Shown: positions 1 through 64,000 of the stretch, in pieces | How positions within the stretch are numbered: the stretch's first letter is position 1 | Layout: every line of letters starts with the position of its first letter | Origin: Malacoraja senta | Taxonomy: Eukaryota | Assembly (NCBI GenBank): GCA_038087875.1 | Contig: CM075991.1 | Coordinates: 1,364,001-1,428,000, forward strand | Length of the DNA: 64,000 nucleotides | Direction of reading: 5' to 3' | Made by a program: the position numbers and the translations under genes | The notes under the pieces: model-generated | What the model saw: only the letters and a program-made list of their open reading frames with translations | What the model was told of the DNA's origin: nothing | Databases searched by the model: none

Positions 1-627
1 AGTAAAGCTCAAGTTGGTTTACCTATCCCATTGTGAGTTGTCTGTTTTTAAGTAAGTGAACCTTATCACCTACGTCAACCCATGACAGCAAAATCTGTCG
101 CCACTGTCGCCGAAAATGTTTCAACATGTTGAAAATTTTGCAGCAGTCGTTTGTAGTCAACCAAAAAAAAAAAAATCACTCTAAATGTAGCCATCGTGAA
201 TCAAATCTGGGCCAGGTACTCACAATTCATTTGTGAATACAAAGGTCGTACCACCATGTAGCCAGAGTCTAGAAACAGGCCTTCAGCCCATCCACAGAAA
301 CCTGTTTTTTCAACACCCCTCATCAACTTTTCCCAAGCCCCGATTCTCTTGCCAGTTACCTACCATAGGGGCAGCATGCTTTTATTATATACAATGAAAA
401 CAGTTCATGATTTATTGTTCAAACCAATTTTCAATGCACTAATGAACATCCATTAAAGAAACACTTGTCACTGTTCTTTTTACTTTTAATAAAACAGAAC
501 CATTTGTAGCAGGAAGATTGCAAAACAAAAAGATAGCAATTTGTTTTCTAAGAGGCAAGAAATGTAACGTGATAAAAACAGAATGAAAGACCATGATCAA
601 TGACTCCCTCAAACTGACATTGGAGAG

Positions 628-727
628 TATTAAAGAAGGAACTGCAGATGCTGGAAAATCGAAGGTACACAAAAATGCTGGAGAAACTCAGCGGGTGCAG
701 CAGCATCTATGGAGCGAAGGAAATAGG
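628..727 (-). mobile_element. Short Penelope-derived terminal-repeat insertion
   Basis: Same sequence as the arms of the 48592-49254 element. Flanked by imperfect direct repeats 611-627 / 728-744. Confidence 0.75.
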
Positions 728-1137
728 AGATTGGCATTGGAGAGGTTGTCTGTTAAATGTTGCAGTTCAGTGGAAACAAACTTTATGTGGGAATATGGTC
801 TGTCTGAGGGGGTCTGTCACTTATCATTGTCTTCCTTTCTATTTTTGTTATGTTCCTTTTATTTTATCTACTCATAAGGACAGCAATTTGTTCTCATTCT
901 CTTTCCTGCTGCATTCTGCATTCGGAGTGGGGCAGTTATCCTGCTCAGTTACATCTCTAGATGGAAGATATTGGAATAACAGCTAATAATGGGTATTGGG
1001 CCCACCATGTTATACAAAACTAATGTGTTTTTAAGCTCCTTCACGATGCCTTGTGTTGAGAACACACCTCAGAGAAACCTAAATACATCATTCCCTCATG
1101 CTCATTACAGCAATTTATTGGAAATATCTCCATTTAC

Positions 1138-1260
1138 CTTGATAGAGGGTTTAAGGAACAAACAGGTTAGGTTGTCTGGATCATAATGGAAATCTGTTGG
1201 CAGCGTTGTCAGCTTTCCGTTACGTCGGTCTAACGTAACTTTTGAGATTGTTGTGGCAGC
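1138..1260 (-). CDS. NCAPH: NCAPH exon 12
   Basis: 123 nt; [44 protein letters not shown] acceptor, AAG|GTAAAT donor. Confidence 0.93.
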
Positions 1261-1789
1261 CTAGAGAAACAGAACACAATAACTTTAACAGATTCAAACT
1301 TTAAACCTCTTGTTAAACCAAGTTACATCCCAAAGATCTCTACTCTGGAGTTTAGATCTTATTGCAAAATACTATATAATAACAGGGAACCGCAGGGTAG
1401 GTGGCAAGATGTTTATACTAGTATGAGAGCCTTGAACAGGGGGAGACACAATTGCGAGATTGATGCGGAAGGGGCCCACGAGAGGAAGAATGCCTTTTAA
1501 AACTGATCTGCGCAGAAACCTCACAGATTATTTAGAATTCTCCATCATGGAGGCTTATCGCGGAATTTAAAAAGAAAGCAACACTTAGACAGCTACATGG
1601 ATAGAAAAGGTTGAGAGATAAAACAAAACGTGGGGAAATAGGACTAGCATTGATGGTGCATCTTGGTCGACATGGGCAAGTTGAGCCAAAGGTTACCATG
1701 TTGCAGGGTTCTATAACTTTCTTGTTTTGAAAGATCAGGGAACCAAGCACTATGGTTAAACCATACCTGGTTCCCCTTGGTGGTGGTGG

Positions 1790-3020
1790 TGGTGGAAGCC
1801 ATCATCCACCTGCTCCATCGTTCCAATACTCACCTGGATAAGCTGGGAAGCACTGCTAGAGTCATGTTTTTTGACTTCTCCAGTGTTTTTAACACCATCC
1901 AGCCTGCACTGCTGGGGAGCAAACTGGAAAAGATGCTGGAGGATGCTCCACTGGTGTCCTGCATCACCAATTACTTGACTGGATGACCGCCGTATGTCAG
2001 GCGACAGAACTGTATCTCGGACATGGTAGTGAGCAACACAGGAGACGGTCCTCTCTCCCTTGCTGTTCACAATCTACACCTCAGACATAACTCAGACTAC
2101 TGCCACCTGCAGATGTTTTGTGAACTGCATCAGCGAGGGGAGAGAAGCTGAATACAAAGATGTAGTCAACGAATTTGTTGAGTGGTGTGGGCTGAATCAC
2201 TTGCAGCTCGCAACCAACAAGACTAAGGAGTTAGTGGTGGACTTTAGGAGAAGAACATCCCTGTCCCCCGTCTCCATCATGGGTGTGGATGTGCAGGTTA
2301 CCCAGGAGTACAAGTACCTTGGAGTTTACCTGGACAGTAAAGTGGACTGGTCCAGGAACACCGAGGCACTGTACAAGAAGGGACAGAGCCGTCTGTACTT
2401 TCTGAGGAGGCTCCCCTCTTTCAACGCCTGCAGTGCAATGTTTTATCAATTGGTGGTGGCCAGTGCCATGTTCTATGCTGTTGTTTGCTGTGGTAGCGGG
2501 GCGAAGGACGTGGACAGCAACAGAATCAACAAGCTCATCAGGAAGGCTGGCTCCGTCCTGGGAGTGGACTTAGATTCATTGGAGGTGGTCTCAGAAAGGA
2601 GGATGCTCCTCAAACTGCGGAGCATTTTGGACAATACATCTCACCCTCTCCAAGTAACACTGGTCAACCCGAAGAGCAGCTTCAGCAATAAGCTGGTTCC
2701 ACCAAAGTGCAGCACAGAACACCACAGGAGATCCTTTTTCCCTGTGGCTATCAAACTGTACAACTCACTTTTCTGTTGTGGGGTACATTGATCCCCCCCA
2801 ATCTTTGCACATCCCTCATTCTGGATTTTTCCTCTCGATAATTTAATTTCATATTTGTGCAATATTACATATGTGCTGAGCAAATACTGTGCAATCATAA
2901 GATCACTGATCATAAGATCATAACTGGTCACTTATATGTCATTAATATTATAATGCACATGATAATTTCAATGCCTTTGACCAATCTCTCTCTGGGATAA
3001 AGTGGTATTGTATCGTACTA
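1790..3020 (+). mobile_element. Degraded 5'-truncated Rex1/Babar LINE (RT 3' half)
   Basis: ORF pieces RVMFFDFSSVFNTIQP, LFTIYTSD, KTKELVVDFRR, YKYLGV, KKGQSRLYFLRRL, followed by a 3' UTR/tail. Confidence 0.85.
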
Positions 3021-3084
3021 TGGGGAACTCGCTCAAGAGATGATAAAATTTACCAAAATCATACTGTAATTTTGAGATTCAAAG

Positions 3085-3495
3085 ATTGAAAAGGCTAGGC
3101 TTGTATTCACTAGAGTTTAGAAGGATGAGGGGGATCTTATCGAAACATATAAAATTATAAATAGACTGGACAAGCTAGATGCAGGAAAAAAATGTCCAAT
3201 GTTGGGCAAGTCCAGAACCAGGGCCACAGTCTTAGAATAAAGAGGGAGCCATTTAAGACTGAGGTGAGAAAAAAAAAATTCACCCAGAGAGTTGTGAATT
3301 TGTGGAATTCCCTGCCACAGAGGGCAGTGGAGGCCAAATCACTGGATGGATTTAAGAGAGTTAGATAGAGCTCTTGGGGCTAGTGGAATCAAGGGATATG
3401 GGGAGAAGGCAGGCACGGGTTATTGATTGGGGACGATCAGCCATGATCGAAGGGCCGAATGGTCTCCTCCTGCACCTATTTTCTATGTTTCTAAT
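3085..3495 (+). mobile_element. CR1 (HER1-like) 3' fragment
   Basis: Homologous to 5960-6390; ends in a ttctatgtttcta tail. Confidence 0.85.
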
Positions 3496-4019
3496 CCAGG
3501 AAAGGCAAGAAAACGGTTATGTAGACTATATCTAACGTACATTGCATAATTTTGTGCTGTATGGAAATTGTCAACATTCCTTTCACTTCACGAACTCTGA
3601 GATTTGCAGGAAGTTTTTCTACATACCCTTTCTTTCAGCTCTTCCCTAATAACACAATAGCTCCTGCAGTGTTTCCTTCCTTTTCAACTCTAAGATCTTG
3701 CGCAACTGTTCATTATTCCTTATGAATCTTAGAAATGGCAAGTTTTATAGGTTTATATCTTTATCACTGCAAGTTAACTTTGGAGACCAATGGAACACAG
3801 AACAGTAAAGAGCAGAAACACGCCCTTCAGCCATGATGCCAATATAAACTAATTCCATATTCCTACCAAGGCTCCACATCCCTCCACTCACATGTCTGTC
3901 GAAATGCCTCTAAGATTGCTATCGTATTTGCTTCTACCATCCCTTCCTCAACAGCAGGTTCCAGACACCTACCACTCTCTGTAATGAAAAATAACCCAGC
4001 TATGCCCGTCTTTTCGTGA

Positions 4020-4562
4020 CCTTGAATGATCTTTGTACCAAAACGTACTCTGGTACATTCCCCAAATCTTTCTTTGCTGCATCAACGATTGCATTGGAGC
4101 ATTTTTCTGCAGGACTTTACCAATAACTTCCATCCTACTGTGACACCTATACTCTTTCTCAATTGTCTCCAGCACAGGGACACACTATTACTGAGATCCA
4201 ATTCAAACCCACCTACTCCCAAAGTTACATTGACTACATGACCTCCCACATGACTTATTGCAAAGACACCTTTCCTTACGCTCAATTTATCAGTCTCCTC
4301 TGCATCTGCCTCCAAAACGAGGCTTTGTACCCTGACATCCTTATGTCCCCTTTCGTCAGTAAATGTGGTTTTGCCCCTGCTGTTGTGGATGATCCTTCAC
4401 TCCTGTCTCCTGTGTACAGTTCAGCCTTCAATACTCTCCCCTCCCCCCCAGAGAGAACAAGGATAGAGTACTCTAGTCCTCATCCTTCACCCCACCAGCC
4501 TCTGCATCCAACATATCATTCTGGCATTTCCACAACACTCAACACTCAACGTGATCCCACTC
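4020..4562 (+). mobile_element. Old Penelope-like RT/linker fragment, interrupted by CR1 (continues ~6392-6605)
   Basis: FTNNFHP, KPTYSQSYIDY..H...CKDTFPYAQF...IC motifs; colinear with 53578-53990. Confidence 0.7.
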
Positions 4563-4564
4563 AC

Positions 4565-6391
4565 GTGAGAAAGAGATTAGTTAAAACAAATGTAGGTCCC
4601 TTGCAGTCAGAAACAGGTGAATTGATCATGGGGAACAAGGATATGGCGGACCAATTGAATAACTACTTTGGTTCCGTCTTCACTAAGGAAGACATAAATA
4701 ATCTGCCGGAAATAGCAGGGGGCCGCGGGTCAAAGGAGATGGAGGAACTGAGTGAAATCCAGGTTAGTCGGGAAGTGGTGTTGGGTAAATTGAATGGATT
4801 AAAGGCCGATAAATCACCAGGGCCAGATAGGCTGCATCCCAGAGAACTTAAGGAAGTAGCTTCAGAAATAGTGGATGCATTAGTGATAATTTTTCAAAAC
4901 TCTTTAGATTCTGGAGTAGTTCCTGAGGATTGGAGGGTAGCAAACGTAACCCCACTTTTTAAGAAGGGAGGGAGAGAGAAAACGGGGAATTACAGACCAG
5001 TTAGTCTAACATCAGTAGTTGGGAAACTGCTAGAGTCAGTTATTAAAGATGGGATAGCAGCACATTTGGAAAGTGGTGAAATCATTGGACAAAGTCAGCA
5101 TGGATTTACGAAAGGTAAATCGTGTCTGACGAATCTTATAGAATTTTTCGAGGATGTAACTAGTAGAGTGGATAGGGGAGAACCAGTGGATGTGTTGTAT
5201 CTGGACTTTCAGAAGGCTTTCGACAAGGTACCACATAAGAGATTAGGATACAAACTTAAATCACACGGTATTGGGGGTTCAGTATTGATGTGGATAGAGA
5301 ACTGGCTGGCAAACAGGAAGCAAAGAGTAGGAGTAAACGGGTCCTTTTCACAATGGCAGGCAGTGACTAGTGGGGTACCGCAAGGCTCAGTGCTGGGACC
5401 CCAGCTATTTACAATTTATATTAATGATCTGGATGAGGGAATTGAAAGCAACATCTCCAAGTTTGCGGATGACACTAAGCTGGGGGGCAGTGTTAGCTGT
5501 GAGGAGGATGCTAGGAGACTGCAAGGTGACTTGGATAGGCTGGGTGAGTGGGCAAATGTTTGGCAGATGCAGTATAATGTGGATAAATGTGAGGTTATCC
5601 ACTTTGGTGGCAAAAACGGGAAGGCAGACTATTATCTAAATGGTGGCCAATTAGGAAATGGGGAGATGCAGCGAGACCTGGGTGTCATGGTACACCAGTC
5701 ATTGAAAGTAGGCATGCAGGTGCAGCAGGCAGTGAAGAAAGCGAATGGTATGTTGGCCTTCATAGCAAGAGGATTTGAGTATAGGAGCAGGGAGGTTCTA
5801 CTGCAGTTGTACAGGGTCTTGGTGAGACCACACCTGGAGTATTGCGTACAGTTTTGGTCTCCAAATCTGAGGAAGGACATTATAGCCAGAGGGAGTGCAG
5901 AGAAGGTTCACCAGACTGATTCCTGGGATGTCAGGACTTTCATATGAAGAAAGACTGGATAGACTTGGCTTATACTCGCTAGAATTTAGGAGATTGAGAG
6001 GGGATCTTATAGAAACGTACAAAATTCTTATGGGGTTGGACAGGCTAGATGCAGGAAGATTGTTCCCGATGTTGGGGAAGTCCAGGACAAGGGGTCACAG
6101 CTTAAGGATAAGGGGGAAATCCTTTAAGACCGAGATAAGGAAAAACTTTTTCACACAGAGAGTGGTGAATCTCTGGAACTCTCTGCCACAGAGGGTAGTT
6201 GAGGCCAGTTCATTGGCTATATTTAAGAGGGAGTTAGATGTGGCCCTTGTGGCTAAGGGGATCAGGGGGTATGGAGATAAGGCAGGTACGGGATACTGAG
6301 TTGGATGATCAGCCATGATCATATTGAATGGCGGTGCAGGCTCGAAGGGCCGAATGGCCTACTCCTGCACCTATTTTCTATGTATCTATGT
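4565..6391 (+). mobile_element. Young 5'-truncated CR1 LINE (RT domain to 3' tail), one frameshift near 5885
   Basis: KSPGPD, NYRPVSLTS, YLDFQKAFDKVPH, SGVPQGSVLGP, KFADDTKL, RPHLEYCVQFWSP; ends in a (TATG-like) tail. Confidence 0.95.
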
Positions 6392-7499
6392 ATCACCGGT
6401 TACATCTATACAACCCCCACATCTTTCTATTGAGACTACTCTCTGCAGCTCCTTTCTTCGCTTATCCCTTCCCATCCAGCCTACCCCCTCCCCAGGTCCT
6501 ACCCCATGCAGTTGCAGGAGACAACACCTGTCCCCACAGCGGGTCGGGCAATATATCTAGAGAAAATGGATATGTGACGTTTCGGGTTGGGAACCTTCTT
6601 CAGATTCCTTACAAATATCTTACAATATTTACAATACCTGGTCATCCGAGATTCCCAAGGCTTGCCATCCATATCTTTCATCCTCACAGGAACATGTTGG
6701 TCCTGAACTCTAACAAGCTGGCTGTTAAAATTTAGAACCTCTCTTTTCACTCAAATGGCCTCTCCCATCCAACCTCTCAAGGTTCCTGCCCAATACTGTT
6801 GTTATTAGCCTTCTCCCAATTTTGCACTTTTATCCATATCCGCACCCATCTTACAACTCATGGGATTATCATTACTATTCCCAAAATGCTCCTCCACTGA
6901 AACCTCAATCATCTGGCCAGGTTTATTCCCCAATAAAGATCTGGTATGGCCTCATCCCTCTCAATAAACCTTCCTGGATGCAACTAATAAATTCTTCCTC
7001 ATATAAGCTTCTGACACTAATAGAGTCTTAATTAACATATAGGGAAGCTATTATCAATCATTACAATACTGTTGTTTTGCATTGCTTCAATGAGGTGCCT
7101 CCATTCAGTTCCTTTAGTTCCAGCTGGGTATTGGGAGCTCCAAGTAGTGTAATCCCCTTATAATGATGGTGCCTTTTTCATTCCCGAGTTATATGCAAAT
7201 GGCCTCACTGGATGAAGCCTCCATATCGTCTCTAAATGCACCTTTGATTTCCCCCCCTGTTCATAATGCAACCCCCCAGTCTGAAGAAGAGTCCCAAGCT
7301 GAAACACAGTCTGTCCATTTCCCATGATAAATTACAAATAACTTGTACTTGTGCTATATCTCCAGGATAAGTGCTCAACTAAGAAAGCCAACCCCAAAGC
7401 CAAAGTATTGTCTAACTATCTAACTAAATACACCAACTTACAATAAATAACTGTATGCAAAAAACAGCTACCTTCATATTAACTAGCTCTTTAAAAAAA

Positions 7500-10400
7500 A
7501 ACGAATCCTGTGGATGCAAGTATGTCATTGGGGTTATCGTGGGCACCTCCCTTCACTGGTGTTTTGTTGAGTTAGGTCCACAACACCTCGGGAAGGCTCA
7601 ACAATTGGTTCTGGCGTTCCAGAACAATCCTCCTCAATGCCTGCTTTCACCACCTATGTTACAAGTATCTACTAAATAATGGAAGTTGCAGCCAATTAGT
7701 TCACACTAAATGCTAAACACCTGCATCCTATTTCCAACTTATCCTAGCCCATAATTAAGCTTGTAACATCACAAATATCACCCTTGTATACACTTACACA
7801 GACTATAATTACAAAGCAATACACATACTGCCTGTCATACGTTTCCTTTCTTCCCCCAACTCATTTTATTTATTCTCCACCAAATCCACCTACTGCCTTG
7901 CTCTGCTGCCTCTGACATCTGCTTTATGGCCTGACGCAAACTCTGTCCACAAATTCCTAGCTCTCAAAATAGCGACGTGATCGATCTCACTATGAAACCT
8001 CTGCAACCCATCTCTACCGGACATACTCTTGCTCTCCATCCTCGCTGCTCAACATCTGCTGCCAGCTCTACATATCTTTTTCCTTTCATAAGCTCATCCA
8101 CTAAGTTCTCCCAAGCCACCGTCAGTTCTATAAAATACACCATCCGCTGAATAAGAGACCATAACACTATATCAGACCTCAAACTAGTACTAATTATTTC
8201 CTGCAGAACAACAAGCTCTCCTCCCAAATCTATCTGCATCTCACAATCATAGGCTCCCAGTAACTGGCCTGATTCATGTCTGTCTGCAAACTTCCCTCCT
8301 CTACTTTTCTCTCACTCAGACAAATGAATCGTTACCCTCAGTCCTGATGGCGACTGAATTCACATGCTCTCCTTCTCTCAATTGCTGCAGCTACTGTATG
8401 CACTTCAAGATCTGGTTATGCCGCCATGTATACAGACCCTGAGAAAGACTAGTCCTACATCCTGACAAAATATGCCTCAATGTTGCCACCTCTGAACACA
8501 AGGAACACGCCGCGTTCTCACCTACCGCGTTTGAGGTTCTGCGGTGATGGCAGCACATCATAAATTGCCCTTGTACGGAAACTTACATGACCCGCCTCCA
8601 TACACCACAGGTGCCTCCAGCTAAACCTCCTTTTCTACACTTTCCCAGTTCATCCACTGTCCCTGCTTAACCCGAGCTACTGCCCTTATACATCTCACTG
8701 CTTCCTCCTGACAACGTACCTGGTCTACAACCAATTTCCTCCTCTCTGTTGGACCTGCCTTACTCAACATTGGTTTCCCTAAGCCTCCTTTCCCTTGCTG
8801 CACCCTACCAACAATGTCTGTATGGCTCAGAGCTGCTTGTGCTTTTTCTACTGCCTGCTTTGTTCCACTTTCTCCCTCTACTTATACTTGGCACCAGATT
8901 ACTAATCAAGCTATCCTTGCGCCCTGATAATTACAACTCTAACCTCACCTTCGCACACTTAAACTCCTCTGATAGACTAGACAATGGTAAATGGAGAATA
9001 CCTTTTCCATATAAAGTCACATTACTAAGACACCGTGGAACTCCAAACCATTTCCTAATATAAGAACTAACCAATCTCTCTAACCTTTCCACCATAGAAA
9101 TTGGCACCTCATATACTGTCAAAGGCCACATCAATAGCCCAAACTGCAAACACCAACTTGCCTGGAGGCCCTGACTTCTATATCCTTTCTAACCCATCAG
9201 TAACATATTTTCTAAATTGCTTAACCTGTTCCGTGTCATCCAACTTCCTGTTATACCACCTACCCAAACTTTTAACTGGTTTCTCCATTATAGATGACAT
9301 TTCTTCATCATCTACATAAAACCTTTTGTTTACTACCTTTCCTCTGACCAAAGAAATACTCCATGATTTACTAGGCTTCATCTTTATGCTATCATTTAAC
9401 TTCTCTAATAACCTTCTTGTACAAGTTACTGTTGTGGTCACCAAGGTCATATCATCGATATGGGCCCTGATTGGAGGGAGGCGCAGCCCATCCTGCCGTC
9501 TCTCCCTGCCGACGACCCACCGTGATGCTCTAATCACTAGATCCATCAGCATAATTTTTTTTTTGTAATGTAAAAAACTGTAGTAAATGAAATTTCGTTC
9601 AAACCTAGGTTTGAATGACAATAAATAGCATTCCATTCCATAATACCCACCCTTCTTTCACATGAAGAAAGTCTCTGCCATGCTGATATAAAGTCTACTG
9701 TACCTAAACACATTCGGACATCTTGGAAATATGCTTTCACTAAATTTACTATCGATCCTGGACCTCTAAAGAAATCAAAAGCACTCCAAATAAGACTACG
9801 TGGCACAGATCCAAACACATTTGCCAGGTCCAAAAACAATACATGCAAATCTGTCATTCGAGCTTGGCTGTCTGAATCTGGTGCCATATTATGCTAATGT
9901 GTTCGTCGCAACCTGTGAAACATGGGATTCTTGCTTTCTGCACTGTGGTATCTATTAACCTGTGCCTTTCTAAATAGCTTGCCAGCATCTGTGCCACTAT
10001 GCTAAATAAAATCTTGCCTTCTACATTTAGGAGACTAAACTGACCCAACTCTGAAGACATTTTCTTTTCTCCGAGGGAATGAAAATTCCCCCTGCTCTAC
10101 GCCAAACCCCTGGTATGACCTGCTTCTCCAAAATCTATTCACAAGAGCCTCCACAAGAATCTAAGCACATCAGATGCACTTTTATATACCCGGTAAGGGA
10201 CTCCATTCGGCCCTGGGGCTGAAGAAGCCTTTGCACGCCTTATTACTGCTTCCACTCCAGTGGCAAAACATCTAACTTACACTCTATCTCTCCTAAGGGT
10301 GGTATATCTGGTGGGGAAACCCCTTCCCCTTTTCTTTTCTGGATCAGAGTATGTCCTTTTTTAATATTCCTCCAACTCTTCCTTTGAAGCTTTGAGCTTT

Positions 10401-11617
10401 TCACCTTTTTTCTGCCTAAACATTCTTTAAACAAATTTAAATGGATCCCTATAAAATGCTGACCTGATTCGCTCCTTCTTTCTCTTCCTCCTAAGGTGTT
10501 CTGCCCTCCTTAATATCGCTAAGATTTCTTAACTCTTCTTGCAAAACATTAATTCCCTCTCTCAACTGCCTCCTCTCCTTCACTAATCTCTTGATTTATC
10601 TCGTCTAACCACCTGTAGAGCCTGCACCTTTTTCTCAATAACACCAAACCTGTCTGCACCATATTGATAAATAATCTCTCCCATCTTCTCTAACTTGCTT
10701 TCCACTGTCCCTTTCAGACTCTCTAGCACCTTTACCAAATCTATATTAGTAGTTTCCCATTCCTTTCTTTCATTTGCCCCAGGCCATTTAACTCTAGGTT
10801 TCAGCCCACCACTCTTCTCCCCGACTGGCAGATTAACCTCACCACCCCCTCTACAGCACTTGTTCCCACCTCATCAGTAGCAGGGATAATATCCTGCGAA
10901 CTGTGGTTTTCTACCTGTCGCTGGACTTCACTCGACTGACTTCTCAAGAAGTACTGCTCAATTGTAGACTAAAGTGTTGGAGTAACTCAGCGGGTGCAGC
11001 AGCATCTATGGAGTGATGGAAATAGGCAACGTTTCGGGCCGAAACCCTTCTTCAGATGAAGTGTATTTATTTTAACGCGAGGATGTACAATGTTATAGCT
11101 ATTATGGAAACAGTTGTGAGAAGGGCAATATTGGCAGCTCAATATTCAAGGGAACAGATGTTAACTAATGTTTCCATATCAACCATCAACTATTCAAACT
11201 CCACTGAGTAGGGTCTAATCTTACTCAATGTTCCATGGTTTAATATTGATGACATAGTGCAAGATGTAAAAGGTGGGTGGGGGGGGGGGGGGGGGGGGTT
11301 TGAAGAAGGGTTTCGGCCCGAAACGTTGCCTATTTCCTTCGCTTCATAGATGCTGCTGCATCCGCTGAGTTTCTCCAGCACTTTTGTCTACCTTCGATTT
11401 TCCAGCATCTGCAGTTCTTTCTGAAGTACTGCTCAATGCTATTTCCATGCACTCCCTCTAACAAGCATGATCTATTCTGAGGCCCTTTGCTATTGATACT
11501 TTCTGCCAACCACAAGAACAGACCTGGAGCTTCTTTCCCTCTACCACGAAGCCACGGTCCTTCATTGATGCGCTGACTGCCTGACCCTAGGAAATCCTCC
11601 AGAGCTTTGTTTTTTGC
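7500..11617 (-). mobile_element. Degraded near-full-length HERO-like (R2 superfamily, RLE endonuclease) non-LTR retrotransposon
   Basis: In order from the 5' end: a CSCGW zinc-finger remnant (~11510), LLNVEGKILFSI, LDLANVFGSVP, AHIDDM (YMDD equivalent), KPVKSLGRWY, CSLC...HILSGC...WRHNQ knuckle (~8420-8510), and the RLE SDIVLWS..IELTVAWE..K..RY..PVEMGCRGF. Many frameshifts; ends approximate. Confidence 0.8.
10963..11422. mobile_element. Fold-back Penelope-derived insertion carrying a captured inverted copy of local DNA
   Basis: 15-bp TSD GAAGTACTGCTCAAT at 10948-10962 and 11423-11437; inverted arms 10963-11057 and 11300-11422. Confidence 0.85.
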
Positions 11618-12004
11618 ACCCCCCCCCCCACCTTTTACATCCCACACTATCATGTCATCAATATTAACCTATGGAACATTGAGTAAGATTAGTCCCTACT
11701 CAGTGGAGTTTGAATAGTTGATGGTTGATGTGGAAACATTAGTTAACATCTGTTCCCTTGAATATTGCCCTTCTCACAACTGTTTCCATAATAGCTATAA
11801 TATTGTACACCCTTGCATTAAAGTAAATACACGTCAGACCGTCAATTCTGTCGTGTTCATTAACCTGGCTCTGTCTGTTATTGCTATTAGATGTACTTAA
11901 CTGAATCTCTAACCTCTCCTCACTCACTCCATTTGCTTCTCACCCGCACATCGCGTAGTTTAAATGCTCCCAAGAGGCACAAGTAGCCAATGTTAGATAC
12001 AAAC

Positions 12005-12108
12005 CCTGGTCTCTCTGAAATGGGTCTCAAATTTAATGTTGTCTTCAAAGTCAAGTTCAAATACTTTCTTTGGTGCCCTTTTCCTGTTTTTATCTGGGAT
12101 AATATCAC
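12005..12108 (-). CDS. NCAPH: NCAPH exon 11
   Basis: 104 nt; (G)DIIPDKNRKRAPKKVFELDFEDNIKFETHFRETR; strong polypyrimidine tract upstream. Confidence 0.93.
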
Positions 12109-12438
12109 CTGAAGAAAAAAAGAAAAAATATTGAAGGTGTTTAGAATCAATAACTTCCACTGAAAAGATCTTTTTCATGCAACATTAGTACCAATTACAA
12201 TTTCCCATTGCACTTCAACACAATGTGCAAAATTGCCAGAAATTAAACTGTCAAGAAACTTTTAAAATCATGCTTTAAAAAAAAAAAAGAAATACAAATG
12301 TAAACAATGAGAATAAGGTACTCTGCCTTCAAAAATAATTGATTTCTTGGATTGTTTATTCAGAGTAAATTTAACAAGTTGATTTGGCAGCACCTGTGGT
12401 ACTGGATTTGACTCGCGTGAACCAGTTGTCATACTTAC

Positions 12439-12587
12439 CTTTGTGTCGGGCTTTAAAGTGCCAGTGATTAGGCCCTGCCCACATTCTCATTATTCTGGGA
12501 CTAAAATAGGAATATTCCCCAGGCTGGTTTGAAAGCTGGACACTTAGGCTGCTGAAATCCACATCTGTGAGCGGAATAACTTCTTTA
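12439..12587 (-). CDS. NCAPH: NCAPH exon 10
   Basis: 149 nt; (S)KEVIPL...QPGEYSYFSPRIMRMWAGPNHWHFKARHK; donor G|GTAAGT. Confidence 0.95.
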
Positions 12588-12836
12588 CTATGAAACACAA
12601 ACAATGTCAAAAAAGTGATTTCTAATTAAAATATATTCAGATCAACAGATTTTCAATGCCTCTTGATACTGCTCTTCCCGAGTGTCCTTAACATACTGAT
12701 GGACCATTTTATACCCTTTTTGTTTTTAATCCCAATTGTAACAGCATAAATCAAAAAGCATTTCCACTTATAGTTGTGTGGAACAATGACAATTTTTATG
12801 ACACATAAATGTTTCTGTAGCCGGCGAAACGCTTAC

Positions 12837-13045
12837 CTCCCTTGATCACGATTCACCGTATAGGCTTCTTTCTGATCATGGAAACCTTGCCCAATAAAAT
12901 CTTCAGCATCGTCACAAACATCCCCGTCAAAGTCATCCATCAGAGCGTCACAGACATTTTGCTGATCATCTGCAAATTCTGGCTCTGCATTCACGTCAAA
13001 TAAGCGGTCACTCTTCTTGAATTTCTCCAATATGGAAGTAACAGC
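12837..13045 (-). CDS. NCAPH: NCAPH exon 9
   Basis: 209 nt; AVTSILEKFKKSDRLFDVNAEPE...DDFD...NRDQG; donor AG|GTAAG. Confidence 0.93.
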
Positions 13046-13156
13046 CTATATCGCAGACATTCAACAATGTAGAATAATCAATGTGTGCACATTCTGACAA
13101 ACAAAAATATTAACAGATTGAATACAGCAAGGATGAGATTTGTGAAAAGACATTAC

Positions 13157-13242
13157 CTGATTGTGTGCTTCACTGTCCCAATTTGTGAACTGAAAATCTT
13201 CAAATGAAGGACAAATTGTCTTGTTTTCCAGAGAGTGAAGGG
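13157..13242 (-). CDS. NCAPH: NCAPH exon 8
   Basis: 86 nt; (A)LHSLENKTICPSFEDFQFTNWDSEAHNQ; CAG acceptor, GTAATG donor. Confidence 0.93.
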
Positions 13243-13619
13243 CTGTCAGAAAATGGAAACCAGTTAAATATAGGAGATTACCAGTAGCAAGTCAATAAAA
13301 TTCAATGTGAAACAAAGTGCTAGAGTAAATCAGTGGGTCAGCCAACATTTCTAGAGAACATGAACAGGCAGCATTTCAGTCATACCCATGTAAGAGTACA
13401 AGAATGCATAACTTTGCTACCAATTGACATGTGTTCTATGCACCTTACTTGACATTTTCATTGCCATCTCTTTGTATACTGCTGTTTGAACGGCTGGTTC
13501 CTGCTTTTAGCACCAGATGATGATGTAGAAGCCATTTTGGAAGCCTCCCTCTCCCCTCCCCTCCCTCCAACATAAAATCGTACATCAGTATTCTTATCAC
13601 ATTTCCGTACAAATTGGCA

Positions 13620-14795
13620 GCTCTGTCTAGGTTAGTCTCATTTGTCCACGTTTCGCACATTTCTCTCTAAAACCTTTCCTATCCATGTGCATGTTCAAGT
13701 GTCTTTTAAATGCTGTTATCGTATCTGCCTCAACTACTCTGTCAGCTCGTTCCATATACCCACCACCGACTGGGTAAAAAGGTTGCCCCTCTCACCTTAA
13801 ACCCATGTCCCCACCCTCCATAAAATCATCCCCTCAGCCTCCTACACTCCAAGAAATAAAGTCCTAGCCTGCCCAACCTCTCCCTACAGCAGACCTTCAA
13901 GTCCTGGCAACATCCTCATAAATCTTCTCTGCACTCTTTCCAGCTTAATGACATCCTTTGTATTGCAAGTGACCAAAACTGAACACAGTACGTCAAATAT
14001 GGCCTAATCAATCTCTTGTACAATTAAAAAATAGTTCCAAGTTCTATACTCAATACTGACTAATGAAGACCAATGTACCAAAAGCCTTCTTCACCACCCA
14101 AACTACCTGTGACACCAATTTCATGGAAATATGTACCTGTACTCCTAGATTCCTCTGCTCTACAACACTCCCAAGTAACCTACCGTTAACTGTGAAGGTC
14201 CTGGCTGGTTTGACTCCCCAAACTGCAACATCTCACACTTATCTGCATTAAACTCCATTAGCCATTGCTCAGCCCACTTGATCAAGAGCCTGCTGTAATT
14301 TTGATAATAATCTTCATACTTTCTTCAGCGCCAACTGCAAACGCGTGCCTTGTGCATTCCCATCCATATCGTTGTTATTAACCACAAACACCAATGAGCC
14401 CAGCACCGACCCCATAGAAACACTACTAGTCACAGGTCTCTAGTCCGATAAACAACCTTCTGCCACCACCCTCTGCTTCCTTCTATGAAGCCAATCTCTT
14501 TCCAGTCAGCTAGCTCTCTCTAGATCTCCTGTGATTTAACCATGCAATCTACCATATCAAACGCCTTGCTGAGGTCCGTATGGGCATTGTCTACAGCCTT
14601 GCCATCATCAACCTTTTCGGTTACTCTGAAAAATTCAATCAAATTCGTAAGATATGCTCGCACATATGCAAAGTCATGCCGAATATCCCTAATCAGCCCA
14701 AATCTATCCAATGCATATATATCCTATTCCTCAGAAGCCTGTCCAATAACATATCTATCCCAGATGTTGAGCTTTCTCCTTGCAAATCTTCTCAA
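13620..14795 (-). mobile_element. Old CR1 fragment (continues past 15516)
   Basis: YLTNLIEFF...KAVD...DLSKAFD remnant plus CR1 3' region; heavily mutated. Confidence 0.75.
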
Positions 14796-15515
14796 TATAT
14801 AAAAATTGTATAAAAATTAAAACATTCTGGGTAAATATTTTCAGTATAATATCTAAAGTGACCAGCACACAATTGGACTCGGATCCAAAATTAATAATAC
14901 TCGGAACATTAGAATTAAATCAAACATTTACAACAACACAAAGAAACTTTATTGATTATAGTATAATAACGGGAAAAAAATTAATTCTAAAATTTTGGAA
15001 AGGCCCTATAACCCCCACAATCAAAATGTGGATTATAGAAATGACGGAGACCTTAAATGTGGAAAGAATCAGATTTTCCCTGTTGGACAAACAGGAATTA
15101 TTCGTTGGAGCATGGTCTCCCTTTATTGATTATTTAAAGGGTCAGAATGGTTCAGCACAAGAACCTGACTAACACTCGGGCTAAAGAATGGATGAAATGT
15201 TATACTCTGAAATGTACGAATATATCTCGAACAAAGTTTTTTATCTTAATAAATGGTTCCATTCTTCTTTAACTATCTTTTTCTTTTTTTTTTTTTCTTT
15301 CTTTTTTTTTTCTCTTTTCTTTCTTTACTTCATCTATCTTTTTAGTTCTATCTAGTTTAAAAAAAAACAAAAAAAAGGCAAAAGGTATTGGAGACAATGT
15401 AATAATAATTGACAATATTATCAATTTAAAAATGTAAGACTGGTAATGATGATAATATGTTGTGTACTTATCTCCAATAAAAAATATTTAAAAAAAACAA
15501 AACAAAAAAAAAAAA
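14796..15515 (+). mobile_element. 5'-truncated L1 3' end with poly(A) and a 52-bp target-site duplication
   Basis: ORF2 C-terminus (KKLILKFWK..PTIKMW..ERIRF..WSPFIDYL), T-rich 3' UTR, AATAAA and A-tail. Flanking repeats at 14744-14795 and 15516-15567. Confidence 0.9.
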
Positions 15516-16626
15516 CAATAACATACATATCCCAGATGTTGAGCTTTCTCCTTGCAAATCTTCTCAAATACAGGGGCAACAGGAGCCACCCTCCTGCACG
15601 TTCGCCATAGCTAACGACAATTCATACTCAGCCAGAAATTGGCTATTTCTTCTCTGGGTTTGCACAGTATCCTCAGATATATCTGATCAGGCCCAGGAAA
15701 TGTATCTACCTTCATATTCCTAGGTTATTTAGTACTTTGTTGGCTGCCCTCAATACACCTCAATTATCTGTCCCAATTTCCCTAGACCTTTTATTTCCAT
15801 GATAAAAGTAGGGGAGAAACACTCATTGAGGACCTTGCCCAACCTCTGTGGCTTCACACATAGATTCACACTTTGGTTTTTGAATGGTTGCCCTCTTTCC
15901 CTTAATGCACTTAAAATATTCAGACTGAAGAAACATCATCTGTCCTTTTCGCTCCACAGATGCTGCCAGACCCAGAGTTTCTCCAGCCCTTAGTTTTCCT
16001 TTGCTCCAGATTCCATCACTTGCAGTCTCTTGTGTCTATATGAATATTATTTCCTGTCAAGGATTAGCTATGGAGAGTGTACATTTGGTATATTTGTTAT
16101 ATTTATAGGAACAGAACTGCAGATGCTGGAATCTGGCACAGAGCAGAGTACTAGAGTAACTCAGTAGGTCAAGTAGCATCAGTGGATGACATAAGAATCC
16201 AAAGTCACCTATCCACATCCTCCAGAGATGCTGCCTGACCCCTGAGTTACTCCAGCACTCTGTGATCTATGCCACTCATGGAACATATGCTGGAACAGGA
16301 CCAGCGTAAAGAAACACAAGAAAATGATTCTTTTCTGGAAAAAACTCACAGGGAAATACATTTATACTCACTGCTAGATAGCTTAGTCACATCAGGAGTG
16401 TACTCACCATCTGGTGAAATAAACCAGTGGATTCTAGGGCCAGCTGACACTAATATAACAATTGGTCATTAGCGACATTCCCACACCATACTGGAGACAA
16501 ACCCACCCCAGAAGCTGCCCACCCCAAAGGAAGTTGACAGTTAATATTATTGGAATAATTGTGGAGCTATCAGCAGCTTGGCAATCATATTAACTATCCG
16601 ATTAGCGATAATTTTGTTAAACTTGC

Positions 16627-16813
16627 CTTGCAGGTCAGTTATTTCCACATGACTGATGGGTGGCAATTCTGGTGCAGAACCAGTTTCAATGAGCTTGACA
16701 TCTGAATCAAACAGCAACTGAGCAGAGTGTCCATATGTCTGGAGATTGACCATGAAAACCCCTACTGTGCTGCATTCATCAAACGAGGCAACTTTCTGGA
16801 ACATTGAGTCAGT
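16627..16813 (-). CDS. NCAPH: NCAPH exon 7 (GC donor)
   Basis: 187 nt; TDSMFQKVASFDECSTVGVF...LLFDSDV...VEITDLQ; donor AAG|GCAAGT, phase 1, which matches exon 8. Confidence 0.9.
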
Positions 16814-17014
16814 CTAAAAAGATACAAGGAGTATACAAGGAATAAATCTCATCTGCAATGATTTCCGTGTTAATATTTTTAGTTATCTTTGTAAATCCGA
16901 CTTGCATTTCACATTTATTTTTTGGCAAAACTTTAATAAATTAATTTTCCATGGATTGTAACCACATAATTGAATGGGTCAAACGTACAAAAATCCATAC
17001 ATCAAACTCCACAA

Positions 17015-18849
17015 TCTATACATAACTAAAGCTCTGATCTGGCTATCTTCCGGTTTGTGCGGTCTTTCTATTTGCGCAAAAACGGGACGTGATAGCGCTA
17101 CGATATTTTGCCACCTTACTCACCGTTCTCCTGTGCTGCGAGTGCACTGTTTCGTTCCGATTGGTGGTCTAATGTAAAAGTTAGCAAGGTTTAAAAATCT
17201 TAAAAACCGCGCGTGTGCAGATCTCTCCTCCCCTGCCAGTCAGCACAGTGTGGATTGGTAATTTCTCCTGTCACTCCACGGGGCGGTCCACCCCTTCCTG
17301 TGCCATCGCGTCTTTACTGGAGCTGAGGATAGCCGGCAGAGGTTTTTAAGCGGGCACAATTTTTGGAGGGACCGGACGCGGCCCGGCCCCGGAGATGTCG
17401 CCAAACGAAAATGGAGAATCTGACCCCGGCGGAGAACATCAAGCCACCAGCGCCCGCTGTGTGTCACCATTGCACAGTCAGCTCCATCCCCATCTCCTAT
17501 GGTCCCCCTCGCTGGCTCCTGCCCCCCCCCGTGATACCCCCCTCACTCCCACAACCCCCGTCTTTTCTCCGAGCTCTCTCCCCCCCGCCTCCACGACAAC
17601 CCCTCCCACACCGCCCGACCCACTCCCCTCCCCCCACAACCCCCCCGCCCACACACCCCCTCCCCACCACCCACAACCCCCCTCTCCCCACATCCTCCCT
17701 CCCCCAGACCCACCCCACCCCACAACCCCTCCCGCCACAACCGTAGGCCACGTCAGCGGTAGGCCATGGCAGCACTCTCCCCCCCCCCCACGACAGGCCC
17801 CGCCTAAAGTTGCCCCCCCTCCAGGACGCTCCCCGCAGGCCCCCACCTGAAGCCGTCCCCATCCCCGGCTACAGGACGCTCCCCCCTCCCCCGGCTGCAG
17901 AACGCAACAAGAGACGCAACAAGAAAGAATGGACTGAATAAATCTCATCTTTAACGTTTAAATTGTTAGATTTTAAGGATTATTCACATTTTAACCTTTA
18001 ATAAATCCCTTTTCCACTTGGACGCAGGACGCTCCCCATCCGCCGTCCCCATCCACCGGCTGCAGGATGCTCCCCCCCACCCCCCCATCCCCTCCACCGG
18101 CTGCAGGACGCTCCGCCCCACCATCACCGGCCCCCGACAGCTCCTGCCTGAAGCCGTCCCCCTCCCTCGGCTGCAGAACGCCCTCCCCTCACCCTCCACC
18201 GGCCTCCGACAGTCCCCGCCTGAAGTTGTCCCCTTCCCCCAGCTGTAGGACACACCCCCCCACCCCCCGACAGCCCCCGCCTGAAGCTGTCCCCTCCCCA
18301 GGTTGCAGGACGCTCTCCACCAGCCCCCGACTGAAGCCATCCCCCTCCCCCGGCTGCAGAATGCAACAAGAGACACAATAACAAAGAATGGACTGAAAAA
18401 ACCTCATCTTTCACGTTTAAATTGTTATATTTTAAGCGTTATTCACATTTTAAGCTTTAATAAATCCCTTTTCCACGCCGTGCCCGTCAGCTGCACCTAC
18501 GCAGTAATACCTGCGAGTTCTACGTCACAATGGAAACCTAATGGACGGGAATGGCTGCGCCGCCTGAGAGCCGCTAAGAGTGGATGGGGTGGGGGAGATG
18601 GAGTGAGTGCGTAGGGGAGGGGGGAGGGCAAGGGGCGTAGTGGAGGGGGGGTGAGGGGAGATAAGGGGCGTCACAACGGAAACCCGTCGGCCGCGCCTGC
18701 GCAGTTAGGGGCTATGGGTGATTGGTGGAATATTATGATGGGGGAACGGGTTGCGTTGGGGGAACAGGTGAGTGGTGGAATATTGCGTTGGGGAATGGGT
18801 TGCGTTGGTGGACCAGCCCTCCCGTGTGACTGGGTCCCACTTACTCTAG
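17015..18849 (+). mobile_element. Non-autonomous Helitron-like element in NCAPH intron 6
   Basis: Inserted between A and T: A|TCTATACATAACTAAAGCTCTGATC ... GGGTCCCACTTACTCTAG|T, with no TSD. Both termini resemble those of the elements at 50530-52421. Confidence 0.75.
17480..18480. repeat. C-rich low complexity plus GC-rich minisatellite (unit ~CCCCCGCCTGAAGCCGTCCCCTCCCCGGCTGCAGGACGCT) inside the Helitron
   Basis: Repeated ggctgcaggacgct / cctgaagccgtcccc motifs; larger duplication of 17880-18018 at 18340-18476. Confidence 0.85.
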
Positions 18850-19101
18850 TAAGCGTTAAAAGCTTTCCCGATTTACAGAATGGCAATTCTAAATTAATGT
18901 ATAAACAAAACAGGTTTCCCGTTTCCAACTAATTTAATAATTTCAACTGGAAATGTACAGGTGTGGAGTCATGGACATAGTTCAGCACAACTAATTTCAG
19001 TACAGGATTGAAGAAATTGTCGGCCCTCACTGTCAAGGCTTGCGCAATGCTCAAAGGCACCCAAATCTCTCAGACACAGTAGACAGGAAAAATAAGCTCA
19101 C

Positions 19102-19232
19102 CTCACACTTCATGTCACTCATGCTGTATGTGATGTTGTTCAAATTCTGTTCAATAGTTTTGTACGAATGCTTTTTTTTATGTTTCTGAGAGCCTTTTGC
19201 ATTATCAGCTTCATTAGATCCAGGATTCATCT
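19102..19232 (-). CDS. NCAPH: NCAPH exon 6
   Basis: 131 nt; (E)MNPGSNEADNAKGSQKHKKKHSYKTIEQNLNNITYSMSDMKCE; donor GAG|GTGAG. Confidence 0.9.
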
Positions 19233-19677
19233 CTATATGCAGACAAAGCACAATTACTTTGAAGGCTTTGACAGGATTAATAAAAGGACCTATCCACATT
19301 ATAATTTGTAATATTACAACATGTGATATTTTATTTAAGCAAAGAAAAATAAATCCAGTTTTTATAAGTAAAATAAGACTTTTTTCTCATTCCTCATTTT
19401 GTTAGACACAGGAGTTGTCACATGACCTGTTACAGCCCACCCAACACCAGCCACCCTCGGCAGCCATTGCACAATGTCTGTGTGGTGAACTGGGGGCGAT
19501 GAAATTGCATCAACTGTTTCATTACTGTGGTATCGTCAGCACAGTGCTGAGGCCTCATCAGAGTTCCCGAGGCAGCAGCAAGAGGACAGGGGTTCGTGCC
19601 AGGTTCAAAACACCGCAGTGTCATTAATAGATTACCCCAATTTAGTGCGAGCTTTCTTTCATCCTGAAATTGCATCT

Positions 19678-21500
19678 AGAAACATAGAAACATAGAAATT
19701 AGGTGCAGGAGTAGGCCATTTGGCCCTTCGAGCCTGCACCGCCATTCAATATGATCATGGCTGATCATCCAACTCAGTATCCCGTACCTGCCTTCTCTCC
19801 ATACCCTCTGATCCCTTTAGCCACAAGGGCCACATCTAACTCCCTCTTAAATATAGCCAATGAACTGGCCTCGACTACCCTCTGTGGCAGAGAGTTCCAG
19901 AGATTCACCACTCTGTGTGTGAAAAAAGTTCTTCTCATCTCGGTTTTAAAGGATTTCCCCCTTATCCTTAAGCTGTGACCCCTTGTCCTGCACTTCCCCA
20001 ACATCGGGAGCAATCTTCCTGCATTTAGCCTGTCCAACCCCTTAAGAATTTTGTAAGTTTCTATAAGATCCCCTCTCAATCTCCTAAATTCTAGAGTATA
20101 AACCAAGTCTATCCAGTCTTTCTTCACAAGACAGTCCTGACATCCCAGGAATCAGTCTGGTGAACCTTCTCTGCACTCCCTCTATGGCAATAATGTCCTT
20201 CCTCAGATTTGGAGACCAAAACTGTACGCAATACTCCAGGTGTGGTTTCACCAAGACCCTGTACAACTGCAGTAGAACCTCCCTGCTCCTATACTCAAAT
20301 CCTTTTGCTATGAAAGCTAACATACCATTCGCTTTCTTCACTGCCTGCTGCACCTGCATGCCTACTTTCAATGACTGGTGTACCATGACACCCAGGTCTC
20401 ACTGCATCTCCCCTTTTCCTAGTCGGCCACCATTTAGATAATAGTCTGCTTTCCTGTTTTTGCCACCAAAATGGATAACCTCACATTTATCCACATTATA
20501 CTGCATCTGCCAAACATTTGCCCACTCACCCAGCCTATCCAAGTCACCTTGCAGTCTCCTAGCATCCTCCTCACAGCTAACACTGCCCCCCAGCTTAGTG
20601 TCATCCGCAAACTTGGAGATATTGCCTTCAATTCCCTTATCCAGATCATTAATATATATTGTAAATAGCTGGGGTCCCAGCACTGAGCCTTGCGGTACCC
20701 CACTAGTCACTGCCTGCCATTGTGAAAAGGACCCGTTTACTCCTACTCTTTGCTTCCTGTTTGCCAGCCAGTTCTCTATCCACATCAATACTGAACCCCC
20801 AATGCCATGTGCTTTAAGTTTGTTTACTAATCTCTTATGTGGGACCTTGTCGAAAGCCTTCTGGAAGTCCAGATACACCACATCCACTGGTTCTCCCCTA
20901 TCCACGCTACTAGTTACATCCTCGAAAAATTCTATAAGATTCGTCAGACATGATTTACCTTTCGTAAATCCATGCTGACTTTGTCCAATGATTTCACCAC
21001 TTTCCAAATGTGCTGCTATCCCATCTTTAATAACTGTCTCTAGCAGTTTCCCCACTACCGACGTTAGACTAACTGGTCTGTAATTCCACGTTTTCTCTCT
21101 CCCTCCCTTCTTAAAAAGTGGGGTTACGTTTGCTACCCGCCAATCCTCAGGAACTACTCCAGAATCTAAAGAGTTTTGAAAGATTATTACTAATGCATCC
21201 ACTATTTCTGGAGCTACTTCCTTAAGTACTCTGGGATGCAGCCTATCTGGCCCTGGGGATTTATCGGCCTTTAATCCATTCAATTTACCCAACACCACTT
21301 CCCGACTAACCTGGATTTCACCCAATTCCTCCAACTCCTTTGACCCGCGGTCCCCTGCTATTTCCGGCAGATTATTTATGTCTTCCTTAGTGAAAACGGA
21401 ACCAAAGTAGTTATTCAATTGCTCCGCCATATCCTTGTTCCCCATGATCAACTCACCTGTTTCTGACTGCAAGGGACCTACATTTGTTTTAACTAATCTC
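19678..21500 (-). mobile_element. Young 5'-truncated CR1 LINE, near-identical to 4565-6391 but inverted
   Basis: ORFs 20399-21472, 20084-20386 and 19774-20127 reproduce the same RT peptide; (AAACATAG)n tail at 19678-19697. Confidence 0.95.
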
Positions 21501-21539
21501 TAGCAGTAAGGAAAGTACTGAAGAGTCTAGAGAGAAAGA

Positions 21540-22900
21540 AAGTGATGTCATGGAGTGATACATTGTGGAAACAGGCCCTTCGGCCCAACTTGCCCACACG
21601 AGCCAACATGTCCCAGCTACACTAGTCCCACCTGCCTGCTCTTGGTCCATATCCCTCCAAACCTGTCCTATCCATGTACCTGTCTAACTGTTTCTTAAAC
21701 GATGGGATAGTCCCAGCCTCAACTACCTCCTCTGGCAGCTTGAGTGAAAATGTTATTCCTCGGATTCTTATTAAATCTTTTCCCCTTCACCTTGAACCTA
21801 TGCCCTCTGGTCCTCGATTCCCCTACTCTGGGCAAGAGACTTTGTGCATCCACCCGATCTATTCCTCTCATGATTTTGTACAGTTAAGTAGAAGAACTGG
21901 GAACAGACACCTGGTTAGCATGAAGCAGAACTATGTGAAGTGGAGTTACTCTGATAGTTGGACATTCGGTTAGTGTCATTGGGGAGCACAGCTGAGGCAA
22001 CCTATCAGTTGAGCTGGCTTTACTGCCTTAAGGACATCCCACTCTCTCTAAACACACTGACAAATATTTAAGGGTGTTGTGAAGTTCAAAACATTTTGGT
22101 ATATGGTGTACCAAGGAAAGTCTGGTAAATTATATAAATCTCGACTTTTAGAATTTCAGACCAGGTTGATAAGGGGTCATAAAGCACGAACAGGCCTTTC
22201 AGCCCAATTGATCCATCTACGCTAGTTCCAGAGTTTGACCCTTCCTATTCATTTACCTGTCCAAAAATCTTTTAAATATTGTTATTCTACATGCCTCAAC
22301 CACTTCCTCTGGCAGATTATTCCATATATGTACCATCCTGTGTGAAGAAGTTGCCCCTAATAACTCTTTCCCTCAATTTAAACCTATGCCCTTCTAGTTT
22401 TTGATTAATCGGCTCTTGAAAAAAAGGATGTGCGCATTTAATCTATCTATGCCCCTCGTGATTTTATGCTTCATAATCCATCATAAGACCCCTCAGTCTT
22501 GTATGCTCCACGGAATAAAGTCCCAGGTTCCCCCGCCTCTCCTTATAATTCACTCCGAGTTCTTGCAACATGCTCATAAATCTTTTCTGTAAACTTTCCA
22601 ACAACTGCATCTTTCCGACAGCAGAGTGACTGAAACTGAACACTATACTCCAAGTGCGGCCTCACCAACATCTTGTACAACTGTTACATAATATCCTAAC
22701 TTCTATACTCAATGACAAAAGTTAGTGTGCCTAAAGCCTTCTTCACCATCCTGTCCACCTGTGATAGAAGTACATAATTCCCTGAAAATGTATCTCAAGG
22801 TGCCAAGACTCTACAGCATTCCTCAGGGCCCTACCATTCACTATAAAAGTACTACCCTGGTTAGATATCCCAATGTGCAATGCCTCACACTTATCTGTAT
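21540..22900 (-). mobile_element. Cluster of older CR1 3'-end fragments
   Basis: CR1-type tails (ggaaacaggcccttcggccc) and degenerate RT C-terminal sequence. Confidence 0.7.
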
Positions 22901-23368
22901 CTGAAATAAATACATATATGGAATAAGTTCATTTATTCCTACACAATTGGCTGTAAAATCAAAGCAATGTCTGAAAGGTATGCAAAGAAATGCTTCATGA
23001 AATGACTGGCAACAATAACTCCAGAGACCAACAACTGCAGAACACAATCCCCAAGTCCCTGACTTGAAGAACCCACCAATCAAACACAAGCCAAGATCTT
23101 CTGGAGCGGGTAAAGAGTTTTGGAAGTTGTGAAACTAACTAAAGAATTGCCTAACTAAAAGAGTTAAGTAACTAAAGAGTTAACAAATCTTGTTTGAACT
23201 TCATAAGGAATCTTGGGGTTGTTTGAACTAATTGTGATTAATTATTATATTTGAGGCTAAATCTGGAAGGTGCTGCATTAAATTGGCAAATGACCAATGC
23301 ATTAACTGTTGAAGAGTTAAAGCAAATGTTCTTTTCAATGGAAAAGGCTTGAAATTGCCATTATTTAC

Positions 23369-23489
23369 CTGCACCTGGCTCTTCAGGATTCTTCCCTAGA
23401 CCGCCCAGGATCTTGAATACATCTGTATGAACAGCATCCACACGCACCGCATAGATCTTAGTACTAGCATCCAACGTGCCAGCTGCCAT
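23369..23489 (-). CDS. NCAPH: NCAPH exon 5
   Basis: 121 nt; [40 protein letters not shown]; phase-1 donor G|GTAAAT. Confidence 0.95.
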
Positions 23490-23559
23490 CTGTAATCGAA
23501 TAGAAATAATATAAATAAATCATTACAATACTTGCAAGTAACTGCAGAAAACAATTATC

Positions 23560-23678
23560 TGGGGGGGGTGGGGAGAGAGAGGGGGGGACGGGGAGACAGG
23601 GGGGGAGGGGGGAGAGAGAGAGAGTGAGATGGGGGGGAGAGAGAGGGAGAGGGCAGAGAGAGGGGTGAGAGAGGGAGA
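23560..23678. repeat. Purine-rich (GA/G) low-complexity tract in NCAPH intron 4
   Basis: Visible directly in the sequence. Confidence 0.9.
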
Positions 23679-23728
23679 TTTTGTAAGAATCAATTGTATA
23701 AGATTTAATTATAGTATGTTTTTCTAAC

Positions 23729-23821
23729 CTTGAAACTAGTAAGTTCAGATTCCTTTTCTTTGAGGAGGTCAGCCATGTAATCAATCAGGTGTAGACCAAA
23801 GGCGTTCTTGGTGGTAATTTT
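23729..23821 (-). CDS. NCAPH: NCAPH exon 4
   Basis: 93 nt; [35 protein letters not shown] boundaries. Confidence 0.95.
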
Positions 23822-23900
23822 CTAAAATTGCCAAAGAATAAAATTAGATATAGTATGACTACAAATATCATAACAGCCATGTCAGTCACTATCAGCCTGG

Positions 23901-24101
23901 CGTGTAAGAAGGAACTGCAGATGCTGGTTTAAAACGAAGATAGACTCAAAATGCTGGAGTAACTCAGCAGGACAGGGAGCATCTCTGGAGAGAAGGAATG
24001 GGTGACGTCTGAAGAAGGGTCTCGACCCAAAACATCACCCATTCCTTCTCTCCAGAGATGCTGCCTGTCCTGCTGAGTTACTCCAGTATTTTGTGTCTAC
24101 C
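23901..24101. mobile_element. Palindromic Penelope-derived insertion
   Basis: Inverted arms around a degenerate hammerhead motif (24009); TSD ATCAGCCTGG at 23891-23900 and 24102-24111. Confidence 0.8.
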
Positions 24102-24589
24102 ATCAGCCTGGTTGCTGATTTTTATTTGGATGTTTGCTCCCACTATTGTATGGAAAAAGGCAAAAACATTAAAATTACTTGGAACCTTTATGTGATTAGG
24201 TTCACTTGATGCACCTTAGATTATCTAGAGAAGCTTTACTAAACAGATTTTAATGTAATTTCTGTCCAAGTGAAAAAAGCAAAACAATTCCAAATTGTGA
24301 GGTGCACATTGTTGCAACAGAATCTCAGAATAAATTACACCAAATGCTGTTGCCTGGCCACGTGAACAGTATGCCTAAGGCTACAACACCAAGGATCACG
24401 TCAAACACACAAGTATTTAAGTTCAATTCACATCAGGGTGGCTCCAGCCCCAATTTTATATCCAAGTTGAGCTCAACATCATGGTGCACTGACATTATCA
24501 CAAACAAAAAATGCAGAAGAACATCTGGACATAAAGACCTTACCTATATATGTTTTTATTTTCACTGAGGCATAAGATTTCATTTGGAT

Positions 24590-25660
24590 GGTATGTGGCT
24601 GATAGTATAGTCAGCATGGTTTTGTTTGTGGGATATTGTGTCTTACAAATCTGATTGAGTTGTTAAACTAGTAACCAAAAAGGTTGAAGAGGCAAAGCAT
24701 TTGATAAGGTTCAGCATGGTAGACTGTTTTGAAAGGTTAGACTGCTTGGAATCTAGGGAGAACTAGCAGACTAGATAGAGGAAGTAATGGAAGGAAGCAG
24801 AGGGTAGGATGGTGGAAGGTGTTTTTTGGACTGGAAGCCTGTATGCCTTTGGATTGGTGATGGGGCCATTGCACTTTGTGGTTTATAACAATGATTTGTT
24901 TGTGAATGTAGAAGGCATGATTAGTAAGCTTGCAGATGACACGAATGTAGGTGGTAATCAAGAATCACAGGAGGTTTTTGATCAATTGTGCAAGTGGGCA
25001 GAGGAATGGAGTTTAATTCAGATAAATTTGAGGTATTGCACTTTGGGAAGTCAAACCCGGGCAGGACCTTCACAGTGACCGGCACGGCACTGGGGAGTGT
25101 TGTAGAGTGTTGAAGGAGTGCAGGTACATAGTTCTTTGAAAGTAGTATCACTAGCAGATAGAATCGACAAGGAGGTTTCGGCAGTTTGACCTCCGTCGTT
25201 CAGGGTATTGAGTATAGACGTTGGGATGGTATGTAGCATTTGTACAAGACTTTGGTGAGGTCACATTTGTAATAGTGTTCAGTTAGTGGCCACCCTGCTG
25301 TCTAAAGGATGTTGTTAAGCAAGAAAGAGCATAGTGATGATTTATAAGGATGTTAGCAGGACTTGGGGGGCTGAATGTAGGGAGAGATTGGACATGCTAC
25401 GACTTGATTTCTTGGAGTGCAGGAGGATGACGGGTGATCTTATAGGGATGTATAAGATCATGATGGGAATAAGTAGGGTGAATGTACAGTCTTTTACACA
25501 AAGTAAGGGAATCAAGAATCAGAGGACATAAGGTGAGAAGGGAAAGATTTAATAGAAACCCACGGTGCATCTTTTTTCACCTAGTATGTGGTGGGTATAT
25601 GGATGAGGTTGTCGGAGGGAGAGTTATTATAACAACATTGCAGATGGGGCATCTTGGTCA
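24590..25660 (+). mobile_element. Old CR1 fragment
   Basis: Remnants of LTNLIE, AFDKV and ISKLADDT plus the 3' region. Confidence 0.75.
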
Positions 25661-25915
25661 GCATCAATGGTGTTGCAGAAGAACTAAAGTCGGTGAATAT
25701 TCTTAAAGGTCTGATATTTGCAAAACGTAATCATCAATGGTTGACACAAATCATTGTGCTATCATGTACCAGAACTACAATGATGTAACAGGCTGCAATA
25801 TGCAAAATCATTTATTCAAAATAATTTTGCCCTTGCTGGTTTACAAATAGCCAATTTATTTAATCTGGAAAAATAAACAAGTTCCAAGTTAGCACAAAGG
25901 TAAGCCCCAACTTAC

Positions 25916-26003
25916 ATTTTCTGAACACAGTTTGATGCAGGTAGAGTAATGTTCAGATATTTGATTATTTGATAACCTGGCTTCAAATGATTGAGGAGTC
26001 CCC
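25916..26003 (-). CDS. NCAPH: NCAPH exon 3
   Basis: 88 nt; (R)GTPQSFEARLSNNQISEHYSTCIKLCSEN; TAG acceptor, GTAAG donor. Not in the ORF track. Confidence 0.93.
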
Positions 26004-26488
26004 CTATAATAATGAATGGAAGTCAGAATTAGTTAGTTTAGTGTATGAAAGTTGCTAATGTAGTGCTCAGCATCCAGCCGAACAGAGTGAAGATACACAA
26101 TATCATACTAGCTTACCCAACAATACACCTCAACAGGTAAACAATTTGAAATCGCTCATACTTTTTTATCTGTACCTTCGCTGCAGCTGTAACGCTATAT
26201 TGTGCATTCTGTTCATTTTCTTTTGTGCTAATGAATGCATTCATGAATTTGGCTGGATAGCACTGAAAAGTTTTTCACAGTAGGCATGACAATACATATT
26301 AATAGCAATAATAAATAACAACAGCAAATCACCAGAGTGCCAGGGCAAATCACAAGAGAGTGCCTAACTTGCTGGTAAAAAGCACTAGCACTTGCAAGGC
26401 AAGTAGACAAAGGAGTTCTGCTCTTTAATGGAAAGCATACTTGAGTGCATATTGAGACAAAGCAAAAAAAATGAAAGTCAGCCCCTAC

Positions 26489-26706
26489 CTTTGCACTGGG
26501 GATGCCAGTGGAGTGTCTATGCCACTCAGTTGCAAGTCGGTCACCTTTGAGCGCCTTCTCTCCCTCCTTTCACGTTCGTCATCATTCGCTGAGACTTCCA
26601 TATTTACTGTGGTCTTCAAGCTTGGAATACCCTGCCGCTTTGTAGAAGGAGAAACAAAAATGGGGCCTGCAGGGCTCACGCGGGTGATTGGTGTGGAAGT
26701 ATTCAT
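26489..26706 (-). CDS. NCAPH: NCAPH exon 2, coding part (exon starts 26712; ATG 26706-26704)
   Basis: Acceptor CAG|GCCAAAATG. Encodes MNTSTP...NDDERERRERRRSKVTDLQ...SPVQ. Donor AG|GTAGG, phase 2. Confidence 0.9.
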
Positions 26707-27134
26707 TTTGGCCTGTGAGAAACAAACACTGGATAAGAACAAACATATTGTCATTAGAACACAAGAAATAACAGGAGTCAGTCATTCTGCCCCAGGACCT
26801 ACTCTGCCGTTACCCAAGATCACAACTAATCTTTTACCTTGGTGCCGTATTCCTATGCGAACTGAATGTCCCTCGATTCCCTTATGTAAATCTCTATCCA
26901 CTTCGCTCAGCAATGGAGCCTCCAAGGTCCATTCAGGGGTTCTAAAAATTCACTATCATCTGGTTGAAGAAATCTTTATCCCGAATGTTTGACCGCTTAT
27001 TTTGAGACTGCAACCCCTATTTTAGACACCCCAGCCTGAAGATACGTTTCTACATCTGTTGTTAGAAGGTCAAAGATTTTTGTACGTTTCATTGAGATCA
27101 CTTTTCATTTCTCTAACTTAAAACCGTAGAAGTC

Positions 27135-27910
27135 TCTGGTGTCTCTTCATTATGGCATAATTCCGGAAGCCCTGCAGCTGCGGCTCGCCTGCAGTCCGTT
27201 TGTCTTTACTTTTGTTTTCTTTTGCCCTTTTCTTTCACTTTATTTCAGTTGTGTATGTGTGGGTGGGTGGGAGAAACTTGTTTTTAGTCTCTTCCTTCGC
27301 GGGGATGTGACCTTTTCTTGCCGTATCCCCCGTCTCCGTCTCCGCTGAGGCCTAATCGCGGAGCTGACGGCCTCCAACTGGGACCAACCTAGAGGCTCCG
27401 GAGGCAGAGCCAGGACTTACCAACTTGTGGTGGCGTTGCGGCGGCGGCAACCCAGCTTCAGAGCCTCGGCTGCGGGCCCAGTGGACGACAACGTCGGGAG
27501 CTCGCAGGTCCCAGGTTGGTGACCTGTTCTCCGGAACTCCCGCAACGATAGCTTCGTCCGCTGGACTGGAGGGTGGCAGCTTTGACCGCCCCGGGCCGCG
27601 GAGTTTGAACCGGCCCGTTCGCGGAGCTCGGATTAAGCCGCGGGACTTACCATCACTCGGCGGGGTCACCACATCGGAAGCCTCGATTGCCTCAACGCAG
27701 AGGGAGAACATGGAGGGAAGAGACAAGGACTTTAAGACTTTTGCCTTCCATCACAGTGAGGGCCTGGTAGACTCAGTGGTGGATGTTAAATCTGTGTTTA
27801 TTGTGTGTTTTGTTATTTTATTCTATGTTATGACTGCAAGGCACGAAATTTCGTTCAGACTGAAAAAGTTTGAATGACAATAAAGGATACTTTACTTTTT
27901 ACTTTACTTT
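27135..27910 (+). mobile_element. GC-rich non-autonomous retroelement with Rex1-type 3' tail
   Basis: Ends gaaatttcgttc...tttgaatgacaataaa + (TACTT)n; the same tail occurs as a short insertion at ~9560-9640. No RT ORF. Confidence 0.55.
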
Positions 27911-28111
27911 ATTAGGTAAACCTGCAATCCTGGAACCAATTTGATAAACTATGCATGCTGCACATCTACTCTGACAGGCATTTTTCCATAGGTAGGGAAA
28001 CCAAATCTATATACAATCTTCGAGATGGTGCCACACCTAGACTTTGTGTAAATTGATGAAAGATATCACTACTCTTGTACTCAAACCTTTTTGGAACAAA
28101 GACTAAGATAC

Positions 28112-28345
28112 GATGTGGCGTAGTGGCACAGTAGTAGAGTTGCTGCTGTACAGTGCCGGAGGCCAGGATTCAATCCTGACTGCAGATGTCATCTGTATGG
28201 AGTTCTCCCTGTGACTGGGTGGGTTTCCTTCACATTCCAAAGGTTTGCAGGTAAATTAGCTTTTGTAAAATTGTTCCTAGTGTACCTGTAATCGTTGGTC
28301 AGCATGGACTTGGTGGGCCGAAGGGCCTGCTTCCACACTGTATCA
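28112..28345 (+). mobile_element. tRNA-derived SINE (HE1/V-SINE-like), diverged
   Basis: A-box/B-box remnants and a CR1-type tail (gggccgaagggcctg). Confidence 0.7.
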
Positions 28346-28836
28346 GGTTACTAAACCATTTGTTGTCTGAACATCAGTCTGAAGGGTCTCGACCCAAGAC
28401 GTCAGCCACCCCTTCTCTCCAGAGATGCTGCCTGCCCGCTGAGTTACTCCAGCATTTTGTGTCTATCTTCAGTTTAGCATTTGCAGTTCCTTCCTACACA
28501 TACATCATTTGCTATGTAATTGCTTGCTAAACTTGTGTTTTAACACTCAGAAATTTGCATACAAGGTCATTCAGATCCCCCAAACACGATTATCTTACTG
28601 TAACACGCATTTCCTACAAAAGTGTTAAATCACACATTTTCCCAACTGCCTGCCCATGCCCATTAATCTAGCCTGTTTTTACCCCCAAAATCCTCTCTGC
28701 ATCCTTCTTGCAAGCCACACTGAAATCTGGTATTTTATCAGCAGCAAACATGCAGCCAGAGGAAGTAGCTGAGGCAAGAACAATAATAATATTTAAAAGA
28801 TATTGGTCAGATACATGGATAGGAAAGTCATGGATA

Positions 28837-29150
28837 GGGCGGTCACGGTGGCGCAGCGGTAGAGTTGCTGCCTTACAGCGCTGGAGACCCGGGTTTGATC
28901 CCGACTACGGGTGCTGTCTGTACGGAGTTTGTACGCTCTCCCCGTGACCTGCGTGGGTTTTCTCTCAGATCTTCGGTTTCCTCCCACACTCCAAAGACGT
29001 ACTGGTTTGTAGGCTAATTGGCTTGGTAAATGTTTTTTAAAAATGTCCATTGGTGTAGGATGATGTTAATGTGCGGGGATTGCTGGTCAGCGCGGACCCG
29101 GTGGGCTGAAGGGCCTGTTTCAGCGCTGAATCTCAAAAAACTAAAACTAA
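28837..29150 (+). mobile_element. tRNA-derived SINE (HE1/V-SINE-like)
   Basis: A box TGGCGCAGCGG, B box GGTTTGATCCC, V-domain-like core (ggagtttgtacg..ctccccgtg..tgcgtgggtttt), CR1-like tail ending (CTAAA)n. Confidence 0.85.
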
Positions 29151-29563
29151 CGAAAGGCCTAATGCAGGTAAATAGGGCACCTAGGTCAGCATGGGCAAGT
29201 TGGAGCGAAGGGCCTGTTTCAATCTTGAATGACCATGACTATCACTGATTAATCTAAGTTAGAACTCAAAGCTACTAACATTGAATTCTCCAATATCAAG
29301 TAATACCCCCAGCCCTCCCTATCTCAAGCCTCACAACTCCCTTAACCTATCTATATCAAATTGCAGCTTCCTTTATTTACTCAGACCAAACTTTGTATTA
29401 TCAGAACATTTACTACATCCTCCCTTTACCCATGGCACATATAAATGGTGAAAGATTGATGTCTATTACCACTCATTTTCTTTACCCAGTCTATATATCG
29501 ATTCACATCCTCCGCGATTATTGTAAAACTCCTTGTACACGCACCTCTAATTTTCTGAAACTA

Positions 29564-29710
29564 TGTAGACACAAAATGCTGGAGTAACTCAGCGGGACAG
29601 GCAGCATCTGTGGAGAGAAGGAACAGAGATGCTGCCTGTCCCGCTGAGTTACTCCAGCATTTTGCGTCTACCTTCGATTTAAACCAGCATCTGCAGTTCT
29701 TTCTTACATA
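29564..29710. mobile_element. Palindromic Penelope-derived insertion, centre deleted
   Basis: Long inverted repeat gtagacacaaaatgctggagtaactcagcgggacaggcagcatct / agatgctgcctgtcccgctgagttactccagcattttgcgtctac. Confidence 0.8.
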
Positions 29711-30236
29711 TCCTGATACTATGTCCTGTGCAACCATTAAAGGTACAATTGCTGACAATTATTTTTTACCTTAATGTTTCTTAGCTCCATGCAAAGTGAT
29801 TCCACTTTTTGATTTTATGAAATGAATACGTCTGCAATACTGGCTTTATCCCACTCTTTATAATCAGTTACCACACCACTAGAGTAGTTTACTTCTGAAC
29901 CATGATGCTTTGCTGCAAAATAGTTATGAATTCAAGATTAACCCACGTGGAAATTATATCTCGTGTTATATTTGTGCATTTTCATATAGTTTAGTTTAGT
30001 TTAGAGATACAGCGCGGAAACAGGCCCTTTCGCACATTAACATTATCCTATACCCACTAGGGACATTTTTGTTTCCTAATCTGCCATTACTGCTGGGTGG
30101 TCAAAATGACAAGCAGCAACAATGCTGTTCTACACTGAGACAAACCATCAATGGATTTTGTGTTAATTGCTGATTGATTGCCCGTGGCCACCAGTATGAT
30201 GTTCAAAAGAGCCATTCTAATAACTATCATTTTTTT

Positions 30237-31712
30237 GTTACATATAACCATATAACAATTACAGCACGGAAACAGGCCATCTCGACCCTTCTAGTCCGTG
30301 CCGAACACGTATTCTCCCCTAGTCCCATATACCTGCGCTCAGACCATAACCCTCCATTCCTTTCCCGTCCATATAACTATCCAATTTATTTTTAAATGAT
30401 AAAAACGAACCTGCCTCCACCACCTTCACTGGAAGCTCATTCCACACAGCCACCACTCTCTGAGTAAAGAAGTTCCCCCTCATGTTACCCCTAAACTTCT
30501 GTCCCTTAATTCTCAAGTCATGTCCCCTTGTTTGAATCTTCCTTACTCTCAGTGGGAAAAGCTTATCCACGTCAACTCTGTCTATCCCTCTCATCATTTT
30601 AAAGACCTCTATCAAGTCCCCCCTTAACCTTCTGCGCTCCAAAGAATAAAGCCCTAACTTGTTCAACCTTTCTCTGTAACTTAGTTGCTGAAACCCAGGC
30701 AACATTCTAGTAAATCTCCTCTGTACTCCCTCTATTTTGTTGACATCCTTCCTATAATTAGGCGACCAAAATTGTACACCATACTCCAGAATTGGCCTCA
30801 CCAATGCCTTGTACAATTTTAACATTACATCCCAACTTCTATACTCAATGCTCTGATTTATAAAAGCCAGCACACCAAAAGCTTTCTTTACCACCCTATC
30901 TACATGAGATTCCACTTTCAGGGAACTGTGCACAGTTATTCCAAGATCCCTCTGTTCACCTGCATTCTTCAATTCCCTACCATTTACCATGTACGTCCTA
31001 TTTTGATTTGTCCTGCCAAGATGTAGCACCTCACAATTATCAGCATTAAACTCCATCTGCCATCTTTCAGCCCACTCTTCCAACCGGCATAAATCTCTCT
31101 GTAGACTTTGAAAATCTACTTCATTATCCACAGCCCCACCTATCTTAGTATCATCTGCATACTTACTAATCCAATTTACCACACCATCATCCAGATCATT
31201 GATGTACATGACAAACAACAGTAGACCCAACACAGATCCCTGTGGCACCCCACTAGTCACTGGCCTCCAACCTGACAAACAACCATCCACCATTACTCTC
31301 TGTCATCTCCCATTCAGCCACTGTTGAATCCATCTTGCTACTCCACCATTAATACCCAACCATTGAACCTTCTTAACCAACCTTCCGTGAGGAACCTTGT
31401 CAAAGGCCTTACTGAAGTCCATATATACAACATCCACAGCTTTACCCTCATCAATTTCCCGAGTAACCTCTTCAAAAAATTCAAGAAGATTAGTCAAACA
31501 TGACCTTCCAGGCACAAATCCGTGTTGACTGTTCCTAATCAGCCCCTGTTTATCCAGATGCTTATATATATTATCTCTAAGTATCCTTTCCATTAATTTG
31601 CCCACCACTGACGTCAAACTAACAGGTCTATAATTGCTAGGTTTACTCTTAGACCCCTTTTTAAACAATGGAACAACATGCACAGTACGCCAATCCTCCG
31701 GCACTATTGCCA
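30237..31712 (-). mobile_element. 5'-truncated CR1 LINE, second subfamily
   Basis: ORFs 31303-31812 and 30319-31293 (YMDFSKAFDKVPH, GVPQGSVLG, KYADDTKI) with one frameshift; (ACCATATA)-type tail. Confidence 0.95.
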
Positions 31713-32309
31713 TTTCCAGGCGTGATTGGTGGCACAGGCAAAAGACAGTGAAACAGCCGCAGTATGCTCCATGGATGACATACTTGTGTTTGACAGGCAC
31801 TTGCACATACAATTTACTGACTCGGGAGATGTGCTGCCCACCAAGACTATTTGTATTTTACAAAGTTATACCTTGGATTTTAACCACTACTTTTAAGTCC
31901 CTTTGCTATAAAAAAAAATGACACTGTAAACTTTATCATCAATAATATCTCAATAACACTGCACATATGTTCAAGTAAACAATCTATTTAGCAAAGAAAT
32001 ATTTAGTTTACAATGACCATAGAAATTAGAAGCAGCAACAGGCCATTCAGTCCTTCCAGCATGCTCAAACAAATTCAGTGAATGAAATTCAGTATTGGAA
32101 ATCTGAAATAAAAACAAAGAAATGCAGATCTCCCCTTTTGCTCTGTCTATTGTACTTGAGTTTGACTGGCATTTTAGCATTATCTGACCATAGCAGGCAA
32201 AACAAAGATTTTCACTGACATTCGGTACACGTGACAAGAATAAATCCAGACCCACTTTACAATAGTGACGGCGTTTCAATAGCTGCGCGGTGCTCGGGCC
32301 ACCGTGAAT

Positions 32310-32700
32310 CATTATGACAACAGCAATCTATTATTTTTCCCACCTTCTTCTGACTTCCCGCTCCCGCCGCCTTCACAGACCACACGTCAGGAGAAGGCCC
32401 GTCTCTCCTCAGCCGACCCAACGACAAAGTAAACGGACACGGTCGCCAACAGCGCGGGCCCAGACTAACGGGCGCAATGGAACACCGCTCACCTGCCGCC
32501 GCCGCTACCGCCGCCTCCCCGGGGCCGGAGATCGCCGCACTTCCGGTGCTGTCGCGCGCCGGCGGCCGTTGGTCAATCGGAATTCAAACTCTCCCGCCGG
32601 TAGACTGCGCACGCGCTGGTGGCTGGAGGACTGCGCATGCGTGACGTACACAGCGCGTGCGGTCACGTGGTGTTGGCTGCCGTCAGCGTCGGATGTTGGA
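32310..32700 (-). promoter_or_regulatory. NCAPH CpG-island promoter with CDE/CHR, NRF1, CRE-like, E-box and ETS motifs
   Basis: Minus strand GGCGGG-AGAG-TTTGAA (CHR = 32583-32588). Also TGCGCACGCGC 32606-32616, TGCGCATGCG 32632-32641, TGACGTA 32642-32648, GGTCACGTGG 32661-32670 and ACTTCCGG 32539-32546. CpG density is locally high. Confidence 0.8.
32493..32580 (-). other. NCAPH: NCAPH exon 1 (non-coding, 5' end approximate)
   Basis: Lies in a CpG island, has a CAG|GTGAG donor at 32493/32492, contains no ATG, and sits just downstream of the CDE/CHR element. Confidence 0.75.
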
Positions 32701-33348
32701 AGATCCGAGAAATGTGTTAAACTGAAGGATCCACTTGTCCATCGTGAAATTCCTTTAAAATCAGGGCTGTTCATTCAAGGAAACGGTGGATGAAGAAGAT
32801 AGAAACATGCGGCCGATCTTAATTATTCTATTGAGACAGATCCCACGTCCGCTGACATTCCGGTTTCCAGTTTTATTTTTATGTAATCCAGAATCTCATT
32901 CTCCACTTTATATTTTGTGAAGAAAATGTTCCAGATTTCGATCTTAAATGTATTTATGATCTAGTAGATGTGGCAAATGTGGACTACCAAAAGCAACCTG
33001 ACAAAGTGCCACTTGGTGGACTTGTCCCCTCAGTATTGAAGACCTTAGAATAAAACGTGTGGAGAATCAACTGAATTACAAAATAAAAGTTTTTTTTAAT
33101 GATTGAAGAATGCCTCATGGTTTTCACCGGGAATTGGTATTAAGCTTTTCTCAAGATGCATTTTTGTCAGGGTGGTGAATCTGTGCATTTGTCACAAAAG
33201 GCTGCGGAGGCCAAGTCAGTGGATATTTTTAAGGCAGAGATAGATAGATTATTGATTAGTACAGGTGTCAGAGTTTATGGGGAGAAGGCAGGAGAATGCA
33301 GTTAGGAGGGAGAGATAGATCAGGCATGATTGAATAGCGGAGTAGACT

Positions 33349-33478
33349 GATCAGTCTGAAGAAGGGTCTCGCCCCGAAACGTCACCCATTCCTTCTCTCC
33401 AGAGATGCTGCCTGTCCCGCTGAGTTACTCCAGCATTTTGTGTCTACCTTAACCAGCATCTGCAGTTCTTTTGTGCAC
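33349..33478 (+). mobile_element. 130-bp Penelope-derived unit with an intact minimal hammerhead core, inserted in a CR1 tail
   Basis: 13-bp TSD AGCGGAGTAGACT at 33336-33348 and 33479-33491; CTGAAGA 33356-33362, GAAAC-GTC 33376-33383. Confidence 0.8.
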
Positions 33479-34109
33479 AGCGGAGTAGACTTGATGTGCT
33501 GAATGACCTAATTCTACTCCTATTCCTTATGACCTCATTAATGAGGGCTACTAGGTTTCCAAAATCACAGATGACACATAACTTGGAGGCATACAGAATT
33601 GTCAGACGAAAACAGAGGCACAGCACAACAGACCTGGTTCAATCCCGACGTCAAGTGCATTCTTAGTGTTTGCACATTCTCCCCATGACGGTGTTGTTTC
33701 CTCAAATATGCGGTTTCCTGGTATACCAATAGCTGGTATATTAATTGGCCATCGTAAATTGCCCAGTGTGTAGTGAGTGGTAGAATCTGGGGGGGAGTTG
33801 ATGGGGTGGAAGATTGCAACCTTCACATGGTTTGCCCTGTTTCGACTAATGCAATCAACTCAACGTGCACAAATGGAAGATCAAATAGAACAAGTTGTCC
33901 AACAACTTTAGGCTGTGAACGCCACACGAAAGAAGAGGAAGAAGGGGGGAGTTGATTAAAATGTAGGGCGGTATGGTGCCGCTCACTAGTGTGTAGGATA
34001 GTGCTAGTGTACGGGGATTGCTGGTTGGCTAAACGAAATGAAAAATTGCAGTATATGTATCATTGGTGTAAGTGGTTGTTTAATGATTCGTGTCAATTTG
34101 CTGAGACTT

Positions 34110-37100
34110 GGACTTCCGGTGGCGCCATGTTACGGTAACAGACGCAACACCTAGCTCCGCTCCTGAAAATTTGCAATTTTTCGCGTTAAAATCGGGTCTA
34201 CTGGTCGGGACCGATTAAAAAAACTTACCGGAGCCTCTGGATGTCGCGCTGCGGACGTCATCAGTAAGCGTGGTGAATTTAACGGAGTTTAAAGCCTTTT
34301 AAATGAAAAAATCGTCTCCTGCTCCTCAAAGAACAGTCACAAGACACCTCCTGAAAAGCCAGACGAAACCTGAAGAATTCACCTCTGAAGTGGTCCCTGA
34401 AGTGGTCTCTGAAATGACTACAAGATCCAAGACTGAATTGGCTAAAGACAAAAACAAAGAACTTGAGGAATTAAAGAAATCGGTAAGAGAAATGAAAGAT
34501 GAAATTGTGGATGGAAATAATAAAATGATGGAAAAAAATGGAAAGGATGACGGAGAATATGAGTGCTGGTAATCAGAAAGTTATTGATTCAATTGGCATC
34601 ATAAATAAACGAATTGATGATGTGAAAGGAGAATTATCGGAGAGAATTGATAAGGTGGAAGAAGTTTCCACGGAGAAGTTCAAGGCTGTGCTTGAAACAG
34701 TCGCTTCATATCTGACTACAATGAAAGAAATGGAGACAGATATGGTACGAATGGCTGAAGATATGGAGAGAACAAGGCTAGAACAAGACCACACCACAAG
34801 ACAGATGGCGATTCAGCTGGCGAAAGTTTCGGATAAATGCCTTGATCTGGAAGCTCGTTCGAGACGCCAAAACCTAAGAATTGTTGGAGTGTCAGAGGGA
34901 GCCGAGGGAAATGACCCTCGTGAGTTCGCTGTGGACTTTCTCAAACAACTGCTTAATCTCCCCACTGAACCGAAAATTGAAGTGGCACATCGAGTACCGA
35001 GATTTATACCAAGATCAAAAATAAGACCAGACCATCCACGACAGATCATTGTGAAATTTCGGGACATTTCAGACCTTTAAGACGTTATGAGGAAAATCAA
35101 ATATGGAGTGCAATTGATGTTTGGTAAGGACTCTATCAAACTATTCAGGGACTATCCTTATGAAATTGTACAAAACCGGAATCAGTTTTCAAAGACAAAA
35201 CACATTCTTCAAGGAATTCAAAATGTTAGATACATTGTTTTTTATCCAGCTAAGATGCGGATTACCTACAATGGAAAAGAAAAATCGTTCATAAACCTGG
35301 AGGATGCATACAAATATGCCCAAACCATCGTGGAAGAGAATGCCGCCTAAGGAAGGTAGCTGGAAGGTATGGACGGTATGGACAAATCTTTCTCTTTATT
35401 ATTCCACAGTCATCGGCTGAACAGAAGTGAAGAAACAGTTCTTTTAGTACTTTAAAAAAAAAAACTAAGATGGAGAAATGTTCCATGTGCGCCTCTAGAC
35501 TCCTTATCTGTGGAATTTTAATTCAAGGACATTCTGTGTTCCAAGCGAAGCAAAGAGAGAATAACACGGGAACGACGAACTGAAGAGCAGAATGTGAAAT
35601 ACACCAGAAGCAATTACTGTTGTTTAAGAGATTAAAATACTAACTGAAATCACACAGAACTAACACTTTTAACAATATTAACATAGAAATATTAATGGGT
35701 GCTAACCAGAATTGCAGAATGGGGAAGAATTTAAACAAGTATTACAAAGAGGGAACATCCCTTTTATAGAGGGCGATAGTTGATAAGGAAATAACTAATA
35801 ACAAATTTAAGAACTAACACATATAATTCAATAAGTTTCAGTCTTATCTATATTTGGGGGGAGGGGAGGAGAAGCGGGCACCTGGCTCAGATCCAGGAGC
35901 CTGTTTCAGGTTAACCCCTTCAACCAACAGTTGATTATTATTGAAGGTATAACCATACGTTTAAACACTTAGTAGATAAAAATGTTAGATATATATGATA
36001 AGTCATAACGAAATATATACATATATGGTAAATGGGTGCTATACATTTGATTTGAGGTCCCGTTCCATTATGTTATGAGTAATTAAGGGAGCGGAGCTAA
36101 TTGTTTAATATCGACAATGGAAGTCGATACAACGTTTTCTCCCACCTACAGGTGGGCCACTTGTTACAGTGTCGACAAGTTTAGACACTGTATTTTCACT
36201 TTTTCAATTTTTTTTAAATCACAAGTCACATGCTTGTGCTTTTTGTTTAAGGATAATCGTAAAAGGGATCTACCAATTGAACTTTGTAGCGCAAAGGTTC
36301 CCCCATTATCTAAAGACCTGAGGTTTGGATGCACCGTAAGATTTAAGGGTATTAAAACCATTCAAAATGCAAGACGTTAAACAAAAGAAACTGGGAGGAG
36401 TCACATTCTGCAGTTGGAACATAAGGGGTGTTAATAAACCTATTAAAAGGGGTAAGATATTAGCTCAGCTGAAATTGTACAATACAGACATCACCTTTCT
36501 ACAAGAAACCCATCTCAAATCCCAAGACCAGGCTAGATTGAGGGCGAATTGGATAGGCCAAATATATCACACTTCATTTACTTCGAAATCTAGAGGTACG
36601 TCAACCATTATTCGTAAAGGCATACCATTTAAAGCAAAGAATACCATAACAGATAAGGAAGGGAGATATTTGATAGTTACCGGAGAGATCCACGCTTCCC
36701 CAATCACCTTGGTAAATATATATGCGCCCAACTTTGATAATCCTTGTTTTTTCAATAAATTGTATATATTAATCGCAGAATCTAATTACCAAAATGTTAT
36801 AATTGGAGGAGACTTTAATTGTGTTTTAGATCCGTATTTAGATAAATCTAGGCAAAAACAGAGAGGTAATACGAAATCTAAAACTAGTGAACTCTTAAAT
36901 ACATACATAAAAAATACCAATATACAGATGTTTGGAGGATCGCGAATCCGACCGGCAGGGAATACTCGTTTTATTCAATGGTACACAAAACATACTCACG
37001 TATAAATTATTTCCTGGTGGATACAAAATGAATCCCCTATACTTCGAACCCAAAATACCATACCAACTCGATCTCAGATCACTCCCCGCTAACTTTCTTT

Positions 37101-40100
37101 TTAAAATTGGAAGGAATGTCTAAGAATAAATCGTTTTGGAGGTTTAATCCTCAAATTTTAAAAGACCCACAAGGGAGTATATATCTAAAACAACAAATGG
37201 ACCTCTTTTTCGAAATAAATGACACTCCAGATATATCGCCCACTTTATTATGGGAATCCTTCAAAGCATTTATTAGAGGCGTTATAATTTCATACCAAGC
37301 TTTTCAAAATAAAAAGAACAAGAACGAACAAAGACAGTTAGAAGAACAAATTAGGCAACTGGATATAGATAATGCTAAAGATCCAACTATGGATAAACAC
37401 AATAAAATATTAATACAGAAATTTAAATTAAATAAATTATTATCAGCCAAAGTTATAAGACTATTCCAAATCACAAGACAGGAACACTTTGAATTTGGGG
37501 ATAAACCCCACAAACATTTAGCACGTCAGCTAAAAAAACGAGAAAAAGAACACACGATCCTAAAAATTAAATCAGATAGAGGGGAATTATTAACTTTACC
37601 GAATTATATTAATAAAAGATTTGCGCAATTTTATGAGAATTTGTACACATCCAAAACGACAACGGACACCAATAAAGTCACAGAGTTCTTGGATAATTGT
37701 AATCTTCCAGAATTAGAGTTGAAGGAACAAGAGGAATTAGTAGCACAAATTTCAATTAAGGAAATAGAAGACACAATAACTTCATTAAAGAATGGAAAAA
37801 CACCAGGACCTGACGGATTCAGTAATGAATTTTATAAAAGTTTTTATGACATAATTATACCACGTTTACAGAAAATGTATACATATGCCTTTAAAGAACA
37901 AACATTACCTGAAACACTAGCAGAATCAACGATTACATTAATACTTAAAAAAGACAAAGATACAGAAGAACCCGGATCATATAGAGCTATTGCGTTGTTA
38001 AATACAGATCAAAAAATATTAGCGAAAACATTAGCTAGAAGATTAAGTAAGTATGTTAGTAAATTAATAAATCCGGATCAAACGGGGTTTATCCCTAAGA
38101 GACAATCATTTAATAATCTGAGACGTCTGCTCAACATAATGCATTCACATAAAACTGAAGAACAAGAATTATCAATGATTTCGTTGAATGCAGAAAAAGC
38201 ATTTGATCAAGTGCAATGGGATTACATGGTTAAAGTATTGCAAAAATTCCAAATGGGAGAGAATTTCACCCTATGGATTAAATTATTATATAAAAAGCCT
38301 ACGGCTAGAATATCAACTAATATATTATCTACGAAATTCCAATTATCAAGGGGTAATAGACAAGGATGCTCATTATCACCACTGTTATTTGCTCTTATAT
38401 TTGAACCTCTAGCGGAAAGAATTAGAACACATCCGAACATCCATGGCTATAATACAAAATATTCAAATAATAAAATATCTTTATACGCTGATGATGTACT
38501 ATTGTACATCACAAAACCTCAAACTACTATACCAAACATATTAAATTTAATTGAGGATTTTGGATCCTTTTCTGGATACAGAATAAATTGGAACAAAAGT
38601 GAAATTATGTCACTAAAACCGAAAGACTCAACACACCTCTTAAAATTCCCTTTTAAAATAGCTATAGAAAAATTTAAATACTTGGGTATTGAAATTACCA
38701 GAAAATATCAAGCCATGTTTAACGCAAATTATAATCCTCTACTTAAGAAATTAAATACTTTAATTAAATTCTGGAAAACGCTTCCGATGTCTTTAATATG
38801 CCGAATAAATGCCATAAAAATGATCTTTTTACCACATATTCTATACCTATTCCAATCAATTCCTATATACCTACCAAAAAGTTTTTAAAAAACTGGATTC
38901 AGACATTACATATTTTATATGGGATTATAAATCCCATAGAATACAAAGAACACATTTGAACAAACCTAAAGTATTAGGTGGTTTAGCACTCCCTAACTTT
39001 ATGTACTATTATTGGTCAGTAAATATAAAAAATATGATTCAACTGCTGGACAACTCTGCCCAGCAGGTGGATTGGATTATAATGGAGAGAGAGGACTGCT
39101 CCCCTTGTAATATTGGAGCGATCCTCCTCTCACCAATGAAGTTGAATAACACAAACTATAACAAAAATCCAATTATACATAGTACAATTAGAACTTTGAA
39201 ACAAATAAAACATAATTTAAAATTAAGAAATCTATCGCTCTTATCTCCAATAGCTAATAACTCTTCGTTTAAACCCTCCATTATAGACAAATCATTTACA
39301 AAATGGGAAAGAATAGGAATTGAAACGTTTGGAGGCTTGTATGAAACTGGAAAATTTAATATCATTCCAACAATTACAACTAAAATATAATCTGGGAAAC
39401 AATCAATATTTTAAATATTTTCAAATATGTGATTATCTGAAAAAATATACACAAGATTATTACAATATGCCATTAGATTTACTGGACGAAGCAATGAAGA
39501 CAAAAGCTGAATCAGCAAACTTCAGATTCAGATTCAGATTCAGATTCAACTTTATTGTCATTGTGCAGTGTACAGTACAGAGACAACGAAATGCAGTTAG
39601 CATCTCCCTAGAAGAGCGACATAAATATGAGCAGTAAATAAATAAATCTAATAAATCCTGGTGGGAGGAGTGTCCGGGGGGGGGTGTGATTGGCAGTCAC
39701 CGAGGTACAGTGTTGAGTAGTGTAACCGCCACAGGGAAGAAGCTGTTCCTGGACCTGCTGGTCCGGCAACGGAGAGACCTGTAGCGCCTCCCGGATGGTA
39801 GGAGGGTAAACAGTCTGTGGTTGGGGTGAGAGCAGTCCTTGGCGATGCTGAGCGCCCTTCGCAGACAACGCTTGCTTTGGACAGACTCAATGGTGGGGAG
39901 TGAGGAACCGGTGATGCGTTGGGCAGTTTTCACCACCCTCTGCAGTGCAAAACTTAATATCATATTTGTATAATATTATTTTAAATGTAGAAATACCAGC
40001 AACGGGTGGTATTAGACTGGGAACAAGAATTAGCTATTAAAGTTTCAAAAGAGAGGTGGGATGAACATTTATTAAATGTGCACAAATGCTCGATTAATGT

Positions 40101-40953
40101 AAGACACACTTTAATCCAATTTAAAATTTTACACAGATTATACTACTCAAAATAAGTAAACTTTTTCCCAACGTATCACCTATCTGTGATAAATGCCAGT
40201 CTCAAGAAGCTACGATAGCACATTCATTTGTCTTTTGTATAAAAATCCAAAATTTTTGGATTGAGATTTTTGAAATCTTTACAAAATTAATTAAAATAAA
40301 ACTGATACCAAAAGCAGACCTATCTTTGGAACAACGGAAGGTAGCCCTGAACTAAATGTGTTTAAAAATAACCTATTTGATTACGGGTTAATAACTGGAA
40401 AAAAGCTTATTCTAAAATTCTGGAAAAACGCTCCTATACCAACAATAAACATGTGGATTTCAAATATGTTTGAAACATTACACCTGGAAGAGATGAGACT
40501 CCTCCTGGCAGGCAAATCAGATCACTTCTATAGGACGTGGTCTTCATTTATAGAATTACTACAAGCATAAGGTGCAACAGTACTTTAAAAAGGCACCGGT
40601 GTCAGGACTTGGTAAAGTAGCGAGCTGGTATATCCCTTTTGCGTGATGTTCATAATAGAGTATCTGTCTTTCTCTTTTTTCTTCTTTCTCTTTTTTCTTT
40701 CCTTGGGTCTATCTCTTAATTTCTTTTCTCTAATTTCTCGTCTAAAAGGTCTTTCTTCTTTCCTTTCGTCACGCTTTTACACTAACACTATTTTCTTTCA
40801 CTTTCTCAATTTTCTCAATTTCCATCTTTTCTTAATAGCTTTAAAAAATCAAGGGGTGCATTAAATGTAATAAGATATACGTGGTGTGTATTAATGTAAT
40901 TTATTGTAATTTACTGTACTTCTAATAAATAAAAATTTAAAAAAATAAAAAAA
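34110..40953 (+). mobile_element. Full-length L1 (LINE-1) element, inactivated
   Basis: TSD TTGCTGAGACTT at 34098-34109 and 40954-40965. ORF1 34303-35350 (frameshift/stop; LEARSRRQNLRIVG, IEVAHR, YPAKMRI). ~1-kb spacer. ORF2 36367-40570 with APE endonuclease (SWNIRG, LQETHL, IGGDFN, SDH), RT (RQGCSLSP, LYADD) and a C-terminal CCHC. Ends AATAAA + A-tail. Confidence 0.95.
39523..39946 (-). mobile_element. Rex1-type LINE 3' fragment inserted into L1 ORF2
   Basis: ALQRVVKTAQRI...HPNHRLFTLLPSGRRYRS...RNSFFP; (CAGATT)n tail; flanks gcaaactt / gcaaaactt. Confidence 0.85.
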
Positions 40954-41502
40954 TTGCTGAGACTTTACACTTCAGACATACAGCACAGAAACAGGCCCTT
41001 CAGCCAAACAAGTCTGCAGCGACCAGCGATAACCCCGTTATCACTATCTTACACACTGAGTACAAGTTTCAATTTTTGGCAGAAGCTAATTAATTTACAA
41101 ACCTGTACGTGTTTGGAGTGTGGAAGGAAACTGGTACACCCACGCCATCACAGGGAGAACGTGCAAACTCCGTAATGTTAATCCCCGGAGTATGGATCGA
41201 ACCTGCGTCTCTGGCAGGTATGACAGCAACTCTATTGATGTATCACTGTGCCAAATGGCGTGTTTCCGTGTTGTATGTCTCTAAGACATTAGGTAGTCAT
41301 GGATTTCAAATGTGATGGTGGGATGGTCATATAGATGGCTTATAAAGCAATGCTGGGAATCAGGAAGTGTTACATATTAATAGGAAGAATGAGAAAGGGA
41401 GCAAGAAGAGTACAATTCTAAAAGAAGCACATGGGTAGAGGGCCCCATAGATATGTGCATGGATTGTGGAAATGACAGGGCAAGTTTGGAAAGTTGTTAA
41501 AA

Positions 41503-42770
41503 TATTTATTTATTTATTTATTTTATTTATTTATTTGTTCCGAACAAGTAAAGACATAAATAGGAATAAATAACAACAACAAAATCGAAATAGTCAAACA
41601 TTGGACATTCCAGGCAATATTTGCAAAGCAATGAAAAGCATAATGCAAAATTTAAATGTCCAACACTTTTTCTTTACAAGCTCGAAAAGGAGTGAGAAGA
41701 AGAATAACGTATTTAATCTCACCCCTTCTCCCTAAACCCTTCTTCCATATTTAATAATTAATTAATTAATAATAATAATACCCCAGACAATTTTTAGAGA
41801 TACATACAGACATATATATACATACAACTGATATACACATACAAGTAATATGTATGAAGTAACCAAAATACATAAATAAATAATAAATAAAATAATAAAT
41901 AAACATTAACCCCTGCTTGTCAACCATCCCCTTTATCCCTGTACCTTGTGAAAACAATTTTTTTGTATGTCATTTTGAACTGGTTCATGTTTGGACATTG
42001 CTTTAATTCCACATTCAAACTGTTCCACAATCCTACTCCATGTTTTCAGTTTGCCCATTTCTTTTTCTGGTCGTGCGGACTCTTTGTACCTTAAAATTAA
42101 ATATTCGTCTTAAATTATAACCCCCCACTCGCACATTAAATAATTTTTGTATATTTCCAGGTAAGTTTTTATTTTTGGCCCTAATCATTATCTGTGCTGT
42201 GCAATGCAACCAAATCTTCTAATTTTAATAATTTTGACTCAGAATAATGGATTAGTGTGACCCAGATACCTGACCTTGTGAATAATACGTATTGCTCTTT
42301 TTTGGAGAATAGTTAATGAATGTAGCGAACTTTTATAGTTATTGCCCCAGACTTCTGCACAGTAATTTAAATAGGGTAAGATTAGTGAACAGTAGAGAAT
42401 GCGGAGTGATTTGTGATCCAGAACCTGCTTAACTTTGTGTAATACCGAAATGCTTTTTGACAGTTTGGATTGTACATGTTTAATGTGTGATTTCCAGCTG
42501 ATTCTATCATCCATTATAACCCCAAGAAATTTATTTTCATGAACTTGTTCAATTTCAACCCCATTTATCTTTATATTTGCTTGTGTATTTGTTCTGCAAT
42601 TACCAAATAACATTATTTTCCTTTTGCTTAAGTTTAATGATATTTTGTTCCTGTCAAACCATGTTTTCAGTTTGCCCATTTCTTTTGTTATTTTGTCCAG
42701 TAGTTGTTTTAAATTCTCCCCAGAACAAAAAATATTTGTGTCGTCTGCAAACAACACAAATATGTACTGT
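41503..42770 (-). mobile_element. CR1/L2-group (Crack-like) LINE 3' fragment
   Basis: LFADDTNIF..., KFLGVIMDDRISWKSHI, LYCSLILPYLNYCAEVWG, LQKRAIR; (TAAA)n tail at 41503-41535. Confidence 0.75.
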
Positions 42771-44209
42771 ATTTGGGCTTTATTAATAGAGACATGGGGT
42801 ACAGTGACATGGAAGTCACCATGAACCTTTTATAGGATCAGACAGCATGGAAACGGGCTCTTCAACCCAACTCGTCCATGCAGACCAAGATGTTCGTCTT
42901 TGCTCGTCATATTTATCCTCTTCCCCGCATGCAACTCTATATCAAGATAGTTAGAATCCTCTATTTTGATAACTCTATTGTTCCTGTGAAAAAGTTCACT
43001 TAAAAAGATAGACAAAGTACAAATTCTTAAGACCATACAAAGCTTTAATTTAACGTCTGACGGGTGTGAACTGAGAGACTCAGAGGCAACAGGTTCTCAC
43101 GTCTGAATCACCAGCAGCACACACAAAGAAATACCAGAACATCGAAGCTTATATACGTACAAATATAAAACCAATTGCATGATGAAATGTACAAAAACCA
43201 TCATCCACCTCCAAATATGGAGTTGTTTTTCACTCTTTGCCAAAAGCCAGTCACCCCAATGGCATCCTCTGGGCCCCTTCTTATCTGATTAACCTCTTCA
43301 ACTTACATAAAAAAACTTGTAAGAGAGCTGTGAACTTGTCAACTTAAAGGGAAAAAAACCTGGCATGATAGGAGTTGTCCAAATCCCATCATGCATTACA
43401 ATTGGCCTTTTACAACAGGAAAGTTTAAATATGACAACAATCAATTAATAACTAACTCTTTCACCTGCAACTCTTCCCAATTTCCATGCATATTTGAAAA
43501 TTTCCATAAATACCTTTGGGCCTATATACACTCCCAACAAGGCGATCGTCCCGATTTCTCAGCTCCACCCATCCTGCCCCACTGGATGATCCCTCAGTAA
43601 TTTCATCACTGACTATTGGCATCATGTTTTCCTTAATCAGAAATATACTTTCTCCTCCTCCCTTTCCTACACCTCTATCTCAACTGTAGCTCCTGTACAC
43701 TGGAACATTATGTTGCCAGTCCTGTCCCTCCCTTAGCCGCGGTTCTGTAATGGCTATAATATCCCAGTCCCATGTATGTATACACACTCCGATTTCATCC
43801 ATTGTGCCTGTCAGGCTCTTGCACTGAAATAAATGCATTTTAACTCAACATTATTTTCTTACTTTCAAGAGAGAGCTAGACAGCGCTCTGAGAGATAGCA
43901 GAGTCAAGGGATATGTGGAGAAGGCAGGAACGGGGTACTGATTGTGGATGATCAGCCATGATCACATTGAATGGCGGTACCGGCTCGAGGGGCCGAATGG
44001 CCTACTCCTGCACTTATTGTCTATTGTCTATTATCTATTGTCTACTTCCGGCCACACTCTTGCCTGTCTTGTCTACTGAGCTTGCTGACGTTGACATCAA
44101 GAGTCAAGTCAAGGCAAGAGTGTTTTATCATCCCAAAACGGAACTAGGAAATTCTTACATTCTTACTTGCAGCAGCACAACAGATACAGAAAACAGATAT
44201 TTAACATAG

Positions 44210-45110
44210 TAGTCTAGATTAAACCATTTCCAGTATCAATAGCAAATCTGCCCACCAGGATATTGGTACCTCTTGTACAGGTATCTTCTGCTCCAGATGC
44301 GATCCCAATCGTCCAAAAATTGGAATCCCTACACTCTTTATCCAATTCCTACCTTCATTCGCACGTGGTACTGAGCGATCATCCACTGAACTACTCTGGA
44401 GGTCCTGCTTTATAACCTTTTGCCTAACTCCCCATAATCACTCCACAGGGCCGCATCCCTTTTTCATTTATGTAATTAAAGCCATTGTGCACAATGACTT
44501 CTCACTGCTCACCATCTTCCCTGAGAATGTCCTATAACCACTGAAAGATATCCTCAACCCAAAGGAGGGAACACACCCTCCTATAGTCCCATTTGTGGCC
44601 AAGGAATCTCCTTTCTGTCCGCCTAACTGTTGAGTCTCCTATCACTGTCTGACTTCATCCTTCCCTGTCAAGCCTCAGAGCTTATCTTGGTGCCTCAGAG
44701 CTGGATGCGGCTGCTGTGTTCTCCTGAGCAGACATCCCGACCCAATATCATTCAGAATGCTATATTTATTTTCAAGGGGAATGGCCATTCAAGATTCCTG
44801 CATCCTCTGGCAACTCCCTTTATCTTTCCTGGTGGTCACCCAGTTACTTTCTGCCTGCACCTTAGGCGTGACCATTTTGCTAAAACTCCGATCTATGAAG
44901 CCCTCAACCTCCTGGATGATCCTGAGCGCATCCGGCTCCAGATCCAGTTCCTTCATGCAGTCAGTTAGAAGCTGCAGATGGACACATTTCCCACAGGTGT
45001 AGTCAAACCATCCCTCATCTTGCCTTCAGGCTCCTCGTCGAAGCCTCCTGAGCCAAAGCCGTAGCACTTCATTTCAATCACGGCCATTTGTAAACACACC
45101 CGCTCAAAAT
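44210..45110 (-). mobile_element. Old CR1 5'/ORF1 remnant
   Basis: Minus-strand TCGKCVHLQLLTDCMKELDL..LRIIQE resembles the CR1 ORF1 zinc-finger/coiled-coil start. Confidence 0.5.
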
Positions 45111-45137
45111 GGCAGCTCCGCTTGTGCCTGGCTTATT

Positions 45138-47417
45138 TTTATACATCACATTTAATTTTCACTCATGGAAGATAATGTCTGCTTACCTTCACCATCACCT
45201 CCATCATTTGTCCTGCCCCCAGCACCAGCTTAACTGGGTCCCCTGCTAAGTGCGAGGAATTTACTACATTTTTCACCAGCAAAGTAAAGAACATAAGAAC
45301 AAATATTTCCCCTCCCACCCGTGACCTGGCTGTCTCATTGGTCTGTTCTTCAAAATTAGATTGTTTCCAACCCGTTACTCTACCCTCCCTTGTAAAACTG
45401 ATCACCACCATGAAACCTACTACCTGCCACCTCGACACTGTCACCTCTGCCCTCCTAAAGGATGTCATTACAATAGCCGGTCCCAGCATCCTCGCCATCT
45501 TCAACAGTTCTCTGGCCACTGGCACTGTACCTACCTGCTTCAAGCATGCGGTGGTCCAGCCACTCCTGAAAAAACCTAACCAAGCAACTACAGACCCATT
45601 TCTAAACTGCCTTTCCTCTCAAAAGCCCTTGAAAAGGTAATTTTAAGTCAACTTATGCCTTACCTTCACCAAAATACTATCTTGAAAACTTTCCAATCAG
45701 GTTTCAGGGCTCACCACAGCACAGAGTCTGTCTTGTTGAAGGTACATAATGACCTACTGCTCACCGTTGACTCCGGCGACTGTGCAATCCTGCTCCTTCT
45801 CGACCTCAGCACAGCATTTGATACTGTCGACCACACCATCCTAATTGACCGTCTCCGGTACGGGGTTGGTATTGATGGCACTGCCCTGGGCTTGCCCCCA
45901 CCTACATTAAAAGTCTTCTCACCCACCACTCCACCTCCAGGTCCCTCAGATCGACCGACTTGGGGTTGCTGAAAATCCCGCGGTCTAGGCATAAGCTCAG
46001 GGGCGACCGTGCCTTTGCGGTTGCAGCTCCTAGACTGTGGAACAGCATCCACCTTCCCATCAGAACTGCCCCCTCCATCGACTCCTTTAAGTCAAGACTA
46101 AAAACGTATCTATACTCCCAAGCCTTTCTTGACGTCCTCTGAGCGAGGGCTATATGTATATATGTATGTAGTTTGTTTGTTTATATTATTCTTATAACAA
46201 ATGTAAAGCACTTTGGCCAACGAGAGTTGTTTTTTAAATGTGCTATATAAATAAATGTGACTTCACTTGACTGAGCTGGTTCATCTCCTACCTCAAATGT
46301 AGGACTTTCTCAACTAACATAGGCAACTCTTTCTCCTCACCAGCTAGTCTCTGCTGTGGGGTTCCACAAGGTTCCATCCTTGGCCCCATTTTCTTCTCCC
46401 TGTATATGTTCCCTTTAGGCCAAGTCAGTGAAAGGCACGGCATTTCCTTCCATTGCTACGCAGACGATACATAACTCTATCTCCCAAAAACCAATCAAAT
46501 CTGCTTAACCTTACCCACTGCCTCGAGGATATAAAGTGTTGGATGACCCAGAACTTCCTCCAACTAAACGAGAGTAAGTCTGAGGTCATCCTTCTCGGCC
46601 CCTCGGACTCAATCAAAATGATAGCAGGCAGCCTTGGAAGCCTTACTCCACTACTCAAACCTCAAGTCAAAAGCCTTGGCGTGATATTTGACTCAGCACT
46701 GAAATTTGACAAACAAGTCAATGCCGTAGTAAAAGCTAGCTTCTTTCAGCTTTGGACGATAGCTAAAATAGAACAATTCCTCCAGTTTGATGACCTCGCA
46801 CCCACACATTTATCTCCTCCCGCCTAGGTTACTGCAACTCTCTTTACACTGGCATCAGCCAATCTTCCCTGTCCCGCCTGCACCTGGTCCAAAACGTAGC
46901 AGCGATACTCCTGACGGGCACCCGAAAAAGGGACCACATCACCCCGATCCTGGTCTCTCTCCACTGGCTCCCTGTGCGGTTCCAAATAAATTTCAAGATC
47001 CTCCTTTATGTCTACAAAGCCCTCAATGGGCTTGCCCCCACCTACATCAAAAGTCTGCTTACCCACCACACCACCACCAGGTCCCTCAGATCGGTTGACT
47101 TGGGGTTACTGAACATCCCGCGGTCTAGGCATAGGCTCAGTGGCGCCTTTGCGGTTGCAGCTCCTAGACTGTGGAACAGCATCCCTCTTCCCATCAGAAC
47201 TGCCCCCTCCATCGACTCGTTTAAGTCGAGACTAAAAACTCATCTCTACTCCCAAGCCTTTCTTGATGTCCTCTGAGCGAGGGCTATATGTATGTAGTGA
47301 TGTTTGTATTTAATCTATGAACTGTTGTTTGTTATACTATTCTTATACCACTTTGGCCAACGAGAGTTGTTTTTTAAATGTGCTATATAAATAAAAGTGA
47401 CTTGACTTGACTTGACT
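45138..47417 (+). mobile_element. L2 LINE fragment with a same-family L2 3' end (45889-46270) nested inside it
   Basis: FQSGFRAHHSTES, LLDLSTAFDTVDH, GVPQGSILGP, YADD, LHWLPV; (GACTT)n tails; TSD TGGCTTATT at 45129-45137 and 47418-47426. Confidence 0.9.
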
Positions 47418-47794
47418 TGGCTTATTAAATCTCCCATGCTTCTCCACCTTTCAGCTCTACAGTCTCTAATGAAACTAACCAGCCCTTATTCTAACATTTG
47501 CTTTTCACATTTCCCGGGTTCCTCATCCCCTTAGCTCTGTTGAAAGACTGGTTTGACTACAGCAGGCATATTAGGCAGAAATTATTCTTTAGAAATGTGG
47601 ATAAACTGAAGAAGGTTGTTCTCAGAGGAGATTGCATGGAGATCTGATAGAGGTATTTAAAAAGGGTAGGGGCAGAGTAGGTAGAACCCTCACAGAGAGA
47701 AGGTGTAAGTAATAGGGAAGACAAAAGTAACATGATTTGCAAAAATCGGAGTAACAATTTGTTAAAACAGCAAGTGGTTAGGGTATGTCAAAGA

Positions 47795-49891
47795 CAGGCA
47801 CGTGCCGTCAGGGTTAGGCACTGCCTACCCTGACTGAAATTATAACATGGTAATTACTAAACATAAATAGTAAAGGCATGGGAGAATTAAGCCTATCTAA
47901 GAGATCGATCTCTTAGGTAGGCATAATTCTCCGTGCCTTTCATCCGCAGTACTTGTAACCCTTGAAGGTCTGTGCAGCCCACGTGCCGTCAGTGCTCCCT
48001 GAAGCCGTCAGTTTCAAGCGGGGCTGAAGGCAGCTGAAATTCTGCTTTTGCAGCACTGCGCAGGCGCAGCAGCCTACTGCGCCTGCGCAGCGCGAGTTTC
48101 TTGGCGGGGTTTTCAAATATGGATTGGCATTATTTTAAGTGTATCTTAGGAAACAGAGAGAGAAGAATGGAGCTCGTGTACCAATGATGTGGTAAGTACA
48201 ATTCTTGGTGATGTTTTTAAATACCGTATTTCCCGGGATGTGGGGGTGGGGGGAGAGCTCCTTTCACAGCTTTTGGGGAGTCTGGCCCGGGGTAAAGTTG
48301 CGAGGAGGGTAGGAGCGTTGTGAAGGAGGGGATCTGGATCATACCAGTAACCCACTTGCGATGCTCCTTTCACGGAGCCACCGCATTGTGGGGGGGGGGG
48401 GGGGAATAGCTCGGGTGGCTGCGAGCGGCCGCCGGAATGGACAGCGGATCTGGCCGCCACCTCCGCGCCTTCTGCCGGCCCCCGCTCAACTCTGGCAGCT
48501 CTCAGTCTAAAAACCTCTCTCCTGCCGCTCGCTGGCCCCACTCATGTCAGCTTCCCGCAAACCCTTAAATTCCGACAGCGCGATTGAGATTGTGTTAAAG
48601 AAGGAACTGCAGATGCTGGAAAATCGAAGGTACACAAAAATGCTGGAGAAACTCAGCGGGTGCAGCAGCATCTATGGAGCGAAGGAAATAGGTAACGTTT
48701 TGGGCCGAAACCCTTCTTCAGACTGATAGGGGGTGGGGAGAAGAAAGGAAAAAAGGAAAAAGGCGGAGGAGGAGCCCAAGGGCTGGGGGAGGGGAGGAGA
48801 CAACCAGATGGCTGATGAAGGGGAGGGGACAGCAAGGGCAAGCAGAATTGGGAGAATTCAATGTTCAAGCCCCCAGGATGTAGACTGCCCAAGCGGAATA
48901 TGAGGTGCATTTCCTCCAATTTACGGTGTTGCTCGCTGTGGCCATGGAGGAGACCCAGAACAGAGAGGTCAGATACGGAATAGGAGGGGAAGTTGAAGTG
49001 CTGAGCCACCGGGAGGTCAGGTTGGTTATTGCCTCCAATTTACGGTGTGGCTCAGCCCCTCCCCTTCATCAGCCATCTGGTTGTCTCCTCCCCTTCCCCA
49101 GCCCTCGGGCTCCTCCTCCACCTTTTTCCTTTTTTCCTTTCTTCTCCCCACACCCTATCAGTATGAAGAAGGGTTTCGGCCCGAAACGTTACCTATTTCC
49201 TTCGCTCCATAGATGCTGCTGCACCCGCTGAGTTTCTCCAGCATTTTTGTGTACCAGCGCGATTGAGATTACTCGGCTGTGGGAATTGAAGGATTTGCAG
49301 GAAGCAGCTGACATGAGTGAGCGAGCGGCAGGTGAGAGGTGTTCAGACGGAGAGCAGTGCCGGAGGTGAGCGGGCCGGCGGTAGGCGCTGAAGTGGCGGC
49401 CAGTTCTGCTGTCGGGTCCCGGCGGCCGATCGCAGCCACCCGAGCTGCTTCTATCCCCGGCTACAATGCGGTGGCTTCACGCCTGGAGGGCTGCTGCAGC
49501 GGTGAGTGAGTTACTGGCATTATCCCCAACCCCCTCCTTCTCAACACTCCTGCTCTCCCCGCAACTTTACCCCTGGCACTGACTCTCCACACACTGTGAA
49601 AGGAACTCTCCCCCCAATTGGTCCCTTGAACAAGTGTTGTCATTCAATTAGATGACAACATTCAACTTTTCCCTGTGCTCCCGTTTTTCCCACCATCTCT
49701 CCACCTGCCATCACCCTTCACCCCCCACCCATTCAGCAATTCAGAATAAAAGATACTAGGAAGCCTTGGGCAAATTGAATTGTTCTTTTTTTAAATTTTA
49801 CGGAGAGAACAATCTGCGCATGCGCGGTTTAAATTATTTTTTAAAGCTGACTGACTGCCTACCTTGAGTAATTACTCACGGCACGTGCCTG
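47795..49891. mobile_element. Non-autonomous hAT-type DNA transposon
   Basis: 14-bp perfect TIR CAGGCACGTGCCGT; 8-bp TSD GTCAAAGA at 47787-47794 and 49892-49899. Confidence 0.9.
48592..49254. mobile_element. Penelope-like element 3' fragment with inverted pseudo-LTR
   Basis: 16-bp TSD CAGCGCGATTGAGATT at 48576-48591 and 49255-49270; GIY-YIG C-terminus (AQHFN...RKLEE.HLIFRLGSLHPGGLNIEF) on the minus strand; inverted arm 49052-49254. Confidence 0.9.
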
Positions 49892-50406
49892 GTCAAAGAG
49901 GACTCTCTCGAACTTCTACAGGTGCACAGTGGAGAGCACGCTGACTGGTTGCATCATGGCTTGGTTTGGCAACCTCACGGTCCAGGAGCGGAAAAGGATG
50001 CAGAAAGTTGTGACCACTGCCCAGTCCATCATCGGCTCTGACCTCCCCACCATTAAAGGGATCTATCGCAGTCGCTCTCAAAAAGGCAGCCAACATCATT
50101 AAGGACCCACACCATCCTGGCCACGCACTCATCTCTCCGCTACCATCGGGCAGAAGGTACAGGAGCCTGAAATCTGTTACATCCAGGTTCAGGAACAGCT
50201 GCTTCCCCACAGCCACCAGGCTATTAAACTCGCCAACAAACAGACTCTGAACTGTAACAGCCTATTGCACTTTATCTGCTTATTTATGTGTATATTGAAC
50301 TGAACTGTTCTGTATTTTTGCTAACAATATTCTGTTGTGCTGCTGCAAGCAAGAATTTCATTGTCCTATCTGGGACACATGACAATAAACCCTCTTGACT
50401 TGACTA
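49892..50406 (+). mobile_element. Rex1-type LINE 3' fragment
   Basis: NFYRCTVES..TGCIMAWFGN, LPSGRRYRS..RFRNS; tail gacaataaa..(CTTGA)n. Confidence 0.85.
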
Positions 50407-50529
50407 TGGAATGCACCATCCTGGATTGTATGGGGGCAGATTCAATGATGTCAAAGGGAACATGGATAAATATCTGAAAGAAAATAATTTACTGAGCTAT
50501 TGGAGACCCAATTAACAAATCCAGCTGGA

Positions 50530-51379
50530 TTGACCACCCCCCCACACACACGCATGAATCACCCCCCCACACACACACTAACCACCCCGCTTGATATATT
50601 AATATTATTCATTCGCTCCTTTCACCCCATCCCCACCCTATCCACATGCATAGCCCCCAACTCGCAGGCACGGCTAGAGAGGGAGAGCGAGAGAGAGGGC
50701 AGGGCAGAGAGAGGGCAGGGCAGAGGGAGGGCAGGAAAGTGGGAGGGCGGGGCAGAGAGGGAGCAGAGGGTGGGCAGAGGCAGAAGGGGGGGGGGGCAGA
50801 GAGGGAGCGGGGGGGGGGCAGAGAGGGAGGAGAGTCGAATTTGAGGAGGGGGGGCGCAGCGCGCGGGATCACAGGGGTGGCTTGGTTCCTGAACGCAATA
50901 CTCCCTCACTCCGGCTCCACTTCTGCCCACGTCGTCGCCGGGCTCGGGGCTCGGCCTGCGGCACAACCTCCCCGCCCTGTGCCGACCCAGGGCAAGTACA
51001 GGGCCCGACTTGCTCGTTCTTTTTGCGTCTTTTGAATTACCAGGGCGGAGGAGGGGGAGTTATCGGGGGGGGGGGGGGGGTGACATCACCCGCAGCATGA
51101 GCAAGAATGGCATGCGGATTAGACCCATTATGACGGCATCAGCGAAAGACAGTAGTTTTTATTTCAACGTTTTGTCAGATTTTTGAACATTTTCAGTAAT
51201 AACTCGAGAAATAAAGCATGACATTTTCAGATGAGGCTGTTTTGGACTCCAGGGGGGAAATCTCCACTGGAATATGTACATTTTTTATTGTTACCGTGTA
51301 GTTTTTTCGAGAAGATGTGATCACACACGAACAAACAAATACACACACATCCAAGATCAGACTTTTAATAGTTACTAGA
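50530..51379 (-). mobile_element. Non-autonomous Helitron-like element (3' end missing)
   Basis: 5' end TCTAGTAACTATTAAAAGTCTGATCTTGG; colinear homology with 51380-52421. Confidence 0.7.
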
Positions 51380-52421
51380 CTAGACCAAGTGGGACCCGTT
51401 GGGTCCCGTCCCCTCAACGCGCGGTTGCGGGGGCGGCCTGCGGTATCACACACTAACCACCCCCCACACACACATACTAACCCCCCCCCCCCACACACAC
51501 TAACCACCCCCCTTGATATTATATTAATATTATTCATTCGCGCCTTTTATCCCATCCCCGCCATGACCACTCATGCATAGCCCCCAACTCACAGGCATGG
51601 CTAGAGAGGGAGGGAGTAGAGAGAGCGAGGGCAGAGGCAGAGGAGCAGGGGGCAGAGGCCAGAGGCATAGGGCAGGAACAGAGGGCAGAGGACAAACGTA
51701 CCTGGTAGAGGCAGCGAGTAGAGGTAGCAGGTAAAGGCAGTGGGCAGAGACAGAGGGCAGAGGTAGAGAGCAGAGAGAGAGGCACCAGATAGAGGCAGAG
51801 GGCAGGGGCAGAAGCAGAGGCCAGAGGTAGCAGCTAGAGGGCAGAGGACAGAGGCAGCAGGTGAGGCAGAGGGCAGCGACAGCGGCAGCAACCTCCCCAC
51901 CATGTGCCGACACGAGGACCCCGAGCGAGGGAGCGAGGAGACGAGAAGGCGAGGGTTCGAGGGGGCGGGCAGATGAGCGAGCGCGCATTGACCAAAGGAC
52001 CGCGAGTTGGACTGCCCCAGTCTTCAGCTATGATCTTTGGTCTTCAGTCCAGGGCCCGATTTCATCTCGGGCTGCATCTTTTGAATATCGGGGGGGGGGG
52101 GGGGTAGGAGGGAGGGGTGACGTCACTCACAGAGCGAGGAAGAAGGCACGCAGACCCATTGTGACATCATCAGCGAATGACAGTCATTTTTAAATTCCAA
52201 GTTTTGTCAGATTTTTGAACATTTTCATTAATAAATTGAGAAATAAAGCATGAAATTTTCAGATAAGGTGCTTTTTGGACTTCAGGGGAAAATCTCTACC
52301 GGAATATGTAAAAATATTATCATTTCTGCATCGTTTTTTTGCAAAGATGTGATTACACACAAACACAGAGACACACACACAAATAAATACACATCCAAGA
52401 TCAGAGTTTTTTAAGTATAGA
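51380..52421 (-). mobile_element. Non-autonomous Helitron-like element
   Basis: 3' hairpin GGGACCC-AAC-GGGTCCC (51391-51407) lies 7 nt before the terminal CTAG (51380-51383). 5' end TCTATACTTAAAAAACTCTGATCTTGG. Internal (GGCAGA)n-type repeat. Confidence 0.8.
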
Positions 52422-52609
52422 GGTATAAAGTTCATTTACAATGTGATTATTATACTTCAGTGTAACCTTTTTGCGTTGCGAAAAAGCTGTTTGTTCGACT
52501 ATCAATAAAATTCTTGACATTTCTATGAAAATTTGATGTGTGATGCTCTTCTCATTTCTCAGTATTGTTAATCACGGAATTAATTTCACATATATAAATC
52601 ATCATTTAT

Positions 52610-53218
52610 TTAGATCAACAAAACACGCAGGGGGATTCCTAGTGAAGTTTCTAAAGGCACTCATCTTCCCGCTGGAGATCAGTCATCAGTCATCTCACAC
52701 TGGCCCAAAGTGGGACTCATCAGGAACAAGGACCTCGTCCACACAGACCTCTTCCTGGGCTTCTCCCTCCCCTTTCTTGTTGTACTCCTGCCTGGCTGAT
52801 CTGTAAGCACGAGGGCTGCTGCAAGCAGAAATCTTTGTTGTTGTTGTACTAATAACGATGCAATCTGTAGTTGCTCTATGATAGTCATGATGCAGAATAG
52901 CATCCTGCAACCACTTTTGTAGGGAAGCTGGTCAATCAAATGACGTCACGCGCCCCAGATGACGCAACCTGTCGTATTTTGCCATATCGTATCACGGGTG
53001 GACGTACATTGCCGCCGCTTGAAGGCTGTGACGTCAGTCGCTGTCCTATGCTGTCCAATGGTGATGCGCGCCGTCCCATGGTGACGCGTGAAAATTGGTG
53101 ACGCACCTTGACGCAGCTGTGTTGCATCCTGTCGTACTACTTGGCGGTTGTCAGGCGACATCGGGGTCAGTCACTGACGGCCGTCGTCGCCCATAAAATC
53201 GCAAAGTGTGACAGGCCC
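52610..53218 (-). mobile_element. Left end of a PIF/Harbinger transposon with a degraded transposase N-terminus
   Basis: TIR GGGCCTGTCACACTTTGCGATTTT; frameshifted RKRSVWTR...PTLGQCE / LMTDLQRED / AFRNFTRNPPACF, typical of Harbinger DDE transposase N-termini. Confidence 0.65.
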
Positions 53219-53326
53219 TTTTGTGTATTTTTCATCTCCGCCGATTTGTGTATTTTTCCTATATAAACCAGCATTTACAGTTCCTTGTGATTCCTCTTGG
53301 ATTTCCCTGGCAGCCCATTCCATTAA

Positions 53327-53573
53327 GGGCCTGTCCCACTTGGCGATTTTTTCGGTGACTGCCGGCATCATTGAGTGACATATCAGGTCACCCAAAAATA
53401 CGCGCCGTGATGACATATGATGCGGCGGTGATGTGGCGTGATGACGTATGACGCGCAGTGTTTTTTTCAAGTGTCGGAACATTTTTATTGTTGCCGCTGG
53501 ATTTTGAAAAATGTTCAAAATTTTTTGGCGACACTGATATGACGCCGGCAAAATCGCGAACTGGGACAGGCCC
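53327..53573. mobile_element. 247-bp MITE of the same Harbinger-like family
   Basis: TIR GGGCCTGTCCCA / TGGGACAGGCCC, flanked by TTAA on both sides; internally palindromic. Confidence 0.85.
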
Positions 53574-53577
53574 TTAA

Positions 53578-54580
53578 CATTCCGTCCCCTACTCCCAATT
53601 CCTCTGTCTACGCAGCATCTGCACCCAGGATGAGGTGTTCCAAACCAGGTCATTGGAGATGTCTTCATTCTTTAGGGCATGGGGGTTCCCCTCTTCTACG
53701 AAAGATAAGGCTCTCACCAGGGTCTCTTCTATACCCCGTAACTTTGCTCTCACTCCCCATCCCCCCCACTCATAACAAGGGCAGAGTCCCCCCTGTCCTC
53801 ACCACCAGCCGTCACATGCAACAGATAATCCTCCGACATTTTCGCCACCTCCAACGGTTTCCCAACACTGGCCTCATCTTCGCATCTCCTCCCCTTTCGG
53901 CTTTCCGCAGACTGCTCCCTCCGTAACTCCCTGGTCAATTAGTCCCTTCCCACCCAAACCACCCCCTCCTGGTACTTTCCCTTGCAACTGCAGGAAATGC
54001 TACACTTGACGCTTTACCTCCCCCGTTGACTCCATCCAGGTGCGGCAGAGGTTCACCTGCACCTCCTCCAACCGCATCTATTGCATCCGCCGCTCTAGGT
54101 GTCAGCTGTTCTACATCGGTGAGACCAAGCGTAGGCTTGGCGATCACTTCGCCCAACACCTCCGCTCGGTTCGCAATAACCAACCTGATCTCCCTGTGGC
54201 TCAGCACTTCAACTCCCCCTCCCATTCCGAATCTGACCTGGGCCTCCTCCAAGGCCAGAGTGAGGACCACCGTAAATTGGAGAAGCAGCACCTCATATTT
54301 TGCTTGGGTAGTTTACACTCCAGCGGTATGTACATTGACTTCTCCAATTTCAGGTAGTCCTTTCTCCCTCTTTCCCAACCCCTTCCCAGCTCTCCTACAA
54401 CCCAGTCTCAGCCTCTACTTTTCTTCATCCCGCCCCCCCACCCCCACATCAGTCTGAAGATGGGTCTTGACCCGAAACATCGCCATTTCACTTTGCTCCA
54501 TAGATGCTGCCTCACCCGCTGAGTTTCTCCAGCATTTATGTCTATCTTCGATTTTCCAGCATCTGCAGTTCCTTCTGAAA
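53578..54580 (+). mobile_element. Penelope-like retroelement 3' part: RT thumb, GIY-YIG endonuclease, hammerhead-bearing terminal repeat
   Basis: FTCTSSNRIYCI..SRC..FYIGETKRRLGDHFAQHL...VAQHFN...RKLEKQHLIF (54040-54357); CTGAAGA..GAAAC at 54454-54478. Confidence 0.9.
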
Positions 54581-55153
54581 CATCAAGTGCTAAGACCTGG
54601 CTTTGTTGGTAGAGAGAAGGACGTCCGTACTAATCAATAATTTCACTATTCGGTATGTTTCAATGAGGTCCCTCATAACTCCAGAGTACAGGCCCAGTGC
54701 CATAAAAAACACTCATCGTATGTTAAAACAATCTTTTCTGGGATCATTCTTGTAAACCTACTCTGGACTCTCTCCAAAATGAACACATCTTTCTTTAGAT
54801 ATGGGGCTCAAAACCGATCATAATACTCTAAATGCGGTCTGACCAGTGCATTATAAAATCTGAGCATTAGATGCTCTTTGGTCTACCCAAACTGGTTGGC
54901 CCTCTGAAGCTTGACGCAGCTGATGCCAAGTCTCCGTGGGAGGGGGACCACAGTCTAAGGTCCTGCTGCCGAGCATTGATGGGCAGAGTCCGGTGGGACA
55001 CTCATCAAACAAGGTGATATAATACCAGGCGGCCACATGAGGTGCAACGGTGTTTGAATTAAGAATAGGTGCAAACATTATTGAAAATGACATGAGTGCA
55101 TGTGTAGGCACTAAAAATATATGAAGAGTTTATGGAATTTTCTTGTATACATT

Positions 55154-55239
55154 TTTATTATGAACAAAGATTATTTTTGGAAAAATCCATTAATTTTATT
55201 CTAAAAGTAGTTTTAAATTAAAAACCTATTAATTTTATT
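55154..55239 (-). terminator. Cluster of AATAAA polyadenylation signals downstream of the ITPRIPL1-like ORF
   Basis: Plus-strand TTTATT near 55154, 55195 and 55234, 120-200 nt past the stop codon in an AT-rich tract. Confidence 0.5.
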
Positions 55240-55356
55240 TGTAACGATAATGTAAATATTAGATAGCTTAAATATTGTTGCTCCCAAACTGGGAACAAAG
55301 GATCATGAGCCAACATTTTCAGTTCCTTGAGTCTACTGGGAGCAAAGGCAATGTTT

Positions 55357-56973
55357 TCACTCAGCTGTTGTATTATTTTTAATGCACTCCATCATCAGGG
55401 GTCCCATGTCCCTTAATATTTTCTGATATTCCATGAGTGCCCGACAGTGAGATTCATTTCCTGTTACAAATGATGGAAAGAGATTTATAGGCTCTGCTTT
55501 TCGAAGAAATTCTGGAATCCCAATTTGTTGAGGAAATGTTTGATTTCCAATCATAAATCTGTGTAGGCATTTCTCATCCAAACATTTCCCAAGATACTTT
55601 AACACATCTCTGAACCGATGTTCCAGGTGACATTCCTGCCAGTTTGAATACGGCTGACTTAATAGCAAATGCATCAGGACAGTCTTAAAGAGATAGGAGC
55701 CAAGAACACATCGCTTGTCTGGTGAATGGCACACTTTTTCAGTCAGAACGATCAGTATTTGAAGGCACTTGAGGTGACAGGAGCTTTTGGGGATATTCTT
55801 GGTCATGATTTTGAGAAACCTGTATTCACAGACAGCACAGGAAATGTGCCAGTAGATAGTGGGTACTGTACTTTTCTTGGGAAAATTGGAAAAACGAGGT
55901 ACAAGATGGACATCGGAACCCTTCAGCCTCACAGCAGGAAAGATTTTGATGTGAATAGTTCGTCCTGACTGATATTGTACTTTTAAACCACAGCAACCAG
56001 TAATATTACGGAAGGTAATTTCAAATTCATTTTGATCACAAATTTTCTTCCATGATTTGGATAATAAAGCCCTGAACCATTTCACTACCTTCTTATAATC
56101 CAAATAACAATCGGAATCCATGATGGAAGCAAGACCATTGGATTGAACATCAGGTTTGAATCCTTTGTTGTGAATAAGACAAAGAATGTCCCCTTCAGGT
56201 TCTTTGGTTTCACATTGGCTAACCAGGTTAGCGTTGTTTGCTGTAACCATGAGAATCCTGCCGAAACTCTGTTTCTCACGTGGAACGACACAGGAGCAGA
56301 TTTCTGGTTTAAAACAGTAACCATCCTGGAGAAAAATTGGAACCAAAATATCATATACCGATGGTATCTTACAGCTCCATTTTTCAAACTGACTCCCAAT
56401 GCCCACACAGTCATCGAGGATCAGCTCTGAGCTCCACGGACAAAGATTCTGACCGGCTTCTAAAAGACTGTCCACAAAACATTCTACAAATTCACTGGTC
56501 TCAATTGGTTCTTGGCTCCTATTTTGAATGCAGATGTTGTAGAACTGATCCAGCACATTTTGATCAGGACTATTCAAAATATTGTTGTGAGGTCTTCGAG
56601 GAACTTCATCTTGCATTTCTTCCTGCTCTTCCTCATTATCATAGTCCTGGGGATTATTTGGCAAAATGTCACCTCTCCAGAGTCCCAAGACCTGAATTAT
56701 GACCAGTATGAGCGTAATATAGGTGTTCCAGTACTTTTTTGGTGAATCTTCCCTATCTGCAGATAAATGGATCTTTATATTAGGCTGACAGTTACTTTTC
56801 CCCTCCATTTTGCTCTGGAGCCATTCTATCTGCTGTTGGTACCGGTACTCATGTTCCTTAATTCTATTCTGGACCTCTTCTGTCTCCACTTCATCACTCA
56901 GGAGGCGGGGATGGTACAAGCTCCCTGTGATCATCAGAACACACATGTTGAAAAGCTTTAACGCAGTTGTCAT
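55357..56973 (-). CDS. ITPRIPL1: Inositol 1,4,5-trisphosphate receptor-interacting protein-like (Mab-21/cGAS-like fold, membrane-anchored), 538 aa, single coding exon
   Basis: Intact ORF with an N-terminal signal-like segment ending YHP, a coiled coil, a TM segment (YITLILVIIQVLGLW) and an acidic patch. It then has EFVECFVDSLLEA, DCVGIGSQFEKW, YDILVP, GDILCLIH, SCHLKCLQI, SYLFKTVLMHLLL, LHRFMIGN and AEPINLF. Acceptor TAG|G lies just before the ATG (56974). The paralogue assignment (ITPRIPL1 vs ITPRIP) rests mainly on adjacency to NCAPH. Confidence 0.85.
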   Translation of the reverse strand: MTTALKLFNMCVLMITGSLYHPRLLSDEVETEEVQNRIKEHEYRYQQQIEWLQSKMEGKSNCQPNIKIHLSADREDSPKKYWNTYITLILVIIQVLGLWRGDILPNNPQDYDNEEEQEEMQDEVPRRPHNNILNSPDQNVLDQFYNICIQNRSQEPIETSEFVECFVDSLLEAGQNLCPWSSELILDDCVGIGSQFEKWSCKIPSVYDILVPIFLQDGYCFKPEICSCVVPREKQSFGRILMVTANNANLVSQCETKEPEGDILCLIHNKGFKPDVQSNGLASIMDSDCYLDYKKVVKWFRALLSKSWKKICDQNEFEITFRNITGCCGLKVQYQSGRTIHIKIFPAVRLKGSDVHLVPRFSNFPKKSTVPTIYWHISCAVCEYRFLKIMTKNIPKSSCHLKCLQILIVLTEKVCHSPDKRCVLGSYLFKTVLMHLLLSQPYSNWQECHLEHRFRDVLKYLGKCLDEKCLHRFMIGNQTFPQQIGIPEFLRKAEPINLFPSFVTGNESHCRALMEYQKILRDMGPLMMECIKNNTTAE

Positions 56974-57279
56974 CCTATAAACAAGAAACAGATAACAGAT
57001 ATTCAGAAGGGGTGTGTGCGCAATTCAAATGGAAACTACATTAGTACATCTATCAGAGACTCTGCTGTTTTGAGATATTGCAACATATCATCATCCATCA
57101 TTATTTCATAATTTTTGTGCCTTCCTGCCTACAATTGGCCTCAGATATCTTTCCATGGGCAGGTGGATGGCAATTAGTGAGATCAGGAATCACATGATCA
57201 TTATATGAATATGAATTACCTCTAATGAGGAGACTCATTAGAAATAGTTAGAAATCATGGAAACATTCTCATCCATTAA

Positions 57280-57570
57280 GGACGGCAAGCTGGTGTAGAG
57301 GTAGTTACTGCCTTAGAGCGCCAGAGACCCGTGTTCGTTCCTGACTATGGGTGCTGTCTGTATTGAGTTTGTACATTCTCCCCGTGACCTGCATGGGTTT
57401 TCTCTGAGATCTTCGGTTTCATCCCATACTCCAAACACCTGCAGGTTTGTAGGTTAATTGGCTTGGTATAAATGTAAAATTGTCTCTAGTGTGTAAGGTT
57501 CTGTTAATGTGCGAGGATTGCTGGTCGGTGCAGACTCAGTGGGCCGAAGGGCCTGTTTCCGCACTGTATT
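57280..57570 (+). mobile_element. tRNA-derived SINE (HE1/V-SINE-like)
   Basis: Colinear with 28837-29150. Confidence 0.8.
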
Positions 57571-58439
57571 AGAAAATTCTCGATGATAATGCAAGTTTCT
57601 AATGCTTTATGATTAGATAATGGTGAGCTCGGACTATTAAAATATACATTTACATGAGGAAAAAATATTAGACACTAAGGCCATTGTGGAAGCATTGTTA
57701 GTTTGCAAATGATCATGAGTCAGAATAAAGTCACAGTTGCAATGAAATGAAATGAGCCTCTGAGACATCCATTTTTGCATTTTTCCACTGTATACATTTT
57801 TCAATCATCTGAGTGCTATGTATATTGAAGAAGGTGAAAGGTCAGATAAAGAGAACAATTAAAGGTGAAGGTGAAATGTGGAACATTCCTCTTCGATCCC
57901 ACCATAGGCTATCAAAAGTAGTCAAGGAAGACACTCGGACTGATAAACATTGCATATTCTTCTCACACATGGTGAATTCCATCCTAGTTCAGTGATAGCC
58001 ACAGCTAACTCTTAGAATTATTTCCCAGAGAAAAGGATACCTCACCATTTCTTCCACAGATGCTGTCTGACCCGCTGAGGTACTCCTGTACTTTGTGTTT
58101 TACTTAAGGTTCCAGCATCTGCAGTGCCTTGTGTCTCCATTCTACTACCCCACCATCTAACATGGTTCTGATCTTATGAAGTTAAAAATGTGACCTTTTT
58201 TTCTCCAATCTATCTGGTCGAAACAGATATTGGCAGAAACATTATCTTTATCTTCGTAATCAAATCTCTCCTTAACACTGAGACTTAAGAAGGAAGAATG
58301 AAGAGAAGCACAAATAAATGGTACATGAGTAGTGATATAAATCCATGAACCTATGTCTAAATATTTGTTTCAAAAAAGCTTTGGTGAATCTTCGTTTTAT
58401 TATCAGGGGCACAAAGTACAAACAAGAGGTCACGGTAAG

Positions 58440-61400
58440 AAGTTCCGGTGGCGCTATGGAGGCTTGAGTCCAGTGCCAACTAGCTCCGTGCCGAAGAATC
58501 TGAAAACGGGAGAAAATCGGGTCTTACCTGCAGCGATCGCGATCTGAACGGCTGCCTGCCGCGTGACGTCATCAGGCGCGCGACTTTGACGGTATGTCGA
58601 TGCAACCGTGTGCCAAAAAAATCCGTTAAAGGGAAACTACCGATGGAAGAGGTAGGCCTAACTGAGGCCTCGGCCTCAGTTACAATGACGGCCCAGGAAG
58701 ACCCAACGAAGAAATCAAAGCAGAAAAAGTCTGAAATTGAAGATCTTAAAACTTTTCTCGCTGTTGAAATTAAACAGATTCAACTACAGTTGAAAACCTT
58801 CGAAGAAAATTTGAAATTGAATTTTAAAGAGGAACTTAACTCTTTCAAGGAAGATTTTAAAGCAGAAATGGATTCTACCGTTCAAGAAATACTGGAAGTC
58901 TGGAAGAGGTCGAGGAACAATGAGGCCAAGGAACAGATGGAAGTGCTGGAAGCCAGGCTCGTTTCGGTGGAATCGAACGTTAATAGGGAGGTGGTCCCCA
59001 TTCATCAAGCACTTGATCAACATAGAACAGCGATAACCGAACTTGAGAAATGGGCGGCGACTATTGAGGAAACTGTAAATCGACTCCTTATTGAAAACCA
59101 ACGCCTCTCCGGTATGGTGATCAAATTAAGTGATAAGTGTACCGATCTGGAGGGGCGTCAAAGACGCAAGAATTTAAGAATTGTAGGGGTGAAAGAAGGA
59201 AGTGAGAGGGAAATGGGCCCTCAGGATTTTGTGGCAGACCTACTACAAAAAGCCTTAAAATTGGATCAAAAACCTTCACTCGGTCGAGCACATAGACATG
59301 GGCGTCGTACACAAGATGATGCCCATCCAAGACAAATTATAGTAAAGGTGCAACTTGATCATGAATTTGACGAGCTAATGAAGAAAATTGTCCGAAGCGG
59401 ACAGCTCTATTTTGAAGGTGCGAGGTTCACTATTTACCGAGATTATCCGGCAGAGGTCTTCAAGAAAAGAGCGCTGTTCACTGAGACAAAAAGAATACTG
59501 AAGAAGGTACCTGAATTGAGATACGGCTTGCTTTACCCCGCAAGACTAAGAGTCACCTACAAGAACAAGGAGCAATTTTTTACAGACCACGAAAAAGCAC
59601 TGGAATTTGCCAAAGAAATCGAGAACGTGACCACAGACTGAAGAATTTACATTACTCCTCAGGAGTCAAGGATTAACGGGACTTCGCCAGATTTAAAAGG
59701 ACCTTTAAAGTTCTTTTAAGAGCTTTAAGGACATTCGAAAACTGAAATGGACGGTGGACATTGGAGAAAACCGTGGTTTTTTATTTTTTTATCTTTTTTT
59801 ATTTTTAGTATAAACTCTAAGAACAATAATATCATAGTTATGACCAATTGTTATTAATCACTATTACTATTTAGTATATTCATATCTAACTATATATGTA
59901 ACTACTAATACTTATTAAATATCTATATTACTACTAAAATTATTAACATTTATATTACTCATAAAAATTTAATACTGGGTATGATTGATAACAATGATTA
60001 ATAACTAAGTCTCTGGTTAACGTAGAAATGAGTTACATACTTATATTCTATAGGAATATGTGCAAGAGGTAATTCAGCCTACGTCATAATAAGGTTTGAC
60101 GGTTTTTCTCTTTATTTTTCAATTTAAAATTAAATTTATAGATTTAGCGAAGATATTAATACGGTATGTAGAGAATAATAACGTTGTGAATTTATGCTGT
60201 TTTTGGACTTTTCTGCAGGGATATGTGCGTATATATGTATGCACGGGAAAGGAATGGAGGGTTATGGTCTGAGTGCAGGTAGATGGGACTAGGGGGAAGT
60301 ATTTATTTTTAATTAAAAAAAAAAATTAAAAAAATGTTCGGCACGGACTTGAAGGGCCGAGATGGCCTGTTTCCGTGCTGTTATGGTTATATGGGTATAT
60401 ATATATATATATATGTATGTATGTGTGTGTGTATGTATGTGTATATATATATGTTTGCTACTCCCAAAGAAGTTAATTGATTGTCAGAAATATTCTTTTT
60501 TTTTTCTCGGGCACGGAGCTGGGATTCTTTTTTACAAAGGCTACGGAAGTCTTTAGAACGTTAGTGTGGCTATCACTAACTACACTAATTGTAGATGTAG
60601 TTTTTTTTCTTTCGTCCTATACTAACCAATTCTATCACTTTTTTCACTTTAAATATTTTTATAACTTAATGTTTGAATGGAACAAGATTAATTCAAGGAG
60701 ATGTGTTCGGAAGAGCGATGTATATTATTTAAAATTCATCTATTTGAGGTTCGGGAGCGGGGTCAGGTTTTATGTGTTGCACCTTCTGCTCGGTTATAGA
60801 CCACCTTAGAAACAATATGCAAGATGTTAATATGACAAGAGGGGGTGAGGGAATAACATTTTGTAGTTGGAATGTTAAGGGAATCAATGAACCAATTAAG
60901 AGAGGTAAAGTTTTGGCACATCTAAATTCAATCAAAACAGATATAATATTCCTTCAAGAAACACACCTTAAAAAGGAATCTCAACATAGACTTAAAGCTA
61001 AGTGGATCGCTGAATCATATCATTCCTCTTTTTCCCATAAGTCCAGAGGAGTTGCAATATTAATTCGTAAAGGAATACCTTTTACGCATTCATCAACAAT
61101 AGCGGATATTGATGGTAGATATATTATATTAGTTGGAGAGTTAAATGGAGAAAAAGTGATTCTTCTTAATGTATATGGGCCTAATTTTGATAACCCTATG
61201 TTTTTTAATAAAACATTTAATATAATTCCTGAATTTACACAATATAAATTAATAATTGGAGGAGACTTCAATTGCACATTAGATTCATACTTAGATAGAT
61301 CATCAAGGCAAAAAAAAGTAAAATCTCAATCAAGTGTATTTTTAAATTCATTTATTAATACCACTAATATTAAGGATGTCTGGAGAATTGAAAATCCAAC

Positions 61401-64000
61401 TGGACGGGAATATTCATTTTACTCACCAGTACATAAAACATACTCAAGAATAGATTATTTTTTAGTTGACTCCACGTTTATCCCATTTACTTACAACTCA
61501 AAATACCATAATATTATAATCTCAGATCACGCCACCTGTAACATTCATGATTAAATTAAATGGAATGTCCGAGAAACAAACATATTGGAGATTTAACCCA
61601 CAAATTTTGAACGAAACATCATGCCAGGAATATCTTATTAAACAGATTCAAATATTTTTTGAGGTAAATGACAACCCTGACACACCTACTTCTCTTATGT
61701 GGGAAACGTTTAAAGCGTTTGTTCGAGGTGCATTAATTTCTGCCCAAGTATTTTATAATAAAGAGAACAAGATTAAACAACAAACATTGGAAAGGGAAAT
61801 CAAGCAACTAGATATAGAAAATGCGAGAATGCCATTATTTTAAAACATAATAAAATTGCTGTATTGAAATATAAATTAAACAAAATGTATTCAGAACAAG
61901 TAATAAAACTTTATCAAAAAACCAAACAATTACATTTCGAGTTTGGAGACAAACCACAAAAACTATTAGCACGTCAGTTACGAAAAATGGAAGGGGAAAA
62001 AATAATTCATAAAATTAGAACAGATACAGGAGAATTATTAAAAATGCCCAAGGATATAAACGAGAGATTTCTCCAATACTATCATAATCTTTATTCAACT
62101 AAAACTGTAGTACAACCAGAAGGAATAGCAGATTTTTTACTAAAATGTAATTTAAAAGGTTTAGACTCAAACGATAGAGAATTATTAGAAAGGGAGATTA
62201 CGATAAAGGATATAGAAGAGTCTATTGGCTCTTTAAAAAATGGTAAAGCAGTAGGACCAGATGGTTTAGGCTCTGAATTCTATTAAAAAAATTATGACTT
62301 GCTCTCCCCACATTTACAAAGGCTGTATGAGCATATCTATACTCAACAGAAACTTCCAGATACTTTAAATGAATCTATAATAACACTTATTCCTAAAGTT
62401 GATAAAGATCCGGAAGATCCGGGATCATATAGAGCAATTGCACTTTTAAATACAGATCAGAAAATATTAACTAAAATACTAGCGCATAGATTAAGTACAG
62501 TGATGAATAAATTAATACACCCTGACCAAACAGGCTTTATTCAGAAACGGTACTCATATTATAATCTAAGAAGATTATTTAATATTATATATTCTAAGAG
62601 AATTATTAATGAAGATCTAGCAATAATCTCACTTGACGCTGAAAAAGCTTTTGATCAGGTTGAATGGTCCTATTTATTTTCGGTGATGGAAAATATGCAG
62701 CTAGGGGAGAAATTCTGCACATGGATAAAACTGTTATATACAAACCCTACGGCTAGAATATTAACAAACCAAAGGTTGTCATCTAAATTCAGCCTATCTA
62801 GAGGTTGTAGACAAGGATGCCCGTTATCTCAATTATTATTTGCGCTTGCTATTGAGCCACTCGCAGAAAGAGTTAGGGGTCATCCGGAAATACATGGGTA
62901 TAACACAAAGGATACAGTGAATAAAATTTCTCTATACGCAGATGATGTACTAATTTACATTACAAAACCAGAAATTAGTATTCCAAACTTATTAAAGCTA
63001 ATAACCCAATTTGGTTCACTCTCAGGATACAGAATAAATTGGAATAAAAGTGAAATTATGCCAATAAGGGAACACAACAAACAGATAATACAACAATTTC
63101 CATTTAAAATAGTAAACGAAAAATTCAAATACCTAGGCATTTACGTAACTAAGATATATACATCATTATTTAAAGCAAATTTTCCATTACTGAACAAACT
63201 ACATAAGAATATTCAATATTGGAAAACATTTCCTATCTCAATGGTTGGCAAAATTAATGCCATAAAAATGATTTTTTACCACAAATATTATACCTTTTTC
63301 AGACAATTCCGATATATTTGTCAAAAAGCTTTAAAAAAAAATTGGATTCCATTGTTAATGATTTTATCTGGGATTATAAGAATCATAGGATAAACAAAAG
63401 ACATTTGTGTAAATCAAAAATAAATGGAGGCTTGGTTTTACCAAACTTTCTGTTTTATTTTTGGGCAGTTAATATTAAAAATATGAATTTCTGGTTGGAA
63501 GAAATAGATCAACAACCAGATTGGTTAAAAATGGAAAAGGAAGATTGTTTACCTTTTGATATCGGCTCGATATTATTTGCTACGTCTAAATTAAACAAAA
63601 ATATTTATATGGAAAACCCTATAATATTTAGTGGGATACGAATTTGGAAACAATTAAAAAAGACATTAAAATTAGATAACATCACTTTTTCTTCCAATTG
63701 TGAATAACCCTTTGTTTAAACCCTCATGGTTGGACAGGGGTTTTACACAATGGAAGAATTATGGAATTAAAAATATGGGACAACTTTACAAGGAAGGCAC
63801 TTTTCTTACATTTCAGGAGTTGCAACAGACTTATGGACTTCGAGGAAATGATTTTTTCAGATATCTTCAACTCAGAGATTATGTAAAATCGAATACTCAA
63901 AATTTTCGAATTAGAAATTCAGAAATTCTTGATGAATGTTGGAATAAACATCCTAATACAGAAAAATTAATATCTTATATATATAATATTTTATTAGACA
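58440..64000 (+). mobile_element. Second L1 (different subfamily) with intact 5' end, running off the right edge
   Basis: Starts gttccggtggcg. ORF1 is open 58586/58643-59641 (LEGRQRRKNLRIVG, RAHR, LLYPARLRV). ~1.2-kb spacer. ORF2 from 60817 (SWNVKG, LQETHL, GGDFN, YSRIDYF, SDH, RQGCPLS, LYADD) is broken by frameshifts and stops. Confidence 0.95.
60397..60452. repeat. (TA)n/(TG)n microsatellite following a short CR1-tail insertion (60335-60395) in the L1 spacer
   Basis: Visible directly in the sequence; the tail matches 30237-30310. Confidence 0.85.

Follow-up and report, generated by a model that had tools for sequence, protein, structure and literature searches.

The ORF-linked copy and its protein

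The window, i.e., the whole 64-kb stretch of DNA analysed here, contains the remnant of a Penelope-like retroelement (PLE) ORF at 53578..54357 (+ strand), comprising an RT thumb, a decayed CX4CxxC linker, and a GIY-YIG endonuclease. This remnant is 5′-incomplete and broken by stops and frameshifts. By tblastn it aligns with residues 180-451 of the homologue P0004 (42%, E 6e-56), and its 54010-54354 portion is 57-76% identical to elasmobranch proteins; its Pfam GIY-YIG match is weak (E 0.032). The homologues P0004, P0010, and P0015 each match both RVT_1 and GIY-YIG. Of this arrangement, RT with a C-terminal GIY-YIG in one ORF, the window retains the thumb-to-endonuclease remnant, the RT core being present only in an old PLE ORF relic at 3995-6530, and no full-length pLTR-ORF-pLTR element was found in the 64 kb. 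The Neptune-clade CX2-5CxxC linker between RT and endonuclease, which Nematis also has, is decayed in the window and intact in P0004.

Downstream of the ORF stop lie a pyrimidine-rich tract (54358..54447, +), a minimal hammerhead recognized by core pattern and pairing (54454..54481, +), and, from sequence comparison, the pseudo-LTR (pLTR) end with a full tail reaching +128 from C3 (54482..54582, +), for which no TSD was found. The first-pass annotation placed this hammerhead directly after the GIY-YIG ORF and called it near-intact; it starts 97 nt past the stop (54357), beyond the pyrimidine tract, and a G16.2 to A change disrupts its helix III palindrome. Of 38 related loci with a mapped end, 14 have the same core 61-142 nt beyond the ORF. 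In two relatives, L019 and L032, a full PLE ORF begins at the ribozyme, so that the message of the next unit has the motif at its front.

The hammerhead motif is of a known type, sited at the 3′ pLTR of a PLE, and the short dead copies described below are the end of this known kind of jumping gene in a skate-like genome. It is probable that the motif is a minimal type-I hammerhead in the pLTR of an endonuclease-positive, Neptune-type PLE of a cartilaginous fish, and that the short units are ordinary products of its insertion. The putative Neptune assignment draws on the report that vertebrate PLEs are either Neptune or Poseidon (bioRxiv 10.64898/2026.07.22.740005).

Copies and pairing of the hammerhead motif

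All ten previously annotated copies were recovered, and one further remnant was added, an old unit at 15920..16031 (+) which begins at about −5 and has lost helix II. A motif-shaped pattern allowing at most one mismatch found seven matches (three exact, four with one mismatch), compared with a mean of 0.00 and a maximum of 0 in 100 shuffles; since the pattern was derived from the copies themselves, this shows repetition, not function. These seven copies carry the core of the minimal type-I PLE hammerhead (C3UGANGA9 … G12AAA, U16.1-H17); the family also has a helix II containing G10.1-C11.1 and an unpaired base after A9. Among nine window copies (28379, with a 3-nt deletion, was excluded), the helix II pairs are kept in 9/9, 8/9, 7/9, and 8/9. 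In helix I, U2.1-N1.1 is kept in 9/9 and G2.2-N1.2 in 7/9; a longer distal helix I stem was considered and rejected, the third pair forming in one of nine copies and the fourth in two. The C15.2-G16.2 palindrome of helix III, which is compatible with a dimer, persists in six of nine, and the three losses lack the G of a CpG. The earlier identification as a minimal type-I PLE hammerhead with a 2-bp helix I and a palindromic helix III is thus borne out. However, the cores at 6576, 11028, and 33356, annotated as intact, are so only in their core nucleotides: 6576 has a helix II mismatch and lacks G2.2, 11028 lacks G2.2, and 33356 has a helix II of 3 bp.

An Rfam scan of the window gave 14 matches up to E=5, none of them to a hammerhead family; the highest-ranking ones are artefacts that arise where the inverted units fold back on themselves. 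Nine matches were obtained with a generic core pattern, four of them unrelated to this family. The exact motif had no match in viral and metagenome contigs, and a protein scan of viral contigs yielded 0 of 46 candidates.

Anatomy of the short units

Of the TSD-bounded insertions that carry the motif, three are pairs of inverted arms and one is a single unit. The unit at 48592..49254 is flanked by an exact 16-bp TSD (48576-48591 / 49255-49270). Its long arm (48592-49032, −) carries the GIY-YIG C-terminus, a core at 48694-48721 with G12 changed to A, and the full tail, and its short arm (49056-49254, +) carries a core at 49163-49190 with C3 changed to A and ends at +91; the arms are identical at 193 of 199 positions. 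The unit at 10963..11422 has an exact 15-bp TSD, cores at 11028-11055 (−) and 11300-11327 (+), and arms beginning at about −1 and −2, and the 241 bp of filler between them repeat, in inverted orientation, local DNA at 11619-11836; a spliced host-exon chimera was rejected for this unit, and its filler has no GT donor. The unit at 23901..24098 (13-bp TSD, one mismatch) has a + arm beginning at −2 with a mutated core (24009-24036) and a − arm beginning about 3-5 nt before the scissile bond. The single unit at 33349..33476 (+; 15-bp TSD, one mismatch) begins at about −6 and holds the least damaged copy (core 33356-33383).

Ribozyme-less insertions comprise a tail unit at 628..731 (−; 13-bp TSD, one mismatch), whose element sequence begins 1 nt past the predicted scissile bond after 4 unrelated nt; an inverted pair at 29567..29712 (12-bp TSD, one mismatch); and an old tail at 58049..58145 (+) with a borderline 11-bp TSD (one mismatch), equalled by 28 of 400 random boxes. 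Other copies are a unit at 28373..28499 (+) beginning at −6, with its deleted core at 28379-28403 and no clear TSD; an old unit at 6531..6630 (−; core 6576-6603) beginning at −1 within the older ORF relic, whose 10-bp candidate TSD is not above chance; a decayed core at 7281-7308, recognized by pairing comparison (7272..7322, +), possibly the 3′ end of the 3995-6530 relic; and an old inverted pair without an intact ribozyme at 16110..16270, for which no TSD was found.

The short units conform to the textbook anatomy of PLE insertions, with TSDs of 12-16 bp, inverted arms, and 3′ ends fixed at two points separated by about 37 nt. TSD scores were 10-16 in six units, while among 400 random boxes 10 reached 10, 7 reached 11, 3 reached 13, and none reached 15. 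In all four TSD-bounded inverted units one arm extends to +91 and the other to +122 to +129, and both 3′ ends recur in public sequencing runs as loose ends with mixed flanks (48593; 48628/48637). The pattern matches the 30-40 bp tail with an inverted 5′-truncated copy known from PMC8557442 and PMC3846280, as well as the pair of RT start sites in PMC11167929. The earlier view that PLE enzymes made short TSD-bounded units is supported; however, these units measure 97-663 bp rather than 100-200 bp, and of the three given as examples (628, 23901, 33349), 628-731 is devoid of a hammerhead, while 23901-24098 consists of two arms head to head with a single, mutated core.

The first-pass annotation also proposed a separate, retrozyme-like family, and a non-LTR retrozyme route would involve ribozyme monomers in tandem whose circular RNAs insert anew. 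The type-I hammerhead, the large TSDs, a few head-to-tail joints in the public runs, and the report of retrozymes in one chondrichthyan (bioRxiv 10.64898/2026.07.22.740005) are in its favour, and non-LTR retrozymes are likewise non-coding and PLE-related with larger TSDs (PMC7229834; bioRxiv 10.64898/2026.07.22.740005). However, those are tandem direct repeats giving circular RNA, whereas the units here are single or inverted and often ribozyme-less. None of 68 tandem-repeat rows in the window holds a tandem ribozyme unit, paired copies are inverted rather than direct, and no permuted copy was found in the window. The core is of the minimal PLE type, while the retrozymes of PMC7229834 have canonical hammerheads. 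The joints (48723 to 48598/48628/48637, depth 110-170 in X20; 48692 to 48633/48637, depth 381 and 159) are tiny against millions of summed depth. In place of a fixed monomer apart from ORF-bearing copies, the window shows 5′ ends from +45 to −311 and near-identity to an ORF-linked arm, with unit 628 matching the arm at 48592 at 100 of 101 positions. Because none is tandem, several lack a ribozyme, lengths span 97-663 bp, and they match ORF-linked copies, with PLE inverted arms and tail and variable 5′ ends, the short units are not retrozymes, and a retrozyme route is highly improbable. They are copies of a PLE end, not a new element family.

Clustering of 5′ ends at the ribozyme front

Seven of 17 arms, a count that leaves out the 7281 copy, start 1-6 nt before the core (−6..−1), and further 5′ ends lie at +21 to +45, −107, and −311. 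The narrowest null, taken at a width of 10 nt, gave 1498/20000, and the in-window result hangs on the choice of null. In the public sequencing runs examined (4 of 24), loose ends with random flanks occur at −2/−3 in all four, at the same junction, and the first loose letter is an upstream G in five of six rows. This under-described clustering hints that the element RNA starts at the ribozyme front, and it would fit run-off copies of a capped RNA starting there, an account that we hold tentatively, at a little short of even confidence.

A contrary explanation is that the clustering is unrelated to an RNA start, RT having stalled or been cut off at the pyrimidine tract, or the CAG being a 3′ splice site. 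We regard this as a real possibility, though we lean against it. The pyrimidine tract and CAG just before U2.1 resemble an acceptor, an intron of D. virilis ends at the 5′ edge of helix I in the account of PMC4209133, the ends scatter over −1 to −6, and the upstream G could be a target-site preference or a subfamily variant. Against it, copies 33350, 28373, and 15920 retain the CAG, the filler of the 11k unit is local DNA without a GT donor, and no splice joint appeared among the 15 of 120 joints listed for X24. In X18 the depth steps down and then runs flat through the tract rather than sloping, contig depth being a poor measure.

It has also to be asked whether a −3 to +129 unit propagates itself as a non-autonomous solo pLTR with an internal promoter, its short copies being re-transcribed and then moved in trans by the PLE protein; this would amount to the earlier proposal minus its retrozyme label. 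The non-random clustering of the 5′ ends leaves some room for independent re-mobilisation of short copies, and in each of the four runs the read depth over motif and tail is far above that over the ORF (about 10-fold in X24), although these depths do not measure copy number. An internal promoter is known in the Penelope of D. virilis (PMC2377424), pLTR sequence is enough for mobilisation in trans (PMC3846280), an element whose RT starts internally can do without a defined 3′ end (PMC11167929), and none of the subfamily B copies in the window is linked to an ORF. However, the short units of subfamily A resemble the ORF-linked arm closely (identity 100/101 in unit 628 and 90-94% in the arms at 11k), the further 5′ ends at +21 to +45, −107, and −311 fall outside the cluster, and the polyA RNA of X24 shows neither a start pile-up nor a sense excess over the motif. 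Such self-propagation seems rather unlikely.

Conservation and possible activity of the ribozyme

Helix I and helix II covary across related PLE families: in 23 rows, 83% of cells pair versus 57% in shuffles, and 53 double changes stand against 19.7 (0/500 shuffles). The innermost pair of helix I, which was not a row-selection criterion, is kept in 23/23 with 15 double changes; the helix II G-C is also present in 23/23, but the rows were chosen for helix II.

The motif could instead be vestigial, its cleavage having been lost in this lineage, which we consider unlikely. Helix I is 2 bp in the window versus 3-5 bp in relatives. Comparison of core with tail changes between subfamilies, over few in-window copies, showed no significant excess conservation (1/13 vs 13/98, p 0.49; 0/11 vs 13/79, p 0.16). 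The predicted fold is weak, the double-hammerhead helices reaching −0.3 to −7.1 kcal/mol versus −16.6 to −26.4 for free dimer folds; of five copies folded, three have the core buried in an alternative hairpin. PolyA RNA of X24 (10,435 reads) shows no pile-up of starts or ends at the scissile bond or at −3, and its two read directions are near-equal over the motif (0.81-0.92), as in passive read-through; eight of nine Xenopus dimers were uncleaved (bioRxiv 10.64898/2026.07.22.740005). However, each common variant in the reads fits the structure (N1.1 A/G, H17 U/C, U-G/U-A; from 40 of 169 variant rows), a 2-bp helix I is recorded for D. virilis in PMC4209133, and the Anolis ribozyme cleaves only with protein (PMC11167929).

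Proposed mechanism

In the proposed mechanism, the PLE protein would nick both target strands 12-16 bp apart, the spacing seen in the TSDs. RT would then begin within the RNA at about +91 or +122 to +129 from C3, so that one arm carries the tail and is often accompanied by an inverted arm without it; the two ends are observed, and the mechanism is taken from the Anolis PLE. The arms would join head to head, together or to captured local DNA, through the 2-4 nt microhomology seen at 11k and 24k. Many cDNAs stop 1-6 nt before the core, for which the tentatively favoured account would be run-off of a capped RNA started at TCAGT in the upstream pLTR. The D. virilis layout argues against this step, since the start site there lies ~120 nt upstream and the corresponding position is a 3′ splice site (PMC2377424, PMC4209133). 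A further contrary point is that invertebrate relatives do not retain TCAGT. A smaller group stops near the scissile bond and may, with low probability, reflect a cleaved template. The ribozyme would form only as a weak double hammerhead via the ACGU palindrome and probably needs the PLE protein; the inserted copies decay neutrally.

The in vivo role of PLE hammerheads is not yet settled in the literature (PMC8557442, PMC11167929). The very abundant short copies, with 5′ ends at the ribozyme front edge and perhaps at the cut site, make this role testable by junction counts in existing skate genomes. If the RNA does start at the ribozyme front, cleavage would remove a capped leader of ~30 nt, pointing to message control rather than monomer release. 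More speculatively, and in our judgement improbably, the PLE message might be capped 2-3 nt before the core, explaining the 2-bp helix I; a ~130-nt module (ribozyme plus tail) would combine promoter, ribozyme, and RT starts and spread independently as a SINE-like non-autonomous PLE, and the genome would record uncut (−2/−3, cap G) versus cut (near +28) insertion classes. These two classes would then be a DNA read-out of germ-line ribozyme cleavage frequency.

Comparison with known systems

Cervera and de la Pena (2014; PMC4209133) described minimal type-I hammerheads in the pLTRs of metazoan PLEs, including Xena, Poseidon, and Neptune of fishes; cartilaginous fish are not named in the main text. 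The loci here are an ordinary, well-preserved cartilaginous-fish example of both PLE hammerheads and the anatomy of PLE insertions. They share with that account the CUGANGA core, the extra nucleotide after A9, G10.1-C11.1, a palindromic 15.2-16.2, the lack of loop 3, and the predominance of dispersed single motifs with close opposite-strand pairs from truncated PLEs. However, helix I is 2 bp here, as in D. virilis, versus 4-5 bp in Schistosoma, and helix II is 4 bp.

The Neptune and Nematis insertion units, as portrayed in PMC8557442 and PMC3846280, likewise have RT followed by a CX2-5CxxC linker and GIY-YIG, and show 5′ truncation, an adjoining inverted copy, a 30-40 bp tail, TSDs, and DNA capture between pLTRs. 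In contrast, most copies here comprise no more than the final 100-130 nt, with 5′ ends clustered at the ribozyme front, a feature absent from those portrayals. Poseidon_Ac of Anolis (Frangieh et al. 2024, PMC11167929) belongs to another clade and has no Zn linker, and the ribozyme here is without a conserved AUG. Nevertheless, Poseidon_Ac also has a ribozyme at the ORF start with no RNA-seq ends at the cleavage site, two internal RT starts bounding the tail, and extension of both target strands.

Motif copies and hammerhead fold

All ten copies of the minimal hammerhead motif claimed in the first-pass annotation were found in the window, a repeat-rich piece of vertebrate DNA (42% GC, many LINE fragments), and an eleventh remnant lies at 15920. 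The dispersed motif is confirmed with corrections, and its earlier interpretation is partly supported. A pattern allowing at most one mismatch gave seven window matches vs. none in 100 shuffles. Here, position 0 is ribozyme C3 (standard hammerhead numbering), which places the predicted scissile bond between +27 and +28; except where a public run or locus is mentioned, counts refer to the window. Among nine gap-free copies, the helix II pairs are intact in 9, 8, 7 and 8, helix I consists of two pairs (9/9, 7/9) with a third in one copy, and the helix III palindrome is kept in six. The copies described as having intact cores are present, but none is perfect in the core plus all helices, the nearest being 33356 (in unit 33349; units are named by start coordinates). 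None of the Rfam models detects the motif in a window scan.

The best 80 of 288 related metagenome stretches were taken. In 14 of the 38 loci among them with a mapped end, a strict pattern detected this minimal core 61–142 nt past the ORF end. An alignment was built from seven of the ten window copies (without 7281, 24009 and 28379) and 16 of 30 locus matches, omitting ten on the minus strand and L002, L024, L045+ and L051. Pairing in these 23 rows was 83% vs. 57% when shuffled, with 53 double changes vs. 19.7 (0 of 500 shuffles), and slid-register controls gave 22–41%. The rows were picked for helix II, helix I playing no part, and the innermost helix I pair is formed in 23/23 rows with 15 double changes. 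This pairing excess, together with the unselected helix I covariation, shows that the hammerhead fold is genuine at the family level.

Parent Penelope-like element

The ORF piece at 54010–54354 has skate and ray proteins as top matches (69–76% to Leucoraja), which points to a cartilaginous fish, probably a skate, as the source. The stretch 53578–54357 aligns with the thumb, linker and GIY-YIG of a whale-shark protein, P0004 (42%, E 6e-56), whose relatives show RT and GIY-YIG matches. The parent ORF has a CX4CxxC linker between RT and GIY-YIG, decayed in the window and intact in P0004; in the available text of PMC8557442, this type marks Neptune or Nematis, not Penelope/Poseidon. We infer a parent probably of the Neptune clade. 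The 54454 ribozyme, said to follow the GIY-YIG ORF directly, begins 97 nt beyond the stop. A second ORF-linked copy forms a long arm at 48592–49032. An element of ~255 bp with 28-bp inverted ends (26/28 alike) abuts the remnant at 53323–53577, so the element's real 5′ end may not be at 53578. A repeat related to this abutting element is present at 53166–53220. An older, decayed ORF relic (3995–4560 and 6432–6530, + strand, 34% to P0004) is interrupted by a LINE insertion and contains unit 6531–6630.

The ribozyme marks the beginning of a full ORF at loci L019 (1139 codons) and L032 (1049 codons), counted from stop to stop. As in the Anolis element, the first Met of this ORF falls within the core or shortly upstream of it (L032:323–349, L019:319–365). 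Locus L001 carries an inverted 130-nt pseudo-LTR copy upstream of its ORF.

Anatomy of the short units

The short units had been read as a separate, retrozyme-like family of 100–200 bp. Retrozymes are described, in the accessible parts of PMC7229834 and bioRxiv 10.64898/2026.07.22.740005, as direct repeats in tandem that hold two or more ribozymes. None of 68 tandem-repeat rows in the window is a ribozyme unit, and unit sizes are 97–663 bp. Four units (628, 29567, 58049, 16110) lack a usable ribozyme, although 628 had been put forward as a retrozyme-like unit; 628 is identical to an ORF-linked arm at 100/101 positions. These window findings (no tandems, variable length, ribozyme-less units, the 628 match) speak against a retrozyme family. 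A few head-to-tail joints occur at low depth in two public runs, and therefore rare tandem units may exist elsewhere in the genome.

Six units have target-site duplications (TSDs) of 12–16 bp scoring 10–16; of 400 random boxes, 10 reach a score of 10, 7 reach 11, 3 reach 13 and none 15. One more unit, 58049, has a borderline TSD; the candidate at 6531 does not exceed this chance level, and none was found for the 54k copy or at 7281, 15920, 16110 and 28373. All four inverted units flanked by TSDs combine an arm ending at +91 with one ending at +122 to +129, with arm-to-arm identities of 84/91, 61/64, 46/48 and 193/199; both 3′ ends also occur as loose ends in public runs. This is the tail plus inverted copy described for PLE insertions (PMC8557442, PMC3846280, in the text available), explained in PMC11167929, as far as its accessible text goes, by two internal RT starts. 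In the 11k unit, a 241-bp filler (11057–11297) is inverted local DNA from 11619–11836, ~200 bp downstream (87% identity), with short microhomology at the joins. The filler joining the two arms of the 48592 unit (49033–49055) repeats 26 nt from the element's ORF, with 24/26 identical, which suggests a template jump.

Clustering of 5′ ends

Arm 5′ ends were curated by eye from window alignments. Seven of 17 arms (6/12 insertions) begin at −6 to −1; with the interval width set after data inspection, 6-nt nulls reached this in 0, 13 and 121 (uniform ranges) and 1 (exponential) of 20000, and 10-nt nulls in 11, 253, 1498 and 38. In 5/12 insertions, old copies being uncertain, some arm lies within 7 nt of the predicted scissile bond. 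All four runs show a sharp depth drop where the ribozyme begins, an effect due in part to an upstream tract that varies from one subfamily to another.

The bases from −5 to +1 match YYANWYY, the initiator consensus, as do 1.2% of window positions, and are common to subfamilies A and B although −3 to −5 are unpaired. Among the 24 of 1477 loose-end rows listed, which give the majority letter only, the flanks of ends at −2 and −3 are random (agreement 0.31–0.36; 602, 238, 242, 299, 311 and 38 records), and the first loose letter is an upstream G in five of these six rows (row-by-row chance by base composition 0.0002–0.07). In full-length L1 insertions, an extra G is a sign of cap copying (available text of PMC11702581, PMC9341517); here the G could instead come from target-site preference. 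Given the −2/−3 ends, the upstream G and the shared initiator-like bases, we favour run-off from an RNA start just before the ribozyme, at slightly less than an even chance. Against such a start, the same front-edge bases also read as a splice acceptor, and in D. virilis, by the accessible text of PMC2377424 and PMC4209133, the start lies ~120 nt upstream and the intron ends at helix I. No published description of the 5′ clustering or of this skate family was found in the mainly open-access literature covered; the supplements of PMC4209133 and bioRxiv 10.64898/2026.07.22.740005 may list chondrichthyan motifs.

Selection and predicted activity

Private changes number 5/71 in the core and 42/908 in the tail, so copies decay neutrally once inserted. 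In comparisons across subfamilies, the core shows no significantly better conservation than the tail among the few window copies (1/13 vs. 13/98, p 0.49, the sole core difference at a CpG; in a second count, 0/11 vs. 13/79, p 0.16). Predicted double-hammerhead helices reach −0.3 to −7.1 kcal/mol vs. −16.6 to −26.4 for free dimers, and helix II probability in short-window folding is 0.00–0.31. The polyA run X24 (10,435 of 7.3 million reads aligned) has neither a start nor an end pile-up at the motif, with a read-direction ratio of 0.81–0.92 across it. The window element resembles the Anolis one in this respect, for which the available text of PMC11167929 reports no such RNA-seq ends and cleavage only with protein. 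Putative self-cleavage by the window hammerheads is plausible. Over the ORF end at 48890–49033, one X24 read direction is 2–2.6 times the other, an excess that, assuming the common type of stranded library, would run antisense to the element.

Other features of the window

An uninterrupted 555-codon frame with Mab-21 domains (55357–57024, − strand; Pfam Mab-21_C, E 1e-7) looks like a single-exon host gene, presumably of the ITPRIP-like kind. Two L1-like LINE remnants (34529–39637 and 58484–64000, + strand) contain frames resembling ORF1 and ORF2, and several CR1/L2-like RT fragments occur elsewhere in the window.
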